In this document: in pieces, positions 1 through 41,483 of the stretch
How positions within the stretch are numbered: the stretch's first letter is position 1
Layout: the number at the start of each line of letters is the position of its first letter
From: a virus
Lineage: Duplodnaviria > Heunggongvirae > Uroviricota > Caudoviricetes
DNA length: 41,483 bases
Direction: 5' to 3' (one strand)
IMG/VR virus record: IMGVR_UViG_2565956725_000003
Coordinates: 1-41,483 of that record
The notes under the pieces: model-generated
What the model saw: the letters and a program-made list of their open reading frames with translations, nothing else
What the model was told of the DNA's origin: nothing
Database searches by the model: none
Program-made: the position numbers and the translations under genes

Positions 1-516
1 ATGAAATTTAAAAAATGTCTTCTGCCTGTGGCAATGTTAGCGTCATTCACTCTGGCAGGATGCCAGTCAAATGCTGATGATCATGCTGCCGATGTTTATC
101 AAACCGATCAACTGAATACCAAACAAGAAACTAAAACCGTTAATATTATTTCCATTCTTCCCGCAAAAGTTGCCGTAGACAACGCCCAAAATAAACGGAA
201 CGCACAAGCCTTCGGCGCGCTTATTGGCGCTGTCGCTGGCGGTGTTATCGGCCACAACGTCGGGTCTGGCAGCAATTCCGGAACGACGGCAGGTGCAGTT
301 GGCGGCGGAGCTGTAGGCGCGGCAGCGGGTTCGATGGTGAATGATAAAACCTTAGTGGAAGGTGTTTCTTTAACATATAAGGAAGGCACCAAAGTGTATA
401 CCTCCACCCAGGTGGGTAAAGAGTGCCAGTTTACGACAGGTTTAGCCGTTGTTATTACCACGACGTATAACGAAACGCGTATTCAGCCAAATACCAAATG
501 TCCTGAAAAGAGCTAA
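1..516 (+). CDS. yfgH: glycine-zipper outer-membrane lipoprotein (host gene, candidate YfgH)
   Basis: 171-aa ORF with lipoprotein signal peptide and lipobox LAGC; Gly/Ala-rich segment GALIGAVAGGVIGHNVG. Symbol inferred from size and position next to a guaA 3'-end remnant, recalled not searched. Confidence 0.55.
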   Translation: MKFKKCLLPVAMLASFTLAGCQSNADDHAADVYQTDQLNTKQETKTVNIISILPAKVAVDNAQNKRNAQAFGALIGAVAGGVIGHNVGSGSNSGTTAGAVGGGAVGAAAGSMVNDKTLVEGVSLTYKEGTKVYTSTQVGKECQFTTGLAVVITTTYNETRIQPNTKCPEKS

Positions 517-531
517 TAATCAGGAGGAGTC

Positions 532-1071
532 ATGAAGAAAGTTTTTCTTTGCGCCATCTTAGCCTCCTTAAGCTATCCGGCTATCGCCTCATCATTGCAG
601 GATCAACTCTCGGCTGTCGCAGAAGCGGAACAGCAAGGTAAAAATGAAGAGCAAAGGCAGCATGACGAATGGGTCGCGGAGCGCAACAGGGAAATCCAGC
701 AAGAGAAGCAACGTCGCGCAAACGCCCAGGCCGCGGCTAATAAAAGAGCGGCAACGGCAGCGGCGAATAAGAAAGCTCGTCAGGATAAACTGGACGCCGA
801 AGCCACTGCGGACAAAAAACGCGATCAAAGTTATGAAGATGAGCTACGCAGCTTAGAGATTCAGAAACAAAAACTGGCGCTGGCGAAAGAAGAAGCCCGC
901 GTCAAGCGCGAAAACGAATTTATCGATCAGGAACTGAAGCACAAAGCTGCGCAAACCGATGTGGTGCAATCTGAAGCTGACGCAAACAGAAATATGACTG
1001 AAGGCGGTCGCGATCTGATGAAAAGCGTGGGTAAAGCAGAAGAGAACAAATCGGACAGCTGGTTTAACTAA
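532..1071 (+). CDS. yfgI: secreted charged coiled-coil protein (host gene, candidate YfgI)
   Basis: 179-aa ORF, RBS AGGAGG 6 nt upstream, N-terminal signal peptide, K/E/R/Q-rich body. Length matches recalled YfgI; symbol is tentative. Confidence 0.5.
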   Translation: MKKVFLCAILASLSYPAIASSLQDQLSAVAEAEQQGKNEEQRQHDEWVAERNREIQQEKQRRANAQAAANKRAATAAANKKARQDKLDAEATADKKRDQSYEDELRSLEIQKQKLALAKEEARVKRENEFIDQELKHKAAQTDVVQSEADANRNMTEGGRDLMKSVGKAEENKSDSWFN

Positions 1072-1110
1072 GCGATGTCAGTAACTTCAAGCCTATGATT
1101 CGTGAGTATA

Positions 1111-1142
1111 AAAAACCCTCTGTAGTAACAGAGGGTTTTGTT
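1111..1142. terminator. bidirectional rho-independent terminator
   Basis: AAAAA-CCCTCTGT-AGTA-ACAGAGGG-TTTTGTT: 8-bp GC-rich stem flanked by an A-tract and a T-tract, lying between the convergent 532..1071 gene and the guaA-like remnant. Confidence 0.75.
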
Positions 1143-1164
1143 CATTCATAGTGCAGGGTTCAAA

Positions 1165-1179
1165 TCATTCCCACTCAAT
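1165..1179 (-). other. putative att core: guaA 3'-end-like remnant marking the left prophage junction
   Basis: Minus strand reads ATTGAGTGGGAATGA (IEWE-stop), the conserved GMP synthase C-terminus, and the frame is broken by a stop just upstream. Flanked by inverted repeat CACTCAATT (1172-1180) / AATTGAGTG (1200-1208). Confidence 0.45.
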
Positions 1180-1289
1180 TATTTACGGATACCATAACCA
1201 ATTGAGTGATAACATTTTTCCAAAGATGAATTTTTCTCGTACCGTTTTATATACCGTCACCGGAAATCAGTACCATGAAAAATGCCATG

Positions 1290-1772
1290 CTATCTGGTCA
1301 GGGTGTCGTACTGTTTTTCGCAGACTCTTCCGGCTTCGGCTGCCCGGTCAGCATACTCTGCCAGTTGTCTATTTCTCTCGAGAGATTTGCTGAACACGTC
1401 GGCAAGCAAAACTCCGGTGTCTGCGGCTGACGACCCAGCGCCGACAATGGCGTTATAGTGCCTGAGCTGCTCACGGATGGCAACGAGCTGTTGCTGCAAC
1501 CGGCCAGCGCGAGCGGCAGCATCAAGAGCATCATTGCGCGCCTGGTCGATCCTCTGCTGCGCTTCACGTTCATTGATCGATTTCTCCTGTTCGTAGTGCT
1601 GACGAATTCTCTCATCTTCGGTTTTGCGGTCTTCTTTCGCCTGTGCATACCCAGCGTCGTACTGACGACTGCCGTGCACATTCCAGGCAACAACTCCTGA
1701 TATGACCAGAACAGCAAGCACCGCCATGATAATCAACTGTTTACGGTATGCTTTTACGAATGACCAGATCAT
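1290..1772 (-). CDS. i-spanin (Rz-like)
   Basis: 160 aa with N-terminal TM helix then Q/R/E-rich coiled coil; last gene of the lysis cassette, start overlaps the endolysin stop. Confidence 0.8.
1298..1534 (-). CDS. o-spanin (Rz1-like lipoprotein) embedded in Rz in the +1 frame
   Basis: Internal ATG-ATG start gives [13 protein letters not shown] (lipobox LAGC) followed by a Ser/Pro-rich mature peptide, entirely inside the Rz ORF. Confidence 0.65.
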   Translation of the reverse strand: MMLLMLPLALAGCSNSSLPSVSSSGTITPLSALGRQPQTPEFCLPTCSANLSREIDNWQSMLTGQPKPEESAKNSTTP

Positions 1773-2398
1773 ACAGCCAGCACCTTACTGGCAGTGACGT
1801 ACCGCGCGCGCCGGTCGTCGATGCCATTCCTGCCACCATTGATAATCAGAGTTACACGTGCAATATCGCCGGTATACTTCATGCAACCTTTGCTGGAGAA
1901 GAACCACGCCGCGCTACGAGCCGCGTATTCGTCCTGCGCCAACAGTTCAGGATTCTCCAGCAGGTCCACTTTCAGGCCGTTTCCGCAATCACGATAGTTA
2001 TTCAAACCGGTAATCTGGATAAGTCCGCGGCCACGGTAATTCCAGCCATCGCCGGGGGCATTGTTCCCCATGCGTTTGCTGTACACCAGATTGGCAATCG
2101 CTCGCTGGCGCTCGAGTGGCAATGGTGGTTCACCAGCATGGCGACCCAGTGCATTAGCCTGCCCCTGAGTGAGACGCCCAGCCCGAACGAAGTTAGCCAG
2201 TCCGCTGACACTGTAGTTGAAATTCTCCTGCAACCTGGTGAAGCCCCCAGACTCATGCCCGACTTGAGCAATAAACATTGCCTGATCTTCTGCTTTGCTG
2301 ATACCAAACTCTTTCATCGCAGAAGTTATATGCGAGAACCAGCGTGCGGCCAGCGCCTCGCTAATACCAGCAGCTCGCTGGAATTGTTTAATCTCCAT
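1769..2398 (-). CDS. endolysin, glycoside hydrolase family 19
   Basis: Start MEIKQFQ with RBS GAGGT; motifs VGHESGGF and [16 protein letters not shown] typical of GH19 lysozymes. The ORF-track start at 2629 is rejected because it runs through the holin gene. Confidence 0.8.
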
Positions 2399-2696
2399 GT
2401 TTAGACCTCGATATTTTGAAAATCTGAACAACGTTACCGCGTGTTTTAATAACCGCGGCAAGCATGACAGCGTTGATAATGACCTCAGATAAATCCACAG
2501 CCATTGGCGTGCGTAACCAGATTGCATAGACGACACGAACAGGAATACTGGCCGCAGCAACAATAAGGAAATAAGCAAGCCACCCTCCCCATCTTCGATG
2601 TTGAGAGCCGTTACGCCGGAATGTGACAACGCGAATTGCTATGCCAGTACAAATAACTGCATTGGTGATAAGCAAAAAAAACTCATGCGTTACCAT
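2388..2696 (-). CDS. putative holin
   Basis: 102 aa with about three TM segments and a charged C-terminus (KISRSKHGD); RBS GGGGAG; immediately upstream of and overlapping the endolysin start. Confidence 0.55.
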
Positions 2697-3096
2697 CGTC
2701 TTTTCTCCCCGGAATTAAATCGCGTGGATTGTCTGAACGGTGGTAGAGCCATATACCAATACGCACAGCGACAATTGCTGACACGAATGCGCCAGCAGAG
2801 AAAACAATCCCTTTTTCAAAAGAGTCCTGCGTGATGGTAGGGATCAGGCTGGCTATGCCGATAAGAATTGATGCTGCTGGTTTGTAGAAAAGAAGTCCAC
2901 AGAGAAAGCTAAGCATCGATAAGAGTACGCGACGATGAATTGGGTACTCTACCGCAGAGGTAACAAAAATTACCGCACCAGCAAGAGCACCGAGCGCCAC
3001 CTCTGGCGGAACGCCTACGATAACTGCAGCAAGAGAGCTCACACTAAGCCATTGATTTAAAGAATCAGTAGTTAGATGGGCTGACATAATGAACAC
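2683..3096 (-). CDS. small multi-pass membrane protein (second holin/antiholin or other)
   Basis: 137 aa with three to four hydrophobic helices, between tailspike and holin; start ambiguous (GTG at 3096 or ATG at 3087), weak RBS. Confidence 0.4.
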   Translation of the reverse strand: MFIMSAHLTTDSLNQWLSVSSLAAVIVGVPPEVALGALAGAVIFVTSAVEYPIHRRVLLSMLSFLCGLLFYKPAASILIGIASLIPTITQDSFEKGIVFSAGAFVSAIVAVRIGIWLYHRSDNPRDLIPGRKDDGNA

Positions 3097-3316
3097 CGTT
3101 TATTACGCATAACAATCTCCTTACTATTGAAGATTCACACATAATAAACCATTTAAGGATAATAGTTACCTCAAAACGCTGTATTTCTACCTTCTACGGC
3201 AATGAAAATTTCGTTCAGAAAATGGTCTAGTGTACCTCTCAGTCACAATTAAAGAAGAAAGAAGCCGAACTTACTTCGTAATAAGCAAGCCGGCTACTAA
3301 GATTAATCCTCAATAT

Positions 3317-6073
3317 TTAGCTACTTTCAAGCATTGCAAGACGTGATTCTATTTTTTCGATTCTTCTACGCAAATAAGCTGACTCAAGCCATAAACACTG
3401 GTCAGTACGGATACCCCACCTATTTCCAGCCTTGCAAACCAGAGTTCGCTCTTCTGTTTCGTATTCTTCTTCCATCTCAATTTCGACGCCATCCACAACT
3501 TTAGTGATCATCCTTACCGCCATCACTGGCGCGTATTTATCATCCCATTCATCGTAACAGAGAAGGCCAAATCTGGTTCCATCAATCCCATGCGCGAGGA
3601 AAGTGTCTCTCACTTGTTGTGCTATAACACCAAAATGCCAGCGGGCACCATCTCCCTTTTCCCTGACGGCATCAAGCCAGCGAAAAGCTACAATCCTGAT
3701 ATCTCCCCATGCATCCAGAATTGCATCACCTTCATAACCACGAGACATATACAAGCTGAGCTCACTTGTACTAATCGGTTCACTTTTTTCTCTACCATCT
3801 GATGTGTTTATCGAACCGTTCGCAGAATAAACCTGTGCCCATCTAAATGATGGTGCACCAAGAGATTTGCTGTTATCAATAATTGGTGAAAAATTACCTT
3901 TAATGGCAATATTTCCAGAGTCGCCGAATATATTAATAACTGCAGAGTCATCACCATGGTTTTTTACGCTTAAGTTTCTTGATGAAATATTTATATCTTT
4001 GTTATATCCACTAACATTAATCCATCTTTTACCATCAATGTGATACCCGTAAATATTTCCGTCTGATTGTTCGTCAGGTGACTCTCTAAGAACAATAGCA
4101 TCTGCTCCAGACGACCATTGTATTTTTGTATCTGTAGGCCTCCAGTTCTTTATAATGAACGAACCATCAGTAAACTCCGTTTTTATTTGTCTATTGTCTA
4201 CAAATGCGTCTCTTGGTTTAAACTCACTTGTGTTAACGCTGCTCTGAAGATCAGAAGCAAAAAATCTAAGATTTCCTGTATAACCCTGAGTCTCGGTCTG
4301 GTTATACGCAATCATAATTCCATTTTCAAACTCAGATGATGTTATTTTAACATCACGGCAATCACCAAAAATGCAATTTCCTTTATCAAATGTTGTTTGA
4401 GCTTTGAATTTATCAAACCTTAAATTACGAACAGGGAAACCATCAACCTCTAATGCAAAGGATGCAGGAAGGCCAAAGTATTCTGATGGCTTACCTGATG
4501 TATGATCAAGAGTAGTGGCTACTGTATTCTCAAAAACAGTCCCGCTAAAATTATTACCAATTGACGGAAACCTGATTACACTTATTGTACCTTGTATTTC
4601 AGGAGAAATACCAGATAGTGTGATGTTAGCTCCATCAAATGATGCATCTGAATACGTATATACTGATTCACTGCCAGCAATTTTAAACTGTTTAACTGAA
4701 GTTATTCTCATCGACTTTTTATGTTTAAATGTCACTGAGCTTTCAGTATTACTTACAAGATCAATCTGAGGGCTATTCCTTATCGCGATCCCTGACTGGA
4801 CATAAACGTTATTAAAGTGCGTTTTTTCAGGATTTCCCTTCATTGAAAGGCTCCCGTCATTTTCTGTCAGTAGTAGTCCTTTTACCCTCCAATAGCCGAC
4901 AATCTGTACGTTATCAATAACTGAATCACAGCTATCGTATACATGCAACCCTATATCCCAGTCATCACCCAATGAATAAGAATCAGGGTTATTGTATCCT
5001 TCAATACCATTTTTACTTACCATTATTCTCAGGTTGCGTAACTGTGATGCCCTGTTGATACTAACAGCTACGCTCATGGCTTTTGGTGTAGCAGGAGTAA
5101 CACCTACAGAATCTTCATTTGTAAACTCAGTGAACTTACAAGATATCCCTTCAACAATTTTAACTGGTCTTTCATTAGAGATGTTAAAAAAATATTTGTT
5201 TTTTTCTCCATCACCAGTAAATACAAGATGGGTTCCTTTACTCCAACTTTTTAATAATCTTTCAGGCGCTGGTCTATATGTATCCCAATAATCAATGCCA
5301 TCACCAATTAAAGACACTCCAGGAGGCACATCTATGTTCTTAGAAATCATCCATTTACCTGCAGGTATTCTAACGACACTTGCACCAGAATTTATCGCAT
5401 TAATTAACCATTCAGACGCATCAACTTCAAAATTTAATGCAGCATATCTTTGCTCAAACGGAACAAAATCAAGAGCGTTAACGTTATCCCGCATCTTATC
5501 CTGGAACGTTCGGTATACTGCTCCAGAACCATACTGAATAAACCAACCAAAACCACCAACAACTCCGGCGATTGCAGCATCAACATAATTGCGCATTGAT
5601 CGATTATTTACAGCATCCTGCTCAAGTGATGGATCTGCAAGGTTAGAAATTTTGTTTTGCTTTGCATCGTAATATTTTGCAAGCAAAGATGGTTTCATCA
5701 ATGCACGTCTGAACCATCCAAAACATTGCTGGATCAGCATCGTCAGATAGTCAAAGGCATCTTCATGCACCTCGGGGAAAAATTTTCCCTGATTACGAAG
5801 ATCAGTCTCCTGCACCACATCAAGCACACGATCTATCGTAATTCGCCATCCAGCAGCAAGCGGCGACGGAAGAACAACAGAACCGCCACTATAAGTGCCC
5901 GCCCCTGTTACCGTATAACCGGTATCCAGAACCAATTCTGTTACGTTCCCGTTCAGGTCAGACACCTGAACAACCAGGTCGGATTTTTTGAAAATACGGA
6001 AGGTATACGGAAATGATGTCGTAGCTCCGTTACCTGTGTATTCGTTGTGGTCAACTTCGGTTGAGACCGTCAT
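3317..6073 (-). CDS. tailspike/tail fibre with C-terminal intramolecular chaperone (peptidase S74-like)
   Basis: 918 aa; N-terminus resembles the T7 gp17-type adaptor domain; AT-rich central part; C-terminal roughly 150 aa resembles self-cleaving chaperone domains of endosialidase-type fibres; RBS GGAG. Confidence 0.8.
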   Translation of the reverse strand: MTVSTEVDHNEYTGNGATTSFPYTFRIFKKSDLVVQVSDLNGNVTELVLDTGYTVTGAGTYSGGSVVLPSPLAAGWRITIDRVLDVVQETDLRNQGKFFPEVHEDAFDYLTMLIQQCFGWFRRALMKPSLLAKYYDAKQNKISNLADPSLEQDAVNNRSMRNYVDAAIAGVVGGFGWFIQYGSGAVYRTFQDKMRDNVNALDFVPFEQRYAALNFEVDASEWLINAINSGASVVRIPAGKWMISKNIDVPPGVSLIGDGIDYWDTYRPAPERLLKSWSKGTHLVFTGDGEKNKYFFNISNERPVKIVEGISCKFTEFTNEDSVGVTPATPKAMSVAVSINRASQLRNLRIMVSKNGIEGYNNPDSYSLGDDWDIGLHVYDSCDSVIDNVQIVGYWRVKGLLLTENDGSLSMKGNPEKTHFNNVYVQSGIAIRNSPQIDLVSNTESSVTFKHKKSMRITSVKQFKIAGSESVYTYSDASFDGANITLSGISPEIQGTISVIRFPSIGNNFSGTVFENTVATTLDHTSGKPSEYFGLPASFALEVDGFPVRNLRFDKFKAQTTFDKGNCIFGDCRDVKITSSEFENGIMIAYNQTETQGYTGNLRFFASDLQSSVNTSEFKPRDAFVDNRQIKTEFTDGSFIIKNWRPTDTKIQWSSGADAIVLRESPDEQSDGNIYGYHIDGKRWINVSGYNKDINISSRNLSVKNHGDDSAVINIFGDSGNIAIKGNFSPIIDNSKSLGAPSFRWAQVYSANGSINTSDGREKSEPISTSELSLYMSRGYEGDAILDAWGDIRIVAFRWLDAVREKGDGARWHFGVIAQQVRDTFLAHGIDGTRFGLLCYDEWDDKYAPVMAVRMITKVVDGVEIEMEEEYETEERTLVCKAGNRWGIRTDQCLWLESAYLRRRIEKIESRLAMLESS

Positions 6074-6176
6074 GTTAAATCTCCAGATAGTCGCAGCACC
6101 CGTTGCGCCGCATATCTGGTTATTCTATTACCTGAAAAACCACATATGGATAGAAAGACTGTAAATACGAATAGAT

Positions 6177-6193
6177 ATTACCTTTCGGGTAAT
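6177..6193. promoter_or_regulatory. operator-like 17-bp palindrome ATTACC-N5-GGTAAT (copy 1)
   Basis: ATTACCTTTCGGGTAAT, perfect 6+6 inverted repeat, in the divergent region between the tailspike start and the SOS-box ORF. Confidence 0.6.
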
Positions 6194-6229
6194 TTGCAAA
6201 ACGTGCTGGATAGCAAACAAATTATTTGA

Positions 6230-6249
6230 TACTGTATAAATATACAGTT
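6230..6249 (+). promoter_or_regulatory. LexA (SOS) box inside a sigma70-like promoter
   Basis: TACTGTATAAATATACAGTT matches the CTGT-N8-ACAG consensus; sits between TTGATA (6226-6231) and TATTAC (6249-6254), 20 nt upstream of the ORF at 6269. Confidence 0.8.
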
Positions 6250-6268
6250 ATTACATGGAGAAGATAAG

Positions 6269-6526
6269 ATGCAGCAGTATCACTATCCACTGGAAGACGG
6301 ATTTACCGAAAGGATTCACACGCCGGGAGGCGTCAGGTCACTGGTGGAGGGATCGCACTTGATGAAATTACTCCGGGATCTCGATAAGGATGGATTTAAT
6401 GTCGATGGCCCACTTGCCGAACTGACTGCACTGATTAACTACGTCACCAGCTCACAGATGTCTATGCAGGATCTGCAAACACATCTCGACTATTGTGCCG
6501 AACAATTACGAAAGCAAACCAGATAA
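6269..6526 (+). CDS. small SOS-controlled protein, paralogue of the Bro protein C-terminal domain (candidate antirepressor)
   Basis: 85 aa, RBS GGAG; aligns with the last ~65 aa of the 6840..7532 product (shared IH-P-GV, LM-LL, DG-V-G, AELT, QTH-Y). Confidence 0.7.
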   Translation: MQQYHYPLEDGFTERIHTPGGVRSLVEGSHLMKLLRDLDKDGFNVDGPLAELTALINYVTSSQMSMQDLQTHLDYCAEQLRKQTR

Positions 6527-6556
6527 GGTTTGCAATTACCAAGTGGAGTGCTTATA

Positions 6557-6573
6557 TTTACCTTTGCGGTAAA
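6557..6573. promoter_or_regulatory. operator-like palindrome (copy 2) nested in a larger inverted repeat
   Basis: TTTACCTTTGCGGTAAA, flanked symmetrically by GGAGTGC (6545-6551) and GCACTCC (6582-6588). Confidence 0.55.
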
Positions 6574-6665
6574 TTTACATCGCACTCCTCTTGTGCCATA
6601 GTAATCGGGCACTGGCAAAATCCAGTGCCGGGATTGGTCTCCCGGATTACTACAGAGGCACATAT

Positions 6666-6686
6666 GCCGCATAAGCGGTTTTTTTA
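6666..6686 (+). terminator. weak terminator-like hairpin plus T-tract
   Basis: CCGC-ATAA-GCGG followed by TTTTTTT; short stem. Confidence 0.3.
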
Positions 6687-6839
6687 TGTGTAAAGCGCAC
6701 CTATTCTATGGTGGGCTGTGTGGGGGCACCGAAAGGTGCGCCGGGTTCCTTTGTAGCCGGTAAGACCAACTCTGCACAGTTCACCACCATCTGATTGGTC
6801 TCAGCGGTGGTGATTAACCTAACTACAAAGGTGATCGCC

Positions 6840-7532
6840 ATGAATACCAAACCTTCCATCTTTTCCTTTGAGTCATCCTGCCAGATCCGTATGTTCATGA
6901 TTGACGGAGAACCTTGGTTTGTCACCAAAGATGTGTGCAATGCTTTGAATATTGATGTTACACAAGCGAGAAAACTTGATAAAAAAGGCTGGAACAAAAA
7001 GGGGCTGTATTCAATACAGACCCCTGGTGGAATACAAGAACTATCCATCGTTTCAGAATCAGGTCTCTACATCCTTATTCTGCGTTGCAAAGAGGCAATG
7101 ACAGAGGGAACGAGAGCATTCAGATTTCTTGAATGGGTTACAGGTGAGGTTCTTCCTCAGATCCGCCGCACCGGAAGTTACATTAAAAACTCGCTCCCGC
7201 AGGAAGAACGCATAAAGATGGTTGCCGACCAGGTAGCCAACGCCACGGCGTCAGCAGTAATGCAGGCGATGAAGATAGAGAACAAAACCTACAGTGCCCC
7301 GCTGAAGCCCGGCTACCGCAGCCTGATTCACTCGCCGTCTGGTGTTCTCGGCCTGACGGAGAACTCACTGCTGATGAATCTGCTGAACCAGTTACAGGAA
7401 GACGGGCACGACGTATCGGGCGCGGCGGCGGAACTGACCACCATGTTCTGCTACATCGTCGGTGTGAGTAAATGCCTGCGTGATATCCAGACCCACGCGG
7501 AATACATCAACGACAAGGCAGGGGTCTTCTGA
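6840..7532 (+). CDS. Bro-N domain protein (antirepressor-like)
   Basis: N-terminal Bro-N signature (FSFESSCQIRMFMIDGEPWFVTKDVCNALNI ... GLYILILRC ... FLEWVTGEVLPQIRRTGSY); start at ATG 6840 with RBS AAAGGTGA. Confidence 0.85.
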   Translation: MNTKPSIFSFESSCQIRMFMIDGEPWFVTKDVCNALNIDVTQARKLDKKGWNKKGLYSIQTPGGIQELSIVSESGLYILILRCKEAMTEGTRAFRFLEWVTGEVLPQIRRTGSYIKNSLPQEERIKMVADQVANATASAVMQAMKIENKTYSAPLKPGYRSLIHSPSGVLGLTENSLLMNLLNQLQEDGHDVSGAAAELTTMFCYIVGVSKCLRDIQTHAEYINDKAGVF

Positions 7533-7541
7533 CAGAACGGC

Positions 7542-7568
7542 GGCACAGGGATGTGCCTTTAAATAATT
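7542..7568 (+). terminator. terminator-like hairpin after the Bro gene
   Basis: GGCACA-GGGA-TGTGCC followed by TTTAAATAATT. Confidence 0.4.
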
Positions 7569-7597
7569 CTGTACAGATTGCAGGTGAATAGCGTACT

Positions 7598-7614
7598 ATT
7601 ACCCCAAAGGTAAG
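7598..7614. promoter_or_regulatory. operator-like palindrome (copy 3)
   Basis: ATTACCCCAAAGGTAAG upstream of the two-gene cassette; further GTAAC-N13-GTTACC half-sites at 7626-7650. Confidence 0.55.
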
Positions 7615-7730
7615 AAAGTTGATTTGTAACATTTTAGTTTGTAGTTACCGTGATGGTTTTGCTGCAGAAAGTTAACTAGTCAAAATCACACCGTATGTAA
7701 GTCACGTCTGTTCCCGTATGGGAGGATGAT

Positions 7731-7949
7731 ATGTTTAAATTTGATATGCAACTCAACCAAAACTATGCCTCTTTTTACCATCCAGAAACTGGTAAAGCTG
7801 TTTTCGTTGACTCTTTCGATAATGAAGAATTTGATATCAGAATTGGGACCCTACGCCAAAGTAAGCATGTTGCTACTGTACGTGCATCCAATGATGATGA
7901 ATTAAATCAAAAAATAAGTGAGGCGACCTCCCGTTATCTATGTCTATAA
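7731..7949 (+). CDS. hypothetical protein, first gene of an AT-rich two-gene cassette
   Basis: 72 aa; strong RBS GGGAGGA; no recognisable domain. Confidence 0.6.
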   Translation: MFKFDMQLNQNYASFYHPETGKAVFVDSFDNEEFDIRIGTLRQSKHVATVRASNDDELNQKISEATSRYLCL

Positions 7950-8317
7950 CAGAACAACAACTCATTGATCTTGAGGATGAGATTAACGAGATCTTGCAAG
8001 AAGATGCGGCAAGAATTCACTTTTCATTTCACGCAGCATATGAACGCCTGAACGACGAGAGGAACAAACCGCCAATTACTCTTGCTGAGCTTGAAGATGT
8101 GTTTAAATCGTTTATATCTGCACATCTGCAGACTGTTTTGGATTTTGCTGAAGGTACAACTTTCACCATAAAGTGCAACAAAAGCGCCCTTCATTTTCCT
8201 TGCGCCATTGTACACGAAAGAGAGTTTGGGAAAACGTGGGTTATCCAAAACGTCATTACAGCCATGAGGAAAGTGGGATTCAAGTCTAAAGATTCTATTA
8301 TCCTCGAAGTTAATTAA
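7940..8317 (+). CDS. hypothetical acidic protein, second gene of the cassette
   Basis: 125 aa; start overlaps the upstream stop by 10 nt; followed by a terminator; no recognisable domain. Confidence 0.6.
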   Translation: MSITEQQLIDLEDEINEILQEDAARIHFSFHAAYERLNDERNKPPITLAELEDVFKSFISAHLQTVLDFAEGTTFTIKCNKSALHFPCAIVHEREFGKTWVIQNVITAMRKVGFKSKDSIILEVN

Positions 8318-8339
8318 GCCCGCACTGAGGGCTTTTTTA
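8317..8339 (+). terminator. rho-independent terminator
   Basis: AGCCC-GCACTGA-GGGCT followed by TTTTTT directly after the 125-aa gene stop. Confidence 0.7.
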
Positions 8340-8410
8340 TGGACGAAACAAAAGTCAGTGCTACACTCATTGACGCCACATTGAGGTGGCTTATAGATGG
8401 AAATTTCACA

Positions 8411-8572
8411 ATGAAAAAAGCATTTGCTGCACTGTTCGTTTTGTTGTCTCTGGTAGCTTCAACTCAGGCCTTTGCCGGTCGTTGTCAGCACGACAGCGAC
8501 ACTGCTGCTGACGGCTCCCGCTGCGGTGGGCGTTCTGCGGATTCCCGCCCGGGTGGCGGTGGCATTCGTTAA
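8411..8572 (+). CDS. small secreted Gly-rich two-cysteine peptide
   Basis: 53 aa from internal ATG: signal peptide MKKAFAALFVLLSLVASTQAFA then a 31-aa mature peptide with two Cys. ATG at 8339 rejected (abuts terminator, no RBS). Confidence 0.45.
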   Translation: MKKAFAALFVLLSLVASTQAFAGRCQHDSDTAADGSRCGGRSADSRPGGGGIR

Positions 8573-8594
8573 AAACAAGGCCGCGAAAGCGGCC
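8571..8594 (-). terminator. terminator for the minus-strand late operon, possibly bidirectional
   Basis: GGCCGC-GAAA-GCGGCC hairpin; on the minus strand it is followed by TTGTTTTT. Confidence 0.6.
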
Positions 8595-8603
8595 TGTGAC
8601 ATG

Positions 8604-8984
8604 TCACGCAACGCAATTATTACCGCGCCATGTAACATTTTTAATAATCTTATCAGCACCAAACTCAACGTAAACAGAGCAACTGAAATGGAGTGTATAA
8701 CCGCCATCAGTTGTTGCGTATGTGTTTGAATATATAGTATTACCAATTAGATTAGACGTAGTATTATACGTTGTGGTTTGTGGTACGTTATAACTACCAG
8801 AGCTTGAGTAAACATACACTCTGTTTCCATCTGGAGATGTAAGCTCTCCCTGAGGATACCCCCACTGCTGAACCATTGCGTCTATACTCTGCCCGCGCCA
8901 CGTAAGCATATTTCTTTCAAACTGTGCAGCTGACTGGCATCCAACGAGAAGCATAAATCCAAAAATCAAAAATACTTTTCTCAT
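8604..8984 (-). CDS. prophage lipoprotein (moron, possible superinfection exclusion)
   Basis: 126 aa from ATG 8984 with RBS AGGGG; signal peptide MRKVFLIFGFMLLVGC (lipobox LVGC); Thr/Asn/Tyr-rich mature part. Confidence 0.6.
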   Translation of the reverse strand: MRKVFLIFGFMLLVGCQSAAQFERNMLTWRGQSIDAMVQQWGYPQGELTSPDGNRVYVYSSSGSYNVPQTTTYNTTSNLIGNTIYSNTYATTDGGYTLHFSCSVYVEFGADKIIKNVTWRGNNCVA

Positions 8985-9069
8985 AATTACCCCTATCATG
9001 GAAAAACAGCACCAATCCACAAATTAACTAGTTATTTTATTATTCTTCCGAACAATACAATTCCGAATA

Positions 9070-9192
9070 CTACAAAGCCGAACCATGCCGCTGCACGCAA
9101 CAGAGATTCCAATTGAAACCCATTTTTATCAAAATGTATGAATAGCATAAAAACGCTGCACATATTAGTACAATAAAAGTTATTTGAACCAT
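9070..9192 (-). CDS. small single-pass membrane peptide (not in ORF track)
   Basis: 41-42 aa MMVQITFIVLICAAFLCYSYILIKMGFNWNLCCVQRHGSAL; strong RBS AAGGAG 5 nt upstream; immediately after the stop of the 824-aa gene. Confidence 0.45.
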   Translation of the reverse strand: MVQITFIVLICAAFLCYSYILIKMGFNWNLCCVQRHGSAL

Positions 9193-9203
9193 CATATCTC
9201 CTT

Positions 9204-11678
9204 TTATTGCGGAGTGACATCCTGTGGTCGCCACCAGTATGTCTGGTTAAACTCTTTCTTCGAACGTTGCTCCATTTTACGCAAATAGCCTGGTGAAAAA
9301 TACTCCTGCATCTGGTTAAAGATCATGTGATCGAGAGCCGCCTTCAAGTACCAGAGATTCGCACCAGGCATCAAACCTTTCCCCAGCTTCACCAGATCAC
9401 CACCAGTCTGCTCACTCTTCCCTTCCACAGCATTTAACGGTATGCCCTGAGCAATCTTCACTACGTCATCAACCAGACCAGCTACCGGGCCAAGCATCGA
9501 CGCCAGCGCGCCGCTTCCGTACCTAGTGTGATCTGACAATAAAAAGTCACCGTAAAGGCCAAGACCACCACCTTTCAGTAGAGCACCAAGCCAGAATTTT
9601 GCGGCATCTTCTCCTGTCATCTCTCGAGGATTACGACCAGACGCAAGGTCGTTAAGTTGCTGCGACAAAGCGCCAAGAATGGTCGTACTGGCAATAAACG
9701 TCGCAATATATGCCGCACGCCCACCAGCAGACGGCATACCCATAGCGCGTGACCAGTGACGCATAACAACCGAGATAGGGAACGATTTAAACAGGAAAAC
9801 ACTTCTCGTTAATTCACCTTTCCATGTTCCACGCTGAATACCAGAACCGGTTATCAGTTGCTCACGTGCTCCCGGTGTAATAACAGCCATATCAACTTCT
9901 TCAGTTACGGCACCGAGCAGTTTACGCATTGCCTCAAATTTCACGCGTTCAGGCTCACCAAGATGTTTAACTGCTGAATCAGAGATACGCATAATGCTTT
10001 CCGGTGTCAGCATCGTATTATTACCGTTCCCCCAGTCCTCCTGTTTCGCCAGCTTCCATACGCTCCAGTCTGTGTCAGTAATCCCTTTGCTTTTCAGGAT
10101 ACGAAAATCAGAGTCATCGAGGCTACGAAGGTCTGGTGTCCGTGACACTACTTCTCCCAGGCTTCCCATCATGGTTACGCCATAGGCGCGCTTGTGCGCA
10201 TCTGACCATGCTGTAAGCCCACTGGCACGCATTACCGCCGTTGCCGCCCAACGAGACACTGACGGCCCCATATTATCCATCGCCCAGCGGTTAACGCTGC
10301 CAAGTAGAGATTCCATCGCCAGACCAGCGCGGCGCGCCCGCGCAAGTTCTGTACGGTTCGTTGGGTCCATAGCTTCAAGCTGGTTGCGGAATAACTGGTT
10401 CATTGGAAGGTTGGTAACCTTCGCAGACAGATACATGGTTCCAAGATCAGAGAACGATGACAGCAACGCGGATCCGAGTCTGCTGGCAACCAGCCAGTTG
10501 CGGATATTGTCAGACCATCGCGCGATGTGCGGATTCGCTACAGGCTGTGTCTTTCCGGAAATAAAGTTGTACAGATTCTCTGTGTTGTTCGCCAGCCGCT
10601 CGACTTTACCGGTTTTACTCGGGTTAGCTGTTGCCGTTTCTGCCTTCACCTGATCAAGAAGAGAGCGGAAAACATGATCGGGGTTTGGGCCATATGTTTC
10701 CACCAGTGCAATATCTTTACTGATACCTTCCAGGTGACCGACCATGATTTCCCATAGAGAGCGATCGCCATAAAGTTGCTGATATTGCAGATAGGAATCT
10801 GCATCTTTGAAATGTATCTGTCGTGATGCATTACCACGGTTAGCACGTGCGCCGGAAATTCGCATTCCGGTATCAGTAAGCTTATTCAGCCCACCAGTAG
10901 CGATCGTGTTATAAGCCTCTCCAAGAAATGCAGACAACTCGGCATCGTTCATCAGTTGTCCATCGGCTCGGGTATAATATTTGCGATCCAGCTTACCTAT
11001 AACATCGCTAACCCATTTATCTTTTGATACCGCCCCAACCTTTTCCATAGAATGATGTTGAGGGATCCCCCAGTTTTCGAGATAGCCAATGTCCCCACCA
11101 GCATCATTAAACCGGCGGCGCAGCAGCTCTGTAACTTCTCTCCACGCCTTAGCACCGTTTCTTGCTTTAGCATTGCCAGTATTTTGCCCTCGCATTTCAT
11201 ATACCAGGTCACGCACGCCAGCTTCATCTTCAAACAGGCCAAAAAAGCGAGGATCAACTGCTTCAAATGCCTCCTGCAATTGACTCAATGCATAATCACG
11301 AGTGGCTTTTGTTCTGGATTCAACAGAGAGGAAATTCGATTTACCGTCTGCATTAAAAGCAATAGTACGGTTAAGAGCGCCAAGTTTCCCATCAGCCCCT
11401 TGATAGCTATTGATAAATTTATCCAATCTCTGACGTGCGGCTATAGTGAGGGCCACACGACGTTTCTTTAATGCCGCTTCTCGCTGTAATTCTTCAGATG
11501 CCAATTGTGCTGCACGATATAGCCGCTCTGATTCGGAAAGTTGTCTCCACGACATCGGGTCATCACGAGCAATGGAGCGCATATTTCGATAAATGCGGTC
11601 TTCAATGTTCTGTATTTCTCGCGCCGTTAACGTGCGCTGCGCCGCCTGCTGGACCGCTTGTATACATTCCTGTCTCAT
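9204..11678 (-). CDS. internal virion / DNA-ejection protein (large)
   Basis: 824 aa, last large gene of the tightly coupled virion operon; assigned by position and size. Confidence 0.55.
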   Translation of the reverse strand: MRQECIQAVQQAAQRTLTAREIQNIEDRIYRNMRSIARDDPMSWRQLSESERLYRAAQLASEELQREAALKKRRVALTIAARQRLDKFINSYQGADGKLGALNRTIAFNADGKSNFLSVESRTKATRDYALSQLQEAFEAVDPRFFGLFEDEAGVRDLVYEMRGQNTGNAKARNGAKAWREVTELLRRRFNDAGGDIGYLENWGIPQHHSMEKVGAVSKDKWVSDVIGKLDRKYYTRADGQLMNDAELSAFLGEAYNTIATGGLNKLTDTGMRISGARANRGNASRQIHFKDADSYLQYQQLYGDRSLWEIMVGHLEGISKDIALVETYGPNPDHVFRSLLDQVKAETATANPSKTGKVERLANNTENLYNFISGKTQPVANPHIARWSDNIRNWLVASRLGSALLSSFSDLGTMYLSAKVTNLPMNQLFRNQLEAMDPTNRTELARARRAGLAMESLLGSVNRWAMDNMGPSVSRWAATAVMRASGLTAWSDAHKRAYGVTMMGSLGEVVSRTPDLRSLDDSDFRILKSKGITDTDWSVWKLAKQEDWGNGNNTMLTPESIMRISDSAVKHLGEPERVKFEAMRKLLGAVTEEVDMAVITPGAREQLITGSGIQRGTWKGELTRSVFLFKSFPISVVMRHWSRAMGMPSAGGRAAYIATFIASTTILGALSQQLNDLASGRNPREMTGEDAAKFWLGALLKGGGLGLYGDFLLSDHTRYGSGALASMLGPVAGLVDDVVKIAQGIPLNAVEGKSEQTGGDLVKLGKGLMPGANLWYLKAALDHMIFNQMQEYFSPGYLRKMEQRSKKEFNQTYWWRPQDVTPQ

Positions 11679-11683
11679 TTAAT

Positions 11684-13486
11684 TTAACCTCTCAAGAAAC
11701 ACGCCACAGCGACATCAAACAGGCTGGAATCCTGTATTGCCTGCTCACTTTCCCTGTTCGCTTCATCCAGTACTTCACGCGCGCTGCGCGATTGTGGATT
11801 ACCATCATCATCCAGCACGGTGATTATCATGTCAGGTGATTCAAGCAGCGAGTCTTCAGCTATGCGCAGATCAATATCTCCTGCCTGATCCGCCATCATT
11901 TTTTGTTCTGCCTGTTGCAATATTTTATCAGGCTCAAAAGGAGCTACTTCGTCTGGCGTCCTGACCTCTGCTGTTTTATAGAATGAAACAGCCTGAGCAT
12001 TAAGTTCACTTTCAGCCTGCTGTCTCCGTGCCAGTTCTGCTCGAGCTTCAAAAAACTGACCGCCAGGCTCATGCGGTGCCAACGCGTTACGGGAAAATTC
12101 CAGGCGTTCTTGTGCCTGCCGGATTCGTTGGTCAATATCGCGAAGTCTGACCTGTTTATCTGATCGAGCACGAGACAAAGATTTACCGCTACCGGTTGGC
12201 TCTTCTGCAAGAATTTGTGCGCGCTGTTCAGTGAGATTTTCAATAATTCGTTGGCTATTAGCTATTTCAGACTGGTAAACCTGTCTATCGCCACGCGGCA
12301 AAAGCTGCGCGGCCTGTTCTTCAAGCAACCGATTTTCTATAGCGCGCGCCGTTACTCCATCATCTACAGATGACAGAGCCTCATTAACTGCCTGAGACAG
12401 CAGACTCTTGCGCCCAGGAATTTCACTGAAAGATGCAGACTCAACAATGCTGGCAACGTCTACAGGTCTCCCCTGGCTAACATCAGACATAGCTTTTCGC
12501 AGAGCCTGAATGTGAGAATTGCGCGAAAGCACGTTGATCGGCACGCCGGGAGCAATATCAATTTCAGCATGATGAGCGGCATTCGCCGCCAGTGCAGCAT
12601 CAACATCAACTGGTGAAAAATTTGGTGCGCTTGTAGACTCGCCGCGAGAGTTAATAAATCTGCCGACACCACCAAACGCCACCCCAAGAACAGCATCAAT
12701 AGCAATTGCCTGTCGATCCAACACATCATACTGGTTAGCCATTTCGCTATAGCCACCATCACGAAGTGTTTTTGCAGTAAGCCCACGCTGTGCCATACCG
12801 AACGCAATATTTGTACCTGCGGCATAGGCAATATCTGGCGTTGCACGTACTGCTGTTGCTGCGGCGCGTCGCACTGAACTCTCACCCGCCCGCGCAAGCT
12901 GAGCCGCCACACCTTCCGCCAGCGCACCACCAGCACGTAACCCGAGGCTCATAGGGATCAGTGTTCCGGCACCAGCAGTAATGCCCTGCACTAATCCCGC
13001 TTCCTGCGCCGTCCTGAAATCAACACCCTGTGCTGTCAGCCGTTCAAACTCAGAAAAACCCTGTAGCGAAGTTACCGCCGCTGCACCTCCGACAGGACCA
13101 CCGAGCGTTGTACCGACAACAGCCTGCCCGCCCATATCGAACAACCCATAAAGAACCTGCCCGGCGGTTCCGGTTGTCGCGGCATCAGGCGTCAGCCGCT
13201 TAACCTGCTGCTCTGCTAGTTTTCTCTGCTCGGCAATGTATGAAACTGAAGTATCATTGAGCGAGGTGTTTTCGTTAATAAACTGAGCAATCGGGGATAC
13301 GATTTTATCCATCCCTGCCCATAGCAACTGATCTGGCTTTGCCACCAGCCCGGAGTACAAACCAGACAATGCCGCTCCTACAGCATTGTCGAAAAAACCA
13401 ACATCGCTGTTAAAGCCCGCTGGATTTGATGCTGCTTCGTCAAGTTGCTGATTCTGGTTTACTGGATTAAGGCCAAAGTAACTCAT
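11684..13486 (-). CDS. internal virion / ejection protein
   Basis: 600 aa, Ala/Gly-rich with coiled-coil segments; start overlaps the upstream stop. Confidence 0.55.
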   Translation of the reverse strand: MSYFGLNPVNQNQQLDEAASNPAGFNSDVGFFDNAVGAALSGLYSGLVAKPDQLLWAGMDKIVSPIAQFINENTSLNDTSVSYIAEQRKLAEQQVKRLTPDAATTGTAGQVLYGLFDMGGQAVVGTTLGGPVGGAAAVTSLQGFSEFERLTAQGVDFRTAQEAGLVQGITAGAGTLIPMSLGLRAGGALAEGVAAQLARAGESSVRRAAATAVRATPDIAYAAGTNIAFGMAQRGLTAKTLRDGGYSEMANQYDVLDRQAIAIDAVLGVAFGGVGRFINSRGESTSAPNFSPVDVDAALAANAAHHAEIDIAPGVPINVLSRNSHIQALRKAMSDVSQGRPVDVASIVESASFSEIPGRKSLLSQAVNEALSSVDDGVTARAIENRLLEEQAAQLLPRGDRQVYQSEIANSQRIIENLTEQRAQILAEEPTGSGKSLSRARSDKQVRLRDIDQRIRQAQERLEFSRNALAPHEPGGQFFEARAELARRQQAESELNAQAVSFYKTAEVRTPDEVAPFEPDKILQQAEQKMMADQAGDIDLRIAEDSLLESPDMIITVLDDDGNPQSRSAREVLDEANRESEQAIQDSSLFDVAVACFLRG

Positions 13487-15996
13487 TGCGGAATATCTCC
13501 GGAGAATCTCTGACGCTTCTGTGTCAGATCAAGAACAACGGGAGAACCATCATCTTTTAGCAGATAACCAGTACCAAGTTTCACCAGGTACTGACTATCG
13601 CCGTAACTTTGCAAACCATACTGACCAGGCGGTGTTTTTATCCCTGTGCCAACAACTTGTTCATTCCAAGCCTGATTAACCTGCTTATCGAATTGCTCTG
13701 CAGACATTCCCCACGGCAAAAGAACATTCCCCATTCCGTTATAGTCATGCACGCCACCTGTAGCTACGTTAACAGCCTGTTTCCAGATATCATTGTCAAT
13801 TTCGCCTGATACCACGCCTTTTTTCGCCATCACACCAGCGTAATAGTCCTTTGCGATCTCGTATGCCATTGATGCCCCCTGAGCATCACCAGCAAATGCA
13901 TCCTTCACCATGTCAGAAAACTCAAGGCGAAGATCAGCATCTTTAGGCATCGGAATACCTTTCGCGTCATCAGTACCTTTACGAGCCGCCGCGCCAGCAA
14001 GAATTGTCTGCGCAGCGGTTTCAGGAGACACGGAAACATCCGGATTAAACCAGTTTTTTTCTGCCAAAATACCACCTGGCTTATCCATCAGTATCCCGGC
14101 AACGGCAGCAGATGGAGCGTTGGCACTGATCTGCTGTAGTGCTGACATATACACCTGCCCACCACCAGTGCTCTGCCTGATGGTATCGAGATATGCTGCC
14201 TGTTGGGAAACGGGCGCATCACGAAAGAAAACACCGATCTGATTGGCCTCGTCTTTGGAAAAGAACGTCAGTGGAGTGCCATATGACTTAGCAAGGTCAC
14301 TGACCTGAGCAGCACGCAAGGCAACACTCTGTCCAAAGTTATCCTTATTGCTCATGTCGATAGGCTTTGCCTGTCCGGCGGCAAGAGAGAACTGTACAGG
14401 ATCAGCCTGTCGCTGCTTTATCACCTGACTTGCAGCCGACACAACGTTGTCATAAAGAGCGGCTCGTGCCGCATAACCCTCCCCTGTCTCACCGGTATCC
14501 GGGCGTAATTGCTCAACATATGCTGTAATGCTGCTTGTCGGCATGTTGCGGAAAGAGCCTATATACTGTCCGGCGATTTGCGTATTTCTGAACTCGGTAT
14601 ATCGCAGGTTTCCTTCTCTGACTCCATAAGCTGCAATAAAATCAGCCTCACCAGGTGGGTTAGGAAATTCAACGCCACGCATATACGCAGCTGTCGCATC
14701 GCGAACCTGGCTGTCAATCATCGTTTTATATTCAGCCTGCTGCTGCCGACGCAGTTGATCAGCCTGTCGCATAAAACTTGCCTGCGCCTCAGGAGATGCC
14801 GCATCGAATGCTGCATTACCGGTATAGCGTTTGGTGTTGGTTGGAATTGTTGATAAACCAAGTGCTGCACTGACACCAGCAGTTAACTGCTGATCACTGT
14901 ATGGCTGGCTACCGTTCTCATGATGGATAATGGCTGCACAAAGCGCCTTCAGGGTATCAGGATTAGATGCATCGAGAGGCTCATCAGCAGAAACGCCAAG
15001 TTGTTCGCACACTGCTTTGATATACGACATAGTGTCATTTTTATCAGTAGGCGGTGCCCAGCGATTAATTATCTCGCTGACGGTATCAATACCCTGCCTC
15101 TGATACGACATCAGGTTCCGCCCTAATGCACGAATCCCGTGTTCAGGTGTTTCGAATTTAGCAAATCGACCATCATCACCGGTCTGGCCTACCCACGGAT
15201 TAGTTTTGCTGTATTCGAGATTTCCTGGGTTATTGTTGCGTATGCCGCGGGCACGCTCGGAAGAGTCACTATCTGCTACAGCACGGCGAGCTCCAGCAGC
15301 AGTATCACTTAACTCGCCATTACTTTGGATGAATGCGGTCGCATTGTTTGCCGACCACTGGGACAATGCAGCATCAGCAACCTTCTCTTTAAACTCGATT
15401 TTCTTGGCCTGGATTTGCTCGTTGCTCCAGCCATGTGCAACACCGTACTCCTCAATTTGCTGGAAAGTTTGTTTGTTAGCCAATACGTATGCGGCGTTGT
15501 CGCCATACAATGCTGCGGCATTTTTACCATTGTTCAGCAGTGTCGCCTGAAACTGGCCTTCTTCGTAGGCATTAATTTGCCCTATCTCGTGTCGCCCGGC
15601 CTGCGTAGTGAACTGAATGCGCTGCTGCTGCGCCTGCTGCATGAAAGCATTACGAGCCTGTTCATCCGGCAGCGACATAGCCAGTTGTTCGACCTGAGCA
15701 TCAAACTGCTGCGTATACTCATGGCCTTTTCCAATAGCATTTTTCCCTTTCAGGTTAAGCAATCCTGTTTCAGGATTATTCAGCAGATCGCTGCTTATCT
15801 GACTGAGGTTAAGAGATGCCTCCTGAGCCAGAGCGATATTGGCACGCTGTTTTGCCTGCCCCAAAACATCAATTGCCTCTGTCCCTGCCCGAACAAAAGC
15901 ATCACCAATACCTTGCTGAGAAAACGTCTGCAAGCCTGCTGACTGAACTCCACGACTCTCAACCTGACGTCCGGATACTGTTGGTACGACTGGCAT
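13483..15996 (-). CDS. internal virion protein with a possible enzymatic domain
   Basis: 837 aa from ATG 15996 (RBS GGAGG, overlaps upstream stop TAATG); compact motif block RNNNPGNLEY...FETPEHGIRALGRNL of unrecognised family. Confidence 0.55.
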   Translation of the reverse strand: MPVVPTVSGRQVESRGVQSAGLQTFSQQGIGDAFVRAGTEAIDVLGQAKQRANIALAQEASLNLSQISSDLLNNPETGLLNLKGKNAIGKGHEYTQQFDAQVEQLAMSLPDEQARNAFMQQAQQQRIQFTTQAGRHEIGQINAYEEGQFQATLLNNGKNAAALYGDNAAYVLANKQTFQQIEEYGVAHGWSNEQIQAKKIEFKEKVADAALSQWSANNATAFIQSNGELSDTAAGARRAVADSDSSERARGIRNNNPGNLEYSKTNPWVGQTGDDGRFAKFETPEHGIRALGRNLMSYQRQGIDTVSEIINRWAPPTDKNDTMSYIKAVCEQLGVSADEPLDASNPDTLKALCAAIIHHENGSQPYSDQQLTAGVSAALGLSTIPTNTKRYTGNAAFDAASPEAQASFMRQADQLRRQQQAEYKTMIDSQVRDATAAYMRGVEFPNPPGEADFIAAYGVREGNLRYTEFRNTQIAGQYIGSFRNMPTSSITAYVEQLRPDTGETGEGYAARAALYDNVVSAASQVIKQRQADPVQFSLAAGQAKPIDMSNKDNFGQSVALRAAQVSDLAKSYGTPLTFFSKDEANQIGVFFRDAPVSQQAAYLDTIRQSTGGGQVYMSALQQISANAPSAAVAGILMDKPGGILAEKNWFNPDVSVSPETAAQTILAGAAARKGTDDAKGIPMPKDADLRLEFSDMVKDAFAGDAQGASMAYEIAKDYYAGVMAKKGVVSGEIDNDIWKQAVNVATGGVHDYNGMGNVLLPWGMSAEQFDKQVNQAWNEQVVGTGIKTPPGQYGLQSYGDSQYLVKLGTGYLLKDDGSPVVLDLTQKRQRFSGDIPQ

Positions 15997-16541
15997 TATA
16001 ATCCTCCGGGTAATCTGGTTCCTGCTGCTGCCCCGATTGGCGCAGGAGTGCTTTGAGTAAACGGACTCCACGTCCCACCAAACATCTGGTACGCACCGTA
16101 TGCCTTCAGAGGCGCAGTGAGCAATGTTGTTGCTGCTCCCACATTCCCCTGTTTACGGGCTGAACTGGCTTCTGCTTTATAGTTGGCAGCCTGAACCTGA
16201 TAACCGTAAGCCTCGCGTTGCGCGTTATTCACCGTCGTCAGCGAATCAAGAGCGCCAAACTGGGCAGTGTCGCCAAATATATCCAGCGCGTTACCTGTTG
16301 ATAAATCAGCGCCGGTAGCCCCCATTGTCGCCGCCTGTGTACCAAGCCGCTGTCGGGTCTCTCTGCGTCGTTGCTCAGCTTCAGCGTTACCTCTGTTTAT
16401 TGCATCATTTGCCTGAGCTGTGGCTATATCTGCGTTCGCTTCTGCAACCTTCGAGGCATACTTTCCCTGTTGGTACTGGGTGTATGCCTGAATGCCACTC
16501 ATGGCGAGCATTGCGCCACCAGCAATAACCGGATCGCACAT
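15996..16541 (-). CDS. internal virion protein (T7 gp14-like by position)
   Basis: 181 aa, Ala/Gln-rich; translationally coupled on both sides. Confidence 0.5.
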   Translation of the reverse strand: MCDPVIAGGAMLAMSGIQAYTQYQQGKYASKVAEANADIATAQANDAINRGNAEAEQRRRETRQRLGTQAATMGATGADLSTGNALDIFGDTAQFGALDSLTTVNNAQREAYGYQVQAANYKAEASSARKQGNVGAATTLLTAPLKAYGAYQMFGGTWSPFTQSTPAPIGAAAGTRLPGGL

Positions 16542-17005
16542 TATTTTCTCTCCATGTGAAATCTGTGGAAATTAAGACCAAGAGCACCATAAGGCGCGGC
16601 TTCTTCAAGCCTGAATCCAAGCCAGTGCAGCCATGCTTTGGCAACATGGTTTCGCTCGTCGACGTAGTTTTCCAGGCGCGGATAAACTGCCAGCATCTGC
16701 TGCAATACAGGGCGGCAGTGGCGCAGAAATGTCTTCTGATATTTTTCAATACGGCTGGTTCCTACCAGCCAGGGCGTACCATTGCCACCGATCATTGACG
16801 CCGGAGATACACCAAACATGGTTACCAGTTCTCCGTTCGCGAACCCTGACCAGGCCATAGTCGCAGTGCGAAGACCAACGCGCAGCGCATCTTCGGTAGT
16901 CATCAGCGATACCGCATACAGTTCGTCAATATCAGCCTGACGAACATCCGGCAAAATCATCTGAAGATGCTCTTCGGTAGCGGGAATAATTTGAACATCG
17001 ATCAT
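16541..17005 (-). CDS. virion protein (T7 gp13-like by position)
   Basis: 154 aa between the tail tube B-like gene and the internal virion proteins. Confidence 0.45.
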   Translation of the reverse strand: MIDVQIIPATEEHLQMILPDVRQADIDELYAVSLMTTEDALRVGLRTATMAWSGFANGELVTMFGVSPASMIGGNGTPWLVGTSRIEKYQKTFLRHCRPVLQQMLAVYPRLENYVDERNHVAKAWLHWLGFRLEEAAPYGALGLNFHRFHMERK

Positions 17006-19476
17006 CAGAATCCCCCAACAGTAAGGCGAGGAATAACGGCAAGAACAGACAGCGGCAACGGGTCAAGCTGACGGATTTTTACACGCCCGTTTTTGCCCCA
17101 GTTACTGTCCAGTTTCACTTCTACTTTTCCGGTAGCATCATCAACAGGATCATCGTAGAACTCGAATTCACGCTGTGGATATTCGTACCATTTACCGCCG
17201 GGCGTAGTCGCCCAGATGCCGCGACTGGCATTCACAACCAGAGTAACGGACGGGATCACCTGTTTTTTGTCCAGCAGCGTTTCCTGTCCGTTAATGTTGA
17301 TATCCAGTGTTTCGAATTCAGCAGTTATTGGCAGGCCGATGTGCACAACAGCCCCCGGTGATTCCAGCGTGACGGCACCTCCGGAAACCACTTTTTGTGG
17401 TTCCACGTTCGCATCAGAGAGGATGTTTACGGTCTGGCCTTCAAGATGAGACAAGCCGCCAAATGTCCGGCGCGCCATCTGCCAGTTCGTGGTGGCCACA
17501 TTCCTGAGGGATGGCGGGACGTTCCTGTTAGCACGAACCACTACTGCGGTATTGCTGGTTACAGAAATAATGTCGCAACGTAATTCTTTTGACACTTCAT
17601 CGCCAGTATCAGGATCAGCTCCGGTATAAGGGAACTGTAGTTGCGCACCAACATCACTACTGGTGAAGTACGCACCACCAGAAACACTGATTGTATATTC
17701 CGCGTGGTAATCCCATTCACCAGAACCACCAGTGATGGTCATCGTTCTGTCAGACGTATTTCTTCCATCATAGCTAAGGCCAGAATCAACAAAGAAAGCA
17801 TCTTCATCGCTGGTAAATAAACGGCTGGACAGTCTCTCGATGTATCTCACTGTTTGCCCGTTAACGGTTCTGTTAACGACGAAATACACCGCATCTTCAT
17901 TGCCTTCGCTGATACTGCATGTGCTTTCATATTTTCCGGTACTGGATTGTGGTGCCCATGCAAAAACCTGCTGATCACGCAAATAGGTCATCACCAGTAA
18001 TTTACCGTCATCACGAATGCAGAAGGCACTGGAGTAAGGGACAATCGAGAAGCACCAGTCAACAATGCTGTGCTTCTGAAAAAGATGATTGGCAAGGATA
18101 GTAAGGTCGTTCCCCTGATAGCCGTCAACATCGAATGAGTAGGCCAGATCACGGACAACACTGCCTTTCTCCTGGACGAACAGAGCAATATTCGCCACGG
18201 CAATTGGTGGGACATTGCTCGAACCATTTGATCCCTGAGAGCTGAATGCAAATGATGATGGAGTTAATACTTTGTTCTGGTCGCCGGTGATGACGTACTC
18301 ACCTCCGGAAGTCAGTGCCACCAGCGAACCGACATCAATCAGGTGGCGGATCTCATTAACCTGACGCCCGGCATAGGTGTAGATAATTCTGTCGTCATCC
18401 TGCGTAGGATTGCTTTTGCCAAAATCCTTATAATCCCCAGTACGGCTGGCCCAGATAGTCTGAGGGAACGCTGTCGATGCGGCGAAGTAAAGACGTTGTT
18501 GATAATAAACAACCGTGCCAGGATAACCGTTAACACTGTTCCAGGCATATTTAGCCCATTTATAGCTGGCATTATCCTCGCCAACGACCTGCGAAGGGAT
18601 ATAGGAAATCACCTCAGCAGTTGCAGTAGTGCCATTTACAGCAGTTATACGGGCAATGCCAAAACCACTGTGCAGATACTCCCACTCAATGCCAGTATCA
18701 TCATCACCGGATCCGCCCCAGCCATCCCATGATGTGCCTTCTGTATGCGAAGGGCGCAAAGTGCCTGTTTTGCCTGCTGTAACGGCGCGATAGTAGTTAC
18801 TGTCTGCACGGCGAATATCGCCAATCGACGTACTCTTACTGGTTTCCCATACCGGCACAGAATCCACTGCAGGCTGTTCCAGATAGAACAATTTGCCTAC
18901 CTGCTCCGCGCCAAAAATAGAGGCGCTTGCCGTTAACGTAATTGTCCCGGTGCTGGCGCTGGCATAAACCGTCACTGACTCATCAATATTGATATCTTCA
19001 AATGGCCCGTTCTTCGTTACCACATCAACCAGTTGCCAGTTGTCATGCGCATAGCGGCGCAGCTCTTTCGGCGGGTATGCCGGGTGAACCAGCGTAAGCA
19101 CGTCGGCGCTTTGCGTGAATTTAATTCGGAACAGATCGGCTTCAGTATATGGCGTGGCAATTTCATAAATAACATTGCTGCTGTTCAGCACCAACGCACC
19201 ATCTTTGATAACGCGCATGTACTGGTGTCCGAACTCCAGAGCATAAGTCTGAACCGTCGAGAATTGGAACGGGATCAGGCGGCATTTCCGATTTGGGTAT
19301 TTGGCGGCACCGACAAAACGCGTACCAGGTCGATTCTCAACGCCGCCATACTGCCGCACGATAAAGTTATCGCACTTGCGCAATGCTACCTGGTACTTCG
19401 CCATGTCAATACGCCCGTACAACGACGGTCCAATCTCACCACCGGCAAAGCTGGGCTGGATCCAACTGATAGCCAT
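17005..19476 (-). CDS. tail tubular protein B-like (nozzle)
   Basis: 823 aa, directly after the tail tubular A-like gene; size and position as T7 gp12. Confidence 0.6.
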   Translation of the reverse strand: MAISWIQPSFAGGEIGPSLYGRIDMAKYQVALRKCDNFIVRQYGGVENRPGTRFVGAAKYPNRKCRLIPFQFSTVQTYALEFGHQYMRVIKDGALVLNSSNVIYEIATPYTEADLFRIKFTQSADVLTLVHPAYPPKELRRYAHDNWQLVDVVTKNGPFEDINIDESVTVYASASTGTITLTASASIFGAEQVGKLFYLEQPAVDSVPVWETSKSTSIGDIRRADSNYYRAVTAGKTGTLRPSHTEGTSWDGWGGSGDDDTGIEWEYLHSGFGIARITAVNGTTATAEVISYIPSQVVGEDNASYKWAKYAWNSVNGYPGTVVYYQQRLYFAASTAFPQTIWASRTGDYKDFGKSNPTQDDDRIIYTYAGRQVNEIRHLIDVGSLVALTSGGEYVITGDQNKVLTPSSFAFSSQGSNGSSNVPPIAVANIALFVQEKGSVVRDLAYSFDVDGYQGNDLTILANHLFQKHSIVDWCFSIVPYSSAFCIRDDGKLLVMTYLRDQQVFAWAPQSSTGKYESTCSISEGNEDAVYFVVNRTVNGQTVRYIERLSSRLFTSDEDAFFVDSGLSYDGRNTSDRTMTITGGSGEWDYHAEYTISVSGGAYFTSSDVGAQLQFPYTGADPDTGDEVSKELRCDIISVTSNTAVVVRANRNVPPSLRNVATTNWQMARRTFGGLSHLEGQTVNILSDANVEPQKVVSGGAVTLESPGAVVHIGLPITAEFETLDININGQETLLDKKQVIPSVTLVVNASRGIWATTPGGKWYEYPQREFEFYDDPVDDATGKVEVKLDSNWGKNGRVKIRQLDPLPLSVLAVIPRLTVGGF

Positions 19477-20084
19477 CAGGACAACCTCGCAATGGTAAAC
19501 TCATCAACCGGTGGCTGTGGTTCCTGTGATTCATTCTGGCTATGCGAGCCAGCACTAAGAATCACGCGATTGTACATATTGAGGGCAAACGTACCGAGGT
19601 CTGCATTCCCAGTCAGCGCCATGTTAATAGCTGCCGCAAGACGCCAGGCCAACGCCTCCATAAAAATGGCATCAAACATGTTCACATCTGTAACGCGAGA
19701 GACATACTTGAGCCATGCCTGCGGCTGGTCTGTGTAGATCAACTTTCCTGTTCCGTTGGTGTCTGCACCAACTTCGTACTGAACGCGCATTGCTGCTGTT
19801 GGATTGCGTACACCAGGAAGCATAATTTCAGTAATGCGCAGACAATCGGACGGGTACTGATACGCATATTCCCAGTCAGGCGGTGGATTGCTCGTATCTG
19901 CAAGCGCCACGCGTTTGGTAGCAAAGTTCCAGTCAAAATCAGAAAGCACAGCATCACGGCAGGCCTCAAAGTGCAGCGAACATTCCCCCGCTTCCTTGCT
20001 GGCTTCCGTCAGGCTGTTAATGCTGCGGCTATTGCCAATATTGGACAGCGCACGATTACAGATCTCTACTACAGAGGCCATCAC
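19476..20084 (-). CDS. tail tubular protein A-like (adaptor/gatekeeper)
   Basis: 202 aa; N-terminal pattern resembles T7 gp11 as recalled. Confidence 0.55.
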   Translation of the reverse strand: MMASVVEICNRALSNIGNSRSINSLTEASKEAGECSLHFEACRDAVLSDFDWNFATKRVALADTSNPPPDWEYAYQYPSDCLRITEIMLPGVRNPTAAMRVQYEVGADTNGTGKLIYTDQPQAWLKYVSRVTDVNMFDAIFMEALAWRLAAAINMALTGNADLGTFALNMYNRVILSAGSHSQNESQEPQPPVDEFTIARLS

Positions 20085-20410
20085 TCACCCCCGTTACCGT
20101 AGAGGGTTTCAGCCGCTGATTTTTCTACATCACCGGAAACAGGAGCGATTGCCATATCAGTGATCTGCAGATCGGCGCTGCGATTAACACCATCGTCAGT
20201 TTCTCTGGCAGACAGGCCTCGAATAACAGCCTTTGCAGTTATCATCACTTCTGTTCCGACGCCCTGAGGTTGCGCCTTCAGCTTATTCAATGTGTCGTTA
20301 TTAAGAGTGATGCACAGCCCCCACGGGTATTCATCGCGAGTTCTGGTTTCTCCGCTCTCATCCTGGTAGCTGTCAGTGCCGGTTTTGAGGTTTACGAGTT
20401 CCATATACAC
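20081..20410 (-). CDS. virion structural protein, hypothetical
   Basis: 109 aa in the structural operon; start preceded by an intercistronic hairpin. Confidence 0.5.
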   Translation of the reverse strand: MYMELVNLKTGTDSYQDESGETRTRDEYPWGLCITLNNDTLNKLKAQPQGVGTEVMITAKAVIRGLSARETDDGVNRSADLQITDMAIAPVSGDVEKSAAETLYGNGGE

Positions 20411-20454
20411 TCCTGCAATAAAGGGGCCGAAGCCCCTTGTCGGATTCGCGAGGC

Positions 20455-20799
20455 TTACACGCCCAGTTCTTTACGCTTATCTGCGATCTTCTCGCGGAGC
20501 GTTTCGGCTTTAGCGTTATGGTGTGGCTTCTCGTTAAAGAGCAATTCGTACTCTTCACGGAGCTTATCCAGTTCACCATCATCTGACACATCATTGATGA
20601 TTTTGGTGCTGGTTGCTGCCATTGACACCTTTCCTGCAACTTTTGCTTTTGCCTGTCTGGCTGCATCGTTAACAGGTTCCAGTGCGCTACCAGGCTCACC
20701 TTCGTATTCGATTTCTGCCCCCTCCGGCCACAGAGTGTTATGGATATGAGAGAGGCGCAGAACGAGGTATCTTGGTTTCTCACCTGACATCGATATCAC
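20455..20799 (-). CDS. virion structural protein, hypothetical
   Basis: 114 aa in the structural operon. Confidence 0.5.
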   Translation of the reverse strand: MISMSGEKPRYLVLRLSHIHNTLWPEGAEIEYEGEPGSALEPVNDAARQAKAKVAGKVSMAATSTKIINDVSDDGELDKLREEYELLFNEKPHHNAKAETLREKIADKRKELGV

Positions 20800-20800
20800 C

Positions 20801-21238
20801 TTAACCAGTTACTTTTGAGCGGATCGGATACGGCGTATTGGCATCAACATCAAGACTGATACCAGCAGTGAATTCGCCAGCCGTTAGTGGGCCAGTTGCG
20901 ACGGAGTAGTTAACACGCAGATATCGCTGAACACCGGCAGGCACCTTTGCAGAAACAACTCGTTTACCTGCTGTCAGGGCGGTCTTTGCCAGTGCGCCAC
21001 TATCATAAATAGTGGTCCATGAGCTGTTATTTTCACTCGTCTGCAACTGGATGTTTACAGTTGCATCACCGCTTGCCGCGGCGGCTGTGTTAACCAGCGC
21101 CCAAAACTCAAGCTGGTAACCAACGCCGATATCACGACGTTTTCCGTCAATTGGACCGAGATCGATTACGTCAGTAGAAGCCGCGGTATCAGTTACCGCC
21201 TGTGCTTCGGAGAACATCAACAGTTTGTCGGTGATCAT
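20801..21238 (-). CDS. putative capsid decoration/staple protein
   Basis: 145 aa, beta-rich, immediately downstream of the major capsid gene. Confidence 0.45.
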   Translation of the reverse strand: MITDKLLMFSEAQAVTDTAASTDVIDLGPIDGKRRDIGVGYQLEFWALVNTAAAASGDATVNIQLQTSENNSSWTTIYDSGALAKTALTAGKRVVSAKVPAGVQRYLRVNYSVATGPLTAGEFTAGISLDVDANTPYPIRSKVTG

Positions 21239-21289
21239 CTTCTTTCTCCATTAGTGGGTCTGTTACGACCCACAGGTTAATAACAGGCG

Positions 21290-22282
21290 TTACACCACGC
21301 GGGCTTCTGTTTCCAGAAGCGCATCAGTTTCACGGATTGGTACACCACGGAATGAAGTCCACCACTCGCCTTCTGTCTCTTTTACGCTGATAGCCAGAGA
21401 TGTTTTCTCCAGAGACTGCAGATCAAGAGCCTGGCCTACAGTGCGGTTCATGTAGAACACCGGGCGGCCCATGCCACGGTTTGGAATGCGATGTAGTGCT
21501 TTAACCATCAACTTCGCAATATTTGCGGCAGAGGATGGTTCTGAAAGATTGCTGACATCGATGTTTGCAATGCGAACAACATAACGCCAGTCACGCAGAG
21601 CAAGTCCGTTATCCCATTTGTAATGGGTGCGATAGCCTTCGTACTTGCCGCCATTAGCATCTTCCAGTGTCACCTGGCCTTTATCTTCCATCTGGATGCC
21701 AGCCTTCTGCCCTTTCGGGAAGATGCCATGCACGGTGTTTTCGCCCCACACCACTAACCAGATTGAAGTGTTATCTGTACCCGTGCCACCAGCATCAATG
21801 ATGTTCTGAGCATTACCCGCAGACAGGCTGGAATAGCGGGAGGACAGTCCCATAAACTGCTGAGGGTTAACGCTGGAATCACCATAAAACAGCGTCTGCG
21901 CCATCTGCTGATTCATCGCTTCAATAAATGCGCGGTCTTCAGACAGGCGGAATTCGGCGGTATTGCCGTTCAGATCAGCCAGTGACTTATCGACTTCCGC
22001 ATAGGTTTCCAGCATGCCAACGGAATCGGTTACCTGCACTGTGGTTGATTTGCTTGGCTGTACGCCATAGTTCAGCAAACGCCAGGTAGCTGAAGGTAAA
22101 CCAGAACGAATGGTGGTTCGGTGTCCGGTAGGAAGGTTCCCTTCGACAAAAGGCATATCCTGAAGGATCGGGTTAGTTTGACCGAGAAGCTCGATAATCT
22201 TATCGACTTTCCCGTTTGGATCGACGCGCTTACCCCAGTCAGCCAGCGTTAGCGCAGTTAAGCCTTTAACAGCCATTGTCAT
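21290..22282 (-). CDS. major capsid protein
   Basis: 330 aa, immediately after the scaffold gene and followed by a stem-loop. Confidence 0.8.
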   Translation of the reverse strand: MTMAVKGLTALTLADWGKRVDPNGKVDKIIELLGQTNPILQDMPFVEGNLPTGHRTTIRSGLPSATWRLLNYGVQPSKSTTVQVTDSVGMLETYAEVDKSLADLNGNTAEFRLSEDRAFIEAMNQQMAQTLFYGDSSVNPQQFMGLSSRYSSLSAGNAQNIIDAGGTGTDNTSIWLVVWGENTVHGIFPKGQKAGIQMEDKGQVTLEDANGGKYEGYRTHYKWDNGLALRDWRYVVRIANIDVSNLSEPSSAANIAKLMVKALHRIPNRGMGRPVFYMNRTVGQALDLQSLEKTSLAISVKETEGEWWTSFRGVPIRETDALLETEARVV

Positions 22283-22290
22283 TTCCTCTC

Positions 22291-22992
22291 TTATTTGCCA
22301 TAGAGCACTTCGGCCGCACTACGCTGGCCTTCATTACCACCGGTGACCATGCCATCTTCAGACATCGCCTTTCCGATTTTCACGAACGTTTTGACCAGAT
22401 CAGGGTGATTACCCAGCCCGGTGGTGTTCAGATATTCTTTGAGTTCAGGTGTCCCGAACTGGTCAAGCGCACGCTGTGCGGCGCTAAGGTTAGAAATCAA
22501 CTTGTCGCCACCGATTTCTTTGTCGGCTTTTACATCCGCAGCCCACTGCTCGGTTGTTTTCTGCCAGGCTTCTGCCTGGCGCTGCTGAACACCTGCCAGA
22601 ATCTTCGGATAAGCATCAACCAGCTTTTGCGCTTGCTCGTTGGTCAGGTTTAGTTCTCGCGCCACCGGCTCGAATTCCTTCAACGCTTCTGTATCCAGCT
22701 CTACGCCTTCGGCAGCCTGAAACTCGTACTTTTCAGGCGCACCCTCTGGTTTATCGCCGTCCTTTTTTTCATCCTGCTTATCGTTTTCAGGCTTTTTGTC
22801 ATCAGCAGGTTTATCGCCATCAGCAACAGGTTGTGGCTTATCACCTTCCTGTTGTGATGGATCACCAACTGGAGCAGGGTTATCACCTGCAGGCGCTGAC
22901 GGTTCTGACGCAGCCGGAGCTGCTCCACCATCGACTGGTTGCTCATTGCAAAGACGGCGATACAGCAAACGCTCAAATAAATTCATGATCAC
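22291..22992 (-). CDS. scaffolding protein
   Basis: 233 aa, acidic, low-complexity Pro/Asp/Lys-rich N-terminal half, helical C-terminal half; between portal and capsid. Confidence 0.75.
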   Translation of the reverse strand: MIMNLFERLLYRRLCNEQPVDGGAAPAASEPSAPAGDNPAPVGDPSQQEGDKPQPVADGDKPADDKKPENDKQDEKKDGDKPEGAPEKYEFQAAEGVELDTEALKEFEPVARELNLTNEQAQKLVDAYPKILAGVQQRQAEAWQKTTEQWAADVKADKEIGGDKLISNLSAAQRALDQFGTPELKEYLNTTGLGNHPDLVKTFVKIGKAMSEDGMVTGGNEGQRSAAEVLYGK

Positions 22993-23285
22993 TCCTGTTC
23001 ACTGGCCTCTTTGGCCATCTTCAAATACTGTTCAGGGCAATGCGCCATAACGCGCTGAAACAGTTCCAGCGCCAGATTGCGTTGCCCCTCATTAAATGCC
23101 ATTGCCATAGCATCCATCGGAGAGATAGCGGAAAACACCCGGCCTTTCTCCAGCACCGACCAGACAACGCGACGCCCCTGTTCACTGCTCATGACAAAGC
23201 AAATGTCATCAATTTCACGCTGTGCCATGTCACGTTGCTTACGGGCGTTTTCTTCTTTCAGTTGATCGTCTTCGTAATCTGTCAT
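22989..23285 (-). CDS. small head-associated protein, hypothetical
   Basis: 98 aa, translationally coupled between portal and scaffold. Confidence 0.5.
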   Translation of the reverse strand: MTDYEDDQLKEENARKQRDMAQREIDDICFVMSSEQGRRVVWSVLEKGRVFSAISPMDAMAMAFNEGQRNLALELFQRVMAHCPEQYLKMAKEASEQE

Positions 23286-24961
23286 TGTGATTGCCCACCC
23301 TGACCACTAACTGCATTCGCCATAGCTGACAAAACACTCGGATCCGAAGTTTTAGCTTCGCTTAGCGTCTTGGCACCCTGTGCCGCCGCCATCCCCATCG
23401 CCATCATTTGTTGCTGCTGTTGTTGCTGTGCCCGTTGCTGGCGAGCCTGCTCAACCTGTTCCTGCGGAACAATGACGGTTGGAGACACTCCGGACATATC
23501 AGCGAATGCATCGATCGCCTGATCAACGTTGAGTTTGTCGAGAGCTTCTGGTTTCGCTTGCGCAAGTTGACCAATGAAGTTGACCGTAGACGCCAGACTG
23601 GACAGGCCGATAGACTTCTGCGCCTGAGCCATGACGGAAATGTATTCGACCTTCAGGGGCATACCTTCCATTGCGTCAGGCGGTGGCGGCAGCATGTTTT
23701 TACGCACCATCATCGAGAAAGCGCGGTCAATGAGAGGATTAAGACATTCGTCGTTCAGACGCTCCAGAACCGGCCCCAACATCAGAAGTTTTTCTTCTTT
23801 CATTTCGATCACCGCTTCAACAGGCATCGAGCGGGTATTGATGTTCTGCAACATCATGAACAGATCGACAAAGTAGGCGCTGTTAATGATTTGACGGGTG
23901 TCCTGAATGTCTGCCACCAAATCTGCTGTACTGGGGTTAACCAGATAAGCAGGCCTGAAGCCATCCTGACCAGTAATCTGATCGATATACGTGATGTCGC
24001 CAGGAAGAAGGGAGGCGCGCTGATTCTTGAGGGAAGTCGGAGCAACCATCGGCGGATTGGTGGCTTTATCAATCAACTGCGACTTGCGCTTCTGAAGAAG
24101 CTGCAATGCCTTAACAGATCCAAGCGCCAGCATACCCGGGCATGATGATCCATAAACATCTTCGCCGTTAACTTCCCAGCGCGGAGCCATAATTGGAAAC
24201 TCATCGAATCCGGACTCACGCAACAACTTGTCGTTATCGCCACCAACCTCGTAATAAACCGATTTGAATGGCTTGTTCTTGCTATCCAGCTTCGATGTAT
24301 CGCGGTCAATGTTCGGGTAAACCGAATGCATCACTTCAATCCACTTCTCGTAGGTGCCGCTTTCCCACATGCTTTTTACGGATTCGCTGACGTTATTTAG
24401 CCCGAACTCCTGAACAAGCTGACGAACAGTCATAGAGAACTTGCGGAAACAGGTGTCCACACTGCCACGAGGTGAGTTAGCCAGGTAGTAACTGCCTATC
24501 GGGAATGGCATTGTGCGAATGATGTCCTTGTCATCCTCCAGCACCGCCATTGCACCAGTGCTGTATGTGCCGAGGCTTCCGTATAACTGCGGAAGAGACT
24601 GGTAGAGATTCGACTTATTGAACATATCGTTCATGCGGTTCTGCACCGCCTCAAGCCACAACTTAACAGGGCCATAATCCATCATTTCAGGATCTGGCGT
24701 AGCCAGGCGAAACCACGGACGCGCGGGGCTTGTGATGCCTGACATCATGCCGCTGGCGAGAGTGCGCGCCGCCATAGTCCCGGTCGAATCAATAATGCGT
24801 GTATTGCGTCGATCGTTACGGTTGACCTCAGAAGTCAGAAAGCGGGAACCACGCGGGTTGATGTAATCACTCAACTCGCGCCAGTGCGGCTCGAACGACT
24901 GACGCTCGCTTTCAAGTTGTGCGAACTGTTTGTTCAATCGCTCTTTAGTTGTTTCCGCCAT
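23282..24961 (-). CDS. portal (head-to-tail connector) protein
   Basis: 559 aa with poly-Gln/Ala C-terminal tail; RBS GGAG. Confidence 0.8.
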   Translation of the reverse strand: MAETTKERLNKQFAQLESERQSFEPHWRELSDYINPRGSRFLTSEVNRNDRRNTRIIDSTGTMAARTLASGMMSGITSPARPWFRLATPDPEMMDYGPVKLWLEAVQNRMNDMFNKSNLYQSLPQLYGSLGTYSTGAMAVLEDDKDIIRTMPFPIGSYYLANSPRGSVDTCFRKFSMTVRQLVQEFGLNNVSESVKSMWESGTYEKWIEVMHSVYPNIDRDTSKLDSKNKPFKSVYYEVGGDNDKLLRESGFDEFPIMAPRWEVNGEDVYGSSCPGMLALGSVKALQLLQKRKSQLIDKATNPPMVAPTSLKNQRASLLPGDITYIDQITGQDGFRPAYLVNPSTADLVADIQDTRQIINSAYFVDLFMMLQNINTRSMPVEAVIEMKEEKLLMLGPVLERLNDECLNPLIDRAFSMMVRKNMLPPPPDAMEGMPLKVEYISVMAQAQKSIGLSSLASTVNFIGQLAQAKPEALDKLNVDQAIDAFADMSGVSPTVIVPQEQVEQARQQRAQQQQQQQMMAMGMAAAQGAKTLSEAKTSDPSVLSAMANAVSGQGGQSQ

Positions 24962-24975
24962 TTCAATGACTCCGG

Positions 24976-25182
24976 TTACTGACCAAGCAGCGTTTTACCG
25001 CTGGTATTAGCGGTTGATGTGTCGCCCAGAGAACCGGTAAGCAGCGTAGAACTACGACCAGCAGCAGCGCGACGGCGACGAGTTTCTTCGTCGCGGGCAT
25101 CAACAACGGCGGCATCCTGCTCCTGTGGTGCTGCCTGAACTTCTGGTGTTGCAGGCACTGATGGTGAGCTACCCATGCACAT
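24976..25182 (-). CDS. small protein upstream of portal, hypothetical
   Basis: 68 aa; RBS GGAGTCATTGAT-ATG nearly identical to the portal initiation region. Confidence 0.45.
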   Translation of the reverse strand: MCMGSSPSVPATPEVQAAPQEQDAAVVDARDEETRRRRAAAGRSSTLLTGSLGDTSTANTSGKTLLGQ

Positions 25183-25270
25183 ATCAATGACTCCGTACGC
25201 AATTAAATTATTACCAATTTAACCACATATGATTTATTTATCGTAGGTAGTTGACATTTAACGCACAAAT

Positions 25271-25287
25271 TATTACCTTTCAGGTAA
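25271..25287. promoter_or_regulatory. operator-like palindrome (copy 4)
   Basis: ATTACCTTTCAGGTAAC, 15 bp downstream of a TTGACA hexamer (25250-25255), upstream of the tRNA and of the portal operon. Confidence 0.55.
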
Positions 25288-25609
25288 CCAAAGAGTTCAT
25301 TCCGGTTACTAACCTGACTGGCTTGTCGTTAAATTGAACAGGTGTAGTGAGCTTTTATTTTGAGCAGTACGGCGTATGGCACATGCGCCGATAGCGGTCT
25401 GGATACGTTTAAGGGGCACCCTCCCTTGCTCGGGCAAACGAACCAGGTAGCCGGAATGTGCAAGTCGAGCGGTTTTATTCCGCGCACGGGGATTCACCAT
25501 CCCGGCGATTCGGTGTGACGCCTCGGAAGAGACGAGGGTACAACGATGAGAGCATTTATGGAGCCGCGACAAAGTGTGGCGCCTTAACAGGCTAAGTGCT
25601 CTCAGCGTT

Positions 25610-25686
25610 GTGGCATTAGCTCAGTTGGACAGAGCAACCGCCTTCTAAGCGGTTGGTCGCAGGTTCGAATCCTGCATGCCACGCCA
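25610..25686 (+). tRNA. tRNA-Arg (anticodon UCU), phage-encoded argU-like
   Basis: Hand-folded cloverleaf with 7-bp acceptor stem, D and T arms, anticodon loop CTTCTAA, discriminator G and encoded CCA; core resembles argU. Confidence 0.9.
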
Positions 25687-25729
25687 GAATCACGCCTAAG
25701 GACCGTGATGCCAGAAGTTCCAGGTGCTT

Positions 25730-25771
25730 GGCGGTGATGGTTTCCCTTGAGGGACTATCACCGCCCTTTTT
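25730..25771 (+). terminator. rho-independent terminator after the tRNA
   Basis: 9-bp stem GGCGGTGAT/ATCACCGCC followed by CTTTTT. Confidence 0.6.
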
Positions 25772-25849
25772 ACAGCAGGACGCCATTGCGATGACTTCAT
25801 GCTGTAAACCCGTACAGCCACGGAAGGCATAACTCATTGCTTCCAGTTC

Positions 25850-25873
25850 GCCCGGTTCGCCGGGCATTTTTTT
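25850..25873 (+). terminator. second terminator/attenuator hairpin
   Basis: GCCCGG-TTCG-CCGGGC followed by ATTTTTTT, just upstream of the RBS of the 25890 ORF. Confidence 0.55.
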
Positions 25874-25889
25874 AAGGTGAGATTAGACT

Positions 25890-26261
25890 ATGAGTGACAA
25901 AGACATTGAATCTGAAATTCAGGCTAAAGGTTTAGCCGCGCCGCGCGTTACGCCAGACCATATCGAGAGCATTATTGCTCAGGAGGCATATTTCACAGCA
26001 GAAGATGGTGCCTTTGGCGTAGCCATAAAAGCGAAACATACTGGCGGAGAGGTAAACTACCAGCCGCACGAATCACTTTCTCTGCTGACGTTCTGCGTCC
26101 TGGTGCTGCGCAACGGCTTCACCGTCACCGGAGAGAGCGCCTGTGCAAGCCCGGAAAACTTTGATGCAGAAATTGGTCGGAAGATTGCCCGACAGAATGC
26201 TGTAAACAAAATCTGGATGCTTGAAGGTTACTTGCTGAAGCAGAAGTTAAGCGAGCAATAA
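25890..26261 (+). CDS. hypothetical protein (moron with the tRNA)
   Basis: 123 aa, RBS AAGGTGAG; opposite strand to the flanking packaging and head genes; followed by a terminator. Confidence 0.6.
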   Translation: MSDKDIESEIQAKGLAAPRVTPDHIESIIAQEAYFTAEDGAFGVAIKAKHTGGEVNYQPHESLSLLTFCVLVLRNGFTVTGESACASPENFDAEIGRKIARQNAVNKIWMLEGYLLKQKLSEQ

Positions 26262-26275
26262 CACCGTGACATATC

Positions 26276-26310
26276 ACAAACAGCCAGCCTATGAGCTGGC
26301 TTTGTTTTAT
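26276..26310. terminator. bidirectional terminator between the moron and terminase large subunit
   Basis: AGCCAGC-CTATGA-GCTGGCT with a T-tract on the + side and an A-rich tract on the other. Confidence 0.6.
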
Positions 26311-26351
26311 CCTCATCAGAGGATATCAACAACATTATCCCCTCAAGCGGA

Positions 26352-27827
26352 TTAAGCATAGGGATCGTAATCTGTGATGGCCTTGCCTTGCTGGTTCTGC
26401 TGCCCGGGAATTCGCAGACGCTTAGACACAGGGAACGCAAACGTCAGCAGTAGCGCATCGCCTTTACCCGGTGAACGCCCAAGCCGCTCCTTGATATCTT
26501 CCTTCGGTTCGATAACGATTTTACCGTCCACTCGAACTTTGTACTCTGCCGCCGACAGGTCGTCTGCTGTTTCCTGGTCATCCAGCATGCCGCCAAGCCT
26601 CAGCCATGTCTTGCATGAATTGAACATCTCCCCACGCTTGTTGAGCATCTGCGGGTCAGTAGACGCGCCACCGAACGGAACAAGTTGCCATGTACGACCC
26701 CAGCCGTCACCGATTGACTTCAGACCGGTTCCGTAACCGAAGTCGATGAACACCGCGTCAGCCTGATACTGGTCTTCAAAGTCAGCGATACGCTTCGCCA
26801 TAATCAGATCGTCAGTGGTCTTGTTGCCAGTCCATAGCACCTTACTATGCAACCCCTGCCGCAGGTATATCACCGCGTCATCAACGCCTGAATATGCCGG
26901 GTCAACACCGATTATCACCGGAGCATGTGCCACCTGCGCAGCGGTTACCACCCGTTTCATTGCCTCATCAGTAAGACCGGTAGGGATAAACTGCAATTCA
27001 GATGCATCAGGGAATATGCCGCGCACACGGATTTTAACGAAGTCGCTGTCTTCCCCGTAGTCATCAACCCATTTCTGCAACTGCTGTTTGTTAGTACCTT
27101 CCACCGTCCGGCTGTCAATCTGCGCAGTTTTCCAGCGGTGTTTGTATTTGCGGAAACATTCGCGAAAACGCCCGGTATTACGTGTAGGGTTTCCGAACGC
27201 CACCCAGATAATCTCAGTGTCTTCGTCCGTAAGCGCACCCTCAGCAACTTCCCACACCAGATCCGCAATGTTCGACGCTTCATCGAATACCACGATGATG
27301 CGTTTGCGCTCGTTGTGTAGTCCGGCGAATGCCTCAGTGTTGTGCTCAGACCAGGGGATTGCGTCAGCTCGCCACCGCTTGTCGTGCCCAGGATCATTGC
27401 TGTACATCGCGGTAGCGGTACAGGTAAACCAGTCTTTCGTGATAGCAAGGTTCGACCACTTGATAATTTCCGGCCAGGTCTTCGTTCGTAGCTGGTTGTC
27501 GGTGTTGGCGGTCACCACGACCTTACAATCCTCGCAAGTGGACATGCCCCAGTTGATCAACATTGAGATGAATGCTGATTTACCAATACCGTGGCCCGAA
27601 GCACGTGCCAGCATAAGCGGCTGATAGCGCGTCTCTGGATTCTGCAGGTGATCACGTATCTCTCGGAACGCATCAGCCTGCCACTGACGTGGGCCGGTGG
27701 CATGTGCCAGTTCAGTCCCCTCTTCCCCCCAAGGGAACGCATAGAGGACATAGCCAAGCGGATCGTGAGTGAACCCTGCAATATCCTCGATCAACTGCTC
27801 TTCAGGAGATAACGCTGTATCTGTCAC
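26352..27827 (-). CDS. terminase large subunit
   Basis: 491 aa immediately downstream of the small subunit with overlapping stop/start. Confidence 0.85.
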   Translation of the reverse strand: MTDTALSPEEQLIEDIAGFTHDPLGYVLYAFPWGEEGTELAHATGPRQWQADAFREIRDHLQNPETRYQPLMLARASGHGIGKSAFISMLINWGMSTCEDCKVVVTANTDNQLRTKTWPEIIKWSNLAITKDWFTCTATAMYSNDPGHDKRWRADAIPWSEHNTEAFAGLHNERKRIIVVFDEASNIADLVWEVAEGALTDEDTEIIWVAFGNPTRNTGRFRECFRKYKHRWKTAQIDSRTVEGTNKQQLQKWVDDYGEDSDFVKIRVRGIFPDASELQFIPTGLTDEAMKRVVTAAQVAHAPVIIGVDPAYSGVDDAVIYLRQGLHSKVLWTGNKTTDDLIMAKRIADFEDQYQADAVFIDFGYGTGLKSIGDGWGRTWQLVPFGGASTDPQMLNKRGEMFNSCKTWLRLGGMLDDQETADDLSAAEYKVRVDGKIVIEPKEDIKERLGRSPGKGDALLLTFAFPVSKRLRIPGQQNQQGKAITDYDPYA

Positions 27828-28420
27828 TGATTACCATCCTGACGTTCTTTGAGTCGCTTCCTGGCTGCTGCTATGCGATCAGCAATTGTCACATTCACAT
27901 TAACATCCAGACGTTCTTTGAACGCGTTGACATCAACATGCTTACCAATCAGCTCAAGGTTCTTCACCTTGTCAGGCCATTTAATTTTTTTGAGGATTGT
28001 CTCTATCGAATCCTCGTTCATGTTCATGATGGTCGATGACAGATCAAAGCCACTAAGCGTAGTGCGCCAGATTTTCGGCCACTCGCGGATTGGCTTAAGG
28101 CTCCCATCGTCGTTGAGGATGTCGATCACGTCCATCTGGTCGATCTCCACCAGGCGCATGAGAACGTAATCAGCACTGACGCGCATTCGTTTGTTGCGCT
28201 CTTCCATCAGCTCGGCAATCCGTTTTTGAATGCGTTCATCGCGCATCATGACACTGGCTTTAACTGCCGCTGTATTTGGGGAGAATCCTGCGTTAATCGC
28301 TGCCTGAGTCTGGTTTTCAGGCGTTTTGATGTATGACTGGCAATAAGCCTCCTGCATTGCTGTTAGTGGCTTAAATTGCGTTGATTTGCGTTTATAGGTT
28401 TTAGGTTCAGCAGGCATCAT
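27824..28420 (-). CDS. terminase small subunit
   Basis: About 198 aa from ATG 28420/28417; helix-turn-helix-like KPLTAMQEAYCQSYIKTP...TQAAINAGFS; the ORF-track N-terminal extension is rejected. Confidence 0.75.
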   Translation of the reverse strand: MMPAEPKTYKRKSTQFKPLTAMQEAYCQSYIKTPENQTQAAINAGFSPNTAAVKASVMMRDERIQKRIAELMEERNKRMRVSADYVLMRLVEIDQMDVIDILNDDGSLKPIREWPKIWRTTLSGFDLSSTIMNMNEDSIETILKKIKWPDKVKNLELIGKHVDVNAFKERLDVNVNVTIADRIAAARKRLKERQDGNQ

Positions 28421-28436
28421 AACCACCGTGGTAATA

Positions 28437-28453
28437 GTTACCGTTGTGGTAAT
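28437..28453. promoter_or_regulatory. operator-like palindrome (copy 5) just upstream of the terminase small subunit
   Basis: GTTACCGTTGTGGTAAT within a GGTAATAGT direct repeat, 17 bp from the start codon. Confidence 0.55.
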
Positions 28454-28494
28454 AGTAACATGCAAAATAAAGCCGCCATAGTTGGCGGCAGTAT

Positions 28495-28728
28495 TCAAAG
28501 TCCATCAAATTCATCGTAAAAACTCTCGTCAAGATACCCTTCCCATTTACCGCGAATGAAAATTACACCCTCGCCGCAATGGTGATGACTGTCGATAACT
28601 ATATCCCTCCTGGCGCAACCATACTTATGCATGAGAAATTTAACCTCTTTCGGAAAATTTGCTGAGTTATCTCTCATATCTTCAAGGTCGTAGCGTATTT
28701 TTGGCATAACACCTTCGTGACATGTCAC
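28495..28728 (-). CDS. hypothetical protein
   Basis: 77 aa, GTG start overlapping the upstream stop. Confidence 0.45.
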   Translation of the reverse strand: MTCHEGVMPKIRYDLEDMRDNSANFPKEVKFLMHKYGCARRDIVIDSHHHCGEGVIFIRGKWEGYLDESFYDEFDGL

Positions 28729-29063
28729 ACTATTAATTTCGTTTCATGCCAGCCTTTAGTCACCCAGCATTGCGAGTCACCATTACACGGGCATGAATTA
28801 ACTGGAACTCTCTCGCCGCACTTACCGCAACGTTTTCTGCTGATCGATTTTATACGCCCGCGCACGCGTGCATCATCCTGGCGGATCAGTAACGCTATAT
28901 ACTCACCAAATTCGTAAGGCGCACGCCCGGGGCGACGCGTGGCACAGTTACTCTCCAGCATTTCAATTTCCTGAGCATCAAGCACAATTTCCAGCTTACG
29001 CACACCAGATGCAGCTTGTCTGGCTCTCTGAGCGGCTTTGCGCTCTGCTGCTGATTTAGCCAT
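28725..29063 (-). CDS. hypothetical protein with basic N-terminus and C-terminal Cys cluster
   Basis: 112 aa, RBS AGGAAA; CGKCG-x9-CPC motif. Confidence 0.5.
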
Positions 29064-29400
29064 TCTGATTTTCCTGCATCATGAGAAATACAATCATGGC
29101 GGCGCGGAGAGGTCTGGTATCAAATATTGGTCTTACGCCTTTTGCATCAACACACCATTCAGTTAACTGGTCTAAGATAGAAATCCTGTGTTTCTCAATA
29201 ATCGGCCATGAGGCGCTAGGATCATTGCAGTAGTCAGGTAAAGGGTTTAATGGCTCAAAAGTTGTATCAGTATTTCCGTAATACCATTTGTTGGTGTTAT
29301 TCCCTGATGTTTCCGGTTTACATGCCCAAAGGCCTTTAAAAATTATGTCTCCTACCATTCTGTTAATTTCAAAATCACTTAACTGTGAATAGTCCATCAC
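29056..29400 (-). CDS. hypothetical phage protein
   Basis: 114 aa, ATGA overlap with the upstream gene. Confidence 0.5.
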
Positions 29401-30017
29401 TTCACCTCCTGCGGCGGTTCTGGTAGAGGCATCCAGTGGGTTACTTTCGATGCCGGTTCTTCCACATCGTCAGTAACTGCCCACCATTTGTTTTTCGACC
29501 AATCGTAATACCCTTCGAAGGTATCGCACTCAGTCCAGCCGTAAGACTTCCCCCAACACCAAACATACTGTTTATCGTTCGGCATTCGCTCACTACAGCT
29601 TATCCAACCATCCGGAGTTACCGGAGAGTTGCCCGACAGCTCGTTCAACTTATAAGTCTGGCTTACAGGTTCGGCACCATTAAGCATGGAGGCGCGGCAG
29701 GCGTTCCAGCCTTCATCAAAGCCGACTATGCCATTATTTAAAGACGGACGAGCATCTGGCACCATCGGCACTGGCTTGGCTATATATAGCGGCTGAACAT
29801 ACCAGCCCTTTGATAACCAACTGTCAGCAATGTTTTTACTCCTCGTTATTGCCGGAATACCTAAGCCATTTTCTGAATGCAGCCATGCCACCGGCTCCTC
29901 TTCTAGCGATGCCAGAGCAATTTCATAAGCCCGGCGCTCAATATTGTCTCGCACGTCCAGGCTGCCTATGCGTTCTTTGATTTCTTTAATCATTTCTTTG
30001 TCGGTTAAAGTTGTCAT
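29397..30017 (-). CDS. DUF551-like phage protein
   Basis: 206 aa; Trp-rich C-terminus (WISCSERMP ... [11 protein letters not shown]) as recalled for DUF551. Confidence 0.5.
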
Positions 30018-30020
30018 GTG

Positions 30021-30308
30021 TTAGTCCTCATCCACTTCAACGCCATCTTTCAGCGTGATGCCGTGCCAATCATCAGCCCAACTGGTTAGCCCTGGCGCAT
30101 CAATGCTAGGCATATAAACGCTTGCAGTGTGGTAGCCCTTATCGTTATCAATGCTGGCAACGTGCTCGCCGTTGTATGCGCTCAGCGTGTCCAGGACGCT
30201 ATAAAACTTTCCTCCGGCTGCCCTGAAATCCTTTACAGCCTTCACAAGGCGATTCCACGCTTTTTCCTGTTCTGGCGTCAGGTCGATTAATTCCTGCAAA
30301 GTTGCCAT
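30021..30308 (-). CDS. hypothetical protein
   Basis: 95 aa from ATG 30308 with RBS AAGGAGGG. Confidence 0.5.
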   Translation of the reverse strand: MATLQELIDLTPEQEKAWNRLVKAVKDFRAAGGKFYSVLDTLSAYNGEHVASIDNDKGYHTASVYMPSIDAPGLTSWADDWHGITLKDGVEVDED

Positions 30309-30309
30309 A

Positions 30310-31038
30310 TCACCCTCCTTTGATGCCAATGCCAGCAAGCCAGTTTCTTATGCCGATATATTCAGCGTTCCTGAAACCGCCATTTACATATATAAATGGC
30401 AAGCGAAGATTGTGACCATTGGCTGCCAGGTAGTCTTTACAACCCTGTTCGGTGAAACAGCAGGTAACGAATTCATCAATATCTTTCACAGCAACGCGCC
30501 GCCATTTTTCTGGTGGTTCCCGAAAGTTTTCATGAAGTAGTTCGAGACGACGACTTTGGCGTTTATTGGCTTCATTGCCATCTTCATCAACCCAGACAAT
30601 CCTGTCATAGTCATAATCAGCATCAACAACGATTTCGCGCTTTTGATACACACAAAACATAGGGTCTGACGTTATTCGATTATCCTGTGTTCGAATATTT
30701 TCACCGATGATGCCAAACGAATCTGGTGCAGATTTTGTCTTCAACTCTTCGATACGTTTGCTTTGAGCTTCCAGTTCATCAAGAAGCGCAAGCATGGTAG
30801 CCGGACTGGCTGCGGCGATGAATTCAGCATTTGCCTGCTGTTCCATTTGGAAATCTTCATCGAAACCGCTTTCAGGATGCGCTCCTTCAATTCTGCAAAT
30901 GGGAATATATCCAGCAGCCTCGCGATGAATTAGCGCATCATCACCATCAAATCGGCCCTCTCCATATTCGAGCGACCATACACCACACGTTGCTTTCTCT
31001 GCCTTTTCACGCAGTGCCTGATAGTCAATCTTGCTCAC
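30310..31038 (-). CDS. Ea22-like early protein
   Basis: 243 aa from GTG 31038 (RBS AGGAGG, GTGA overlap); N-terminus SKIDYQALREKAEKAT as recalled for Ea22-like proteins. Confidence 0.5.
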   Translation of the reverse strand: MSKIDYQALREKAEKATCGVWSLEYGEGRFDGDDALIHREAAGYIPICRIEGAHPESGFDEDFQMEQQANAEFIAAASPATMLALLDELEAQSKRIEELKTKSAPDSFGIIGENIRTQDNRITSDPMFCVYQKREIVVDADYDYDRIVWVDEDGNEANKRQSRRLELLHENFREPPEKWRRVAVKDIDEFVTCCFTEQGCKDYLAANGHNLRLPFIYVNGGFRNAEYIGIRNWLAGIGIKGG

Positions 31039-31694
31039 TGGTTTCCTCCTTTGCGAAGCTGTTCCGCACAATCCAGCAGGGCGTCCGTCGCTTCTTTCAC
31101 CGTAACGATGTCGCCATCGTCCAGCCCGACAACCGTCGCGTTCTTAACGAACACCGAGCAAAGGTCATTAAACGCCTGCGCCCGCACTTCAGCCAGGCAT
31201 TTGCGAAACTCGGAAACGTACTGTTCGACGCTCATTCCCCAGCTAAGTGGACATTCATTGAATGTTTCGCCTTCGTGCTCTTCATCAGGTAGCTCTTTGG
31301 TAAAGAACTCACGTTCAATGGCGTGGAGTGTGTCAGCAAAACGACGTAAGTTACTCAAACCTGTCGTAATGGAGAATTCAGGAGCATCACATCCGACGCC
31401 CATCTGCTGATAAACGGCGGTTTTGAAGGCCTTCAGCCCCGCATTCTCCGCCGCCAACGCCGAAAACTTCTCGTGTGCCAACTTAACAGCCGCATCAGCC
31501 TGCTTAATTGACTCAATCGCTTTCTGCTGGTCTTCGGCCAGCGCATTAGCACGCACCAGTTGCACTTCCAGTTGCGTTGCCAAATCGCTGATCAGCTTTG
31601 CCACACTGCGCATATCAACGGCACCACATTCTGCTTTCAGTTCCGAAGCCATCTCATGCCCGGCGGCAACTAACCCTTTGATATTACTTTCCAT
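31035..31694 (-). CDS. coiled-coil early protein (Ea22-like?)
   Basis: 219 aa, RBS GAGGG, coiled-coil N-terminal half. Confidence 0.45.
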   Translation of the reverse strand: MESNIKGLVAAGHEMASELKAECGAVDMRSVAKLISDLATQLEVQLVRANALAEDQQKAIESIKQADAAVKLAHEKFSALAAENAGLKAFKTAVYQQMGVGCDAPEFSITTGLSNLRRFADTLHAIEREFFTKELPDEEHEGETFNECPLSWGMSVEQYVSEFRKCLAEVRAQAFNDLCSVFVKNATVVGLDDGDIVTVKEATDALLDCAEQLRKGGNQ

Positions 31695-31755
31695 CTTTAC
31701 CCTCGCTTATCCACATAACTTATTGATTACATTGATAACTAAAAAGATCGTCGAT

Positions 31756-32100
31756 TCAGAACTCTTCGATGTTCCAGCCACCACCTGTTTTCTTTGGTTT
31801 AACCGTTACCCCGATGATTCGGAACGGATACTGATCTGCGGCGACTTTGGTTTTCACCCTGGCGTCGTCGGTCCAGAAACCTTTCACTTCGTGCAGTTCC
31901 ATCTCTCCGGTGGCGAGCATCACAGCGAAATCTGGCGTATAGAACGTGTTGTCAGCTAACCGCAGCTTGATACCCTCGAATCGATACCAGGCGATTTCCC
32001 CTGCACGTTTACGCAGCTCAAGGTGCTGGCAATACGCAGATTCAGTTTTGTTCATCTGGCCTGTTTTGAGTCGACCAAGAGCCTGTATCTGTTTTCTCAT
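31756..32100 (-). CDS. putative PD-(D/E)XK nuclease-fold protein
   Basis: 114 aa; TPDF...ELHEVKG resembles a PD-x(n)-E-x-K motif; start codon and RBS overlap palindrome copy 6. Confidence 0.4.
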   Translation of the reverse strand: MRKQIQALGRLKTGQMNKTESAYCQHLELRKRAGEIAWYRFEGIKLRLADNTFYTPDFAVMLATGEMELHEVKGFWTDDARVKTKVAADQYPFRIIGVTVKPKKTGGGWNIEEF

Positions 32101-32102
32101 GA

Positions 32103-32119
32103 TTTACCTCTGAGGTAAT
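32103..32119. promoter_or_regulatory. operator-like palindrome (copy 6)
   Basis: TTTACCTCTGAGGTAAT overlapping the RBS/start of the 31756..32100 gene. Confidence 0.5.
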
Positions 32120-32164
32120 TAAAAACCACATAAGACATGAAATCAATAGAGTTTATAATATTTT

Positions 32165-32181
32165 GTTACCTAACAGGTAAT
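32165..32181. promoter_or_regulatory. operator-like palindrome (copy 7)
   Basis: GTTACCTAACAGGTAAT, 62 bp from copy 6, in the gap downstream of the P-like gene. Confidence 0.55.
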
Positions 32182-32217
32182 TATCGAGGCGTAAAAAAAT
32201 GCGCTATCGCGCTGGTA

Positions 32218-32994
32218 TTACTTGATAAATCCTGCCGCCTTTCCCCGCCTGTATTCCTCCATCAGCCACTGCGCCGGTGTTATTCCCCCAAGGGTGGCGG
32301 CGTTAGGCATGCACCCGAAACTTCGCCCTGGTGGATGGTAAACGTCTCTCCCTGTGTCCGGAGGTGTACTCATGGGCTCTGGCTTTGCCTGTATGCTGAT
32401 CACCGGATCGGGTATCTGCTGTCCGGAAGCCACCTTTTTCGCCCAATCATCGAGCAGCCTGCGCGCGTGTTTCTCAACCTCACTCTCGCTAAGCTGGCGC
32501 TGATACATTGCACGACGGGTATCACATACGACCCAGTACATAACCGGATGCCGCCACGGGAATCTTTCGGGACCACCAGGATATAAACTTTTTTCCTTGC
32601 TGTACCGGTGAAACTCCGCCATCACATCGTCAATGGTGACGCCAAGAACCATCTTGCTGTCTTTGCACCACTTGATGAATTGCCCTGGCGACGGCCAGAA
32701 CGGAGATTCACTGGCGCGGGCGTGGCGCATACCAGCGTTAACCTGTTCCATTGTAGTGATCCCATTCTCCAGAAACGCAAGCATCCATTGCTTACGGAAT
32801 TCATTAAGTTTGTTCTGCTCCCTTATGGTCGAAACGCTTGCAGGAAATGCAGCCTGTAACTGGACAAATAGTTCATTGAAAATTCTAGCAACCTGCTCCT
32901 TTTTGCCATTGCTGTCACGCCGCTCTTCATGCACAGCAACACCATGCTCACGTAAGCGATCGTACTCATTGAGAAGTTCTGGAGTTGATTTCAT
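32218..32994 (-). CDS. replication protein P-like (helicase loader)
   Basis: 258 aa; block FPASVSTIREQNKLNEFRKQWMLAFLENGITTMEQVNAGMRHAR...SPGQF aligns closely with lambda P as recalled. Confidence 0.8.
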   Translation of the reverse strand: MKSTPELLNEYDRLREHGVAVHEERRDSNGKKEQVARIFNELFVQLQAAFPASVSTIREQNKLNEFRKQWMLAFLENGITTMEQVNAGMRHARASESPFWPSPGQFIKWCKDSKMVLGVTIDDVMAEFHRYSKEKSLYPGGPERFPWRHPVMYWVVCDTRRAMYQRQLSESEVEKHARRLLDDWAKKVASGQQIPDPVISIQAKPEPMSTPPDTGRDVYHPPGRSFGCMPNAATLGGITPAQWLMEEYRRGKAAGFIK

Positions 32995-33796
32995 CCCACA
33001 CCCCTTCTATCCAGTCAGTGTTATTCCAGTCAAGCTCATCGCTTTTCCCGGCATTTTTTGATTTTCCCCTGATATGATTTACGTGCCTGGCGAATTTTTG
33101 TTCCCACTGAACCTGCGTGAACACTTTGCCCTCAGCCATCCAGTAATCCCGGAATGCAGCAAGTTCAGCAGGTGTAAATTCCGGTTCCGGCAGGGCCGTT
33201 CCCCACAGCGCAGCACGCCGCCGAAAATCTGGCGACGGTAGCCAGCCATCTGTCATCGGAAATTTCCCGATGGGTTCACTCAGGCCATCCAGAAATTCAG
33301 GTTCTGCCACCTGCAACGGCGTACTGTTCGCTTCACTGGTCGGAGCACCCTCGCGCACGTGCGCTATGTGTGGGGTTTTATATATATCTTCCTCTTCCTC
33401 TTCCTCTGGTAACTCCTTTTGTAACGCTGTTGGCGTTACTTTTTGCGTTACTCGTTTTCGATGCTCTGCCACTCTTCTATTCGTAAGTGCACGTTTTTTC
33501 GATGATTCTCCATTATGTCGCTCAAAGTTTGGAAGAATTAGTTTGCCGTCATGATAAGCAAGCCATCCGACGCTAATGAGGGCGTCAGCAAATCCTGTAA
33601 TAAAAGCGAGTCTATCAAGTACTCCTTTTGTAACGCTGCCAGCGTTACCGTCTATTGTTTGCTGGTCAGCCCATGCCCATATACGAACCAGCTTTCCAAG
33701 AACAGCATCTGGATCAATACCCAGAATTTCTGCTATCTGAAAAATTTCAGGTTTATCAGGAGTGATAACTTCAACCTTAATCCAGCTGCTTGCCAT
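32966..33796 (-). CDS. replication initiator (O-like)
   Basis: 276 aa from the second ATG (RBS AGAGGGG); acidic linker; C-terminal DnaT-like segment; ori-like palindromes lie inside the gene. Confidence 0.65.
   Translation of the reverse strand: MASSWIKVEVITPDKPEIFQIAEILGIDPDAVLGKLVRIWAWADQQTIDGNAGSVTKGVLDRLAFITGFADALISVGWLAYHDGKLILPNFERHNGESSKKRALTNRRVAEHRKRVTQKVTPTALQKELPEEEEEEDIYKTPHIAHVREGAPTSEANSTPLQVAEPEFLDGLSEPIGKFPMTDGWLPSPDFRRRAALWGTALPEPEFTPAELAAFRDYWMAEGKVFTQVQWEQKFARHVNHIRGKSKNAGKSDELDWNNTDWIEGVWDEINSRTSQ
33412..33648. repeat. ori-like iterons: two 19-bp palindromes GTAACGC-N5-GCGTTAC within an 18-bp direct repeat
   Basis: 33421-33439 and 33630-33648, each preceded by ACTCCTTTT; extra half-site GCGTTAC at 33445-33451; A+T tract 33376-33389; all inside the O-like gene linker. 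Confidence 0.55.
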
Positions 33797-33989
33797 AGGT
33801 TTCCCCTCTTGCACTCTTTAGTGCGCAAGCAAATTCATTACGATGGCGGTTGGCGCTATTCATTGCACATTCAACACATGTTCCGTTCAGAACATACCTT
33901 TCAGAGAGATGGCCGTGACGGCACCGCTTTCCTGTGAAATAGCGATTTAACCCGGCTTTTGCGGCCTCCATTCTGGTTACTATCTTCAA
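33777..33989 (-). CDS. small zinc-ribbon-like protein
   Basis: About 70 aa, start ambiguous (TTG 33989 or ATG 33971); CRHGH...CVEC motif; between the cro-like and O-like genes. Confidence 0.4.
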   Translation of the reverse strand: MKIVTRMEAAKAGLNRYFTGKRCRHGHLSERYVLNGTCVECAMNSANRHRNEFACALKSARGETYGKQLD

Positions 33990-34097
33990 TTTTTCCGCCC
34001 CTTTTTGTTATTGATATTGGCTATTTTGCACAATTGGAAAATTTGATCAACCAGATTTGGTTTTTTATTACCCTTAAGGTGCGAATAGATATGAAAA

Positions 34098-34115
34098 GAC
34101 CGCCGGATGGCGGTC
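34098..34115 (-). terminator. terminator-like hairpin downstream of the cro-like gene
   Basis: GACCGCC-GGAT-GGCGGTC; on the minus strand followed by TTTTCAT. Confidence 0.45.
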
Positions 34116-34137
34116 TACAGAGGGTTGTGGCTGGATA

Positions 34138-34368
34138 TCATGAGTAGAAGAAGTATGCCAGTTCTGCTTTTGAGCGCAGCCATTGTCTTGTTTTACAGGC
34201 TTTAAAAAGCCCATTCATCAATACTTTACCTGGCATTTTGCGCTTACCTGTTAAGTGAGTCTGGATATAGTGACTCGTCGTTCCGGCTTCCTGTGCGAAG
34301 GCTTCACGCTCATCCGGAGTAAGTGCAAGCCAGTGCTTTTTGAAATCGAAATGTCCGTTATCGCTCAT
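34138..34368 (-). CDS. Cro-like / YdaS-family HTH regulator
   Basis: 76 aa, divergent from the repressor gene across the operator-bearing intergenic region; HTH segment TSHYIQTHLTGKRKMPGKVL. Confidence 0.6.
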   Translation of the reverse strand: MSDNGHFDFKKHWLALTPDEREAFAQEAGTTSHYIQTHLTGKRKMPGKVLMNGLFKACKTRQWLRSKAELAYFFYS

Positions 34369-34434
34369 AGCTATTGCCTGATATTTATTTCAGATAATAA
34401 ATATTCACCCATAAGGTAACAAAAATCAAGGATA

Positions 34435-34451
34435 GTTACCTGTGGGGTGCA
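34435..34451. promoter_or_regulatory. operator-like site, imperfect (OR2-like)
   Basis: GTTACCTGTGGGGTGCA; left half conserved, right half GGTGC; tandem with copy 8. Confidence 0.45.
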
Positions 34452-34468
34452 TTTACCTGTTGGGTAAT
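34452..34468. promoter_or_regulatory. operator-like palindrome (copy 8, OR-like)
   Basis: TTTACCTGTTGGGTAAT in the 154-bp region between the divergent cro-like and repressor genes; GGTAAC half-site at 34415-34420. Confidence 0.65.
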
Positions 34469-34522
34469 ATTGCTTTAAATTGAATCATCTACTGATTCAT
34501 ATATGAGGCGATTTTCCAGAAA

Positions 34523-35107
34523 ATGAAAAGTATCCAGGACGTCCGCAGGCAAAATCTCAACGACTTGATCGACCGTGAATTCAATGGTGTTCAGACGCGG
34601 ATGGCAGAAAAACTTGGAACTCAGGCAAATCTGGTAAACCGCTGGGCTCTTGGCAAGAAGGTTATCGGCGACCAGGTTGCACGAAAAATTGAAGCTGCCG
34701 CCAATAAACCCCGTAACTGGCTTGATATTGATCGTTCGCTTTCTCAGGAGGGTTTTCAGCCTGTCGGCCCGAGCGATATAGGTCAGCTGGCGGCTCACAA
34801 CCTGGAACGCTGGATGAGCGAAAGCCGCGACCTTTCAACACAGGGAAAACTTCACCGCGCATCCGGCGTCGCCCAGGTGACAATCAGCCGCCTGTTAAAC
34901 AATGAGGTCAGCGTTTCCATTTCCACCCTGGAGAATGTTGCATCCGCATTCGGGCGTCACGGATATGAACTACTAATTCACCCGCACGACCCTGCGACTA
35001 TCAACTATGACCGCTCGCGCTACGCATTGTTACCCGAAGCCGAGAAAGCAAAGATCGAAAGTTACATTGAATTTGTCATCAACCAGAACGAAAAAAACAA
35101 ACAATAA
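34523..35107 (+). CDS. prophage repressor, dual HTH, no autocleavage domain
   Basis: 194 aa; two HTH-like segments (residues about 10-60 and 95-150); no S24 peptidase motifs; divergent from the cro-like gene; followed by a strong terminator. Confidence 0.7.
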   Translation: MKSIQDVRRQNLNDLIDREFNGVQTRMAEKLGTQANLVNRWALGKKVIGDQVARKIEAAANKPRNWLDIDRSLSQEGFQPVGPSDIGQLAAHNLERWMSESRDLSTQGKLHRASGVAQVTISRLLNNEVSVSISTLENVASAFGRHGYELLIHPHDPATINYDRSRYALLPEAEKAKIESYIEFVINQNEKNKQ

Positions 35108-35129
35108 AATCATATTTTTCAGTAAGTAA

Positions 35130-35152
35130 GCCGCCTTCTGGCGGCTTTTTTA
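35130..35152 (+). terminator. rho-independent terminator after the repressor gene
   Basis: GCCGCC-TTCT-GGCGGC followed by TTTTTTATT. Confidence 0.8.
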
Positions 35153-35163
35153 TTGCCTGTTCG

Positions 35164-35180
35164 ATTACCTGATAGGTAAT
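35164..35180. promoter_or_regulatory. operator-like palindrome (copy 9, OL-like)
   Basis: ATTACCTGATAGGTAAT, perfect, 19 bp upstream of TTGACA at 35199-35204. Confidence 0.65.
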
Positions 35181-35198
35181 TTTTTTAACTCATATCTA

Positions 35199-35227
35199 TT
35201 GACATCAAACCAAATACGCATAATTAT
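35199..35227 (+). promoter_or_regulatory. candidate early promoter (pL-like)
   Basis: TTGACA, 16-17 bp spacer, TAATTA/AATTAT; the -10 overlaps palindrome copy 10. Confidence 0.45.
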
Positions 35228-35242
35228 TACCTCAACGGTAAC
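35226..35242. promoter_or_regulatory. operator-like palindrome (copy 10)
   Basis: ATTACCTCAACGGTAAC overlapping the candidate -10; extra GGTAAC half-site at 35250-35255. Confidence 0.6.
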
Positions 35243-35260
35243 AGACCGAGGTAACAAGTT

Positions 35261-35422
35261 ATGCAGTGGAAAATCATCAACGGTTGGTACTGCGTTACTG
35301 CATGCGGATTCATGAGCTGGAAGTTCCGCACCTTACAGGAAGGCATTAAGTGGGCTTTCGTCAGCAAAGAAGCTCGCGATGTGGCCAACGATAACGAGAT
35401 ATGGGAGCAGGTTAGCAAATGA
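35261..35422 (+). CDS. small Trp-rich protein, first gene of the early operon (not in ORF track)
   Basis: 53 aa, RBS GAGGT, ATGA overlap with the next gene; preferred over the antisense 63-aa track ORF. Confidence 0.45.
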   Translation: MQWKIINGWYCVTACGFMSWKFRTLQEGIKWAFVSKEARDVANDNEIWEQVSK

Positions 35423-36453
35423 GTGAATTATCAATCATCGAAATCACACCAGATATGGCACCAAGAATTTACGTTGAAAAAGGACTGGAAAAGTTTCTTC
35501 AGCAGATCCGTGAAGGTGTTAATGAAGTGCCTGACATTAGCACAGACAAAGGCAGAAAGCGCATTGCATCTCTGGCTGCGAAGGTTTCAAGAAGTAAAAC
35601 AGCGGTAGAAAAACCAGGACGTGATTATCTGAAACGCCTGAAAGAACAGCCGAAAGTAGTTGAAGCAGAGTTACGACGCTTCGTAACCGAATGCGATCGG
35701 CTTCGTGATGAAGTACGCCGCCCACTCACCGAGTGGGAAAATGCTGAGAAATTACGCACCGAAGCACTACAACAACGCCTGACAAATTTGCGAGCACTAG
35801 CTGACGTGATCGATCTCTCCGGAAACTACTTGCCATCAACTGATATTCAGGAACGAATTCAAGAGGCTAAATCAGTAGCACTTGATGATAGTTGGCAGGA
35901 GTACGCAGCAGAAGCTGGAGTAGCCAAGGATTCAACCATCCAGAAACTGGAAGAATCACTCGCAGTAGCTCAAAAACGCGAGCATGAAGCCGCTGAGCTG
36001 GAGCGACTTCGCAAAGAAGCGGAGGAAAAAGCGCGCATTGAGCGAGAAGAGAATATTCGCCGGGAAGCTGCTGAACAGGCCAGGCTCGAAGCTGAACAAA
36101 AAGCGAAATCTGAAATTGAGGCTGCGGCACGCCTGGCGGCGGAAGAGAAAGCACGTGCTGAAGTAGCGGAACGTCAGCGAATTGAAGCAGAGCAGCGTGC
36201 ACAACGCGAAAAAGAAGAAGCCGTTGCCGAGGAACGCCGACGCCAAGAGGCGGCAGAAAAAGCCCGCCTTGACGAACAGAAGCGTATCGTCGACGAAGAA
36301 GCGCGCCGAGCTGCGGATAAAGAGCATCGCCGTACCGTTAACCGCAGAGTAATCGAAGATCTGATAGCCCAAGGCATTCCCGAAGAATTCGCGCAGAAAG
36401 CAATGTTGGCTATCGCTGGCGGCAAAGTGCAGGACGCGTATATCAAATATTGA
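35419..36453 (+). CDS. coiled-coil E/R/K/A-rich protein, hypothetical
   Basis: 344 aa with a long charged repetitive helical segment. Confidence 0.55.
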   Translation: MSELSIIEITPDMAPRIYVEKGLEKFLQQIREGVNEVPDISTDKGRKRIASLAAKVSRSKTAVEKPGRDYLKRLKEQPKVVEAELRRFVTECDRLRDEVRRPLTEWENAEKLRTEALQQRLTNLRALADVIDLSGNYLPSTDIQERIQEAKSVALDDSWQEYAAEAGVAKDSTIQKLEESLAVAQKREHEAAELERLRKEAEEKARIEREENIRREAAEQARLEAEQKAKSEIEAAARLAAEEKARAEVAERQRIEAEQRAQREKEEAVAEERRRQEAAEKARLDEQKRIVDEEARRAADKEHRRTVNRRVIEDLIAQGIPEEFAQKAMLAIAGGKVQDAYIKY

Positions 36454-36454
36454 G

Positions 36455-36760
36455 GTGGGTATGAACGTTAATCAGCAGAAAAATCTTCAAAAAATCATGC
36501 TGGCATTCGACAAAGACTACCGCCTGTCAGAACAGCTATATGACCGACAAGTTGAACTGATTGAGAGCATCCGACTTCATCAACTGTCCTCAACTTTCGA
36601 CGTTGTAACAGGCAAAGGCGTTCGTCAGGAAGTGCTGGAGGCTGCTAAAGACAGCCCTGAGTTCGAAGAACTGATGGATGCCTACCGGCGCGAGGCAATG
36701 GCAATTATCGCCCGCTGGGATCTGGCGGATCGGATTGATGGGCAGAGGGACGCGGCATGA
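36455..36760 (+). CDS. hypothetical protein
   Basis: 101 aa, RBS GAGGTGGG, coupled to the downstream exonuclease gene. Confidence 0.5.
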   Translation: MGMNVNQQKNLQKIMLAFDKDYRLSEQLYDRQVELIESIRLHQLSSTFDVVTGKGVRQEVLEAAKDSPEFEELMDAYRREAMAIIARWDLADRIDGQRDAA

Positions 36761-37656
36761 TGCAGAACGCTGGAATCATGGATAGAACAAAATACATCGG
36801 AGGAAGCGATGTTGCAGGGATTCTTGGAATTAGCCCATGGCGCACCCCGCTTGAGGTTTATCTGGATAAGGTCCAGTCACGTGTCAAACCAGTAGACCCA
36901 AGCAAGCAGAAAGTTTTCACGCGTGGCCAGCGTATGGAGCCATACGTAATAGACCTGCTTTCTGAGGAAACAGGGATGGAAATCGTTCATCGCGGAAACC
37001 GCTATATCCACCGTGATTACGATTTTATTGCAGCTGAGATCGATGCAGAAGCAGCGTCAGGCGAGAACATTGAGATCAAAACAGTTAGTCCGTTCAAAGC
37101 CAAAGAATGGGGAGAAATCCAGACAGATGCAATTCCTGTGCATTACACGGCCCAGGCCATGCACGGGTTGATGGTTACAAACAAACAGGTATGCGTTTTC
37201 GGTGTGCTTATCGGTGGCGACGACTTCCGAATCTATCGGGTTGAGCGTGATGAAGAAACTATCCAGGCGATCTTAGAAAAAGAAATCGCTTTCTGGGACC
37301 GAGTGAAAAATCTTAACCCGCCGGAAGCTACCAGCGTAAGCGATGTATCGCTGATGTTTGAGAAAGATGCCGGGACAAGTATCGAGGCTGACGGAAAGGC
37401 ACTCGCACTATTCAACGATCTACGAGACATGAAGTCACGCAGAAAATCACTGGAAGAAGAAATAGCTATATCAGAAGAGAAGCTGAAGATGTACATGCAA
37501 GAGCACTCAGTCCTGACCCTGGACGGAAAGCCGCTCTGCACATGGAAATCTCAGATCAGCAACAGATTCGACCAGAAGCTATTCCAGTCAGTACACCCTG
37601 AGTTATTCGAAAAATTCAAAACAACAACGACACAACGCGTCTTCAGAATGAAGTAA
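36757..37656 (+). CDS. YqaJ-type viral recombinase exonuclease
   Basis: 299 aa; N-terminal hallmark YIGGSDVAGILGISPWRTPLEVY; immediately upstream of recT. Confidence 0.8.
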   Translation: MMQNAGIMDRTKYIGGSDVAGILGISPWRTPLEVYLDKVQSRVKPVDPSKQKVFTRGQRMEPYVIDLLSEETGMEIVHRGNRYIHRDYDFIAAEIDAEAASGENIEIKTVSPFKAKEWGEIQTDAIPVHYTAQAMHGLMVTNKQVCVFGVLIGGDDFRIYRVERDEETIQAILEKEIAFWDRVKNLNPPEATSVSDVSLMFEKDAGTSIEADGKALALFNDLRDMKSRRKSLEEEIAISEEKLKMYMQEHSVLTLDGKPLCTWKSQISNRFDQKLFQSVHPELFEKFKTTTTQRVFRMK

Positions 37657-37665
37657 GGAGAAAAA

Positions 37666-38688
37666 ATGTCTATCAATGCACTTAAGGCAGCGGCTACCGG
37701 TAACCAAGTTGCACATCATAATGAGAAACCAACAACTCTGGCCGGACTTCTGGCAGACCCAAAAATTAAAGCTCAGATGGCTTTGGCACTTCCAAAGCAC
37801 ATGACAGCAGACCGTCTGGCGCGCATAGCAACCACAGAGATCCGAAAGGTTCCAAAACTTGCATCATGCGACCAAGCCAGCTTCCTGGGGGCAATCATGC
37901 AATGTGCCCAATTGGGTCTTGAACCAGGCGGAGCTCTTGGACACGCTTACCTGATACCGTTCGACAAACGCCAGAAAGTAAATGGAAGATGGGAAACCGT
38001 ATCTACAGAAGCACAGCTGATTATCGGCTATCGCGGAATGATTGACCTTGCCCGCCGCTCTGGGCAGATCCTGAGTATCTCGGCTCGTACCGTACATACA
38101 AACGACAAATTCAGCTACTCATACGGCCTGGAAGAAACGCTCGAGCATTTACCTTGCGAAACAGGTGACCGCGGAGAATTAACGCACGTTTACGCCGTTG
38201 CACGACTGAAAGATGGCGGAGTCCAATTTGAAGTTATGAGCCGGGCAGACGTTGAGAAAGTTCGTGCACTGAGCAAAGCCGGTAGCAGTGGCCCATGGGT
38301 TGATCACTTCGATGAGATGGCTAAAAAAACAGTAATTCGCCGACTGTTCAAATATCTTCCTGTTTCTATTGAAATGCAGAAGGCTGTTGTTATGGATGAG
38401 CGCGCTGAAGCTGGACTTAGCCAAGATAACGCAGCTGTTATCACTGGTGAATATTCCGTAGTTGACGATGAGCGTCAACACCTGTCGCCAATTTCAGATT
38501 CAGAACGAGAAGAAGCTCGAGAATATATCATCGCGATACTTAATAGCCTGGATCCATCTGCTGAAGATGCAAAAACGATGTTCAAGCGCGCTGAAAATGA
38601 GATTAACACCATGGCTGAAAAGCTCGGTGATGAATATCACCAAAAATTCATGATGACGCTTAACGATATGCGTCCAGAATTCGAGTAA
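37666..38688 (+). CDS. recT: RecT-family single-strand annealing protein
   Basis: 340 aa; long blocks near-identical to Rac RecT as recalled (RIATTEIRKVP, LGLEPGGALGHAYLIPF, LIIGYRGMIDLARRSGQI, THVYAVARLKDGG, MAKKTVIRRLFKYLPVSIEMQ). Confidence 0.9.
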   Translation: MSINALKAAATGNQVAHHNEKPTTLAGLLADPKIKAQMALALPKHMTADRLARIATTEIRKVPKLASCDQASFLGAIMQCAQLGLEPGGALGHAYLIPFDKRQKVNGRWETVSTEAQLIIGYRGMIDLARRSGQILSISARTVHTNDKFSYSYGLEETLEHLPCETGDRGELTHVYAVARLKDGGVQFEVMSRADVEKVRALSKAGSSGPWVDHFDEMAKKTVIRRLFKYLPVSIEMQKAVVMDERAEAGLSQDNAAVITGEYSVVDDERQHLSPISDSEREEAREYIIAILNSLDPSAEDAKTMFKRAENEINTMAEKLGDEYHQKFMMTLNDMRPEFE

Positions 38689-38737
38689 CCACCACCGCGG
38701 CGCCACGCACGCCGCACTGCAACCAAGAGAGGTATTT

Positions 38738-38986
38738 ATGAAAGGTGCATTAGGTAAGAAGGAACTCCTGGCGGTGGTGCCACTGTCATGGAGCACTATC
38801 GACCGTATGGAGCGCGCAGGGGAATTTCCTAAACGCTGGTATATCACTGACAAACGCTGCGCATGGAACCGTGACGAAGTTGAGCGTTGGCTTGATGAAC
38901 GTCAGGCAGCAAGCCCGGCAGAGTTCCAGGGTAAAAAGCCTCCTGTTCAGCAACGTGTATATCGTCCTGTGAGCAACGCTGCATGA
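38738..38986 (+). CDS. AlpA-family HTH protein (candidate excisionase)
   Basis: 82 aa; pattern LLAVVPLSWSTIDRMERAGEFPKR...RCAWNRDEVERWLDER resembles AlpA/TorI-type factors. Confidence 0.5.
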   Translation: MKGALGKKELLAVVPLSWSTIDRMERAGEFPKRWYITDKRCAWNRDEVERWLDERQAASPAEFQGKKPPVQQRVYRPVSNAA

Positions 38987-39095
38987 GTGCGCTGCTAAGG
39001 CACTGGAGCAAATGGTCAGGATGGTACTTATTCCTGGCCTCTGTTTCAGCATGGCTTTATCTGCTGGCATTAATTTTCAGAGAGGGTTGGATTAA

Positions 39096-39395
39096 GTGAG
39101 AAAGTTAAGCCGACTTGAAAAATATCACATGAACAAGGTTTCAATGCGCAGCCCTTCAAAGGTTGTTGCCGTTACTCCTGCGGCGATAGAGATCGAAAAA
39201 CGCGCGATTGAAAGAGAGAAAAAAGGGCAGTTCCGCATTGCCGCCCACCTTTGGCTTCAGTGTATGGATGTTGCTTCTGGTGATGTTGAACGTGCAAGGA
39301 TCGCGGTTCGCAGGGACCAATGTATCACAAAAGGTAACGGCCTTCGCCGTGGCGACTATAGCGGCATAGGATGTTGTGGGGTGGTTTATGACTAA
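39096..39395 (+). CDS. hypothetical small regulator-like protein
   Basis: 99 aa from GTG 39096; start uncertain; overlaps the methyltransferase start. Confidence 0.35.
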   Translation: MRKLSRLEKYHMNKVSMRSPSKVVAVTPAAIEIEKRAIEREKKGQFRIAAHLWLQCMDVASGDVERARIAVRRDQCITKGNGLRRGDYSGIGCCGVVYD

Positions 39396-40038
39396 GAAAT
39401 ACACACTAATCTATGCAGATCCCCCCTGGGCATACCGGGACAAAACCACAGATGGTAATCGCGGTGCCGGTTTTAAATATCCGGTTATGAGTGTGCTGGA
39501 TATCTGCCGCCTTCCTGTGTGGGATTTGGCCGGTGAAAACTGTCTGTTGGCCATGTAGTGGGTGCCAACACAACCACTCGAAGCACTAAAAGTTGTTGAA
39601 GCCTGGGGATTCCGTCTGATGACCATGAAGGGCTTCACGTGGATAAAATGTGGTAGTCGACAACCAGATAAACTGGTTATGGGGATGGGACACATGACTC
39701 GCGCCAACAGTGAAGATTGCCTGTTTGCGGTAAAGGGAAAACTACCTCCGCGCATTAATGCAGGTATCGTTCAGTCATTTACCGCACCGCGGCTTGAGCA
39801 TTCAAGAAAACCAGATGTCGTTCGTGAAAAACTTGTGCAATTGTTAGGCGATGTTTCTCGCATTGAACTGTTCGCCCGCCAGTCGTCTCATGGCTTCGAT
39901 GTTTGGGGTAATCAGTGCGAAGACCCGGCAGTACAACTACACCCAGGATACGCGTTGGATATTGGCGGATTAACAAATGCATTCAGCAATGCTCCGCTGT
40001 CACCAACAGACAACCAGGGGCGGGAGCGTGCAGCATGA
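39388..40038 (+). pseudogene. MT-A70-type DNA adenine methyltransferase interrupted by an in-frame amber codon
   Basis: ATG 39388 gives MTKKYTLIYADPPWAY (DPPW motif); in-frame TAG at 39556-39558; the same frame continues WVPTQPLEAL...EHSRKP to 40038. Confidence 0.65.
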
Positions 40039-40229
40039 ACAGGGCATCACCAGCAGATTTAAGGAAATGCCTTGAAACTGCAAACATGCTTGCACACAGC
40101 GGGATCAGGTTTGTTCCAATTCCCGCTGTCACTGATGCTGAATTTGCAACACTGTCAGCAATATTCGAAAACAAAATTGAATCACTGGCAGCAGAAGTAG
40201 AGATGGAAGAAAATCAGCAGAACTATTAA
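40035..40229 (+). CDS. DUF1382-like small phage protein
   Basis: 64 aa from internal ATG with ATGA overlap to the methyltransferase stop; GIRFVPIPAVTDAEFATL segment. Confidence 0.45.
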   Translation: MNRASPADLRKCLETANMLAHSGIRFVPIPAVTDAEFATLSAIFENKIESLAAEVEMEENQQNY

Positions 40230-40232
40230 ACG

Positions 40233-41483
40233 TTATTCCCCCGCCATCCACTTCTCAAACTTCGACGGGGAGAACGGAATCAGATCCGTATGCTCCCCGT
40301 TAATCCAGGAATCAATCATATCGGCCCACTGCTGCAACATGTAGGCGCGCTGTCTGGCGTATTCCGCTTTGTTATATACGGCGCGCACACCTTTCTGCTC
40401 ATGTGCCAGAGCCTTTTCAATCCAGTCTGAAGGATAACCAGCCTCATGCAACAACGTACTGGCTGTACGGCGCATATCGTGTACGGTGAAGCCCTGAATA
40501 TGCTCACCATCTTCATTTATTATTTTCACCGTTCTGTCGATCAGAGAGTTCAGCGCGGCATTAGATAATGGCTTCCGGAAATTGTAACGCCCAGGAACAA
40601 GATATTCACTTCCACCAGCGCACATCTGCAACCCAACCAATATATCCTGTGCCTGTTTAGGCAGGTAAATAACGTGCGCCCGGCTTCCCTTCATGCGGTC
40701 TGAAGGAATTGTCCATGTCCATTTTTTAAAATCTATTTCATCCCACGTTGCATTGGTGAATTCGCCTTTACGAACCATAGTGATAAGCACCAGCTTTAAA
40801 GCCATTTTCATAGTGCCCATAGCACCAATGGCATCCAGCGTGCGGAAGAACAGGCCAATTTCTTCTGGTGTCAGTGTTCGCTCTCGTGGTTTAAATATGG
40901 CGATAGACGAAGGTTTAATGTCAGCCGCAGGATTAAACAAACCATGACCACGGTCATTGGCGTGACGGTATACGCTGCTGATGATCTCCCTGGCCTGTAC
41001 TGCTGTTGCCCGACCACCGCGTTCGACAATCCGGTCACACAAATCACGAACCATCGATGTGGTAATTTCAGCCATCATTTTGTTGCCAAGAACCGGAAGT
41101 ATGTCACGGTCGATCACCGCCTGCTTCATTGCGCGGGTACTGTCAGCCAGGATGACGTGTTTCATATAACTGTCGGTATGTACCGCAAACGTCTCGGCAC
41201 CACGAATCTTTTTGATACCGTCACGTTTAGCCGCAGCCGGCGACTGGCCTGCTTTAAGCAGCTTCTTTGCAGCAATCAGTTCTTCTCGCGCTTCTGCCAG
41301 GCTGATACCGTCACGCCCATACTGCCCGATTACCAGTGTTTCGCGGCGACCGTTGATACGGTAGTCATAGCGAAACGAGACCGTGCCTGACGTAAGCACA
41401 GCTACATACAGCCCGTCACGATCGGAGACCTTATACAGTTTGTCCTGCGGCTTGAGGTTTTTTAATTTTGTATCGGTAAGCAC
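40233..41483 (-). CDS. int: tyrosine integrase (P4/CP4-57-like), 5' end at window edge
   Basis: 416 aa; arm-binding N-terminus LTDTKLKNLKPQDKLYKVSDRDGLYVAV; C-terminal catalytic region with HDMRRT and RAVYNKAEY; first codon at the edge is GTG so the true start may lie just outside. Confidence 0.9.
   Translation of the reverse strand: MLTDTKLKNLKPQDKLYKVSDRDGLYVAVLTSGTVSFRYDYRINGRRETLVIGQYGRDGISLAEAREELIAAKKLLKAGQSPAAAKRDGIKKIRGAETFAVHTDSYMKHVILADSTRAMKQAVIDRDILPVLGNKMMAEITTSMVRDLCDRIVERGGRATAVQAREIISSVYRHANDRGHGLFNPAADIKPSSIAIFKPRERTLTPEEIGLFFRTLDAIGAMGTMKMALKLVLITMVRKGEFTNATWDEIDFKKWTWTIPSDRMKGSRAHVIYLPKQAQDILVGLQMCAGGSEYLVPGRYNFRKPLSNAALNSLIDRTVKIINEDGEHIQGFTVHDMRRTASTLLHEAGYPSDWIEKALAHEQKGVRAVYNKAEYARQRAYMLQQWADMIDSWINGEHTDLIPFSPSKFEKWMAGE

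Follow-up and report, generated by a model that had tools for sequence, protein, structure and literature searches.

The window analysed here, a single stretch of DNA of 41,483 nucleotides, begins in the chromosome of Escherichia coli and passes, at positions 1163-1179, into a prophage of the phiV10/epsilon15 type that is inserted in the last codons of guaA. We give this reading a probability of about 0.97. The junction is the integrase-distal attachment (att) junction of a phiV10-like Uetakevirus prophage, and it sets the boundary of the prophage to the base, with phage DNA beginning between 1163 and 1180. Integration site, core and integrase family have all been published before, and the junction presents no new biology. 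An earlier note on this DNA had recognised the left junction of a prophage inserted in the 3′ end of guaA; that reading is borne out by alignment with K-12 and with lysogens, and by the phage attachment site (attP) that can be rebuilt from the two junctions.

The attachment core and its two junctions

The DNA to the left of the core belongs to the host. Two plus-strand genes lie there: yfgH (1-516), a lipoprotein gene that is annotated at the same relative position in K-12 and has glycine-zipper matches in Pfam; and yfgI (532-1071), which belongs to DUF5384 (Pfam E = 4e-62) and is annotated both in K-12 and in the lysogens. In K-12, guaA is encoded on the opposite strand to yfgH and yfgI and converges on yfgI, the two genes being 92 bp apart and associated with the same hairpin as in the window. 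Positions 1-1162 of the window align to K-12 with 1137 matches over 1165 columns, and the 150 bp immediately to the left of the core with 140 matches over 151 columns. The yfgI-guaA region of K-12, the prophage-free relative with which the earlier note had proposed a comparison, continues to match up to 1179 and has the same guaA end. At 1180 the similarity ceases, and the 150 bp to the right give only 89 matches over 169 columns.

The attachment core itself is the 17-bp sequence AATCATTCCCACTCAAT (reverse complement ATTGAGTGGGAATGATT) at 1163-1179, its limits being those of the identity between attB and both junctions. It comprises the last four codons of guaA (IEWE), the stop codon and two further bases. 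On the minus strand, 1179 to 1165 reads ATTGAGTGGGAATGA, that is, ATT GAG TGG GAA followed by TGA. This had been recognised beforehand as the C-terminus of GMP synthase, and the terminal bases of K-12 guaA are identical to it, the GuaA protein ending in ...PPATIEWE*. The core had likewise been located correctly at the outset, although its length was put at 15 nt rather than 17 bp. The codons in frame are ...CCG TAA ATA ATT GAG TGG GAA TGA; because a TAA stands two codons before the ATT, the window holds only a stump of guaA, as the earlier note had maintained. ATTGAGTGGGAATGA occurs as a single copy in the window, even when two mismatches are allowed (expected 0.12). The stump at 1165-1179 is the displaced original end of guaA; what would otherwise be an orphan IEWE-stop is explained as a displaced native end, for which the label of pseudogene is inappropriate.

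Several comparisons fix the core independently of the reading frame. When the window junction, K-12 attB and the right junction of the E. coli lysogen Combat2C1 are aligned together, host and phage sequence change places exactly at the 17-bp identity. The core of the window is the exact reverse complement of the published attP/attB core, attgagtgggaatgatt, and the deposited record of phiv142-3 starts with the first base of the core. The attP bases corresponding to 1164-1186 are invariant in all eight phage attP sites compared.

The core may contain the site of strand exchange in the form of a 7-bp overlap, CCCACTC (1170-1176), which is suggested by an imperfect dyad around it. The inverted half-sites on its two sides, TTAATCATT in attP (the counterpart in the window is CAAATCATT at 1161-1169) and AATTATTTA at 1177-1185, agree at 7/9 positions. 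The proposed arrangement, TTAATCATT-CCCACTC-AATTATTTA, is in keeping with three things: (i) the invariance of 1164-1186; (ii) the canonical geometry of the dyad; and (iii) the octamer GAGTGGGA in the guaA 3′ end, at which the island GIsul2 inserts and recombines (PMC9376610) and which, at window positions 1169-1176, lies over the same bases.

Between yfgI and the core are a predicted bidirectional intrinsic terminator of yfgI and guaA (1110-1142, both strands) and the native 3′ trailer of guaA (1143-1162, minus strand), the latter matching K-12 except for one extra T. The hairpin is made up of an A-run (1110-1115), an 8-bp GC-rich stem formed by CCCTCTGT (1116-1123) and ACAGAGGG (1128-1135), an AGTA loop (1124-1127) and TTTT (1136-1139), with the T-run reading T4GTT; the stem reaches 12 bp (1112-1123/1128-1139) when A/T pairs are included. 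Its RNA fold is predicted at -22.8 kcal/mol on the plus strand (z = -8.3) and at -18.2 kcal/mol on the minus strand (z = -5.3), none of 200 shuffles being equally stable, and both stem and loop are identical in prophage-free K-12. A structure of this shape would be expected to act as a terminator. A consensus terminator scanner applied to 900-1500 gave no match, an artefact of its rule that arises because A/T pairing carries the stem on into the T-run, and Rfam and tRNA scans revealed no structured RNA at the junction. The hairpin shared with a convergent host gene had been described in the earlier note as well; this description stands, except that the guaA stop codon is separated from the extended stem by 25 nt, and from the GC stem by 29 nt, rather than by 23 nt. 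In the lysogen, the minus-strand face of the terminator is downstream of the phage genes Rz/Rz1 instead of guaA.

The second core lies beyond the edge of the window, and the right junction was seen in very close relatives. In Combat2C1 and IHE3034, which are near-identical lysogens, a second core occurs 190 bp past the equivalent of the window end, where it is fused to guaA. The gene is of full length there (1578 bp), and its product departs from K-12 GuaA at a single residue and not in its C-terminus; this is the intact guaA that had been anticipated beyond the right edge. The right junction of Combat2C1 is the mirror image of the one in the window, with phage DNA to the left of the core and guaA to the right (144/150 matches to K-12). 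Neither observation that would have told against the earlier note, a different end of host guaA or the lack of a matching core at the right prophage end, was made in K-12 and in these lysogens, respectively. The left junction of the window is 100% identical in three genomes, including Combat2C1, and the best match to the integrase region among E. coli genomes is 99.8%. In one genome with a left junction of 100% identity, the prophage appears to be about 570 bp shorter.

When both arms are joined over one core, the resulting attP (606 nt) is matched as a single piece, at 100% coverage, by 21 phage records, all of them of the genus Uetakevirus where a taxonomy is given. Identity is 98.3% for EC.W1-9, 97.2% for vB_EcoP_ZX5, 96.7% for phiV10, 88.3% for SPN1S and 87.6% for epsilon15. 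Occupation of the site is common: of 5426 complete E. coli genomes, 363 have the left junction and 568 the right one, so that about 7-10% of such genomes carry an element here, and the 17-mer can serve as a quick delimiter for these prophages.

The phage arm and its inverted repeat

The phage attachment arm on the lysis-gene side extends from the core to the stop codon of Rz (1180-1289); in phiV10, ZX5, epsilon15 and other phages, it adjoins the integrase-side arm without interruption. Within it, the 24-bp block TACCGTTTTATATACCGTCACCGG (1240-1263, plus strand) is unchanged in eight phages. The block includes a predicted arm-type integrase site, ATACCGTCAC (1251-1260), as well as a partial copy, TACCGT (1240-1245). 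This 10-mer is present in four copies in the window, where 0.02 would be expected; the other three are inside the integrase gene, at 40962-40971 (minus strand), 41215-41224 (plus strand) and 41305-41314 (plus strand). The copies at 1251, 41215 and 41305 are counterparts of integrase sites annotated in the GenBank record of epsilon15. Two direct repeats around the core, D1 and D4, have two copies each with 75-83% identity and were treated as chance.

Next to the core, and partly within it, is a 9-bp inverted repeat formed by CACTCAATT (1172-1180) and AATTGAGTG (1200-1208). The repeat is exact and extends to 17-nt arms (1172-1188/1192-1208) with 14/17 matches. When the local 200 bp were shuffled, an inverted 9-bp repeat of this kind arose in 3% of trials, and one touching a 17-bp target in 1%. 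In our best reading, the repeat consists of the heads of two IHF-like sites of opposite orientation. The imperfect palindrome spanning 1172-1208 contains ACTCAATTATTTA (1173-1185, plus strand) at core position +10 and ACTCAATTGGTTA (1207-1195, minus strand) at core position +32, each with one mismatch to the IHF consensus WATCAANNNNTTR, and a third, overlapping match is found at 1211-1199 on the minus strand. Matches to the consensus at +10 and +32 from the start of the core are present in 8/8 phages, and the repeat decays. The core arm never changes; in the outer arm, epsilon15 has three mismatches and SPN1S, PAT1, BUCT554 and BUCT711 have one each, only ATTGA (1201-1205) being invariant in the eight phages. 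What is constant on each side is TCAAT-N3-TTAY, and these are the positions of the IHF consensus. The epsilon15 record has IHF annotated at both places, the annotations being database predictions.

Two other explanations of the repeat have to be weighed. The earlier note, which had the repeat itself right, took it for a pair of core-type integrase binding sites flanking the point of strand exchange. In tyrosine recombinases such as those of lambda and the P4 family, strand exchange takes place in an overlap of 6-8 bp common to both partners. The exactness of the repeat over 9 bp, its extension, the location of one arm inside the core and a chance frequency of about 1-3% in shuffles would all suit such a pair; however, the spacing of the arms is 19 bp (3 bp in the extended form) and not 6-8 bp, and the centre of symmetry is at about 1190, 11 bp beyond the end of the identity at 1179, where the sequence of attB is unrelated (AATGGTAGCTGGCGG...) and an exchange would meet heterology. 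In addition, the outer arm is not conserved across phages with the same core, and the few bases of it that are kept are those of the IHF consensus. The role of a core-binding pair was rejected on these grounds and is very improbable. A better case, if one that we still doubt, can be made for a dimeric protein other than IHF, candidates being an AlpA-family excisionase and the integrase itself as an accessory contact, that would bind the dyad TCAAT-N3-TTAY ... RTAA-N3-ATTGA (1175-1205). The symmetry of the dyad is kept in position in the eight phages, two full IHF footprints 22 bp apart would clash, so that joint occupancy may fail, and the IHF assignments consist of one-mismatch consensus matches together with database predictions. 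Yet both halves fit WATCAANNNNTTR where it matters, even after the palindrome has decayed (as in epsilon15, ATTCAATAAGTTA), and a precedent exists in lambda, whose IHF site H′ immediately adjoins the core. Two opposed IHF-like sites remain the reading that the pattern of conservation suggests.

The prophage and the fate of guaA

The first phage genes inside the junction are those of an Rz-like spanin (DUF2514; 1290-1772, minus strand; Pfam E = 1e-40) and of the Rz1 lipoprotein embedded in it (1298-1573, minus strand). Rz/Rz1 are annotated at the same offset from the core in the records of phiV10 and epsilon15. The remainder of the lysis cassette (1769-3096, minus strand; Pfam Glyco_hydro_19, Phage_holin_3_7 and Phage_holin_8) consists of a family 19 endolysin gene (1769-2398) and two holin-family genes (2388-2696 and 2683-3096), all on the minus strand. 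From Rz/Rz1 to the holins, these genes follow each other as they do in the phiV10 and epsilon15 annotations. At the opposite end of the window is the gene for a P4-type tyrosine integrase (40233-41483, minus strand; Pfam Arm-DNA-bind_3, Phage_int_M and Phage_integrase), the GTG start codon of which is formed by the last three bases of the window. The protein is identical to phiV10 Int at 414/416 positions (99.5%) and 88% identical to epsilon15 Int. A small DNA-binding protein of the AlpA family is encoded at 38738-38986 (plus strand; Pfam Phage_AlpA E = 3e-5), and its phiV10 homologue is annotated as AlpA family; the gene is a likely candidate for the excisionase, or directionality factor. Over positions 1180-26000 of the window, phiV10 and phiv142-3 cover only 81-83%, the variable part being likely to comprise the tailspike gene (3317-6073) and accessory genes at about 6.1-9.2 kb. 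In the methyltransferase gene, a TAG stands in frame at the position of a TGG in phiV10, and because of this nonsense mutation full functionality of the prophage cannot be assumed.

By analogy with its family, the P4-type integrase would have recombined the attP of the phage with chromosomal attB within the 17-bp identity. If lambda is taken as a guide, its N-terminal domain would bind the ATACCGTCAC arm sites, and its central and catalytic domains the half-sites of the core, with bends introduced by IHF in the arm bringing the arm-bound integrase to the core. Strand exchange would take place in a 6-8-bp overlap, probably CCCACTC (1170-1176), and the AlpA-family protein probably directs excision. 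Integration of this kind would place a second core some 40.5 kb away, where it closes the unchanged reading frame of guaA and is followed by a phage-borne trailer, a hairpin terminator and the integrase gene. Since the second core closes the frame, guaA would stay intact, as it is in Combat2C1 and IHE3034.

Two readings of the junction differ from that of a phage inserted at its attachment site and possibly able to leave it. One takes the IEWE-stop stump for a coincidental match, or for a fragment of guaA derived from an unrelated deletion or rearrangement. The stump is indeed short (15-17 nt), and 10 of 100 shuffles yielded at least one match to its sequence at two mismatches or fewer; however, it lies within more than 1.1 kb of collinear native DNA (yfgH-yfgI-terminator-trailer), its breakpoint and the published att core agree to the base, and the rebuilt attP exists in free phages. 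The alignments, the free-phage attP and the published core rule out such an origin, to which we assign next to no probability. The other reading, that the junction is a fossil in which a defective prophage no longer excises and the core is a scar, is unlikely, although it deserves more weight than a chance match. The TAG in the methyltransferase gene, a copy in IHE3034 that is annotated as frameshifted, and the many lineages that carry prophages at the guaA site are all in keeping with decay. In contrast, no mutation sets the core, the arm-type block or the IHF-like sites apart from those of free phages, the integrase reading frame is of full length and nearly identical to that of phiV10, the AlpA and lysis genes are intact, and the close relative ZX5 was induced spontaneously from a lysogen (PMC9782041).

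With regard to guaA, the coding replacement supplied by the phage is the core alone, i.e., four codons and a stop; it is the trailer and the terminator that change. The idea in the earlier note that the phage carries a replacement 3′ end therefore applies to the core but not to any longer coding segment. In the lysogens, a phage-borne hairpin is located 48 nt past the guaA stop codon, and its 8-bp stem, CCCTCTGT/ACAGAGGG, is the same as that of the native one. In a scan of such trailers in one genome per species, only Escherichia had the short native arrangement of 63-64 nt, counted from the ATT to the hairpin end. An 83-nt arrangement is present beside related integrases (83-90% identity) in Klebsiella, Kluyvera and Citrobacter werkmanii, and in Serratia, another Citrobacter, Buttiauxella and Pseudescherichia, where the flank retrieved contains none of these integrases, its length is 73-83 nt; for one further Citrobacter contig, the flank was too short to judge whether an integrase is present.

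It is possible, though we hold it only tentatively, that the phage arm behind guaA, which is outside the window, is a diverged enterobacterial guaA trailer that was captured from a host. The guaBA operon is strongly expressed. An implication of such a capture would be that the acquired terminator both ends the late operon of the phage and shields the integrase gene from guaBA read-through. Alternatively, past phage traffic may have homogenised the guaA terminators across genera. A search of 5426 E. coli genomes with a chimeric query gave no phage-type trailer without a prophage; in all 5426, the query found only the native attB, at 93.5% identity and with a gap of roughly 19 nt. A scar left by recombination between the host and phage hairpins was rejected for E. 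coli on this result.

Comparison with known systems

The closest counterparts of the junction are the Uetakevirus phages phiV10, epsilon15 and ZX5, which have an identical 17-bp core and the same distance of 190 bp between core and integrase. For ZX5, the core was reported as attgagtgggaatgatt, with the same attP given for phiV10 and epsilon15, and integration at the guaA site was shown by PCR and Sanger sequencing (PMC9782041). Both phiV10 and epsilon15 have the gene order int, arm, core, arm, Rz/Rz1, and the arm-type sites and terminator in the epsilon15 record match those described here. At the junction itself there is no difference; relative to phiV10, the prophage differs in its cargo and host-range modules and in the nonsense codon of the methyltransferase gene.

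The lambda system is similar in more general terms, having a tyrosine integrase with an arm-binding domain, arm-type repeats in both arms, a short identity core and IHF sites between the core and the arm sites, which in the window are predicted. Unlike the 15-bp intergenic core of lambda, however, the 17-bp core of the window is inside a coding gene. The integrase of the window also belongs to a different subgroup, the P4/IntSXT type (PMC8138268), and the candidate excisionase is of the AlpA type.

The same target is used by elements that are not phages. The cluster of integrases around that of epsilon15 targets the 3′ flank of guaA, and CMGI-3 and related integrases group with epsilon15 Int (PMC8138268). 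GIsul2, CMGI-3 and related islands share the guaA 3′ end as their target with the prophage described here, whereas they are islands with resistance or metal-tolerance cargo and have a shorter core (8 bp as reported).

Finally, insertion into the 3′ end of a coding sequence has a parallel in phage 21 and the element e14, which enter the coding 3′ end of icd and restore its frame with a substitute end. In both cases the phage restores the frame of the host gene, which stays functional. In icd, however, the substitute amounts to some 50 codons and includes differences, whereas at guaA the core is identical and the C-terminus of GuaA is unchanged.

Window edges and the guaA trailer

The window opens on the first base of the yfgH ATG (position 1) and closes precisely on the integrase GTG start codon (41483), so that the second att junction is missed by 190 bp. 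At 1158-1159, the host trailer carries one T more than that of K-12 (GGGTTCAAATC in the window versus GGGTCAAATC in K-12), which lengthens the stop-to-hairpin spacing from 28 to 29 nt; this spacing also has a 64-nt variant, seen in one Escherichia sp. genome.

There is also a hairpin in the phage arm behind guaA. In Combat2C1, an E. coli lysogen with a near-identical prophage, it is located at about 895-925 of the extracted locus (L002), roughly 120-150 bp past the point that corresponds to the right edge of the window, and its 8-bp stem is the same as the stem of the native E. coli yfgI/guaA terminator. The phage-type arrangement, with 73-83 nt from stop to hairpin, is present as well in genomes of Serratia, Citrobacter, Buttiauxella and Pseudescherichia, in whose fetched flanks no related integrase was found. 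Two origins can be considered for the phage-type trailer outside E. coli: it could be the native, ancestral trailer of these genomes, or it could be a scar left by elements since lost. Within E. coli, a scar-type trailer occurred in 0 of 5426 genomes.

Methyltransferase, tailspike and tRNA genes

The MT-A70 DNA methyltransferase gene (39388-40038, plus strand) is interrupted by an in-frame TAG at 39556-39558, where phiV10 has TGG (W57), and the ORF is thereby broken into pieces of 56 and 158 codons. The copy in the E. coli lysogen IHE3034 is frameshifted according to its annotation. Together, the two disruptions suggest that the methyltransferase gene has been inactivated repeatedly in lysogens.

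The related phages phiV10 and phiv142-3 cover just 81-83% of window positions 1180-26000. The part left uncovered probably lies in the region of the tailspike (3317-6073, minus strand; 918 aa, with a C-terminal Peptidase_S74 chaperone domain) and at about 6100-9200. Several small ORFs in these regions gave no Pfam match, including one that is lipoprotein-like (8604-9020). A phage-borne tRNA-Arg gene with anticodon TCT is found in mid-prophage (25610-25686, plus strand).

Parallels with known phage systems

The integrase coding sequence holds the arm-type motif ATACCGTCAC three more times without a mismatch, once on the minus strand (40962-40971) and twice on the plus strand (41215-41224 and 41305-41314), the most distant copy being some 700 bp away from the core. 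For two of these copies, the position is one annotated as integrase-binding in epsilon15. Sites at such a distance may serve recombination or, alternatively, autoregulation of int.

Finally, two RNAs identified through Rfam, isrK (6609-6685) and a C4 antisense RNA (6704-6791), are placed directly 5′ of an antirepressor-like ORF with a Bro-N domain (6795-7532), all on the plus strand. This order of RNAs and ORF resembles the RNA-controlled antirepressor module of the P1/P7 type.

Follow-up and report, generated by a model that had tools for sequence, protein, structure and literature searches.

A tailspike gene with an AT-rich centre

The analysed window, a stretch of 41,483 nucleotides, very probably carries an epsilon15-like (Uetakevirus-like) prophage of about 39 kb between guaA and yfgI of E. 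coli, of which the gene described here would be the single tailspike gene. The flanks of the gene are 93–99% identical to phiv142-3, a classified Uetakevirus, and the prophage carries a full set of structural and lysis genes in the Uetakevirus-type order, with the tailspike at its usual position. The open reading frame lies on the minus strand exactly as the sequence-only reading had claimed, running from ATG to TAA (Table 1), and PHROG 1171, "tail spike protein", matches the product end to end (E = 2.5e-300). All 2757 nt are 100% identical in E. coli FDAARGOS_1257, and the gene is 99.9% identical in the phage record KM389360.

Table 1. Features of the tailspike gene and its 3′ side, in window coordinates
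Feature	Position	Strand	Remarks
Complete tailspike gene	3317..6073	(-)	918 aa, 102.4-kDa precursor; from the ORF listing
Module A, aa 1–203	5465..6073	(-)	Virion-binding anchor of epsilon15/phiV10 (Uetakevirus) type; 45.0% GC
Module B, aa 204–257	5303..5464	(-)	Cap with which the beta-helix starts; AT-richness already present, GC3 22%
5′ recombination junction, GGTGATGGCATTGATTATTGGGATACATATAG	5274..5305	(-)	Encodes GDGIDYWDTYR (aa 257–267); identity switch
Module C, aa 258–757	3803..5302	(-)	Right-handed parallel beta-helix body and C-terminal stalk; predicted receptor-binding/depolymerase domain, probably K14-capsule specific
3′ recombination junction, TTTAGATGGGCACAGGTTTATTCTGC	3822..3847	(-)	Encodes FRWAQVYSA (aa 743–751); seven codons ahead of the cleavage serine
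Predicted catalytic dyad and cleavage site	3785..3802	(-)	Ser758 (3800–3802) and Lys763 (3785–3787), motif T|SDGREK; from the 3gw6 alignment
Module D, aa 758–918	3317..3802	(-)	Peptidase_S74 intramolecular chaperone auto-processing domain; 161 aa, 18.6 kDa, release predicted; 44.9% GC
Non-coding 3′ end of the imported block	3171..3316	(-)	Similarity to phiv142-3 resumes only at 3170

The base composition along the gene is not uniform. GC content is 48.5% in the whole window and averages 49.3% in windows outside the tailspike gene. Relative to same-length windows elsewhere in the window, the two ends of the gene deviate little (z = -1.4 for aa 1–203 and -1.3 for aa 758–918), whereas aa 204–757 (3803–5464) fall to 36.5% GC (z = -5.9), a value that no same-length window elsewhere in the 41 kb reaches; the lowest-GC 1.5-kb stretch of the entire window is also this central stretch. 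Thus, the AT-rich centre between ordinary ends, which had been proposed earlier, was recovered, and the boundaries given for it were good: the low-GC block begins near aa 201, and the boundary placed at 3800 coincides with the codon of Ser758, the predicted site of autocleavage. The AT bias of the centre lies at synonymous sites. GC1 and GC2 shift little there, and GC3 is 40% in aa 1–203, 26% in aa 204–720 and 34% in aa 721–918; when only identical amino acids are compared, GC3 is 26.7% in this gene against 52.1% in a 73%-identical homologue.

Four modules and two recombination junctions

At least four modules, each with a history of its own, compose the mosaic tailspike gene. The anchor, module A, shares 71.5% amino acid identity with epsilon15 gp20 over aa 1–166 and 68% with phiV10 (about 66–72% for both), and it is 93–96% identical in nucleotides to phiv142-3, ZX5 and HEMP4 over nt 1–590/610 of the gene only. 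A PDB sequence search matched it to the N-terminus of the Dpo31/Carin-1 fibre (E = 5.5e-32), and Foldseek matched it to 8ck1_B (E = 3.7e-8). The N-terminus had earlier been called T7 gp17-like. The Pfam profile Phage_T7_tail (PF03906) stayed under its threshold (14.0 bits against a cut-off of 25.2, E = 0.041, aa 135–161 only), and the Foldseek match to the T7 gp17 N-terminus 7boz_a was remote (E = 0.013, probability 1.0, TM (target) 0.48), with the model of low confidence at aa 87–187. Membership in the T7 gp17 group was therefore rejected; a remote likeness at the level of the fold may exist, and the anchor is of the epsilon15/phiV10 type.

Module B is 100% identical in amino acids to the corresponding part of the Uetake-like prophage in strain O15_8X, from which it differs in 1.9% of codons, and is similar to, yet diverged from, that of the P22-like spike. 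The body downstream of module B is just 73% identical to the O15_8X prophage. In contrast, the body (aa 258–750) is about 99% identical in DNA between this spike and P22-like prophages: nt 774–2278 of the gene are 98.5–99.3% identical to part of P22-like prophage tailspikes that have other N- and C-termini, and the identity to the tailspike of EC17GD31 (98.5%) is confined to these positions. The switch takes place within the 5′ junction, where identity to the P22-like spike starts and identity to the O15_8X allele stops; G257, G259, D261 and W263, which are encoded there, are invariant across 53 family members. The identity to the P22-like spike stops at the 3′ junction, and different S74 domains are encoded downstream in the two genes.

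Comparison with phiv142-3 revealed common flanks and a common stretch of nt 1–610, and nothing in common over window positions 3171–5463. The central domain is accordingly not common to all relatives, phiv142-3 and others sharing only this first part of the gene and the flanks. The N-terminal part was matched in 509 E. coli genomes, against 29 genomes with the central part (the spike being P22-like in 16 of them and Uetake-like in 13). These counts and the near-identical DNA in P22-like spikes bear out the earlier proposal of a receptor-binding or depolymerase domain, acquired by horizontal exchange, in the AT-rich centre. The chaperone counts as a further, independently swapped module, because it is missing from the phiv142-3 comparison and the P22-like spike has a different S74 allele; of the "conserved ends" ascribed to the gene, the N-terminus is conserved among relatives and the C-terminus is exchanged on its own. 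The exchange is unusually clean, with about 99% identical DNA in two unrelated temperate backbones and both junctions at short conserved motifs. Such swaps would arise by homologous recombination at GDGIDYWDTYR and FRWAQVYSA, and the AT-rich block would be a recent import, unadjusted to its new genome, from what we infer to be a low-GC gene pool. The closest virulent-phage homologue, in the Justusliebigvirus SD2, is 60% identical and has 40.6% GC.

On the 3′ side, a hairpin formed by GCCGGCUUGCUU...AAGUAAGUUCGGC and followed by the U-run UUCUUUCUUCUUU (about 3251–3294) appears in the minimum-free-energy fold (82 nt, -22.3 kcal/mol, z = -2.2); a simple terminator scan past the stop codon did not find a hairpin at this position. 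The fold hints faintly at a terminator-like hairpin 3′ of the tailspike. Across the family, at least five different types of N-terminal module occur. In four to five genomes the cassette, whole or in part, appears to be present at two sites, which may represent two cassette-bearing prophages per cell.

The centre has the right-handed parallel beta-helix of pectin-lyase-fold depolymerases, and D261, D373, E404, E416, E542, D563, D574 and E583 are the invariant acidic residues of its family. A PDB sequence search returned no solved relative of aa 260–700, a Pfam search of the protein gave no match in the centre and NCBIfam likewise nothing usable; fold searches fit a hydrolase, a lyase and a non-catalytic binder alike. 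The C-terminal chaperone that had been claimed is well supported: Peptidase_S74 (PF13884) matches aa 758–829 with 40.6 bits against a cut-off of 22 (E = 3.1e-10), and the K1F endosialidase chaperone 3gw6 is matched both by sequence (aa 709–917, E = 4.7e-34) and by Foldseek (E = 2.5e-13). In the 3gw6 alignment, Ser758 stands opposite Ala and Lys763 opposite Lys, which we take to be the S911A substitution and K916 of endoNF. Ser758 is kept in 45 of the 53 family members and Lys763 in 46, and a Ser-Lys dyad with the same spacing has been described for endosialidases and MYRF (PMC3742443). With the dyad intact, a mature spike of 757 aa would be the expected product.

Two readings would deprive the AT-rich block of a foreign origin or of a function. 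Its composition could reflect amino acid content or selection on the domain; receptor-binding domains are often AT-rich, and the unrelated domain of phiv142-3 also has 36% GC. However, GC1 and GC2 are nearly unchanged while GC3 drops, an unrelated phage backbone carries this DNA at about 99% identity, and the comparison at identical residues (27% against 52%) largely refutes this explanation, which we regard as very improbable. Equally slight is the probability that the gene is a functionless pseudogene in a decaying prophage remnant. The NCBI pipeline does flag the identical FDAARGOS_1257 copy as "incomplete, missing C-terminus", but the 2757-nt frame is intact, the cluster of the 918-aa protein counts 654 member sequences, the dyad and the family-invariant residues are kept, and the prophage retains its structural and lysis genes. 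The flag looks like an annotation artefact.

Hosts of the cassette and the K14 capsule

Our analysis revealed that the K14 group-2 capsule locus is present in 28 of the 29 E. coli hosts of the body, compared with 108 of 5426 genomes that carry the K14-type kps region 2 locus (hypergeometric P = 1.5e-48, a value that ignores phylogeny and includes clonal groups, namely four CREC/CRKP genomes and four E20/E50/E57/E67 genomes). The K14 polymerase gene has three allele groups, and hosts fall into each of them. The cassette resides in two unrelated prophage backbones at three or more integration sites (guaA-yfgI, dacD-sbcB and a third). O-antigen clusters were read in six hosts and the O11 wzy gene was searched across all genomes; hosts of the near-identical body (at least 98.3% nucleotide identity) have at least four unrelated clusters, O11, O83, O15 and O2/O50. 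This variety of backbones, sites, O-types and polymerase alleles indicates several independent acquisitions. The diverged, GC-normal allele was found in only two genomes, both K14. The single exception is GF43, in which the K14 polymerase gene is missing; the roughly 177 kb scanned beside its pheV showed integrative elements and islands only, and no kps locus.

The O15 and O11 lineages are classically K52, and this type was considered first for the locus; it was dropped in view of the KpsS-like Kdo-transferase domain and of the identical locus of JJ1886, which is typed K14. The genes of the locus, with GT2 and a KpsS-like Kdo-transferase domain, a GalE and an O-acetyltransferase, fit a Kdo-containing polymer, as K14 is. 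The name K14 is taken from gene content and from one figure legend, in which the JJ1886 locus is called K14 (PMC10866875). Neither the supplementary tables of PMC13171606 nor the text of PMC4192283 decided the name of the K-type.

Because the hosts span at least four O-serogroups and 28 of the 29 share the K14 locus, the receptor of the spike is probably the K14 group-2 capsule, a Kdo-containing and probably O-acetylated polymer, and not the O-antigen. A single K locus among the lysogens is the pattern expected for capsule-specific tailspike depolymerases of the K1 endosialidase or K5 lyase type. An O-antigen-specific endoglycosidase, as in epsilon15, phiV10, P22 and HK620, would be usual for both podovirus groups; the genera and the beta-helix architecture are the same, and a clear link between prophage receptor-binding protein and host O-serogroup is described for Lederberg- and Uetakeviruses in PMC10408124. 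The same paper, however, mentions receptor-binding-protein subtypes that cross serogroups and suggests the K-antigen as their receptor. O-antigen specificity was rejected on the mixed O-types found in the six hosts and in the O11 wzy search, together with the single K locus common to nearly all hosts, and we consider it quite unlikely. It is also unlikely, to a lesser degree, that the link to K14 is indirect, so that another structure travelling with K14 lineages is recognised or the hosts merely share ancestry. The association statistic is blind to phylogeny, clonal groups inflate the count, and GF43 stands apart; against this, the association extends over three polymerase allele groups, at least four O-types, two backbones and at least three integration sites, and the diverged allele, too, occurs in K14 hosts only.

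With K14 as the probable receptor, we lean towards the view that aa 204–757 constitute a K14-capsule-specific depolymerase, encoded by a cassette of about 1.5 kb that moves between two sorts of temperate phage, Uetake-like and P22-like, in extraintestinal pathogenic E. coli. In this model, aa 1–203 would fix the spike trimer to the virion tail, and the beta-helix would bind and probably cleave the surface polysaccharide, allowing the phage to reach the outer membrane. The S74 chaperone would drive trimer folding of the C-terminal stalk and would then cut itself off between Thr757 and Ser758 through the Ser758/Lys763 dyad, giving an 83.8-kDa mature spike and the 18.6-kDa fragment. Since K14 contains Kdo, the bond that the spike cleaves might be a Kdo or GalNAc linkage, and the mechanism one that is structurally uncharacterised. 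A description of a phage enzyme specific for the K14 capsule was not found in the literature.

Recent surveys place K14 among the most frequent and most invasive capsules of E. coli (PMC13171598, PMC13171606), and detection reagents based on tailspikes are said to be available essentially for K1 and K5 alone (bioRxiv 10.1101/2025.01.29.635457). If the assignment is true, the domain could serve as a K14 probe, as a typing marker or reagent, or as an anti-virulence (anti-capsule) enzyme, and temperate podophages of E. coli could be matched to K-type as well as O-type.

Comparison with known tailspikes

Mosaic tailspikes and S74 chaperones are textbook knowledge, and the architecture itself is already known. 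The spike resembles epsilon15 gp20 and the spikes of phiV10 and phiv142-3 in its N-terminal phage-binding domain, its location with the morons on one side and the lysis cassette on the other, and the prophage backbone. Past aa 203, the sequence is unrelated to these Uetakevirus tailspikes. Epsilon15 gp20 consists of a beta-helix, a beta-sandwich and an esterase "petal", has no S74 chaperone and targets the O-antigen; the present spike has another beta-helix, possesses the chaperone and occurs in hosts of mixed O-types.

The C-terminal intramolecular chaperone with its Ser-Lys dyad is shared with the K1F endosialidase (endoNF) and the spikes of CUS-3 and K1 prophages, as are a probable capsule- rather than O-specific logic and carriage on temperate podoviruses. 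CUS-3 is a P22-like K1 prophage, and endosialidase domains turned up in Uetake-like prophages among the E. coli genome matches. In contrast to the endosialidases, whose catalytic domain is a sialidase beta-propeller, the putative catalytic domain here is a beta-helix, and its predicted substrate is K14 instead of polysialic acid.

Another counterpart is the P22-like (Lederbergvirus) tailspike of EC17GD31 and 15 other genomes, which shares the DNA of aa 258–750, the predicted receptor and a terminal S74 domain. The EC17GD31 spike differs in its P22 gp9-type head-binding N-terminus (PF09008), in a different S74 allele of lower GC and in its length of 825 aa. Receptor-binding proteins of E. coli phages have been described as a conserved, genus-specific anchor with an exchangeable receptor-binding domain, and the conserved motifs flanking that domain have been proposed as recombination hotspots, in PMC10408124 (Virol J 2023), along with subtypes that cross O-serogroups and maybe target the capsule. 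Our spike follows this scheme of anchor, exchangeable domain and flanking motifs. The passages of PMC10408124 that were consulted give no K-type to this subtype; the link to K14 and the exact junctions were worked out in the present analysis.

Tailspike gene and its base composition

The window represents an epsilon15-like (Uetakevirus-like) prophage of ~39 kb, inserted between guaA and yfgI. It carries genes for integrase, RecT, replication, terminase, portal, capsid and internal core proteins, followed by morons, the tailspike gene, two holins, a GH19 endolysin and a spanin-like gene. This description comes from the annotated prophage of FDAARGOS_1257, which has a 100% identical tailspike. 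In the ORF listing of the window, the tailspike is a single long frame of 918 aa with an ATG start and a TAA stop, and PHROG 1171 (“tail spike protein”) covers the entire protein (E = 2.5e-300). The NCBI pipeline calls the FDAARGOS_1257 gene a pseudogene (“incomplete, missing C-terminus”) ending after 825 codons (L003:7001-9475, equivalent to window 3599-6073); the 918-codon frame is actually intact and, since the P22-like spike is also 825 aa long, the flag seems to be an annotation artefact arising from the mosaic. A tRNA-Arg gene lies between the terminase and portal regions of that prophage (L008:18136-18212).

The sequence-only reading had described an AT-rich centre in this gene, and the composition analysis confirmed it and placed it at aa 204-757, in good agreement with the positions given there (Table). 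Outside the tailspike gene, no window of the same length was as AT-rich, and the lowest-GC 1551-nt stretch of the full 41 kb falls within the gene. Third codon positions carried most of the drop, with a GC3 of 26% at aa 204-720 versus 40% at aa 1-203 and 34% at aa 721-918.

Table. Positions and base composition of tailspike segments and neighbouring features (z, GC relative to same-length windows elsewhere in the window)
Feature	Position	Strand	GC	z
Whole window	1-41483		48.5%	
Tailspike gene	3317-6073	minus		
aa 1-203, anchor	5465-6073	minus	45.0%	-1.4
aa 204-757, centre	3803-5464	minus	36.5%	-5.9
aa 758-918, chaperone	3317-3802	minus	44.9%	-1.3
5' junction, GDGIDYWDTYR	5274-5305			
3' junction, FRWAQVYSA	3822-3847			
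Lysis cassette, similar to phiv142-3	1163-3170			
Upstream region and gene nt 1-610, similar to phiv142-3	5464-6814			
Moron/antirepressor region	6100-8600			

Mosaic junctions and origin of the centre

Similarity to phiv142-3 covers the lysis cassette (95.6% identity) and the upstream region with the start of the gene (93.4%), and none was found between window positions 3170 and 5464. The P22-like prophage of EC17GD31 adjoins dacD and encodes P22-type ejection proteins, Arc-family repressors and an antirepressor. Compared with its spike gene, ours showed random identity to nt ~750, 97–100% to nt ~2250, and random identity again afterwards; compared with the Uetake-like allele of O15_8X, it was 93–100% identical to nt 750 and about 70% beyond that. 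In both comparisons the 5' junction lay within GGTGATGGCATTGATTATTGGGATACATATAG, which encodes a motif invariant across the family. The 3' junction is seven codons before Ser758, and past it the P22-like gene codes for a different S74 domain. These junctions and identity breaks indicate that the gene consists of at least four modules, and the S74 chaperone is a module exchangeable by itself.

The proposed horizontal exchange of the centre is supported by its near-identity to part of a P22-like spike with different ends and by its GC3 bias. Where the two share an amino acid in aa 258-757, the codons have a GC3 of 26.7% here versus 52.1% in the O15_8X allele (73% identity), so the bias reflects mutational background rather than the make-up of the protein. 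The two recipient backbones have 47–49% GC and the cassette has 36% in either; we infer that its donor was a third pool of low GC.

The O15_8X allele (L004:4001-6736) encodes 911 aa, of which aa 1-257 are almost the same as in the window. Its body after aa 257 has 48.6% GC and its chaperone 52.8%, making it a mosaic in the reverse compositional direction, present in only 2 of 5426 genomes. Upstream of the tailspike, the moron/antirepressor region, with a BRO-N protein and small ORFs, aligns only in patches among the window, phiv142-3, FDAARGOS_1257 and O15_8X, and is a second variable region.

Anchor, central domain and chaperone

The N-terminus had been likened to T7 gp17. A weak Foldseek match (7boz_a, E = 0.013) was present, and Pfam Phage_T7_tail scored below threshold (14 bits vs 25.2), so this likeness is a remote fold relation at best. 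The fibre N-terminus of the Carin-1 phage tail assembly matched with E = 3.7e-8 (8ck1_B). The exact label is an epsilon15/phiV10 anchor: aa 1-203 share 66–72% identity with the N-terminal parts of the epsilon15, phiV10 and SPN1S tailspikes, and residues 1-247 of epsilon15 gp20 form a flexible phage-binding domain (bioRxiv 10.64898/2026.07.31.742079). Of the two ends read as conserved, only this one held, with 93–96% DNA identity to phiv142-3, ZX5 and HEMP4 limited to nt 1-590/610; the different S74 domain of the P22-like gene speaks against the other. In other E. coli prophages the same anchor is joined to an endosialidase beta-propeller (K1-type domain), SGNH/GDSL hydrolases or GH28-related beta-helices, so this prophage family has a broad range of receptor domains, capsule-specific ones included.

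No sequence match over aa 260-700 was found in Pfam, NCBIfam or PDB. An AlphaFold2 model (53 homologues) gave pLDDT above 90 across aa 190-720 and low values at aa 87-187 (linker) and aa 728-755 (trimer-dependent stalk). The modelled fold does not point to one mechanism. Homologues are present in Justusliebigvirus SD2 (60% aa identity) and a Vectrevirus (45%), and family members elsewhere join this centre to P22 head-binding, Ackermannviridae TSP-N, T7-tail, tail-collar and other N-termini.

The C-terminus, read earlier as a self-cleaving chaperone, is a Peptidase_S74 chaperone (40.6 bits, cut-off 22), matching that of K1F endosialidase (3gw6; E = 4.7e-34 by sequence, 2.5e-13 by fold). Ser758 and Lys763, conserved in 45–46 of 53 relatives, align with an Ala and a Lys of 3gw6, namely S911A and K916 of endoNF. 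Autocleavage at Ser758 is predicted to yield products of 83.8 kDa (aa 1-757) and 18.6 kDa. Autocleavage of such domains is known to rely on a Ser-Lys dyad (PMC3742443).

Distribution and candidate receptor

The anchor matched in 509 of 5426 complete E. coli genomes, while the centre, far from being shared by all relatives, occurred in only 29 (13 Uetake-like and 16 P22-like spikes). The centre query was placed twice in OZ040490, Combat2C1, E57, ECE170 and O15_8X; the Uetake-like copy of O15_8X is the diverged allele. Double placement may reflect one cell housing both a Uetake-like and a P22-like prophage with this cassette, and the two prophages would then have a direct opportunity to recombine.

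O-antigen clusters differ between hosts of a near-identical centre: O11 (EC17GD31, E20, E50, E57, E67, W4), O15 (M160133) and O2/O50 (VG38-53E1). In contrast, 28 of the 29 hosts, across all three allele groups, carry the gene for a 760-aa capsule-locus protein found in 108 of 5426 genomes (groups of 31, 51 and 26; each allele as query retrieved all 108). The overlap has a hypergeometric P of 1.5e-48, uncorrected for phylogeny. The protein combines an N-terminal GT2 domain with a KpsS/KpsC-like Capsule_synth domain, suggesting a polymer containing Kdo. The matching locus in JJ1886 is labelled K14 (PMC10866875), and Kdo is a component of the K14 capsule. Both genomes with the diverged, GC-normal centre are also K14. 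The sole host lacking the K14 polymerase gene is GF43, and no kps genes were found beside its pheV in the ~177 kb read (NZ_CP172127.1 4338001-4515000; L016-L019). Sequence at pheV of GF43 includes a large integrative conjugative element of roughly 80 kb, with type IV pilus and TraD/TraG genes, as well as other islands. In JJ1886, galE of the K14 region 2 has an internal stop (L014:7893-8882), and the polymerase gene is split in several genomes; therefore, the capsule may go unexpressed in some “K14” genomes.

Taken together, the sequence-only interpretation of the spike is supported, with the anchor type and the chaperone end corrected, and the architecture is of an already known kind. Our literature search found no papers describing a phage enzyme specific for K14. 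Receptor-binding-protein subtypes of these genera were already known to cross O-serogroups, with capsule proposed as their receptor (PMC10408124); our new suggestion, based on genome co-occurrence, is that the receptor of this spike is more likely than not the K14 capsule.

What the first reader, a model, noticed from the sequence alone, without database searches (positions are those of the whole stretch)
6177..32181. One 17-bp palindrome (ATTACC-N5-GGTAAT) recurs at operon boundaries all over the prophage, not only in the immunity region
Besides the immunity and early-promoter regions, near-perfect copies sit at 6177-6193 (tailspike/SOS-ORF divergent region), 6557-6573 (upstream of the Bro gene), 7598-7614 (before the two-gene cassette), 25271-25287 (before the tRNA and the portal operon), 28437-28453 (17 bp before terS) and 32103-32119 plus 32165-32181 (around the start of the 114-aa gene). 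Ten copies of a 6+6 inverted repeat in 41 kb, all intergenic, cannot be chance. It implies one regulator, most simply the prophage repressor, holding early, accessory and late units under common control, like the stoperator arrangement of mycobacteriophage L5 but with symmetric sites. A late-gene activator binding the same sites is an alternative.
Basis: seen in the sequence. Interest (0 to 1): 0.8.

Follow-up and report, generated by a model that had tools for sequence, protein, structure and literature searches.

The report
Known repressor operators of ε15-like prophage
The repeated 17-bp palindrome is real and far beyond chance, but it is the operator of the prophage repressor (Rep) of ε15/phiV10-type phages, and the ε15 GenBank record already annotates the same sites at the same genome positions, so this is a rediscovery.

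Summary
Observation confirmed. ATTACC-N5-GGTAAT occurs 12 times at ≤2 mismatches (1.3 expected). Its core TTACC-N5-GGTAA is the most over-represented hyphenated palindrome in the window (10 perfect copies; next best 4). A weight matrix trained only on relatives gives 11-12 hits, all in the 7.6% of the window that is intergenic (p≈1e-13).

The window is a Uetakevirus prophage (phiV10/TL-2011b/ε15 group). GenBank AY150271.2 (ε15) already annotates this motif as 'protein_bind: repressor' before terS, before the portal operon, in the ant/tailspike divergent region, at OL and after the replication genes. These are the same positions as here.

The 194-aa repressor is a homologue of SPC32H Rep (PDB 5D50), a tetramer inactivated by a small LexA-controlled antirepressor, which is also present here (6269-6526).

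Added here: eight genomes keep the sites syntenic, with invariant half-sites and free spacers. Five promoters share one register, with the -10 hexamer ending at operator base 2. Four of the regulatory regions lie directly after a terminator. Partner spacings of 62, 62, 62 and 50 bp are invariant in seven genomes, which fits bridging by one tetramer.

The repressor reading is supported. The L5 stoperator analogy is not. Novelty: already known. Direct binding at the dispersed sites could not be verified in the papers available.

The parts
34523..35107 (+). rep: the 194-aa prophage repressor, a homologue of SPC32H Rep. It has an N-terminal HTH DNA-binding domain and a C-terminal HTH_3-like tetramerisation / Ant-binding domain.
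   Evidence: PDB 5D50 match at E 4e-42 over residues 1-190. Pfam finds HTH_3 only and no S24 peptidase domain. 99.5% identical to the phiV10/ZX5 repressor. The block NLVNRW..G.K..G...AR.IE is invariant across all Rep types.
34404..34468 (.). OR: three operators between rep and the cro-like gene. 34452-34468 is strong, 34435-34451 has a degenerate right half, and 34404-34420 lies between the -35 and -10 of the leftward cro promoter.
   Evidence: Alignment A7 shows all three conserved in 7 genomes. A promoter-like TTGTTA-17-TATTAT lies on the minus strand at 34422-34394.
35164..35242 (+). OL/PL module: distal operator 35164-35180, -35 TTGACA 35199-35204, -10 AATTAT 35222-35227, proximal operator 35226-35242. 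The operators are 62 bp apart and the rep terminator (35128-35147) precedes them.
   Evidence: Alignment A4 and the 62-bp spacing in all 7 genomes. Homologous to the annotated epsilon15 repressor sites at 32554 and 32616.
32103..32181 (-). Second PL-like module after the replication genes: distal operator 32181-32165, -35 TTGATT 32146-32141, -10 TTTAAT 32123-32118, proximal operator 32119-32103. The proximal operator contains the SD of the DUF1064 gene (ATG at 32100). The operators are 62 bp apart and a terminator precedes them.
   Evidence: Alignment A3 has invariant terminator, operators and CTATTGA. Spacing is 62 bp in 8 genomes. Epsilon15 site 35906 is annotated as a repressor site. The phiV10 terminator is annotated at 35038-35057.
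28419..28453 (-). Two adjacent operators, 18 bp centre to centre (28453-28437 and 28435-28419). They lie between a terminator (28489-28472) and the terS ATG (28417). An extended -10 (TGtTACTAT, 28460-28452) overlaps the first operator and the terS SD lies in the second.
   Evidence: Alignment A2 is invariant from the terminator to the ATG. Epsilon15 site 12-27 is annotated as a repressor site.
25272..25288 (.). Single full operator in the divergent region between the gp3/portal late operon (minus strand) and the tRNA-Arg / gene-66-like unit (plus strand). An invariant TTGACA (25251-25256, plus strand) places the operator over the -10 position of a rightward promoter.
   Evidence: Alignment A1: the operator is invariant while the upstream flank is unalignable. 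Epsilon15 site 2931-2947 is annotated as a repressor site.
25210..25215 (-). Perfect half-site (GGTAAT on the late strand), exactly 62 bp from the 25272 operator. It lies in the conserved leader/promoter of the gp3-portal operon, next to the motif TCATATGTGGTT (25232-25221).
   Evidence: The 62-bp offset is invariant in 7 genomes. Alignment A1.
6177..6193 (.). Exact palindrome in the ant/tailspike divergent region. It is centred about -57 from the putative LexA-controlled ant promoter and about -70 from the putative tailspike promoter.
   Evidence: Alignment A5. Epsilon15 site 19895-19911 is annotated as a repressor site.
6122..6132 (-). Perfect half-site (ATTACC 6127-6132, plus strand; GGTAAT on the late strand) exactly 50 bp from the 6177 operator. 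It overlaps the putative tailspike -10, TAGAAT (6127 to 6122, minus strand).
   Evidence: The 50-bp offset is invariant in 7 genomes. The -10 reads TAGAAT or TACAAT in six of the seven genomes in A5.
6230..6526 (+). LexA box (6230-6249, TACTGTATAAATATACAGTT) and the ant gene (6269-6526). Ant is the small antirepressor that inactivates Rep.
   Evidence: One LexA-box match against 0.00 expected. Ant is 88% identical to the SPC32H Ant annotated in KC911856.
6530..6573 (+). Promoter TTGCAA-17-TATATT (6530-6558), with operator 6557-6573 starting at the last two bases of the -10 and a perfect half-site at 6535-6540. It drives isrK (6609-6685), C4 antisense RNA (6704-6791) and the Bro-N gene (6795-7532).
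   Evidence: phiV10 has the same site at 20496.
7570..7614 (+). Putative promoter TGTACA-18-TACTAT (7570-7599), with operator 7598-7614 in the same register. It lies upstream of the accessory cassette 7731-8572.
   Evidence: The register was read directly from the sequence. The cassette proteins match PHROGs of unknown function or membrane-associated morons.
34067..34083 (.). Weak operator-like site (ATTACCCTTAAGGTGCG, 9.3 bits) just downstream of the cro-gene terminator (34116-34097, minus strand).
   Evidence: Counterparts in phiV10 (33111) and Tyrion (35365).
34138..34368 (-). Cro-like 76-aa HTH protein. It may also use the same operators during lytic growth.
   Evidence: PHROG 35 'transcriptional repressor', E 6e-13. 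Weak HTH similarity to the Rep N-terminal domain, with a different recognition helix.

Best explanation
The 17-bp palindromes are operators of the prophage repressor Rep (34523-35107). Rep is an SPC32H-type, non-self-cleaving, tetrameric HTH repressor.

The sites are not confined to OL and OR. They mark the 5' end of almost every transcription unit:
- OR and OL;
- a PL-like promoter after the replication genes;
- terS;
- the gp3/portal late operon together with the tRNA unit;
- the ant/tailspike divergent region;
- the isrK-C4-Bro antirepressor module;
- an accessory cassette.

Four of these regions (OL, the post-replication module, terS and the weak site after cro) follow an intrinsic terminator directly.

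Inferred mechanism. At five promoters the operator begins at the last two bases of the -10 hexamer, so bound Rep would occlude RNA polymerase. Each Rep tetramer carries two DNA-reading heads. These would engage two sites at once: adjacent sites 17-18 bp apart (OR, terS), or a full site plus a full or half site 62 or 50 bp away, wrapping the promoter between them. The prophage would then be silenced unit by unit through direct repression, not only through an early-gene cascade. After DNA damage LexA releases ant, Ant breaks up the Rep tetramer, and all units would be derepressed together.

Shown here: the motif, its enrichment, its synteny and the site geometry. Inferred: binding at the dispersed sites, occlusion and bridging.
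For: 1. Enrichment and strictly intergenic placement, with near-absence from lambda and from 50 kb of E. coli K-12.

2. The same motif builds OL and OR around rep.

3. GenBank AY150271.2 annotates seven 'protein_bind: repressor' features with this exact motif at the homologous epsilon15 positions.

4. Rep is homologous to SPC32H Rep, PDB 5D50. Ant is 88% identical to SPC32H Ant and is preceded by a LexA box. According to PMC9638917, SPC32H Rep binds palindromic sites as a tetramer whose DNA-binding pairs come from different dimers, and Ant breaks the tetramer.

5. The sites are syntenic in 8 genomes from E. coli, Salmonella, Enterobacter and Klebsiella. Half-site columns are 95-100% identical, spacers 63-83% and flanks 49-77%. 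This is a protein-contact pattern.

6. Rep proteins are only 42-45% identical between groups, yet they keep the N-terminal block NLVNRW..G.K..G...AR.IE invariant. That matches the invariant half-site.

7. Five promoters share one register between the -10 hexamer and the operator. Terminators lie directly upstream of four of the regulatory regions.

8. Partner spacings of 62, 62, 62 and 50 bp are invariant in 7 genomes.

9. Over-expressing the 99.5%-identical ZX5 repressor abolished free phage and cut holin and endolysin transcripts by more than 99.9% (PMC9782041).
Against: - No direct binding data (EMSA, footprint, ChIP) for the dispersed sites could be read. The primary papers (Kropinski 2007; Kim & Ryu 2013; Kim et al. 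2016) are not held, so the epsilon15 features may be predictions only.
- No relative with a changed operator specificity was found, so repressor/operator co-variation could not be tested.
- At the portal and tailspike operons the full site lies about 46-70 bp upstream of the putative core promoter. Repression there depends on an inferred bridge to a half-site.
- All promoters are consensus-level predictions, and the promoter scan as a whole is not enriched over shuffles.
- This window has no recognisable operator upstream of the lysis cassette, although relatives have one.
- The ZX5 over-expression result does not separate direct from indirect repression.
Confidence: 0.8

Rival explanations
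1. The dispersed sites are used mainly by another phage regulator that reads the same or overlapping sequence. Candidates are the Cro-like 76-aa protein (34138-34368) and the conserved 'transcriptional regulator' just upstream of terS (28725-29063). Such a protein would act as a lytic-phase modulator or late-gene activator. Rep would matter only at OL and OR.
For: At the two late operons the full site lies upstream of the putative core promoter (about -46 to -70), a position typical of activators. Cro proteins generally share operators with their repressor, which is established knowledge from lambda and P22. The Cro-like protein is an HTH protein. A second conserved motif, YCATATGTGGTT, accompanies the late promoters and could be an activator site.
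Against: Five sites overlap the -10/+1, which is a repressive geometry. The motif is identical to the OL and OR operators. The Cro-like recognition helix differs from Rep's. YCATATGTGGTT is explained well enough at the tailspike promoter as a -35 plus spacer, and it is not enriched overall in the window or in epsilon15. The epsilon15 annotators assigned the sites to the repressor. This rival is not exclusive of the main explanation.
Confidence: 0.1
2. Stoperator-type control as in mycobacteriophage L5: repressor bound within transcribed regions blocks elongating RNA polymerase instead of blocking initiation.
For: The sites are many and dispersed and lie at unit boundaries. Several sit between a terminator and the next gene, where they could also stop read-through.
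Against: The sites are symmetric, so they cannot be orientation-dependent. They coincide with promoter-like -35/-10 pairs in a fixed register. They follow intrinsic terminators that already stop read-through. There are about 12-16 sites, all at unit starts and none inside operons.
Confidence: 0.05
3. The palindromes act at the RNA level, as hairpins for termination, processing or translational masking of the SD sequences they contain. Alternatively they are targets of a host factor or a modification system, not of a phage repressor.
For: Two proximal sites contain the SD of the downstream gene, at terS and at the DUF1064 gene. The epsilon15 record annotates RNase III sites near some of these regions.
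Against: The predicted hairpins are weak, -1 to -6 kcal/mol. Half-sites are conserved in sequence, not merely in complementarity, and most single mismatches are uncompensated. Sites work in both orientations relative to transcription, and some lie upstream of putative start points. A methylation or restriction motif would not be confined to the 7.6% of the window that is intergenic. The perfect motif is absent from 50 kb of host DNA.
Confidence: 0.03

Closest known systems
Repressor-binding sites of Salmonella phage epsilon15 (GenBank AY150271.2; Kropinski et al. 2007, Virology 369:234, not readable here)
   Same: The 17-bp motif ATTACC-N5-GGTAAT is identical. The positions are homologous: before terS, before gp3/portal, in the gp19(ant)/tailspike divergent region, at OL (with the 62-bp pair) and after the replication genes. 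Genus and repressor family are the same.
   Different: The Rep protein is only 42% identical. Spacers here are mixed in sequence, not A/T-rich. OL has two sites, not three. This prophage has extra sites at the isrK-C4-Bro module and at an accessory cassette, and it lacks the site upstream of the lysis cassette. The record does not annotate the second sites of the pairs or the half-site partners.
Rep/Ant lysis-lysogeny switch of Salmonella phage SPC32H (PDB 5D50, 5D4Z; Kim & Ryu 2013; Kim et al. 2016, known here through PMC9638917 and PMC9986798)
   Same: Homologous Rep (E 4e-42) and Ant (88% identity), a LexA box at ant, and the same operator motif and site map in the SPC32H genome. A tetrameric Rep with two DNA-reading pairs fits the paired sites.
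   Different: I could not check which operators were tested experimentally. The cited summary says one tetramer suffices for repression, but it says nothing about the dispersed sites.
Phage P1 C1 repressor with operators dispersed over the genome (established knowledge, not tested here)
   Same: It works alike: one immunity repressor directly controls many scattered operons, including an immI-type c4-RNA/antirepressor operon. Here isrK and C4 RNA lie upstream of a Bro-N gene behind a Rep operator.
   Different: The proteins are unrelated. P1 operators are asymmetric 17-mers bound by monomers, and P1 late genes need the activator Lpa. There is no sequence or family relationship.
Mycobacteriophage L5 gp71 stoperators (established knowledge)
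   Same: Many copies of one repressor site spread through the prophage.
   Different: L5 sites are asymmetric 13-mers, orientation-dependent, inside transcribed regions, and they block elongation. Here the sites are symmetric, overlap promoters and follow terminators.
Lambda CI at OL/OR with cooperative looping (established knowledge)
   Same: Divergent rep/cro layout, multipartite OL and OR, 17-bp symmetric operators, and cooperative multi-site binding.
   Different: Lambda CI acts only at OL and OR, is RecA-cleavable (S24 domain) and controls late genes indirectly through N and Q. Rep has no S24 domain, is inactivated by an antirepressor, and has sites at late and accessory units.

Membership tests
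Uetakevirus (epsilon15/SPC32H-type) Rep operators | 17-bp hyphenated palindrome ATTACC-N5-GGTAAT | tested here: met
   2 exact matches and 12 at <=2 mismatches. The core is the top palindrome in the window and in phiV10, epsilon15, SPC32H and BUCT711.
Uetakevirus (epsilon15/SPC32H-type) Rep operators | Sites flank a gene for an SPC32H-type Rep (N-terminal HTH DNA-binding domain, C-terminal HTH_3-like tetramerisation domain, no peptidase domain) | tested here: met
   PDB 5D50 at E 4e-42 over residues 1-190. Pfam finds HTH_3 only. OR and OL lie on either side of the gene.
Uetakevirus (epsilon15/SPC32H-type) Rep operators | Dispersed sites at the positions annotated in epsilon15 (terS, gp3/portal, ant/tailspike, OL, post-replication) | tested here: met
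   All five classes are present and align with the epsilon15 features.
Uetakevirus (epsilon15/SPC32H-type) Rep operators | Small LexA-controlled antirepressor Ant encoded next to the tailspike gene | tested here: met
   88% identity to SPC32H Ant, with a LexA box at 6230-6249.
Uetakevirus (epsilon15/SPC32H-type) Rep operators | Physical binding of Rep to the sites | not testable with these tools
   Needs EMSA, footprinting or ChIP. The primary papers were not readable.
L5-type stoperators | Asymmetric site with one orientation relative to transcription | tested here: not met
   The sites are symmetric, with both halves conserved at 95-100%.
L5-type stoperators | Located within transcribed operons, away from promoters, acting on elongation | tested here: not met
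   All strong sites lie at unit starts. Five overlap a -10 hexamer in one register and four regions follow terminators.
Lambda-type CI (LexA-like, self-cleaving) operator systems | Repressor carries an S24 peptidase / RecA-dependent cleavage domain | tested here: not met
   Pfam reports only HTH families for Rep. The homologue SPC32H Rep is inactivated by Ant.
P1 C1 dispersed operators | C1-family repressor and asymmetric ATTGCTCTAATAAATTT-type operators | tested here: not met
   The motif is a symmetric palindrome and Rep is an HTH_3/5D50-type protein. The resemblance is functional only.
Late-gene activator sites | Sites restricted to late promoters, upstream of the core promoter | tested here: not met
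   The same motif forms OL and OR, and it overlaps the -10/+1 at early and accessory promoters. Only the portal and tailspike sites lie upstream.

The most novel reading that the evidence does not exclude
Enterobacterial Uetakeviruses may run without a classical early-to-late cascade. Every transcription unit, including the terminase, head-tail and tailspike operons, would be an insulated sigma-70 unit (terminator, then operator plus promoter) silenced directly by one tetrameric repressor. That repressor would bridge a full operator to a second full site or a half-site at a fixed 62- or 50-bp distance. This geometry is invariant across E. coli, Salmonella and Enterobacter phages whose Rep proteins share only about 42% identity. 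Ant-driven tetramer disassembly would then switch on the whole genome at once. Operator recognition would be shared across the genus, so immunity specificity would not lie in DNA recognition.
Probability: 0.35. Interest if true: 0.5.

Novelty: already known. Interest (0 to 1): 0.25.

Why it matters
The finding gives a correct regulatory map for a very common prophage type. The immunity region is present in 561 of 5,426 complete E. coli genomes, and phiV10/TL-2011b-type phages occur in O157 and O103 pathogens.

It also corrects an annotation: the long terS in the phiV10 and PAT1 records swallows a terminator and two operators.

It shows which accessory genes should be silent in the lysogen: the isrK-C4-Bro module and the 7731-8572 cassette.

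The conserved 62/50-bp site pairs are a ready-made test bed for how a tetrameric repressor with cross-dimer DNA-binding pairs wraps short promoter loops. The basic fact, however, that repressor operators are spread over ε15-like genomes, is already in the public annotation of ε15.

Tried and rejected
1. Primary literature. PMC2698709 / PMID 17825342 (ε15 genome), PMC3807360 (Kim & Ryu 2013) and PMC4983836 (Kim et al. 2016) are not held. Full-text searches found no accessible paper that describes the operators.

2. Repressor/operator co-variation. I looked for a relative with a different operator. Every enterobacterial Uetakevirus, including the Klebsiella group with 45%-identical Rep, uses the same half-site, so the test could not be made.

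3. Distant relative. BcepC6B, which has a cI-type repressor, shows no dispersed palindrome, only GC-rich chance ones. The architecture is therefore not demonstrably ancestral.

4. RNA-hairpin reading. Rejected, because the hairpins are weak and the conservation is in sequence, not in pairing.

5. The second motif YCATATGTGGTT as a separate regulator site. It is not enriched in the window or in ε15, although it is enriched in Tyrion. At the tailspike promoter it reads as a -35 plus spacer. Left open.

6. Lysis-cassette operator. I found none in this window at 3097-3316; the alignment with relatives is poor there.

7. Promoter scan. The generic scan is not enriched over shuffles, so individual promoter calls rest on conservation and on the shared register, not on the scan.

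8. Technical. Loci L004-L006 and L009 did not reach the Python sandbox, so they were analysed with the DNA search and DNA alignment instead.

Full report
**1. The observation**

The pattern ATTACC-N5-GGTAAT has 2 exact matches in the window against 0.01 expected. It has 12 matches at up to two mismatches against 1.34 expected, and none of 100 shuffles reached 12. The 5+5 core TTACC-N5-GGTAA has 13 matches at up to one mismatch against 0.73 expected.

I also counted every perfect 5-Nx-5 hyphenated palindrome (x = 0-12) without presupposing the motif. TTACC-N5-GGTAA comes first with 10 copies, and the next best has 4.

The seventh is off by one base: 25272-25288, not 25271-25287.

To avoid circularity I trained a 21-nt weight matrix only on 30 sites from ε15, SPC32H and Klebsiella phage BUCT711. 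It returns 11 window hits at ≥10 bits and 12 at ≥8 bits. All of them lie in the 7.6% of the window that is intergenic (binomial p 4e-14 to 5e-13). The same matrix gives 0-1 hits in λ and 0.2-1 in shuffled windows.

λ and a 50-kb stretch of E. coli K-12 contain no perfect core.

- a second operator at 28419-28435;
- OR sites at 34404-34420 and 34435-34451;
- a weak site at 34067-34083;
- three perfect half-sites at 6127, 6535 and 25210.

The match at 15998 lies in coding sequence, scores below 6 bits and is probably chance.

**2. What the window is, and what is already on record**

The window is a temperate podovirus prophage of the genus Uetakevirus. It is 97% identical over most of its length to phiV10, TL-2011b, phiv142-3 and ZX5, and more distantly related to ε15.

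The decisive result is the ε15 GenBank record, AY150271.2. It carries seven 'protein_bind' features with bound moiety 'repressor' and note 'lysogeny'. Extracting them gives ATTACC-N5-GGTAAT in every case. They sit:
- just before terS (12-27);
- before gp3/portal (2931-2947);
- in the gp19/tailspike divergent region (19895-19911);
- three at OL (32479, 32554, 32616);
- after the replication gene (35906-35922).

These are the homologues of window sites 28437, 25272, 6177, 35164/35226 and 32165. The dispersed repressor operators are therefore already annotated for the type phage of the group.

**3. The regulator**

The 194-aa protein at 34523-35107 matches the SPC32H repressor (PDB 5D50) at E 4e-42 over residues 1-190. 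Pfam sees only HTH families and no S24 peptidase domain.

Papers that summarise the SPC32H work describe Rep as follows. It binds palindromic DNA as a tetramer, the DNA-binding pairs come from different dimers, and a tetrameric antirepressor Ant splits the tetramer (PMC9638917). The C-terminal domain is a p53-like 'TetDloop' tetramerisation fold associated with DNA looping (PMC9986798).

The 85-aa ORF at 6269-6526 is 88% identical to the Ant gene annotated in SPC32H. A LexA box at 6230-6249 precedes it. From memory of Kim & Ryu 2013, which I could not read here, LexA controls ant and Rep is not cleaved.

In phage ZX5 the repressor is 99.5% identical to this one. Its over-expression abolished free phage and reduced holin and endolysin transcripts by more than 99.9% (PMC9782041). 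That agrees with the model but does not prove direct control.

**4. Anatomy in the window**

The sites group into nine regulatory regions.

(i) OR, 34404-34468: three sites between rep and the cro-like gene.

(ii) OL/PL: rep terminator at 35128-35147, distal operator at 35164, -35 TTGACA at 35199, a 17-nt spacer, -10 AATTAT ending at 35227, and proximal operator at 35226.

(iii) A paralogous module on the minus strand after the replication genes: terminator, distal operator 32181-32165, -35 TTGATT, a 17-nt spacer, -10 TTTAAT, and proximal operator 32119-32103. The proximal operator carries the SD of the DUF1064 gene.

(iv) terS: terminator 28489-28472, an extended -10 (TGtTACTAT), two abutting operators and the ATG at 28417.

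(v) 25272-25288, in the divergent region between the gp3/portal operon and the tRNA-Arg unit. An invariant TTGACA on the plus strand puts the operator over the -10 position of a rightward promoter.

(vi) 6177-6193, between ant and the tailspike gene.

(vii) 6557-6573, on the promoter TTGCAA-17-TATATT. Rfam shows that this promoter leads into isrK (6609-6685), then C4 antisense RNA (6704-6791), then the Bro-N gene.

(viii) 7598-7614, on TGTACA-18-TACTAT ahead of the 7731-8572 cassette.

(ix) A weak site at 34067-34083, after the cro terminator.

In five of these regions (PL, the post-replication promoter, terS, Bro and the cassette) the -10 hexamer ends exactly at operator base 2. This shared register is hard to explain unless the bound protein competes with RNA polymerase.

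**5. Comparative evidence**

The motif is the dominant palindrome in all the relatives examined, each with about 0.5 matches expected by chance:

| Phage | Host genus | Core matches at ≤1 mismatch |
|---|---|---|
| Tyrion | Enterobacter | 15 |
| PAT1 | Salmonella | 19 |
| BUCT554 | Enterobacter | 14 |
| SPC32H | Salmonella | 18 |
| BUCT711 | Klebsiella | 9 perfect cores |

phiV10 and ε15 have 8 and 11 perfect cores respectively. In every genome the sites occupy the same syntenic classes.

In alignments of seven genomes the half-site columns are 95-100% identical, the 5-nt spacers 63-83% and the remaining columns 49-77%. Upstream of the portal-operon operator the sequences cannot even be aligned, yet the operator is invariant.

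Partner distances are fixed in all seven genomes:
- 62 bp at OL;
- 62 bp at the post-replication module;
- 62 bp between the portal-operon operator and a GGTAAT half-site in the leader;
- 50 bp between the ant/tailspike operator and an ATTACC half-site. That half-site overlaps a well-conserved -10, which reads TAGAAT or TACAAT in six of the seven genomes, for the tailspike gene.

Rep proteins fall into groups only 42-45% identical to one another. They still keep the N-terminal block NLVNRW..G.K..G...AR.IE invariant, which matches the invariant half-site. Because no relative has a changed operator, I could not run a repressor/operator co-variation test.

**6. Mechanism**

The best-supported model is direct, unit-by-unit repression by Rep.

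Steps shown by sequence:
- the motif, its distribution and its conservation;
- its identity with OL and OR;
- its overlap with promoter-like elements;
- the upstream terminators;
- the fixed spacings.

Steps taken from the literature on the homologue: Rep is a tetramer with two DNA-reading pairs, and Ant disassembles it.

Steps inferred:
- Each tetramer occupies two sites. These are adjacent at OR and terS, 62 bp apart across the promoter at OL and the post-replication module, and full site plus half-site at the two late operons.
- Occupancy blocks initiation.
- Induction through LexA, then Ant, then Rep releases all units together.

Read-through is already stopped by terminators in front of four of the regulatory regions. 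The sites are therefore promoter operators, not elongation blocks.

**7. Rivals**

A second regulator may use the same sites, whether the Cro-like protein or the conserved regulator upstream of terS. This is not excluded, and for Cro it is even likely by analogy with other phages. At the portal and tailspike operons the upstream position of the full site would suit activation.

However, the motif is the OL/OR operator, and five sites are in a repressive register. The accompanying motif YCATATGTGGTT is not enriched in the window or in ε15, though it is enriched in Tyrion. At the tailspike promoter it reads as a -35 plus spacer.

RNA-hairpin, host-factor and modification-motif readings are weak.

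The L5 stoperator comparison fails on symmetry and on position.

**8. Comparison with known systems and novelty**

The element is a member of the ε15/SPC32H Rep-operator system. Every defining feature that can be tested by sequence is met.

Functionally it resembles the P1 C1 repressor with its dispersed operators, down to a c4-RNA/antirepressor module under repressor control. The proteins and the sites are unrelated, so this is a resemblance and not membership.

It differs from λ in three ways: it has sites at late and accessory units, the repressor is not self-cleaving, and it is inactivated by an antirepressor.

The phenomenon is already annotated in ε15, and the switch proteins have been solved structurally, so I rate it already known.

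This analysis adds:
- a genus-wide site map;
- the shared -10/operator register;
- the terminator-operator-promoter unit design;
- the invariant 62/50-bp full-site and half-site pairs;
- the two extra accessory-module operators;
- a corrected terS start.

**9. Limits**

All promoters are predictions, and the generic promoter scan is not enriched over shuffles. I saw no binding data for the dispersed sites. This window lacks the operator that relatives carry upstream of the lysis cassette. Here the lysis genes directly follow the tailspike gene on the same strand with no terminator detected, so they are probably co-transcribed.

Noticed in passing
window 6609-6791 (+), with promoter/operator 6530-6573 and the Bro-N gene 6795-7532: Rfam finds isrK (6609-6685, 74.7 bits) and C4 antisense RNA (6704-6791, 78.6 bits) between the Rep-operator promoter and the Bro-N gene. 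This is a P1 immI-like c4-RNA/antirepressor module. It is apparently a second antirepressor system placed under Rep control, alongside the LexA-controlled Ant.
   Followed up: partly
window 6149-6138, 25232-25221, 32135-32124 and degenerate 3158-3147 (all minus strand): A second conserved motif, YCATATGTGGTT, lies upstream of the tailspike, gp3/portal, post-replication and lysis units. At two of them it is followed after 5 nt by a Rep half-site (GTGGTT-N5-GGTAAT). In relatives the lysis copy is the perfect palindrome CCATATATGG. It may simply be a -35 plus spacer, or it may be a site for a late regulator.
   Followed up: partly
window 3097-3316: Relatives carry a weaker operator (TCACC-N5-GGTAA) upstream of the gp23/holin lysis cassette. 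This window has none. It also lacks the opposite-strand O-antigen-modification gene that separates the tailspike and lysis genes in relatives, so the lysis genes are probably co-transcribed with the tailspike gene.
   Followed up: partly
window 28417-28498 (minus strand); phiV10 L001:41-130; PAT1 L005:23156-23230: The phiV10 and PAT1 records annotate a long terS whose 5' end would contain a conserved intrinsic terminator and both operators. The ATG at 28417, with a GGTGG SD inside the proximal operator, matches the epsilon15, SPC32H and Tyrion starts.
   Followed up: yes
L001:26869, L002:26881, L003:26960, L004:28568, L005:10746 (outside the window, which ends at the int start codon at 41483): The five relatives listed carry a conserved operator-like site TTACCYTAAAGGTAT; in phiV10 and epsilon15 it lies about 58 bp upstream of the integrase start, near attP. 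BUCT554 has a differently degenerate site at the same locus (L006:19769). This suggests Rep also touches int expression or the att region.
   Followed up: no
window 6269-6526 versus 34523-35107; alignment A8: Ant is 88% identical between this prophage and SPC32H, whereas Rep, including the C-terminal domain that Ant is reported to bind, is only about 42% identical. This is unexpected for a specific protein-protein pair.
   Followed up: no
Rep alignment A8; genomes L001-L007: Rep proteins from E. coli, Salmonella, Enterobacter and Klebsiella phages (42-100% identity) keep one invariant recognition-helix block and one operator half-site. Operators should therefore be cross-recognised across the genus, and immunity specificity, if there is any, must lie elsewhere.
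   Followed up: partly
window 34000-35300: This immunity region (cro-like gene, OR, rep, OL) is found at >=80% coverage in 555 of 5,426 complete E. coli genomes, mostly at 95-99% identity. The module is very common. No complete E. coli genome matched above 98.2%.
   Followed up: partly
window 25616-25867 (-) versus tRNA-Arg 25610-25686 (+): The ORF corresponding to phiV10 gene p04 overlaps the tRNA-Arg(TCT) gene on the opposite strand and is probably not a real gene. Two strong plus-strand terminators (25730-25765 and 25850-25865) follow the tRNA.
   Followed up: no
L009 (E. coli K-12 1,000,001-1,050,000): The host control has 5 one-mismatch matches to the 5+5 core against 1.0 expected (0 of 100 shuffles reach 5), but no perfect match. 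This is unexplained and probably noise.
   Followed up: no

Follow-up and report, generated by a model that had tools for sequence, protein, structure and literature searches.

In Gifsy-1 and Gifsy-3 (GfoA, GfhA), Fels-2, 186 (Tum), and N15 (AntC), a small protein repressed by LexA inactivates a non-cleavable repressor (PMC7067206, PMC7380047). One passage of a review cites Kim & Ryu 2013 among antirepressors that are synthesized after LexA self-cleavage and inhibit the lytic repressor (PMC7380047), and, according to a statement in PMC9638917, the Ant tetramer of Salmonella phage SPC32H disassembles the Rep tetramer. Another described arrangement is the isrK-orf45-anrP region of Gifsy-1 (Hershko-Shalev et al. 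2016, PMC4825925), in which IsrK has its own terminator and the read-through transcript is the mRNA of an antirepressor-like protein. No translation of this mRNA takes place before the short form of IsrK acts in trans. Downstream, a processed RNA (STnc1160) shows complementarity to IsrK (PMC4825925).

We analyzed a 41,483-nucleotide stretch of viral DNA (IMG/VR record IMGVR_UViG_2565956725_000003; "the window"), which represents a podophage of the epsilon15/phiV10 type (Uetakevirus) and is an E. coli prophage. The window is syntenic with SPC32H, epsilon15, and phiV10: a gp17-like gene is followed by ant on the opposite strand and then by the tailspike gene, which puts the internal/ejection-protein genes on one side of ant and the tailspike gene on the other. 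The tailspike gene (3317 to 6073, minus strand) is divergent from ant, and a 195-bp spacer lies between them. We conclude, with high confidence, that this locus is the promoter-operator and antirepressor gene of an SPC32H-type antirepression switch, where the binding of LexA, inducibility by the SOS response, and the interaction of Ant with Rep are carried over from the orthologue and the literature. The ant region comprises the following features.

6177 to 6193, no strand: Rep-operator-like palindrome ATTACCTTTCGGGTAAT, 91 nt 5′ of the ant ATG, in the tailspike/ant spacer
6226 to 6231, plus strand: −35-like hexamer TTGATA, as assigned in a preliminary description of this DNA; TTG-TA is conserved in an alignment of 11 phages
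6230 to 6249, no strand: LexA (SOS) box TACTGTATAAATATACAGTT, 27.1 bits, unique in the window
6249 to 6254, plus strand: −10-like hexamer TATTAC, from the same description; weak, without the final T
6257 to 6260, plus strand: Shine-Dalgarno sequence GGAG, 8 nt 5′ of the ATG, conserved in the 11-phage alignment
6269 to 6526, plus strand: ant, predicted to encode an 85-aa antirepressor, orthologue of SPC32H Ant (epsilon15 gp19, phiV10p24)

The sequence TACTGTATAAATATACAGTT differs from the 20-bp LexA consensus TACTGTATATATATACAGTA at two positions and is the only match with three or fewer mismatches in the window, while 0 of 100 shuffles gave such a match. It shows the CTGT-N8-ACAG pattern, the AT-rich center, and the score in the range of known boxes that serve as criteria for an SOS box. 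On a symmetrized weight matrix trained on a set of 21 E. coli SOS boxes, the score is above that of every training site (11.9 to 26.5 bits); the runner-up in the rest of the window has 13.7 bits, and none of 200 shuffles exceeded 17.5 bits. The preliminary description had reported a near-consensus LexA box at this place and proposed weight-matrix scoring as a check, and both the box and its strength hold up. It had also put the box 20 nt upstream of an 85-aa ORF; the ORF is present, but the gap from the box end to the ATG is 19 nt. Further CTGT-N8-ACAG occurrences at 5052, 21260, 25802, and 30445 were rejected as LexA boxes (GC-rich centers, at most 11.4 bits, chance level).

The two hexamers that flank the box, TTGATA and TATTAC, had been read as the promoter. 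The letters are where that reading put them, but the pair is only plausible, and the promoter scan does not list it because TATTAC is missing its final T. A −10 element at 6249 to 6254 would set the transcription start at about 6261, 3′ of GGAG, and this makes the hexamer assignment uncertain. Four other −35/−10 pairs were considered, each overlapping or abutting the box (for example, the invariant TGGATA at 6207 to 6212, separated by 17 nt from TACTGT at 6230 to 6235). Such pairs further upstream, which overlap the box too, are equally possible.

Across 11 aligned phages (ant upstream spacer; Ant identity down to 58%), both arms of the box are constant and its center varies, with CTGT and ACAG unchanged in relatives from E. 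coli, Salmonella, Citrobacter, and Enterobacter. The box aligns column for column with that of SPC32H, and in phage ZX5, Ant and the box are both identical to those of the window. In relatives belonging to Escherichia, Salmonella, Citrobacter, Enterobacter, and Klebsiella, the spacing between box and ant is fixed; counted to the ATG, it is 19 to 22 nt in 92 of the 96 loci. A scan of genome contigs contributed 6 related loci; the 80 loci from a scan of viral contigs are near-identical and are informative on population variation, not on deep diversity. The loci include three broken boxes and one very weak Klebsiella-type box (locus L016, 13.1 bits). Two of the three broken boxes were discarded as true losses because they are contig ends, one with a Nextera adapter; in locus L021, the junction within the box is genuine. 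In the aligned ant upstream spacer, SPC32N differs from SPC32H at one base, which turns ACAG of the box into AAAG. The 2013 work of Kim & Ryu is said to have found the SPC32H and SPC32N genomes two nucleotides apart, with the box change making Ant constitutive. Taken together, the sequence comparisons support a strong, conserved LexA site directly 5′ of ant, for which LexA binding in this phage is expected from the orthologue and the literature.

The antirepressor assignment of the 85-aa ORF is supported by its match to SPC32H Ant, both in PDB 5D50 chain E (phmmer, E = 4e−47, residues 2 to 84 aligned) and in the ant gene of KC911856 (tblastn, 88% identity). PDB 5D50 is SPC32H Ant crystallized in complex with SPC32H Rep, and a corresponding Ant-Rep interaction would be predicted for the window phage from its orthologue and the literature. 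The only PHROG matches of Ant are phrog_450, phrog_15539, and phrog_1760 (C-terminus). No Pfam or NCBIfam model covering Ant was found, and a DUF724 match was dismissed as noise (17.6 bits against a cut-off of 38.4). The partner gene and its operators lie elsewhere in the window.

34405 to 34467, no strand: operator cluster TCACCCATAAGGTAA, TTACCTGTGGGGTGC, TTACCTGTTGGGTAA in the intergenic region between rep and the leftward gene
34523 to 35107, plus strand: rep, 194-aa prophage repressor, SPC32H Rep homologue with two HTH domains and no S24 domain

Rep matches PDB 5D50 chain A over its full length (residues 1 to 190; E = 4e−42, 42% identity), and its C-terminal half (residues 89 to 190) matches PDB 5D4Z. 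In Pfam, Rep has HTH_3 and a weak YdaS-like match only, and tblastn searches of the window with LexA and lambda CI for an S24-like autocleavage domain returned nothing at E < 0.6, in agreement with the earlier claim of a repressor without such a domain. The motif TTACC-N5-GGTAA (at most one mismatch) occurs at 13 sites in the window, where 0.73 are expected. The palindrome at 6177 to 6193 is kept in all 11 aligned relatives; this 17-mer occupies the same position in the epsilon15 record (AY150271.2), where it is annotated as "protein_bind: repressor, lysogeny." Since the divergence from SPC32H, Rep has kept 42% identity and Ant 88%, and we assume that the Ant of the window still recognizes its Rep.

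We propose that, in the lysogen, host LexA would bind at 6230 to 6249, over the core ant promoter, and silence ant, and Rep, which has no RecA-stimulated autocleavage domain, would shut the lytic promoters through ATTACC-N5-GGTAAT operators. Upon DNA damage, active RecA would lead to LexA self-cleavage and ant transcription, and the 85-aa Ant would bind Rep and strip it from the DNA, opening the lytic cycle. In the SPC32H structure, one Ant tetramer reportedly binds two Rep dimers, breaking up the DNA-binding Rep tetramer. The box, the S24-less Rep, and the orthology to the crystallized Ant-Rep pair all favor LexA-derepressed antirepression instead of repressor cleavage, as had been suggested before. 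Gifsy, Fels-2, and 186 Tum, which had been named as precedents, are functional analogues, but none is as close a precedent as SPC32H Ant. Treatment of ZX5 with mitomycin C raised the free-phage titer from 1e7 to 1e9 PFU/mL (PMC9782041); because there is only one LexA box in the window, this response is most simply explained via Pant.

Directly 3′ of ant, the window carries a cassette with a second antirepressor gene.

6557 to 6573, no strand: TTTACCTTTGCGGTAAA, another Rep-operator-like palindrome, directly adjoining the −35 element of the IsrK promoter
6574 to 6602, plus strand: promoter-like TTTACA-17-CATAGT, TG-extended (promoter scan)
6609 to 6685, plus strand: IsrK-like RNA with the C4 targets b1 (UUGGUC) and a1 (CUACAGAGG); Rfam RF01394, 74.7 bits (gathering score 50)
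6704 to 6791, plus strand: C4 antisense RNA (Rfam RF01695, 78.6 bits; gathering score 45), with CCUUUGUAG as loop a′ and GACCAA as loop b′
6796 to 6832, plus strand: C4 targets b2 (TTGGTC, 6796 to 6801) and a2 (CTACAAAGG, 6824 to 6832), from sequence and covariation
6840 to 7532, plus strand: second putative antirepressor, with a Bro-N domain (residues 16 to 106) and a C-terminal Ant-like domain (residues ~149 to 222), from Pfam and PHROG

Transcription from the IsrK promoter is predicted to start at 6609, where the IsrK model begins, and TTGTGCCATAGT within this promoter is invariant in an alignment of relatives (A2). Before IsrK, TTACC-N5-GGTAA is kept in 59 distinct related sequences with a variable center, one of them having AGTAA for GGTAA. 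The IsrK-like RNA ends in an intrinsic terminator (6666 to 6686); for the a1b1 family RF03163, the score of 39.9 bits is below the gathering threshold (46.7). The cassette contains two copies each of the complementary hexamer and nonamer, and the a′/b′ loops covary three ways with a1/b1 and a2/b2 (five a-types and three b-types in 59 distinct sequences). The a2 target overlaps the Shine-Dalgarno sequence of the Bro-N gene. An icd-like leader ORF starting on the plus strand at 6792 to 6839 and leading into the Bro-N gene is absent from the ORF listing, which we attribute to a2 covering the gene's own Shine-Dalgarno sequence. The Bro-N protein matches Pfam Bro-N (1.7e−13), phrog_130 "anti-repressor Ant" (4e−51), and, on residues 147 to 228, phrog_450. 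Its similarity to Ant (42% identity, E = 6e−16) identifies the C-terminal domain, at the sequence level, as a paralogue of Ant. It is also 80% identical to ORF4 of ZX5, with a nearly identical C-terminal half, and overexpression of ORF4 lowered lysogeny, with prophage counts falling from 1e9 to 1e6 (PMC9782041).

Between the ant stop (6526) and the IsrK terminator (6666 to 6686), we found no terminator, and thus the LexA-derepressed ant mRNA should bear IsrK a1/b1 as its 3′ end. This suggests a possible, though not probable, arrangement in which the SOS-controlled ant of this E. coli lineage is linked serially to a second antirepressor under RNA control. The 3′ end of the ant mRNA could titrate C4 and unlock translation of the Bro-N/Ant-domain protein, a feed-forward step that would commit the prophage to induction, and the Rep-type palindromes before both units could add positive feedback after Rep removal. 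If true, the a/b loop types (5 × 3) would be an RNA-level hetero-immunity barcode over a shared, highly conserved protein antirepressor.

A second antirepressor directly 3′ of ant also means that Ant is not necessarily the sole or dominant inducer, and it weakens deletion of the ant ORF as a test of induction. The small Ant could be auxiliary, with the main trigger being the Bro-N/Ant-domain protein freed from C4 by an IsrK-like RNA, as for Gifsy-1 AnrP; such a prophage would respond to signals besides, or other than, SOS. We regard this as unlikely, even though IsrK and C4 far exceed their Rfam gathering scores, a2 lies over the Bro-N Shine-Dalgarno sequence, three-way covariation is seen in the a and b loops, the effect of ZX5 ORF4 on prophage counts points in the same direction, and IsrK of Gifsy-1 turns on AnrP translation and prophage induction (PMC4825925). 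SPC32H, epsilon15, BUCT554, and BUCT711 lack the cassette altogether, yet have ant and the LexA box, and the persistence of ant and box in cassette-less SPC32H implies that Ant alone is sufficient in a characterized relative. The single LexA box in the window, through which the ZX5 response is most simply read, argues the same way. The Bro-N and LexA-Ant routes are, moreover, not mutually exclusive.

Other readings of the box and the island have far less in their favor. The box does lie inside the spacer common to the tailspike gene and ant, but it is very improbable that it governs the divergent tailspike gene or the whole island and not ant: it is 19 nt from the ant ATG versus 157 nt from the tailspike ATG, the leftward gene has its own conserved −10-like element (TAGAAT, 6122 to 6127) about 100 bp away, and the box stays with ant while the tailspike modules vary among relatives. 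Still harder to accept is the view that the palindrome arose by chance as an AT-rich inverted repeat, or that it belongs to the promoter and has no LexA function. The AT-rich center resembles −10 elements too, but neither the score nor the consensus match was reached in shuffled sequences, the relatives show the pattern of a LexA site (invariant arms, free center, fixed spacing), and the SPC32H/SPC32N difference falls in the ACAG arm. Least credible of all, to the point of being negligible, is an immI region of the P22 type, with ant under Mnt/Arc repressors and a sar antisense RNA. The preliminary description had likened the island to that of P22, and the position among late genes near the tailspike is indeed comparable; the Bro-N protein also has a weak P22_AR_N match (17.7 bits, below the cut-off of 30.7). 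However, the genome is of the epsilon15/phiV10 type and not P22-like, an Rfam scan at E ≤ 1 gave C4, isrK, and a1b1 only and no sar, and no Arc/Mnt domain is present among the island ORFs. The likeness is to the C4-RNA type of P1/P7 and not to arc/mnt/sar.

The SOS switch described here is of a type already known, having been characterized and crystallized in the close relative SPC32H; the switch of the window is thus ordinary, and its weight as a discovery is limited, although the mechanism deduced from sequence alone agrees with SPC32H genetics and structure. An Ant orthologue is present in 542 of 5,426 complete E. coli genomes (~10%) and is annotated as "hypothetical protein" almost everywhere. 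Given this annotation and the lack of a Pfam or NCBIfam model, annotation pipelines miss an SOS-induction gene, one that belongs to a common family of O-antigen-modifying prophages. The arrangement of ant in tandem with an IsrK/C4-controlled Ant-domain antirepressor is the sole part that may be worth more work.

Among known systems, P22 immI (ant, arc, mnt, sar) shares with the window an antirepressor island among late genes near the tailspike, but it belongs to another phage lineage; the island of the window shows none of Arc, Mnt, and sar, and LexA does not control ant in P22 (PMC7380047). The antirepressors of Gifsy, Fels-2, 186, and N15 share the logic of the switch; they come from siphoviruses, myoviruses, and a linear plasmid prophage, and no sequence relationship to them showed up in the family matches of Ant, which are to Uetakevirus-type PHROGs only. 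The cassette resembles P1/P7 immI (c4 - icd - ant) in the a′/b′ loops of C4, the upstream a1/b1 and downstream a2/b2 targets, the masking of the antirepressor ribosome-binding site by a2, and a loop/target covariation that creates different specificities. It differs in having no icd-like leader ORF, an SPC32H-Ant-like C-terminal domain, and a tandem position behind the LexA-controlled ant. With Gifsy-1, the cassette has in common an IsrK-family RNA with its own terminator before an antirepressor-like gene; unlike Gifsy-1, it has no orf45 coupling ORF, and its likely target is the phage's own Rep and not the AntQ pathway. The closest counterpart is the Ant/Rep switch (Kim & Ryu 2013, J Virol 87:11775; Kim et al. 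2016, PNAS 113:E2480; PDB 5D50, 5D4Z) of SPC32H, a phage of the same genus with an orthologous Ant and a Rep homologous over its full length, in which ant also lies between a gp17-like gene and the tailspike, the box is equally far from the ATG, and ATTACC-N5-GGTAAT is found upstream. The host of the window, in contrast, is E. coli, and its Rep has diverged far more than its Ant. In SPC32H and epsilon15, the genes directly after ant are convergent to it (epsilon15 also has an annotated terminator), whereas in the window ant is followed by the IsrK/C4/Bro-N cassette.

The promoter region and coding sequence of the antirepressor gene ant comprise the following features:
6226-6231, plus strand: -35-like TTGATA, read in the sequence, as chosen in the preliminary description
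6230-6249, palindrome: LexA box TACTGTATAAATATACAGTT, read in the sequence
6249-6254, plus strand: -10-like TATTAC, without the final T, as chosen in the preliminary description
6257-6260, plus strand: Shine-Dalgarno GGAG, read in the sequence
6269-6526, plus strand: small ORF (ant), ATG at 6269, 85 aa

The near-consensus LexA box claimed in the preliminary description is borne out, as is the 85-aa ORF downstream of it. The 20-mer differs from the LexA consensus TACTGTATATATATACAGTA at two positions and is the only match with three or fewer mismatches in the 41.5-kb window (same search, 0 of 100 shuffled windows with any match). With 21 E. coli SOS boxes as the training set of a symmetrised weight matrix, the box reaches 27.1 bits, which exceeds all training sites (11.9 to 26.5 bits), the second-best site in the window (13.7 bits), and the highest score in 200 shuffles (17.5 bits). 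Four further CTGT-N8-ACAG matches were dismissed as LexA boxes, having GC-rich centres and chance-level scores, and therefore the window contains exactly one credible LexA box.

The hexamers said to flank this box, TTGATA and TATTAC, are both present and, from their sequence, plausible as candidate ant promoter elements. As a promoter, the pair fares less well: a -10 at 6249-6254 would put the transcription start at about 6261, 3′ of the Shine-Dalgarno, and a promoter scan of the window did not report the TATTAC-based pair because its final T is missing. Other candidate pairs further upstream, among them an invariant TGGATA (6207-6212) and TACTGT (6230-6235) separated by 17 nt, would yield a normal leader. 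Since every candidate pair overlaps or abuts the LexA box, the predicted occlusion of the ant promoter by LexA holds either way.

A PDB sequence search with the small ORF returned one match, chain E of 5D50 ("Anti-repressor protein"; E = 4e-47, residues 2-84), and in tblastn the ORF shows 88% identity to the annotated ant gene of Salmonella phages SPC32H and SPC32N. By sequence, it is the orthologue of the antirepressor crystallised with its bound repressor. The cognate repressor gene of the window is:
34523-35107, plus strand: rep, 194 aa, in the early region beside a palindrome cluster and facing a divergent 76-aa gene

Rep matches chain A of 5D50 ("Repressor"; E = 4e-42) over its full length, and its C-terminal half also matches 5D4Z. 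Pfam matches in Rep are limited to HTH_3 and a weak YdaS-like HTH, and tblastn with LexA and lambda CI queries detected nothing S24-like across the window; the premise of a repressor without an autocleavage domain is therefore correct. Rep is only 42% identical to its SPC32H counterpart, as against 88% for Ant. The far greater conservation of Ant than of its target suggests either that a Rep surface is conserved or that Ant cross-reacts broadly among related prophages. In its account of the SPC32H structure work, a later paper (PMC9638917) describes Rep as binding DNA in tetrameric form and Ant, itself a tetramer, as binding two dimers of Rep and splitting the Rep tetramer. A review (PMC7380047) places Kim & Ryu 2013 among cases in which LexA self-cleavage leads to antirepressor synthesis and inhibition of the lytic repressor.

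The spacer between tailspike and ant was compared in an alignment of 11 phages (Escherichia, Salmonella, Enterobacter, and Klebsiella; Ant as little as 58% identical). The CTGT and ACAG arms and the distance to the ATG are conserved and the box centre is variable; in the Klebsiella group, the left arm is ATGT. The spacers of SPC32H and SPC32N differ by a single base, which changes the right arm from ACAG to AAAG in SPC32N. Kim and Ryu are said to have reported in 2013 that the two genomes are two nucleotides apart, and the SPC32N box change reportedly makes Ant constitutive, with lysogeny not maintained. Across 96 related loci drawn from GenBank phages, GTDB genomes, and IMG/VR, a box of at least 18 bits lies 19 to 22 nt from the ATG in 92. 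Two of the four exceptions are contig ends, one bearing a Nextera adapter, and a third locus (L016) has a weak Klebsiella-type box (13.1 bits). The fourth (L021; IMGVR_UViG_2563366870_000004, about 2470-2500) has a real junction within the LexA box, and therefore ant there would escape LexA control. At this locus, the left box half, the Rep palindrome, and all other upstream sequence are swapped for unrelated sequence ending in a hairpin.

The preliminary description had likened the island to the P22 ant/immI region. The genome is instead an epsilon15/phiV10-type podophage (genus Uetakevirus), and its immI flavour is P1-like. The region is 92-98% identical to phiV10, TL-2011b, vB_EcoP_ZX5, EC.W1-9, and others, with Salmonella epsilon15-type phages a more distant match. 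The counterparts of the small ORF are phiV10p24 and epsilon15 gp19, each annotated hypothetical; the divergent 918-aa gene encodes a tailspike with an endosialidase-chaperone C-terminus, and the 824-aa gene right of the island corresponds to phiV10p20 and epsilon15 gp17. The tailspike-ant spacer also holds an invariant block, ATTCTATTACC...AAACC.TATATG.AT (6074-6140, minus strand), with a -10-like TAGAAT and a poor -35 on that strand; this may be a tailspike promoter that depends on an activator. The stretch separating the island from the 824-aa gene (8339-9020) holds two small accessory ORFs without a Pfam match, one of 77 aa on the plus strand with a signal-peptide-like N-terminus and one on the minus strand with a lipoprotein-like start (MRKVFLIFGFMLLVGC...).

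Most transcription units of the window are preceded by a TTACC-N5-GGTAA palindrome, of which there are 13 sites with at most one mismatch (0.73 expected), including:
6178: upstream of ant, 91 nt from it
6558-6572: just upstream of the IsrK promoter, abutting its -35
7599: before two unknown genes
25273: before the portal gene block
28438: before the terminase gene block
32104 and 32166: second palindrome pair
34405 and 34453: rep intergenic region
35165 and 35227: pair just 3′ of rep, flanking a TTGACA promoter

In the epsilon15 GenBank record, the same 17-mer bears the label "repressor, lysogeny" at corresponding positions, one of them in the gp19-tailspike spacer, and thus Rep control of the ant island, by repression or activation, is likely. 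At both ant and IsrK, the palindrome lies upstream of the -35 region, not over the core promoter. The pairs at 32104/32166 and 35165/35227 are each exactly 62 bp apart centre to centre, the spacing of annotated epsilon15 repressor sites 32554/32616, and may represent a Rep tetramer bound to two operators. The third palindrome of the island, at 7599-7613, is followed on the plus strand by two ORFs that overlap (72 and 125 aa; phrog_14630 and phrog_14518, of unknown function and without a Pfam match), and 7599-8317 may form a further Rep-controlled unit of the island.

Directly 3′ of ant lies a second antirepressor cassette:
6574-6602: promoter-like TTTACA-17-CATAGT, predicted start exactly at IsrK position 1
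6596-6648: a1/b1 target family (Rfam 39.9 bits, under the gathering score of 46.7)
6609-6685: IsrK-family RNA (Rfam 74.7 bits, gathering 50)
6704-6791: C4 antisense RNA (Rfam 78.6 bits, gathering 45)
6840-7532: Bro-N gene (Bro-N domain and C-terminal Ant-like domain)

Loop a′ of the C4 RNA (CCUUUGUAG) has two complementary targets, a1 in IsrK (CUACAGAGG) and a2 (CTACAAAGG, 6824-6832), the latter overlapping the Shine-Dalgarno of the Bro-N gene; loop b′ (GACCAA) likewise has two, one TTGGTC within IsrK and another at 6796-6801. Among 59 distinct related sequences, with five a-types and three b-types, a′, a1, and a2 change together, as do b′, b1, and b2; on comparative grounds, this argues strongly that both RNA-RNA interactions are functional. 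Across related loci L001-L098 (aligned to 6560-6840), at least five a-types and three b-types occur in mixed combinations while Ant is at least 99% identical; by sequence, this looks like an RNA-level hetero-immunity barcode, as between P1 and P7.

The C-terminal ~80 aa of the Bro-N protein are an Ant paralogue (42% identity, E = 6e-16) and share the residues that do not vary within the Ant family. ORF4 of phage ZX5, a homologue of the Bro-N protein, has 80% overall identity to it and an almost identical C-terminal half, and ORF4 overexpression cut lysogens from 1e9 to 1e6 (PMC9782041). Phages phiV10, EC.W1-9, and Tyrion and some Klebsiella phages carry the cassette, and SPC32H, epsilon15, BUCT554, and BUCT711 lack it; 67 of the 96 loci carry ant with the full cassette and 12 carry ant alone. 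An insertion of 1.1-1.3 kb lies between ant and the IsrK unit in EC.W1-9, Kp4865-1, and some IMG/VR contigs.

In a lysogen, we propose, LexA would keep ant off, Rep would keep the lytic promoters off, and the C4 RNA would prevent translation of the Bro-N antirepressor. Upon DNA damage, LexA would be removed, Ant made, and Rep stripped from its operators. This is the most likely course of induction, judging from the orthologous SPC32H system and from ZX5, which is inducible by mitomycin C (PMC9782041) and whose Ant and LexA box are identical to the window's. From the stop codon of ant to the terminator of IsrK (6527-6686), no other intrinsic terminator was found, and therefore SOS-induced ant mRNA should end with IsrK a1/b1. 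That such transcripts could titrate C4 and release the second antirepressor is a speculative and rather unlikely further step.

Orthology of the small ORF to SPC32H Ant, the HTH-only Rep, and the conserved box support LexA-derepressed antirepression, with SPC32H, not Gifsy or 186, as its precedent. The LexA-controlled ant switch is already known, because the same genes, box, and position have been characterised genetically and structurally in this phage of the same genus. Two points remain of note. One is that ant goes unannotated across hundreds of E. coli genomes: the ant-IsrK-C4 region is carried by 542 of 5,426 complete E. coli RefSeq genomes, the orthologue is almost always named "hypothetical protein" in the protein database, and neither Pfam nor NCBIfam has a model for Ant, although a crystal structure exists. 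The other is the tandem coupling of ant to an RNA-controlled paralogous antirepressor. The RNA part of the cassette resembles P1/P7 immI, whose icd leader ORF is missing here, and the isrK-orf45-anrP locus of Gifsy-1, where short IsrK activates the translation of an antirepressor-like protein and favours induction (PMC4825925); the same triad of IsrK, C4, and Bro-N has been noted in APSE phages (PMC7313666).

Follow-up and report, generated by a model that had tools for sequence, protein, structure and literature searches.

The region between positions 6178 and 7613 of the window (the whole stretch of DNA analysed here, 41,483 nucleotides long) encodes two antirepressors that share a homologous helical domain. 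The first, ant (6269-6526), encodes a free antirepressor of 85 amino acids (aa) with a type-1 Ant domain, identified by PDB, PHROG and SPC32H matches. The second gene (6840-7532) encodes a Bro-N::Ant-like fusion antirepressor of 230 aa, identified by Pfam, PDB and PHROG matches. The genes ant, Bro-N and rep, the RNAs, the upstream ORF, the LexA box, the promoter-like site and the C4 target sites lie on the plus strand; the palindromes and the rep/cro-like intergenic region are given without a strand. The source prophage is an E. coli Uetakevirus of the phiV10/epsilon15/SPC32H-like group.

The reading that we favor, with a probability of about 60%, is that a single repressor, Rep, is served by two antirepressors, ant being triggered by the SOS response and the fusion being gated by an antisense RNA, as in the immI system of phage P1. 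Because the fusion contains a diverged copy of the Ant domain but has its own antisense-RNA switch, the prophage probably possesses two differently triggered routes to disabling one repressor. What the analysis itself shows is the homology, the RNA families, the complementarity with its covariation, the domain mosaicism and the co-occurrence of Ant and Rep. SPC32H Ant and the immI/isrK type of control are already known; this prophage pairs an SOS-controlled Ant with a fused Ant copy that is probably RNA-gated.

The Ant domain shared by the two proteins

The product of the small ORF (aa 2-75) and the Bro-N protein (aa 149-222) align without gaps, with 31 of 74 residues identical (42%) and 58% positives (BLASTP, E=6e-16), and in tblastn the match lengthens to aa 2-79 of the small ORF against positions 7284-7517. 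The paralogy of the 85-aa product and the Bro-N C-terminus, proposed in a preliminary description of this DNA, is thus significant, and all five motifs listed there (IH.P.GV, LM.LL, DG..V.G, AELT and QTH..Y) are present in both proteins; the aligned length given, about 65 residues, was too low and comes to about 74-78. The distance between the genes, put at 300 bp, measures 313 bp. The Bro-N ORF is open from 6795, and the ATG at 6840, preceded by the Shine-Dalgarno sequence AAAGGTG, yields the 230-aa protein.

The fusion consists of a Bro-N domain (PF02498; 6885-7157, aa 16-106; Pfam E=1.7e-13, 51.4 bits against a cutoff of 25.6), a helical linker predicted with low confidence and a type-2 Ant domain (7284-7517). 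Both Ant domains match PDB chain 5d50_E, labeled 'Anti-repressor protein', in a database of 177,635 sequences: the small ORF with 88% identity (E=4.1e-47, aa 2-84 against 3-85) and the C-terminus of the Bro-N protein with E=8.9e-14 (HMMER, aa 149-225 against 3-79). 5D50 is the complex of SPC32H Ant with its repressor Rep. The Ant/Rep lytic switch of SPC32H has reportedly been described by Kim & Ryu (J Virol, 2013) and by Kim et al. (PNAS, 2016), with the structures 5D4Z and 5D50. The small ORF is 87.95% identical to the SPC32H ant gene product (tblastn), and both window proteins match PHROG 450 (E=9e-48 for the small ORF and 3.9e-37 for the Bro-N protein); the Bro-N protein also matches PHROG 130, 'anti-repressor Ant' (E=4e-51). 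The preliminary statement that the domain belongs to no named family stands insofar as neither Pfam nor NCBIfam has a model that covers it, but the domain is characterized, as the Ant of SPC32H solved together with its repressor (PDB 5D50). The only match of the Ant domain there, to DUF724, is spurious (17.6 bits against a cutoff of 38.4).

Structural comparison gave a mixed result. For an AlphaFold2 (AF2) model of the C-terminal domain alone (pLDDT 76), the top Foldseek match is 5d50_G (probability 1.00, E=0.027; TM 0.59/0.68, rmsd 3.0 A over 71 columns), and the second-best match is about 80-fold weaker in E-value. When the full-length fusion was modeled (a mediocre model, pLDDT 65) and searched with Foldseek, 5D50 was not recovered and nothing significant was found for the C-terminal domain; the N-terminal half of this model weakly resembles Ski/Dachshund, APSES Mbp1 and CpGV Orf22.

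Thirteen residues are invariant between type-1 and type-2 domains (Y4, P19, G21, L25, S29, D41, G42, V45, A50, E51, Y58, T71 and H72). These may mark the fold or the tetramer core rather than the Rep interface. A profile built from both domain types is specific because it matched just 66 cluster representatives among 1.84 billion. Domain architectures were surveyed by exhaustive profile search; word-indexed searches with such short domains returned mainly near-identical short proteins. Both segments are short and helical, and the Foldseek E-value of the model is just 0.027, but on sequence grounds a chance or low-complexity helical match between Ant and an unrelated Bro-N C-terminus has next to no probability, being already refuted by the composition-corrected, ungapped BLASTP alignment, the HMMER match to the solved Ant, the PHROG 450 match and the specificity of the two-type profile.

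SOS control of the free antirepressor

A LexA (SOS) box, CTGTATAAATATACAG (6232-6247), lies 22 nt upstream of the ant ATG, and in its context, TACTGTATAAATATACAGTT, 18 of 20 positions match the LexA consensus TACTGTATATATATACAGTA. It is the only CTGT-N8-ACAG site with an AT-rich spacer in the window, and in SPC32H and Kp4865-1 ant is likewise preceded by an equivalent box. SOS control of the small gene, as previously proposed, is supported by this near-consensus box. The Bro-N gene lacks such a box, there being no CTGT-N8-ACAG site in 6527-6840. The -35 and -10 elements of the ant promoter could not be pinpointed by eye, and the overlap of the LexA box with the promoter follows a published statement; SPC32H ant is under LexA control (Kim & Ryu 2013, as relayed in PMC7380047). 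Because the LexA box sits over the ant promoter, DNA damage would lead to LexA cleavage and thereby to the synthesis of Ant. According to PMC9638917, the Ant tetramer of SPC32H breaks up Rep tetramers; by extension from this 88%-identical protein, Ant tetramers of the window prophage would bind Rep and dismantle its DNA-bound tetramer.

The small ORF is orthologous to SPC32H ant and agrees with it in length, in its place beside the tailspike gene and in having its promoter covered by a LexA box. The 88% identity to a tested protein suggests that the small protein itself is an inducing antirepressor. SPC32H differs in having one Ant only, without a Bro-N fusion, isrK or C4, whereas the window encodes the Ant domain a second time, in a fusion that lies behind an RNA switch. 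The antirepressors of phage 186 (Tum) and of the Gifsy prophages are likewise LexA-repressed and act on a non-cleavable repressor (PMC7380047), so that the window shares with them an antirepressor under LexA control; Tum and the Gifsy antirepressors are not among the Ant matches in Pfam, PHROGs or PDB.

The antisense-RNA cassette upstream of the fusion

The fusion gene is preceded by a cassette of two small RNAs. A promoter-like sequence, TTTACA-17-CATAGT with an upstream TG (6574-6602; TTGTGCCATAGT), recurs in each of the eight cassettes examined; it places the predicted transcription start near 6609, right at position 1 of the isrK model. The isrK-family sRNA (6609-6685; Rfam RF01394, 74.7 bits against a gathering score of 50) includes its terminator (6666-6685, a terminator-like stretch at 6666-6679 followed by a T run). 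It is followed by a C4 antisense RNA (6704-6791; RF01695, 78.6 bits against a gathering score of 45, covering model positions 1-87 of 87). Two segments of C4, the loop a' (CCTTTGTAG, 6748-6756) and the single-stranded b' (AGACCAA, 6763-6769), have complementary targets in the Bro-N leader: b2 (TTGGTCT, 6795-6801) is an exact 7-nt complement of b', and a2 (CTACAAAGG, 6823-6831), an exact 9-nt complement of a', overlaps the Shine-Dalgarno sequence AAAGGTG. Mimics of these targets are located within isrK, namely b1 (TTGGTCT, 6634-6640), complementary to b', and a1 (CTACAGAGG, 6650-6658), which pairs with a' with one G-U pair; the corresponding Rfam family, c4-a1b1 (RF03163), scores 39.9 bits at 6596-6648, under its gathering score of 46.7. 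An Ash-like upstream ORF of 28 codons (6708-6794) lies inside C4 in the same frame as the Bro-N gene, its stop 45 nt before the Bro-N ATG. Its similarity to Pfam Phage_ASH is weak (E=1.7e-4, under the cutoff), and the ZX5 annotation calls it an 'ash family protein'. This ORF is the only one found in the cassette, which has no icd-like coupled gene. The preliminary description had overlooked this control cassette, isrK plus C4, of the Bro-N gene.

This cassette recurs in phiV10, ZX5, TL-2011b and HEMP4 as well as in Kp4865-1, a Klebsiella phage. Across eight loci there are five a'/b' combinations, each with compensatory changes in both target copies; in phiV10 and ZX5, for example, a' is CCTTTTAG and b' is ACGCCAA, as opposed to CCTTTGTAG and AGACCAA in the window type.

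The order of elements, from a candidate Rep operator through the promoter, isrK with b1 and a1, the terminator and C4 to the b2/a2 target pair over the ribosome-binding site of the Bro-N gene, suggests how the switch would work. In the lysogen, pairing of C4 with the leader would keep the fusion from being translated; synthesis of the fusion would require that C4 be missing or outcompeted. Possible occasions for such release are early infection, the arrival of a superinfecting phage with another C4 specificity, and titration of C4 by an isrK-type RNA. In P1 and P7, differing C4 specificities confer anti-immunity between phages.

This arrangement resembles the immI region of P1 and P7 (c4 - icd - ant1/2) in that a C4-family RNA (78.6 bits) precedes an antirepressor gene in the same orientation, that two pairs of target sites flank C4, the downstream pair covering the ribosome-binding site, and that the compensatory specificity variants are reminiscent of the P1/P7 heteroimmunity determinants. 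In P1, Op51 is an operator of the main repressor at the promoter of the immI cassette, and the window has a candidate main-repressor operator at the equivalent place. In contrast to P1 and P7, the predicted target of the window C4 is the Shine-Dalgarno sequence of the antirepressor itself, without an icd-like coupled gene; furthermore, the antirepressor consists of Bro-N and a SPC32H-Ant-like domain, and the phage is a podovirus with another class of repressor.

The second close parallel is the isrK-orf45-anrP locus of Gifsy-1, where an isrK-family sRNA with its promoter and terminator is likewise followed by a C4-like RNA and an antirepressor gene. In Gifsy-1, isrK is transcribed from a promoter of its own and ends in a leaky terminator, after which comes the processed C4-like RNA STnc1160 (Hershko-Shalev et al. 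2016, PMC4825925); isrK activates translation of the downstream antirepressor and drives induction (PMC4825925). Two differences set the window apart: translation is coupled through orf45 in Gifsy-1, whereas the upstream ORF of the window is only 28 codons long and stops 45 nt short of the ATG, and the window cassette adjoins an SOS-controlled paralog of its own effector domain.

Rep and its candidate operators

The presumed target of both Ant domains is encoded by rep (34523-35107), a two-domain HTH repressor that matches 5d50_A, 'Repressor' (E=4.1e-42, aa 1-190), as well as Pfam HTH_3. It is a homolog of SPC32H Rep with the same two-domain layout, only 41.8% identical in sequence (the 42% cited below). 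Rep is probably inactivated by antirepressor binding and not by self-cleavage.

The palindrome TTACC-N5-GGTAA, allowing at most one mismatch, occurs 13 times in the window, against 0.73 expected, and is a candidate Rep operator. The rep/cro-like intergenic region (34369-34522) contains the copies TCACCCATAAGGTAA (34405) and TTACCTGTTGGGTAA (34453); such palindromes also occupy the rep-cro region of SPC32H, with three copies, and of Kp4865-1, with two plus a looser one. Three further candidate operators are associated with the antirepressor locus. The first, TTACCTTTCGGGTAA (6178-6192), lies between the divergent tail-fiber gene and ant, and SPC32H, PAS61, ZX5 and Kp4865-1 likewise have the palindrome ahead of ant. 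The second, TTACCTTTGCGGTAA (6558-6572), abuts the -35 element of the isrK promoter, is kept at the same position in phiV10, ZX5, TL-2011b, HEMP4 and Kp4865-1, and falls within a stable hairpin (6541-6592; dG -28.1 kcal/mol, z -3.7). The third, TTACCCCAAAGGTAA (7599-7613), is downstream of the Bro-N gene and upstream of the ORFs at 7731-8317.

Ant is present in 35 records of the phage collection and Rep in 36, of which 35 are common to both; the only Rep record without Ant is BP9. Strict covariation of Ant with Rep fails for the free Ant, which is 88% identical between the E. coli and Salmonella phages, against 42% for Rep. Because the free Ant does not covary with Rep, a simple argument from a domain matched to its repressor is weakened, and covariation is therefore not used here as evidence for the free Ant.

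The candidate operator at isrK raises the question of whether the two antirepressors act in succession. In such a two-step cascade, SOS induction would yield free Ant and loss of Rep; loss of Rep from the isrK operator, or read-through from ant that titrates C4, would then release the fusion as a second-wave antirepressor that makes induction irreversible. Since there is no canonical terminator between the ant stop (6526) and isrK, the ant mRNA may carry the b1/a1 mimics of C4; in addition, the operator abutting the isrK -35 is conserved in Klebsiella phages, and IsrK of Gifsy-1, supplied in trans, turns on translation of the downstream antirepressor and is required for induction (PMC4825925). 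However, the hairpin at 6541-6592, followed by CUCUUGU, could end the ant transcripts, and the operator is centered at about -44, a position equally compatible with activation and repression. Moreover, SPC32H, epsilon15 and PAS61 rely on the free Ant alone for induction, and the diversification of C4 specificity in phages whose Rep is identical fits competition between phages better than it fits an internal cascade. Such a link between ant and the fusion is possible, but we regard it as doubtful that a cascade is the main role of the pair.

Fusions across related phages

The free Ant (85-86 aa) is encoded in all 35 Ant-positive phage records, whereas the fusion occurs in a subset only, and the type-2 C-terminal domain is found on at least five N-terminal domains (Bro-N, AntA, P22_AR_N, Rha and ORF6N). 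Because the free Ant is universal, the fusion is confined to a subset and the N-terminal domains are so diverse, the Bro-N protein appears to hold a copy of Ant, and Ant is not a detached piece of it; the preliminary description of the small ORF as a stand-alone copy of the Bro-N C-terminus was right about paralogy but had the direction reversed. In the phage collection, every genome with a fusion also encodes Rep and the free Ant. The fusion is absent from all Salmonella members and PAS61 and is frameshifted within the C-terminal domain in phiV10; it is dispensable for the phage lineage.

Three 95-aa proteins (P0122, P0131 and P0133) were considered as stand-alone type-2 domains and rejected: in P0131, the one examined, similarity extends upstream of the called start (fusion aa 102-230, tblastn), and we read it as a 5'-truncated remnant at a prophage edge adjoining host genes. 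A natural hybrid, P0140, combines a type-1 N-terminal half with a type-2 C-terminal half.

The two parts of the fusion differ in how they follow Rep. In E. coli phages with Rep 98-100% identical, the C-terminal domain is 99-100% identical and the Bro-N domain only 58-68%. At larger distances, the identity of the C-terminal domain declines alongside that of Rep (78% and 78%, respectively, in Enterobacter; 52% and 45% in Klebsiella). Nearly the same type-2 domain (about 90% identical) is joined to P22_AR_N and accompanied by a sar RNA in TL-2011b, and joined to AntA with sRNA-Xcc1 in HEMP4. In the immI region of P22 (arc - sar - ant), an antisense RNA checks translation of the antirepressor, so that the sister phage TL-2011b resembles P22 in its P22_AR_N protein and sar RNA, here with a type-2 C-terminal domain; neither a sar RNA nor a P22_AR_N copy was found in the window.

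Phage vB_EcoP_ZX5 encodes an orthologous fusion, ORF4, that has been tested by overexpression. Its Rep is 99.5% identical to that of the window, its free Ant 100% and its C-terminal domain 99%; it differs in a Bro-N domain that is just 68% identical and in another C4 specificity. Overexpression of ORF4 lowered the prophage titer from 1e9 to 1e6 and the rep transcript by 75%, and favors the lytic cycle (Li et al. 2022, PMC9782041). The experiment used GST-fusion overexpression of the whole protein, with its domains together, and the paper makes no mention of the free Ant (annotated as hypothetical), LexA, SPC32H or the isrK/C4 RNAs (PMC9782041).

From these comparisons we infer that the C-terminal copy is the Rep-binding part of the fusion, in line with the earlier suggestion that the shared domain is the effector part. 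The N-terminal domain, together with its RNA control, would be an exchangeable chassis, and the C-terminal domain the part matched to the resident Rep. Generalizing, we tentatively propose, at odds somewhat short of even, that the Ant domain of about 80 aa is a portable, Rep-specific module that occurs free under LexA and also on several unrelated chassis (Bro-N with isrK/C4, P22_AR_N with sar, AntA with sRNA-Xcc1), each with its own small-RNA switch, such that one non-cleavable repressor integrates up to three independent inputs and the rapid diversification of C4 specificities allows phages of identical Rep to overcome one another's immunity.

In a competing scheme, the fused Ant-like domain would serve as an oligomerization module only, and the Bro-N, AntA, P22_AR_N and Rha domains would act elsewhere, for instance on DNA, on a host factor or on the repressor of a different resident prophage, as in Gifsy/Fels cross-talk. 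In its favor, most of the invariant residues are structural, the Bro-N and KilA-N-like domains show similarity to DNA-binding folds (the weak Ski/Dachshund, APSES Mbp1 and CpGV Orf22 matches), and Salmonella antirepressors that act in trans against other prophages are known (PMC7380047). Yet this scheme is improbable given that the C-terminal domain is frozen in phages with the same Rep while the N-terminal domain is swapped, that its identity drops along with that of Rep, that fusions in the phage collection accompany Rep and the free Ant, and that the ZX5 fusion reduces the rep transcript and lysogeny of its own phage (PMC9782041).

Less probable still, indeed very unlikely, is the decoy or dominant-negative relationship raised in the preliminary description, in which one paralog would damp or block the other instead of acting on Rep. 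Mixed oligomers enter this scheme because Ant works as a tetramer (PMC9638917), and the conserved core of 13 invariant positions common to both domains and the hybrid P0140, which implies structurally compatible halves, are in keeping with them. Mixed tetramers are, however, not the default expectation at about 40% identity, and the separate control circuits leave co-expression unassured. The small protein shares 88% identity with a demonstrated inducer, and overexpression of the ZX5 ortholog, with a 99% identical C-terminal domain, drives lysis and not lysogeny, which falls about 1000-fold (PMC9782041); neither observation supports a decoy role.

Implications and annotation

In temperate phages, few annotations are as common and as poorly understood as antirepressors with an N-terminal Bro-N, AntA, Rha, P22_AR_N or ORF6N domain, whose C-terminal halves mostly lack an assigned function. 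One such half is now linked by sequence to a protein with a solved repressor complex (5D50), and because of this link, the assignment of the C-terminus as the repressor-binding part becomes concrete and testable. If the portable-module proposal is true, it would amount to a general rule for two-domain phage antirepressors, whereby the C-terminus sets the repressor specificity and the N-terminus with its RNA sets the regulatory chassis. The combination in one prophage of an SOS-triggered and an antisense-RNA-gated antirepressor that share one domain bears on the wiring of induction, superinfection immunity and prophage cross-talk in E. coli.

The annotation of the free Ant and of the isrK and C4 RNAs is hereby corrected: in nearly all E. 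coli records, the free Ant is labeled 'hypothetical protein', and in the phage records examined, isrK and C4 are unannotated, with only a terminator and the short 'ash family' ORF marked in their place. The locus region is present in 542 of 5426 complete E. coli genomes.

A putative Rep-binding domain present in two forms

The window comprises a complete Uetakevirus prophage, with phiV10, epsilon15 and SPC32H among its relatives. To the right of the tail-fibre gene (3317-6073, minus strand) lie two plus-strand genes separated by a 313-bp spacer: ant (6269-6526), which encodes an 85-aa protein, and the Bro-N gene (6840-7532), which encodes a 230-aa protein with an N-terminal Bro-N domain (PF02498, aa 16-106, E=1.7e-13). 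This 1.6-kb region is matched at 91-98% in Escherichia phages EC.W1-9, TL-2011b, ZX5 and phiV10, and is found in 542 of the 5426 complete E. coli genomes.

The similarity between the small protein and the C-terminus of the Bro-N protein, asserted in the preliminary description, is borne out by BLASTP: aa 2-75 of the former align without gaps with aa 149-222 of the latter (42% identity, E=6e-16), and all the motifs listed there occur in both proteins. Both also match PHROG 450 and the PDB chain 5d50_E, 'Anti-repressor protein' (E=4.1e-47 for the small protein and 8.9e-14 for the Bro-N protein), which is the Ant of Salmonella phage SPC32H. The domain, not recognised there as a named family, indeed has no Pfam name but has been characterised as SPC32H Ant. 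Out of 1.84 billion proteins, a profile comprising the free (type 1) and fused (type 2) forms matched no more than 66 cluster representatives; the match is thus specific rather than a generic helical similarity. When the C-terminal domain was modelled by itself with AF2 (pLDDT 76), the sole meaningful structural match was the Ant chain of 5D50 (probability 1.00, TM 0.59/0.68, but E=0.027); the model of the full-length fusion was too poor to be informative.

Two unusual variants were also encountered. The metagenomic protein P0140 (84 aa) is a natural hybrid of a type 1 N-terminal half (MPQQYHHPLEDGFTERIHTPAGVRSLVERSHL) and a type 2 C-terminal half (...TTMLCYIAGVSKCLREIETHAQYVMSQAKGF), suggesting recombination between the two paralogues. 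P0131, an apparently 'free' type 2 protein of 95 aa (Raoultella/Klebsiella contigs L012-L014, 3908-4288), appears to be a 5'-truncated remnant of a fusion gene at a prophage edge, adjoining host genes (transthyretin-like, KdgT).

SOS control of the free Ant and a dispersed candidate operator

The small protein is 88% identical to SPC32H Ant, and its gene occupies the same genomic position, beside the tailspike, as the annotated SPC32H ant gene. As summarised in PMC7380047, LexA represses SPC32H Ant, an antirepressor whose target repressor does not undergo cleavage; the Ant tetramer is described as attaching to two dimers of Rep and disrupting the Rep tetramer (PMC9638917). The other parts of this system are present in the window, namely a LexA box at 6230-6249 (TACTGTATAAATATACAGTT, 18/20 to the consensus), a Rep homologue (34523-35107; 5d50_A, E=4.1e-42) and a divergent cro-like gene (34138-34368). 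The small gene was therefore rightly called SOS-controlled, and its product, judging from these matching parts, is predicted to be the inducing antirepressor of the phage rather than an accessory fragment.

Against an expectation of 0.73, the window holds 13 copies of the palindrome TTACC-N5-GGTAA, most of them in spacers between genes. One lies ahead of ant (6178), one at the promoter of isrK (6558) and one past the Bro-N gene (7599); the rep-cro spacer contains a pair (34405, 34453), as does the region downstream of rep (35165, 35227). Copies also precede several other operons, the remaining positions being 2949, 25273, 28420, 28438, 32104 and 32166. It is retained in SPC32H and Klebsiella phage Kp4865-1 despite Rep identities of 42-45%, and is the obvious candidate for a Rep (and/or Cro) operator dispersed over the genome. 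The operators of P1 C1 are likewise dispersed.

A probable RNA switch in front of the Bro-N gene

A search for a LexA box upstream of the Bro-N gene found none. This gene has an isrK/C4 control of its own, which the preliminary description missed. The spacer encodes the isrK sRNA (6609-6685; Rfam 74.7 bits, gathering score 50), with a terminator at 6666-6685, and the C4 antisense RNA (6704-6791; 78.6 bits, gathering score 45); a c4-a1b1 match falls below threshold. The transcription start predicted from a promoter-like site at 6574-6602 (TTTACA-17-CATAGT with a TG ahead of it) is base 1 of isrK. The C4 loop a' (CCTTTGTAG, 6748-6756) is complementary to CTACAAAGG in the Bro-N leader (6823-6831), overlapping the Shine-Dalgarno sequence, and, with one G-U pair, to CTACAGAGG in isrK (6650-6658); the targets of the single-stranded b' (AGACCAA, 6763-6769) are TTGGTCT in the isrK loop (6634-6640) and at 6795-6801. 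The pairing covaries, with five a'/b' combinations in eight cassettes and changes matched in both target copies: CCTTTGTAG/AGACCAA in the window and H10407, CCTTTTAG/ACGCCAA in phiV10, ZX5 and TL-2011b, CCTTTGTAG/ACGCCAA in Phi05_1387B, CCACTTAG/ACGCCAA in HEMP4 and CCTTTGTAG/GTCTCAA in Kp4865-1.

The immI region of P1/P7 follows the same C4 pairing logic, but the icd-like coupled gene of immI is absent here, where an Ash-like upstream ORF of 28 codons within C4 is all that is present. The cassette is also similar to isrK-orf45-anrP of Gifsy-1, in which IsrK in trans unlocks translation of the downstream antirepressor and promotes induction (PMC4825925). One point of contrast is that the C4 of the window covers the antirepressor's own ribosome-binding site.

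Conservation and exchange of the fused domain

Identities to the window were obtained with tblastn over phage genomes. Among the E. coli members, Rep (98-100%), free Ant (97.6-100%) and the fused C-terminal domain (99-100%) are nearly invariant whereas the Bro-N domain is only 58-68% identical, so the recombination joint lies between the two domains. The corresponding values for Rep, free Ant and the fused domain are 78%, 85.5% and 78% in Enterobacter phage Tyrion, and 45%, 58-63% and 52% in Klebsiella phages (Bro-N domain 46% in Kp4865-1). By its sequence, the shared domain behaves as a Rep-matched part.

Free Ant is universal within the lineage; of the records in the phage collection, 35 carry an Ant-domain gene and 36 carry Rep, and the two lists differ by a single record. 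The fusion is absent from PAS61 and the Salmonella members (SPC32H, epsilon15; Rep 42%, free Ant 84-88%). The divergence of free Ant is out of step with that of Rep, with 88% and 42% identity, respectively, between E. coli and Salmonella phages. In the type phage phiV10, the Bro-N gene (19551-20230) is frameshifted inside the Ant-like domain and annotated as p23 (585 bp) and p22 (90 bp), so this fusion is probably inactive.

The type 2 domain is also found, at about 90% identity, on other chassis. A third Ant-domain gene of TL-2011b (L010, 31231-32244) joins a P22_AR_N N-domain to a type 2 domain (90% identical to that of the window); a sar antisense RNA (44.8 bits in Rfam, where the gathering score is 43) is encoded on the opposite strand just ahead of the start codon. 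The third copy of HEMP4 (1600-2387, minus strand, 228 aa), which adjoins the integrase, combines an AntA N-domain with a type 2 domain, and just ahead of it is a match to the sRNA-Xcc1 family (62.9 bits against a gathering score of 53). In other genomes, the type 2 domain resides on Rha and ORF6N proteins.

Two probable antirepressors of one repressor

When ORF4 of phage ZX5 was overexpressed, the prophage titre fell from 1e9 to 1e6 and the level of rep transcript dropped by 75% (PMC9782041). This ORF is the orthologue of the Bro-N fusion, with a 99%-identical C-terminal domain, and ZX5 carries the same Rep and the same free Ant. The authors regard ORF4 as 'the' antirepressor and make no mention of free Ant, LexA, SPC32H or the RNAs.

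We favour, with a probability of roughly 0.6, a reading in which a single Rep is the target of two antirepressors, with Ant responding to SOS and the Bro-N fusion gated by C4. Ant would be made upon SOS induction, as shown for its SPC32H orthologue. In the lysogen, complementarity and covariation suggest that C4 would pair over the Bro-N ribosome-binding site and hold the fusion off. Synthesis of the fusion would then be expected where C4 is lacking or does not match: early after infection, on superinfection by a phage with a different C4 specificity, or upon titration of C4 by an isrK-type RNA. Like Ant, the fusion would bind Rep, and would do so through its C-terminal domain.

A cascade in which SOS first yields Ant and Ant then leads to the fusion is also possible: no canonical terminator separates ant from isrK, whose promoter adjoins a candidate Rep operator. 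However, a stable hairpin follows ant, and the operator, centred near -44, would fit repression and activation alike. A purely oligomerising role of the fused domain is conceivable but fits poorly with its conservation pattern. The decoy or dominant-negative role initially proposed is unsupported, both proteins being pro-lytic where tested; the observation behind the preliminary description is confirmed and its interpretation holds only in part.

Of these elements, the SPC32H-type ant gene, the kind of antirepressor represented by the Bro-N protein and the kind of RNA switch are already known. Their combination in the same prophage, where a structurally solved Rep-binding domain occurs by itself under LexA and also as part of a fusion with exchangeable, RNA-gated chassis, appears to be undescribed; our literature search found no paper tying the C-terminus of a Bro-N antirepressor to SPC32H Ant.

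Other features of the locus

The RNA/DNA hairpin just past the ant stop (6541-6592; dG -28.1 kcal/mol, z -3.7) embeds the palindrome at 6558 and may serve either to terminate ant transcripts or as an enlarged operator; the arms of its phiV10 counterpart form an almost perfect inverted repeat of 18 bp. Between ant and the promoter of isrK lies a hot spot for insertions, with inserts in TL-2011b (about 1.1 kb; L002/L010, 34153-35241) and ETEC H10407/SEC470 (a 729-bp ORF on the opposite strand; L011, 1949-2677). Downstream of the Bro-N gene, a cargo block (7731-9020) without Pfam matches contains two overlapping ORFs of 72 and 125 aa (PHROGs 14630 and 14518, function unknown), a terminator (8316-8334), a 77-aa signal-peptide/Gly-rich protein (PHROG 3117/14503, a membrane-associated moron) and a minus-strand lipoprotein-like ORF of 138 aa (PHROG 3716). 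The prophage also carries a tRNA-Arg gene (anticodon TCT, 25610-25686) that is kept in ZX5, PAS61, HEMP4 and TL-2011b.

What the first reader, a model, noticed from the sequence alone, without database searches (positions are those of the whole stretch)
7731..8317. Unrecognised AT-rich two-gene cassette in the accessory island
Two overlapping ORFs (72 aa and 125 aa) with a strong RBS, their own operator-like palindrome upstream, a clean terminator downstream, and visibly lower GC than the flanking DNA. I recognise no domain in either. Compact, self-contained cassettes at this prophage position often carry lysogen-expressed functions such as toxin-antitoxin, superinfection exclusion or anti-defence.
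Basis: inference. Interest (0 to 1): 0.65.

Follow-up and report, generated by a model that had tools for sequence, protein, structure and literature searches.

The report
Conserved two-gene prophage cargo module
Two small overlapping genes of unknown function sit as swappable cargo next to a prophage's antirepressor gene; the larger one belongs to a very large, unnamed family of phage protein domains that may be an RNA-cutting enzyme, and the smaller one is probably its dedicated partner or inhibitor.

Summary
The two ORFs are real genes. ORF1 is 7731-7949 (72 aa) and ORF2 is 7940-8317 (125 aa). They overlap by 10 nt, follow a strong Shine-Dalgarno sequence, evolve under strong purifying selection (dN/dS 0.03-0.10), and stay adjacent in the same order in all 20 other loci examined. 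They fill a variable cargo slot (about 7614-8315, GC 0.39 against 0.485) at the 3' end of an IsrK/C4-RNA-controlled antirepressor locus in an epsilon15-like prophage. Related prophages carry other cargo in the same slot. The upstream palindrome and the downstream terminator belong to the conserved backbone, not to the cassette.

Pfam, NCBIfam, PADLOC and PDB sequence searches find nothing for either protein. PHROGs places each in a family of unknown function. ORF2 is a stand-alone member of a large unannotated phage domain superfamily: 611 representatives at 50% identity, mostly from marine T4-like phages. There the domain is often fused to nucleotidyltransferases and P-loop kinases. Its invariant residues are H31, R36, R41, E50, T107, R110 and F114. 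Its N-terminal half resembles the T4 RegB endoribonuclease (hhalign P 4e-4, probability about 36%), which is suggestive but not proof.

ORF1 folds confidently (pLDDT 90.6) into a beta-meander plus helix with no informative structural match.

My best guess is a toxin-antitoxin-like effector/inhibitor module, at confidence about 0.4. Function and expression remain untested.

The parts
6609..6685 (+). IsrK-type sRNA with its own leaky terminator. It marks the start of the antirepressor (immI-type) operon that the cargo slot ends.
   Evidence: Rfam RF01394, 74.7 bits against a gathering score of 50. Terminator-like hairpin at 6666-6679. The same element occurs in Klebsiella, Salmonella and other E. 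coli loci.
6704..6791 (+). C4-type antisense RNA element, the translational control region ahead of ant.
   Evidence: Rfam RF01695, 78.6 bits against a gathering score of 45. Conserved in related loci.
6846..7532 (+). Bro-N antirepressor gene (ant). The mechanical ORF starts at TTG 6795; the PGAP start corresponds to 6846.
   Evidence: Pfam Bro-N, E 2e-13. PHROG anti-repressor Ant, E 5e-52. PGAP annotates it as 'BRO-N domain-containing protein'.
7542..7557 (+). Hairpin GGCACA-GGGA-TGTGCC just after the ant stop codon, part of the backbone. It is a weak terminator or RNA-end element.
   Evidence: Read directly from the sequence. Compensatory changes in Klebsiella (GGCGC...GCGCC). The Salmonella version scores as terminator-like.
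7568..7577 (.). Perfect 10-bp palindrome TCTGTACAGA inside the conserved backbone block 7560-7613.
   Evidence: Read directly from the sequence. The block is shared at 96-100% identity with 36 E. coli genomes that lack the cassette and is aligned.
7614..7730 (+). Cargo-specific 5' leader. It includes the SD GGGAGG at 7720-7725 and a small hairpin TCCC-GTAT-GGGA (7712-7723) that overlaps the SD.
   Evidence: The left cargo junction was mapped by alignment with prophages carrying other cargo. The hairpin is kept with compensatory changes in Klebsiella. The leader as a whole shows no significant fold, z = -0.54.
7731..7949 (+). ORF1, 72 aa, acidic (pI 5.2), a four-stranded beta-meander plus a C-terminal helix. 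Invariant motif VDSFDN-x-x-F. Putative partner or inhibitor of ORF2.
   Evidence: AF2 pLDDT 90.6. dN/dS 0.07-0.10. An ORF1 homologue lies immediately upstream of ORF2-type genes in all 20 other loci. PHROG 14630, unknown function.
7940..8317 (+). ORF2, 125 aa, a stand-alone member of a large unannotated phage domain superfamily. Invariant residues H31, R36, R41, E50, T107, R110, F114. Putative effector, possibly a RegB-like RNase.
   Evidence: PHROG 14518 plus the C-terminus of PHROG 23027. hhalign against the RegB family: probability 36-37%, P about 4e-4. dN/dS 0.03-0.04.
8316..8340 (+). Intrinsic terminator that closes the slot. It is a backbone element whose stem begins at the ORF2 stop codon.
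   Evidence: It is conserved downstream of all cargo variants and in Klebsiella.
8411..8572 (+). Backbone gene for a 53-aa signal-peptide-like small protein that bounds the slot on the right.
   Evidence: PHROG 14503 'membrane associated protein', moron category, E 2e-40. PGAP names it 'transmembrane anchored protein' in a relative. Conserved in the alignment.
8604..9020 (-). Conserved lipoprotein-like 138-aa gene of the accessory region. It is retained together with the pair in the Pantoea allii prophage remnant.
   Evidence: PHROG 3716, unknown function. The homologue in L007 at 8594-8974 has the lipobox-like N-terminus ...LTGCQ.

Best explanation
ORF1-ORF2 is a mobile two-gene cargo module. 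It sits in a variable slot at the distal end of the IsrK/C4-controlled antirepressor locus of an epsilon15-like prophage.

Shown: both are real genes. Their reading frames overlap by 10 nt, an arrangement that would allow translational coupling (inferred, not tested). They are strictly co-inherited, and they replace other cargo at the same site.

Inferred: ORF2 is the effector. It is a stand-alone copy of a widespread phage domain with an invariant polar constellation (H31, R36, N38-D39, R41-N42, E50, T107, R110-K111). That domain is most probably a metal-independent endoribonuclease or RNA-binding domain distantly related to T4 RegB, which has the RelE/YoeB (BECR) fold. ORF1 is a small acidic globular protein that occurs only with stand-alone ORF2. 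It would bind ORF2 and hold it inactive. The pair would then behave like a type II toxin-antitoxin or abortive-infection module that benefits the lysogen or stabilises the element. Release or excess of ORF2 would cut RNA and arrest translation.
For: 1. Pair conservation. ORF1 lies immediately upstream of ORF2, overlapping or within a few nt, in all 20 other loci read. These span E. coli, Klebsiella, Salmonella, Enterobacter, Pantoea, Chromobacterium and metagenomes, down to 35-45% identity.
2. Strong purifying selection on both genes.
3. Cargo behaviour. The slot is variable. The pair is retained intact in a decayed prophage and in a small integrase islet beside HicAB.
4. The ORF2 superfamily has invariant H, R, R, E, T and R residues across 102-131 diverse sequences, as expected for an active site.
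5. Profile-profile match to the RegB family over 48-56 columns. It aligns ORF2 H31/R36/R41/I46 with RegB H48/R52/R56/I58, and H48 is a catalytic His (PMC3014915). The score of 28.1 exceeds all 120 shuffled controls, whose maximum was 25.0.
6. The predicted helices followed by four strands are compatible with RegB's three helices plus a four-stranded sheet (PMC3014915).
7. Fusion partners in marine phages are P-loop kinases of the Zeta/AAA_33 type, nucleotidyltransferases, a tRNA-ligase CPDase, a PAP2 phosphatase, HNH and GNAT domains. By inference this set suits RNA-end chemistry.
8. ORF1 is a confident small acidic fold. Its weak best structural neighbours include toxin immunity proteins and phage-encoded enzyme inhibitors.
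Confidence: 0.4

Rival explanations
1. The module serves the phage's offensive, lytic-phase programme. ORF1-ORF2 would be co-expressed with the antirepressor at infection or induction. ORF2 would act like T4 RegB or another early host-takeover or anti-defence effector, for example by remodelling host or resident-prophage RNA. ORF1 would tune, chaperone or time its activity.
For: The pair lies directly downstream of an antirepressor gene in three unrelated settings: Bro-N Ant in epsilon15-like prophages, pRha/ANT behind Arc repressors in a Chromobacterium siphovirus, and an Ant-C-terminal-like 178-aa gene in the Pantoea islet. The operon is IsrK/C4-controlled. In Gifsy-1 that arrangement is transcribed but not translated in lysogens (PMC4825925). 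No consensus promoter lies between ant and ORF1 in the window. Homologous domains are common in strictly lytic T4-like phages near early or replication genes (phiM12 gp159, Melnitz gp31), without an ORF1 partner.
Against: A hairpin that scores as terminator-like in Salmonella separates ant from the slot, and a promoter-like TTGCAG-17-TAATAT follows it in relatives. Other cargo in the slot (small membrane proteins, DUF4760) looks like lysogen-type exclusion genes. Keeping the pair in a decayed prophage remnant and in an integrase islet with no functional phage argues for a benefit to the host or element that does not depend on lytic growth.
Confidence: 0.25
2. ORF2's domain is not a nuclease. 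It would be a ligand- or nucleic-acid-binding (or adaptor/oligomerisation) module that recruits partner activities. Marine phages fuse the partner enzymes to it. In enterobacterial prophages ORF1 would be the non-covalent partner, and the pair would carry out some other lysogenic-conversion or exclusion function without being a toxin-antitoxin pair.
For: Among the 149 best homologues the domain occurs N-terminal (48), C-terminal (42), internal (16) or alone (43), joined to many unrelated enzymes. This is typical of a promiscuous accessory domain. ORF2 is acidic here. ORF1 is as conserved as ORF2 rather than faster-evolving. There is no match to any toxin family.
Against: Invariant H, R, N-D, R-N, E, T and R-K residues across very divergent sequences are more typical of catalysis or specific ligand chemistry than of a passive adaptor. 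ORF1 has no enzymatic signature and is only 72 aa.
Confidence: 0.2
3. The ORFs are chance or decaying reading frames in AT-rich filler DNA.
For: Both are small, lack any curated domain, and lie in low-GC sequence.
Against: dN/dS is 0.03-0.10 while synonymous sites are near saturation. Full-length homologues occur in several genera and in a betaproteobacterium. ORF1 has a confident AF2 fold. ORF2 has 611 remote homologues.
Confidence: 0.01

Closest known systems
T4 RegB endoribonuclease (PDB 2HX6; RelE/YoeB-like BECR fold)
   Same: Both are phage-encoded small proteins. The ORF2 motif [ST]-x-H-[FL]-x-x-[DE]-R...R...I followed by a helix aligns with RegB H48-D51-R52-R56-I58. The predicted helices followed by four strands are compatible with RegB's three helices plus a four-stranded sheet (PMC3014915). 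Homologues sit among early or replication genes of T4-like phages.
   Different: There is no HMMER-level similarity. hhalign probability is only about 36%, and the C-terminal sheet is not aligned. RegB His68 aligns with a Lys in ORF2, and His68 is not invariant within the RegB family either. RegB is basic and has no known protein inhibitor. ORF2 here is acidic and always comes with ORF1.
Type II toxin-antitoxin modules of the RelE/ParE superfamily (for example relBE, yefM-yoeB, DUF4258 modules)
   Same: Bicistronic, with the small upstream gene overlapping a toxin-sized downstream gene of about 100-125 aa. Mobile, found in prophages and islets, and located next to HicAB in one genome.
   Different: There is no match to any of the 13 Pfam BECR toxin families listed in PMC11980606. 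ORF1 lacks an RHH, HTH, AbrB or Phd-type DNA-binding domain and is predicted fully globular. The pair is nearly absent from plasmids.
Gifsy-1 IsrK-orf45-AnrP locus and the P1/P7 immI (c4-icd-ant) antirepressor operons
   Same: The genes upstream of the cassette have this architecture: IsrK RNA, C4-type RNA, then an antirepressor gene (PMC4825925).
   Different: Those described operons end with isrJ or with ant and carry no ORF1-ORF2-like genes. Rfam finds no isrJ here. The cassette is an insertion at the operon's 3' end.
Prophage moron and defence hotspots (for example the P2/P4 cargo hotspots and the P22 sieA-immI region)
   Same: Conserved flanks with interchangeable, low-GC cargo between an immunity-region gene and virion genes, closed by a shared terminator. 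The comparison with the P2/P4 and P22 loci themselves rests on my own knowledge.
   Different: None of the three cargo types seen in this slot matches a known defence system in PADLOC. The defence function is assumed, not shown.

Membership tests
Type II toxin-antitoxin (RelE/ParE-BECR superfamily) | Two small adjacent, co-oriented genes, usually overlapping, inherited together | tested here: met
   The genes overlap by 10 nt. The pair is conserved in all 20 other loci read.
Type II toxin-antitoxin (RelE/ParE-BECR superfamily) | Toxin matches a known BECR toxin family (Pfam RelE, ParE, YoeB, HigB, DUF4258 and others) | tested here: not met
   hmmscan found no Pfam hit at E<=1 for ORF2. None of 32 diverse superfamily members hit a RelE/ParE-type BECR toxin family among the 25 best-represented families listed at E<=5; the only toxin-named family was a single chance-level Ntox50 hit (E 0.083).
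Type II toxin-antitoxin (RelE/ParE-BECR superfamily) | Toxin adopts the BECR fold | tested here: inconclusive
Type II toxin-antitoxin (RelE/ParE-BECR superfamily) | Antitoxin with a DNA-binding domain plus a toxin-binding region | tested here: not met
Type II toxin-antitoxin (RelE/ParE-BECR superfamily) | Toxin arrests growth and the cognate antitoxin neutralises it by direct binding | not testable with these tools
   This requires expression and pull-down experiments.
T4 RegB endoribonuclease family | Detectable sequence homology to RegB | tested here: inconclusive
   HMMER searches of the PDB with ORF2 profiles do not find 2HX6. Profile-profile comparison gives probability 37% and P 3.6e-4, above 120 shuffled controls.
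T4 RegB endoribonuclease family | Catalytic His48 and His68 (PMC3014915) | tested here: inconclusive
   Invariant ORF2 H31 aligns with H48. The H68 position is Lys or variable in ORF2 and is not invariant within RegB homologues either.
T4 RegB endoribonuclease family | Cleaves RNA to give 5'-OH and 2',3'-cyclic phosphate ends, stimulated by ribosomal protein S1 | not testable with these tools
   This requires a biochemical assay.
Known anti-phage defence systems (PADLOC-DB v2) | A protein matches a defence-system HMM | tested here: not met
   No family matches ORF1, ORF2 or their neighbours at E<=1. None matches the alternative cargo either.
IsrK/C4-controlled antirepressor (immI-type) locus, the surrounding context | IsrK sRNA and C4 antisense RNA elements followed by an antirepressor gene | tested here: met
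   Rfam finds isrK at 74.7 bits (gathering 50) and C4 at 78.6 bits (gathering 45). Bro-N Ant is confirmed. The same layout occurs in Klebsiella, Salmonella and other E. coli loci.
Polymorphic toxin / immunity pair | Toxin domain at the extreme C-terminus of a delivery protein, with the immunity gene immediately downstream | tested here: not met
   The domain is N-terminal, internal, C-terminal or alone. The small partner gene is upstream, and only of the stand-alone forms.

The most novel reading that the evidence does not exclude
ORF2 would define a very large, so far unnamed superfamily of phage RegB/RelE-like endoribonuclease domains. The superfamily has at least 1093 clusters at 90% identity and 611 at 50%, mostly in marine T4-like phages, where the domain is fused to kinases, nucleotidyltransferases and a CPDase as RNA cleavage-and-end-processing machines. 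Temperate enterobacterial phages would have domesticated a stand-alone copy together with a new, non-DNA-binding protein inhibitor (ORF1). That would give a new toxin-antitoxin or abortive-infection family carried in an antirepressor-linked cargo slot.
Probability: 0.25. Interest if true: 0.7.

Novelty: new variant of a known kind. Interest (0 to 1): 0.5.

Why it matters
If the reading is right, it gives a function to a family of more than a thousand 'hypothetical' phage protein clusters, abundant in ocean viromes and present in thousands of Klebsiella pneumoniae assemblies. It would extend RegB-type RNA cleavage well beyond T-even phages. It would add a toxin/inhibitor pair whose inhibitor is unlike known antitoxins. 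It would also flag the IsrK/C4-antirepressor 3' slot of epsilon15-like prophages as a place to look for new exclusion or defence genes. If the reading is wrong, the finding is still a well-delimited, conserved two-gene cargo of unknown function, which is common in prophages.

Tried and rejected
- Curated libraries. Pfam, NCBIfam and PADLOC scans of ORF1, ORF2 and their neighbours found nothing. PHROGs returned only unknown-function families.
- PDB sequence searches with three profiles gave only chance hits.
- DUF4258 idea. I recalled the H-x3-R-x3-R motif from memory. No Pfam hit supports it, so I dropped it as a membership claim.
- RegB as a single sequence against the ORF2 profile gave 2% probability. 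Only the profile-profile comparison gave a suggestive signal.
- LexA box. CTGT-N8-CAGG at 7569-7584 does not fit CTGT-N8-ACAG, so I rejected it (read).
- Leader RNA structure is not significant, z = -0.54. Rfam at E<=1 found nothing real in 7450-8450.
- ORF1-like domain fused to ORF2-like proteins. The only case was P0098, a 132-aa product joining an ORF1 C-terminal piece to an ORF2 segment. I read it as a gene-call or frameshift artefact (inference, not checked), so it is not Rosetta-stone evidence.
- Plasmid addiction. Only two plasmid hits were found, so this gets no support.
- Literature. Searches for DUF5824 and DUF4760 gave nothing useful.
Full report
**1. What is in the sequence**

ORF1 (7731-7949, 72 aa) and ORF2 (7940-8317, 125 aa) are on the + strand. 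The ORF2 ATG lies 10 nt inside ORF1 (ATGTCTATAA). GGGAGG at 7720-7725 sits 5 nt before the ORF1 ATG. A hairpin AAGCCCG/CGGGCTT followed by a T-run (8316-8334) starts at the ORF2 stop codon. The 702-bp cargo (7614-8315) has GC 0.389 against 0.485 for the window. Only 3.9% of 700-bp windows are as low.

PGAP annotates the same two CDSs as hypothetical proteins in identical or 99%-identical DNA of E. coli Es_ST80_L1 and ETEC H10407.

Both genes are under strong purifying selection against Salmonella, Enterobacter and Pantoea orthologues. dN/dS is 0.07-0.10 for ORF1 and 0.03-0.04 for ORF2, while synonymous sites are near saturation. They are real genes.

**2. Surroundings**

The window is an epsilon15-like prophage. 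It carries a T7-gp14-family core protein, large internal virion proteins, a tailspike and a holin/endolysin cluster, and it lies next to yfgH/yfgI.

The cassette lies between the internal-virion-protein genes (- strand) and the tailspike gene (- strand), in a short + strand accessory block. Rfam shows that this block begins with an IsrK sRNA (6609-6685, 74.7 bits) and a C4-type antisense RNA (6704-6791, 78.6 bits). A Bro-N antirepressor gene follows (6846-7532). The same RNA-RNA-ant layout precedes the slot in Klebsiella, Salmonella and other E. coli loci.

This is the architecture studied in Gifsy-1 as isrK-orf45-anrP. There the operon is transcribed by read-through of the IsrK terminator, but the antirepressor is not translated unless IsrK acts in trans (PMC4825925).

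**3. The cassette is cargo in a variable slot, and its 'own' signals are backbone**

Only 4 of 5426 complete E. coli genomes, plus phage record Phi05_1387 B, carry the cassette. Another 36 genomes share just the first 47-54 nt of my query (7560-7613).

In two of those genomes the same backbone is present: ant, then the conserved block with the hairpin 7542-7557 and the palindrome TCTGTACAGA 7568-7577. After that block they carry different cargo. One has a 62-aa plus a 110-aa membrane protein. The other has a DUF4760 protein. The same terminator and the same 53-aa gene then follow.

So the left junction is near 7613 and the right junction is at the terminator stem. A perfect 10-bp palindrome in 200 bp is not unexpected by chance either, at about 0.2 expected (my estimate).

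The consensus scan finds no promoter between ant and ORF1. Salmonella and Enterobacter relatives have TTGCAG-17-TAATAT overlapped by the palindrome GTAATATTAC, and the E. coli window has a 7-nt deletion in that spacer. The hairpin after ant scores as terminator-like in Salmonella.

Whether the cargo is transcribed on its own or by read-through from the ant operon is therefore open.

**4. The pair is a unit**

ORF2 homologues at 57-98% identity occur in Enterobacter, Pantoea, Salmonella and especially Klebsiella, where one cluster is seen on at least 1000 contigs. ORF1 homologues have the same host range, plus Chromobacterium.

In all 20 other loci read, ORF1 lies immediately upstream of ORF2:
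- ETEC H10407 and epsilon15-like prophages of Klebsiella, Salmonella and Enterobacter, always after Bro-N ant;
- a Chromobacterium violaceum siphovirus prophage, with the order Arc-Arc-...-pRha/ANT-ORF1-ORF2; ORF2 was not called by the source but is intact at L009 5215-5592;
- a small integrase islet in Pantoea coffeiphila, next to HicA/HicB and behind a 178-aa gene whose tail resembles the Ant C-terminus;
- a decayed prophage remnant in Pantoea allii that keeps only the pair, the lipoprotein gene and a fragment of a virion gene;
- metagenomic contigs with ORF2 homologues of only 36-44% identity, each preceded by a 69-71 aa ORF1 homologue.

The pair is nearly absent from plasmids.

**5. ORF1**

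The family has an invariant VDSFDN-x-x-F motif, and the window protein has pI 5.2. AF2 gives a confident model (pLDDT 90.6, pTM 0.78) with four antiparallel strands and a C-terminal helix.

This fits a small binding or inhibitor protein but assigns no family. ORF1 has no recognisable DNA-binding domain.

**6. ORF2**

Curated libraries are silent. PHROGs gives phrog_14518 (unknown function) and a weak match to the C-terminus of phrog_23027.

A profile search of 1.84 billion representatives found 611 proteins at E<=1e-3. A word-indexed profile search found 1093 clusters. Almost all come from marine metagenomes, and they carry no Pfam domain and no informative name.

Among the best 149 hits, the roughly 115-aa domain is stand-alone in 43, N-terminal in 48, C-terminal in 42 and internal in 16.

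Cultured carriers are large lytic myoviruses. They include Sinorhizobium phiM12 (gp159, 602 aa, domain at the C-terminus), phiM7, phiM19 and phiN3, Methylophilales phage Melnitz, Paraglaciecola GD virus 1 and Flavobacterium phage immuto. In phiM12 and Melnitz the gene lies a few genes upstream of the DNA primase gene.

Fusion partners in 102 multidomain homologues are:

| Partner domain | Members |
|---|---|
| CTP_transf_like | 19 |
| DUF5824 | 15 |
| Zeta_toxin / AAA_33 P-loop kinases | 7 |
| DUF5661 | 2 |
| DUF3008 | 2 |
| PAP2, HNH, GNAT, tRNA-ligase CPDase | 1 each |

Superfamily-wide invariant residues, in window ORF2 numbering, are H31, R36, R41, E50, T107, R110 and F114. N38, D39, N42, I46, P87, M109 and K111 are nearly invariant. 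That pattern suggests an active or ligand-binding site.

The enterobacterial stand-alone forms are acidic (pI 5.2), whereas the marine domains have a median pI of about 9. No ORF1-like sequence accompanies the fused forms.

**7. The RegB lead**

The motif [ST]-x-H-F-x-D-R...R...I, with a helix before it and a helix after it, reminded me of T4 RegB. That is a recollection, so I tested it.

- T4 RegB as a single sequence against the ORF2 profile gave 2% probability.
- I built an 11-member RegB family alignment from tblastn hits at 39-78% identity. hhalign then gave probability 37% and P 3.6e-4 over 56 columns, ORF2 6-67 against RegB 20-78. The alignment pairs H31/R36/R41/I46 with RegB H48/R52/R56/I58.
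- With a 131-sequence ORF2 alignment the score was 28.1. Sixty column shuffles reached a maximum of 23.1, sixty block shuffles reached 25.0, and the reversed alignment gave 11.9.

RegB is a cyclizing RNase with catalytic H48 and H68. It has a RelE/YoeB-like fold of three helices and a four-stranded sheet (PMC3014915). The low-confidence AF2 model of ORF2 predicts helices 5-37 and 48-66 followed by four strands. This is compatible if the first long helix is really helix, short strand and helix, as the alternating I-x-F-[ST] pattern suggests.

The fusion partners (kinases, nucleotidyltransferases, CPDase, phosphatase) would suit enzymes that process the 5'-OH and 2',3'-cyclic-phosphate ends such RNases make. 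That link is inference.

**8. Mechanism and rivals**

*Best explanation (0.4).* This is an effector/inhibitor pair that behaves like a type II toxin-antitoxin or abortive-infection module. ORF2 would be an RNA-targeting effector. ORF1 would be its globular inhibitor, made first, with the overlapping frames allowing translational coupling (inferred). The pair would be carried as lysogen-benefiting or self-stabilising cargo.

- Shown: the genes are real, the pair is strictly linked, and it behaves as cargo.
- Inferred: binding, inhibition, RNase activity and the defence role.

*Rival 1 (0.25).* A lytic-phase function, co-expressed with Ant at infection or induction, as RegB is in T4. The repeated linkage to antirepressor genes, the IsrK/C4 control and the abundance of homologues in lytic phages favour this. 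The retention of the pair in a dead prophage and in an integrase islet argues against it.

*Rival 2 (0.2).* The domain is a binding or adaptor module rather than a nuclease, and the pair does something else.

*Rival 3 (0.01).* Chance ORFs are excluded.

**9. Comparison with known systems and novelty**

The surrounding locus is a member of the IsrK/C4-antirepressor type, and its features were tested and met.

The cassette fails the tested sequence criteria for the RelE/ParE Pfam families and for PADLOC systems. It also lacks an antitoxin-type DNA-binding domain, so I do not file it as a member of any known TA family. It may still work like one.

I class it as a new variant of a known kind, namely small two-gene prophage cargo of TA-like design. 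The wider point of interest is that its larger gene opens onto a very large unannotated phage domain superfamily.

Overall interest is 0.5. A specialist would not be surprised by an unknown prophage moron. The size of the superfamily, its fusions and the possible RegB link make it worth a bench test.

Noticed in passing
window 6609-6791: IsrK sRNA and C4 antisense RNA elements lie directly upstream of the Bro-N antirepressor gene. The prophage's ant locus is therefore of the Gifsy-1 IsrK-AnrP / P1 c4 type. The same pair of RNAs occurs in the Klebsiella, Salmonella and other E. coli relatives.
   Followed up: partly
window 6269-6526 (+) and 7340-7532: An 85-aa ORF (PHROG 450/15539) resembles the C-terminal about 80 residues of the Ant protein itself. 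The Ant C-terminal domain is thus present twice in the locus, once as a stand-alone small gene. An 86-98 aa gene occupies the same position in Klebsiella, Salmonella and Enterobacter loci. A similar tail ends the 178-aa gene upstream of the pair in Pantoea coffeiphila (L025 5985-6521).
   Followed up: partly
L011 4081-4603 and L012 4184-4723 (same slot in other E. coli prophages): The slot holds alternative cargo in other prophages. One has a 62-aa plus a 110-aa predicted membrane protein. The other has a DUF4760 protein with an N-terminal hydrophobic segment. None matches PADLOC.
   Followed up: partly
window 8411-8572 (+) and 8604-9020 (-): Two conserved backbone accessory genes lie beside the slot. 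One encodes a 53-aa signal-peptide-like Gly/Cys-rich peptide (PHROG 14503, 'membrane associated protein'). The other encodes a 138-aa lipoprotein-like protein (PHROG 3716). The lipoprotein is kept together with ORF1-ORF2 in the decayed Pantoea allii prophage (L007 8594-8974).
   Followed up: partly
window 25610-25683 (+): Rfam calls a tRNA gene (73.3 bits) inside the prophage. I did not determine its anticodon or role.
   Followed up: no
L002 3203-5818 (ETEC H10407): In ETEC H10407 the tailspike gene of the same prophage is interrupted by an IS66-family element (ISCro1), leaving a pseudogene fragment. That prophage is probably defective, yet it keeps the cassette at 99% identity.
   Followed up: no
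L016 1825-5714 and L017 4808-8702 (marine T4-like phage contigs): ORF2-like genes lie next to proteins of 1018-1063 aa that combine CTP_transf_like, DUF5824 and Zeta_toxin/AAA_33 kinase domains. In other homologues the same domains are fused to the ORF2-like domain. This is a recurring uncharacterised enzyme set in marine myoviruses.
   Followed up: partly
protein P0123 (5704 aa), residues about 2700-3680: A giant metagenomic protein has about ten tandem weak matches (individual E 0.005-3.3) to positions 33-116 of the ORF2 profile. This may be a repeat derived from the domain's C-terminal part, or it may be spurious.
   Followed up: no
window 7712-7725: A small hairpin TCCC-GTAT-GGGA overlaps the ORF1 Shine-Dalgarno sequence. 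Klebsiella keeps it with compensatory changes (TCCCG-CA-CGGGA). It may reduce translation initiation. The leader as a whole is not significantly structured (z = -0.54).
   Followed up: partly
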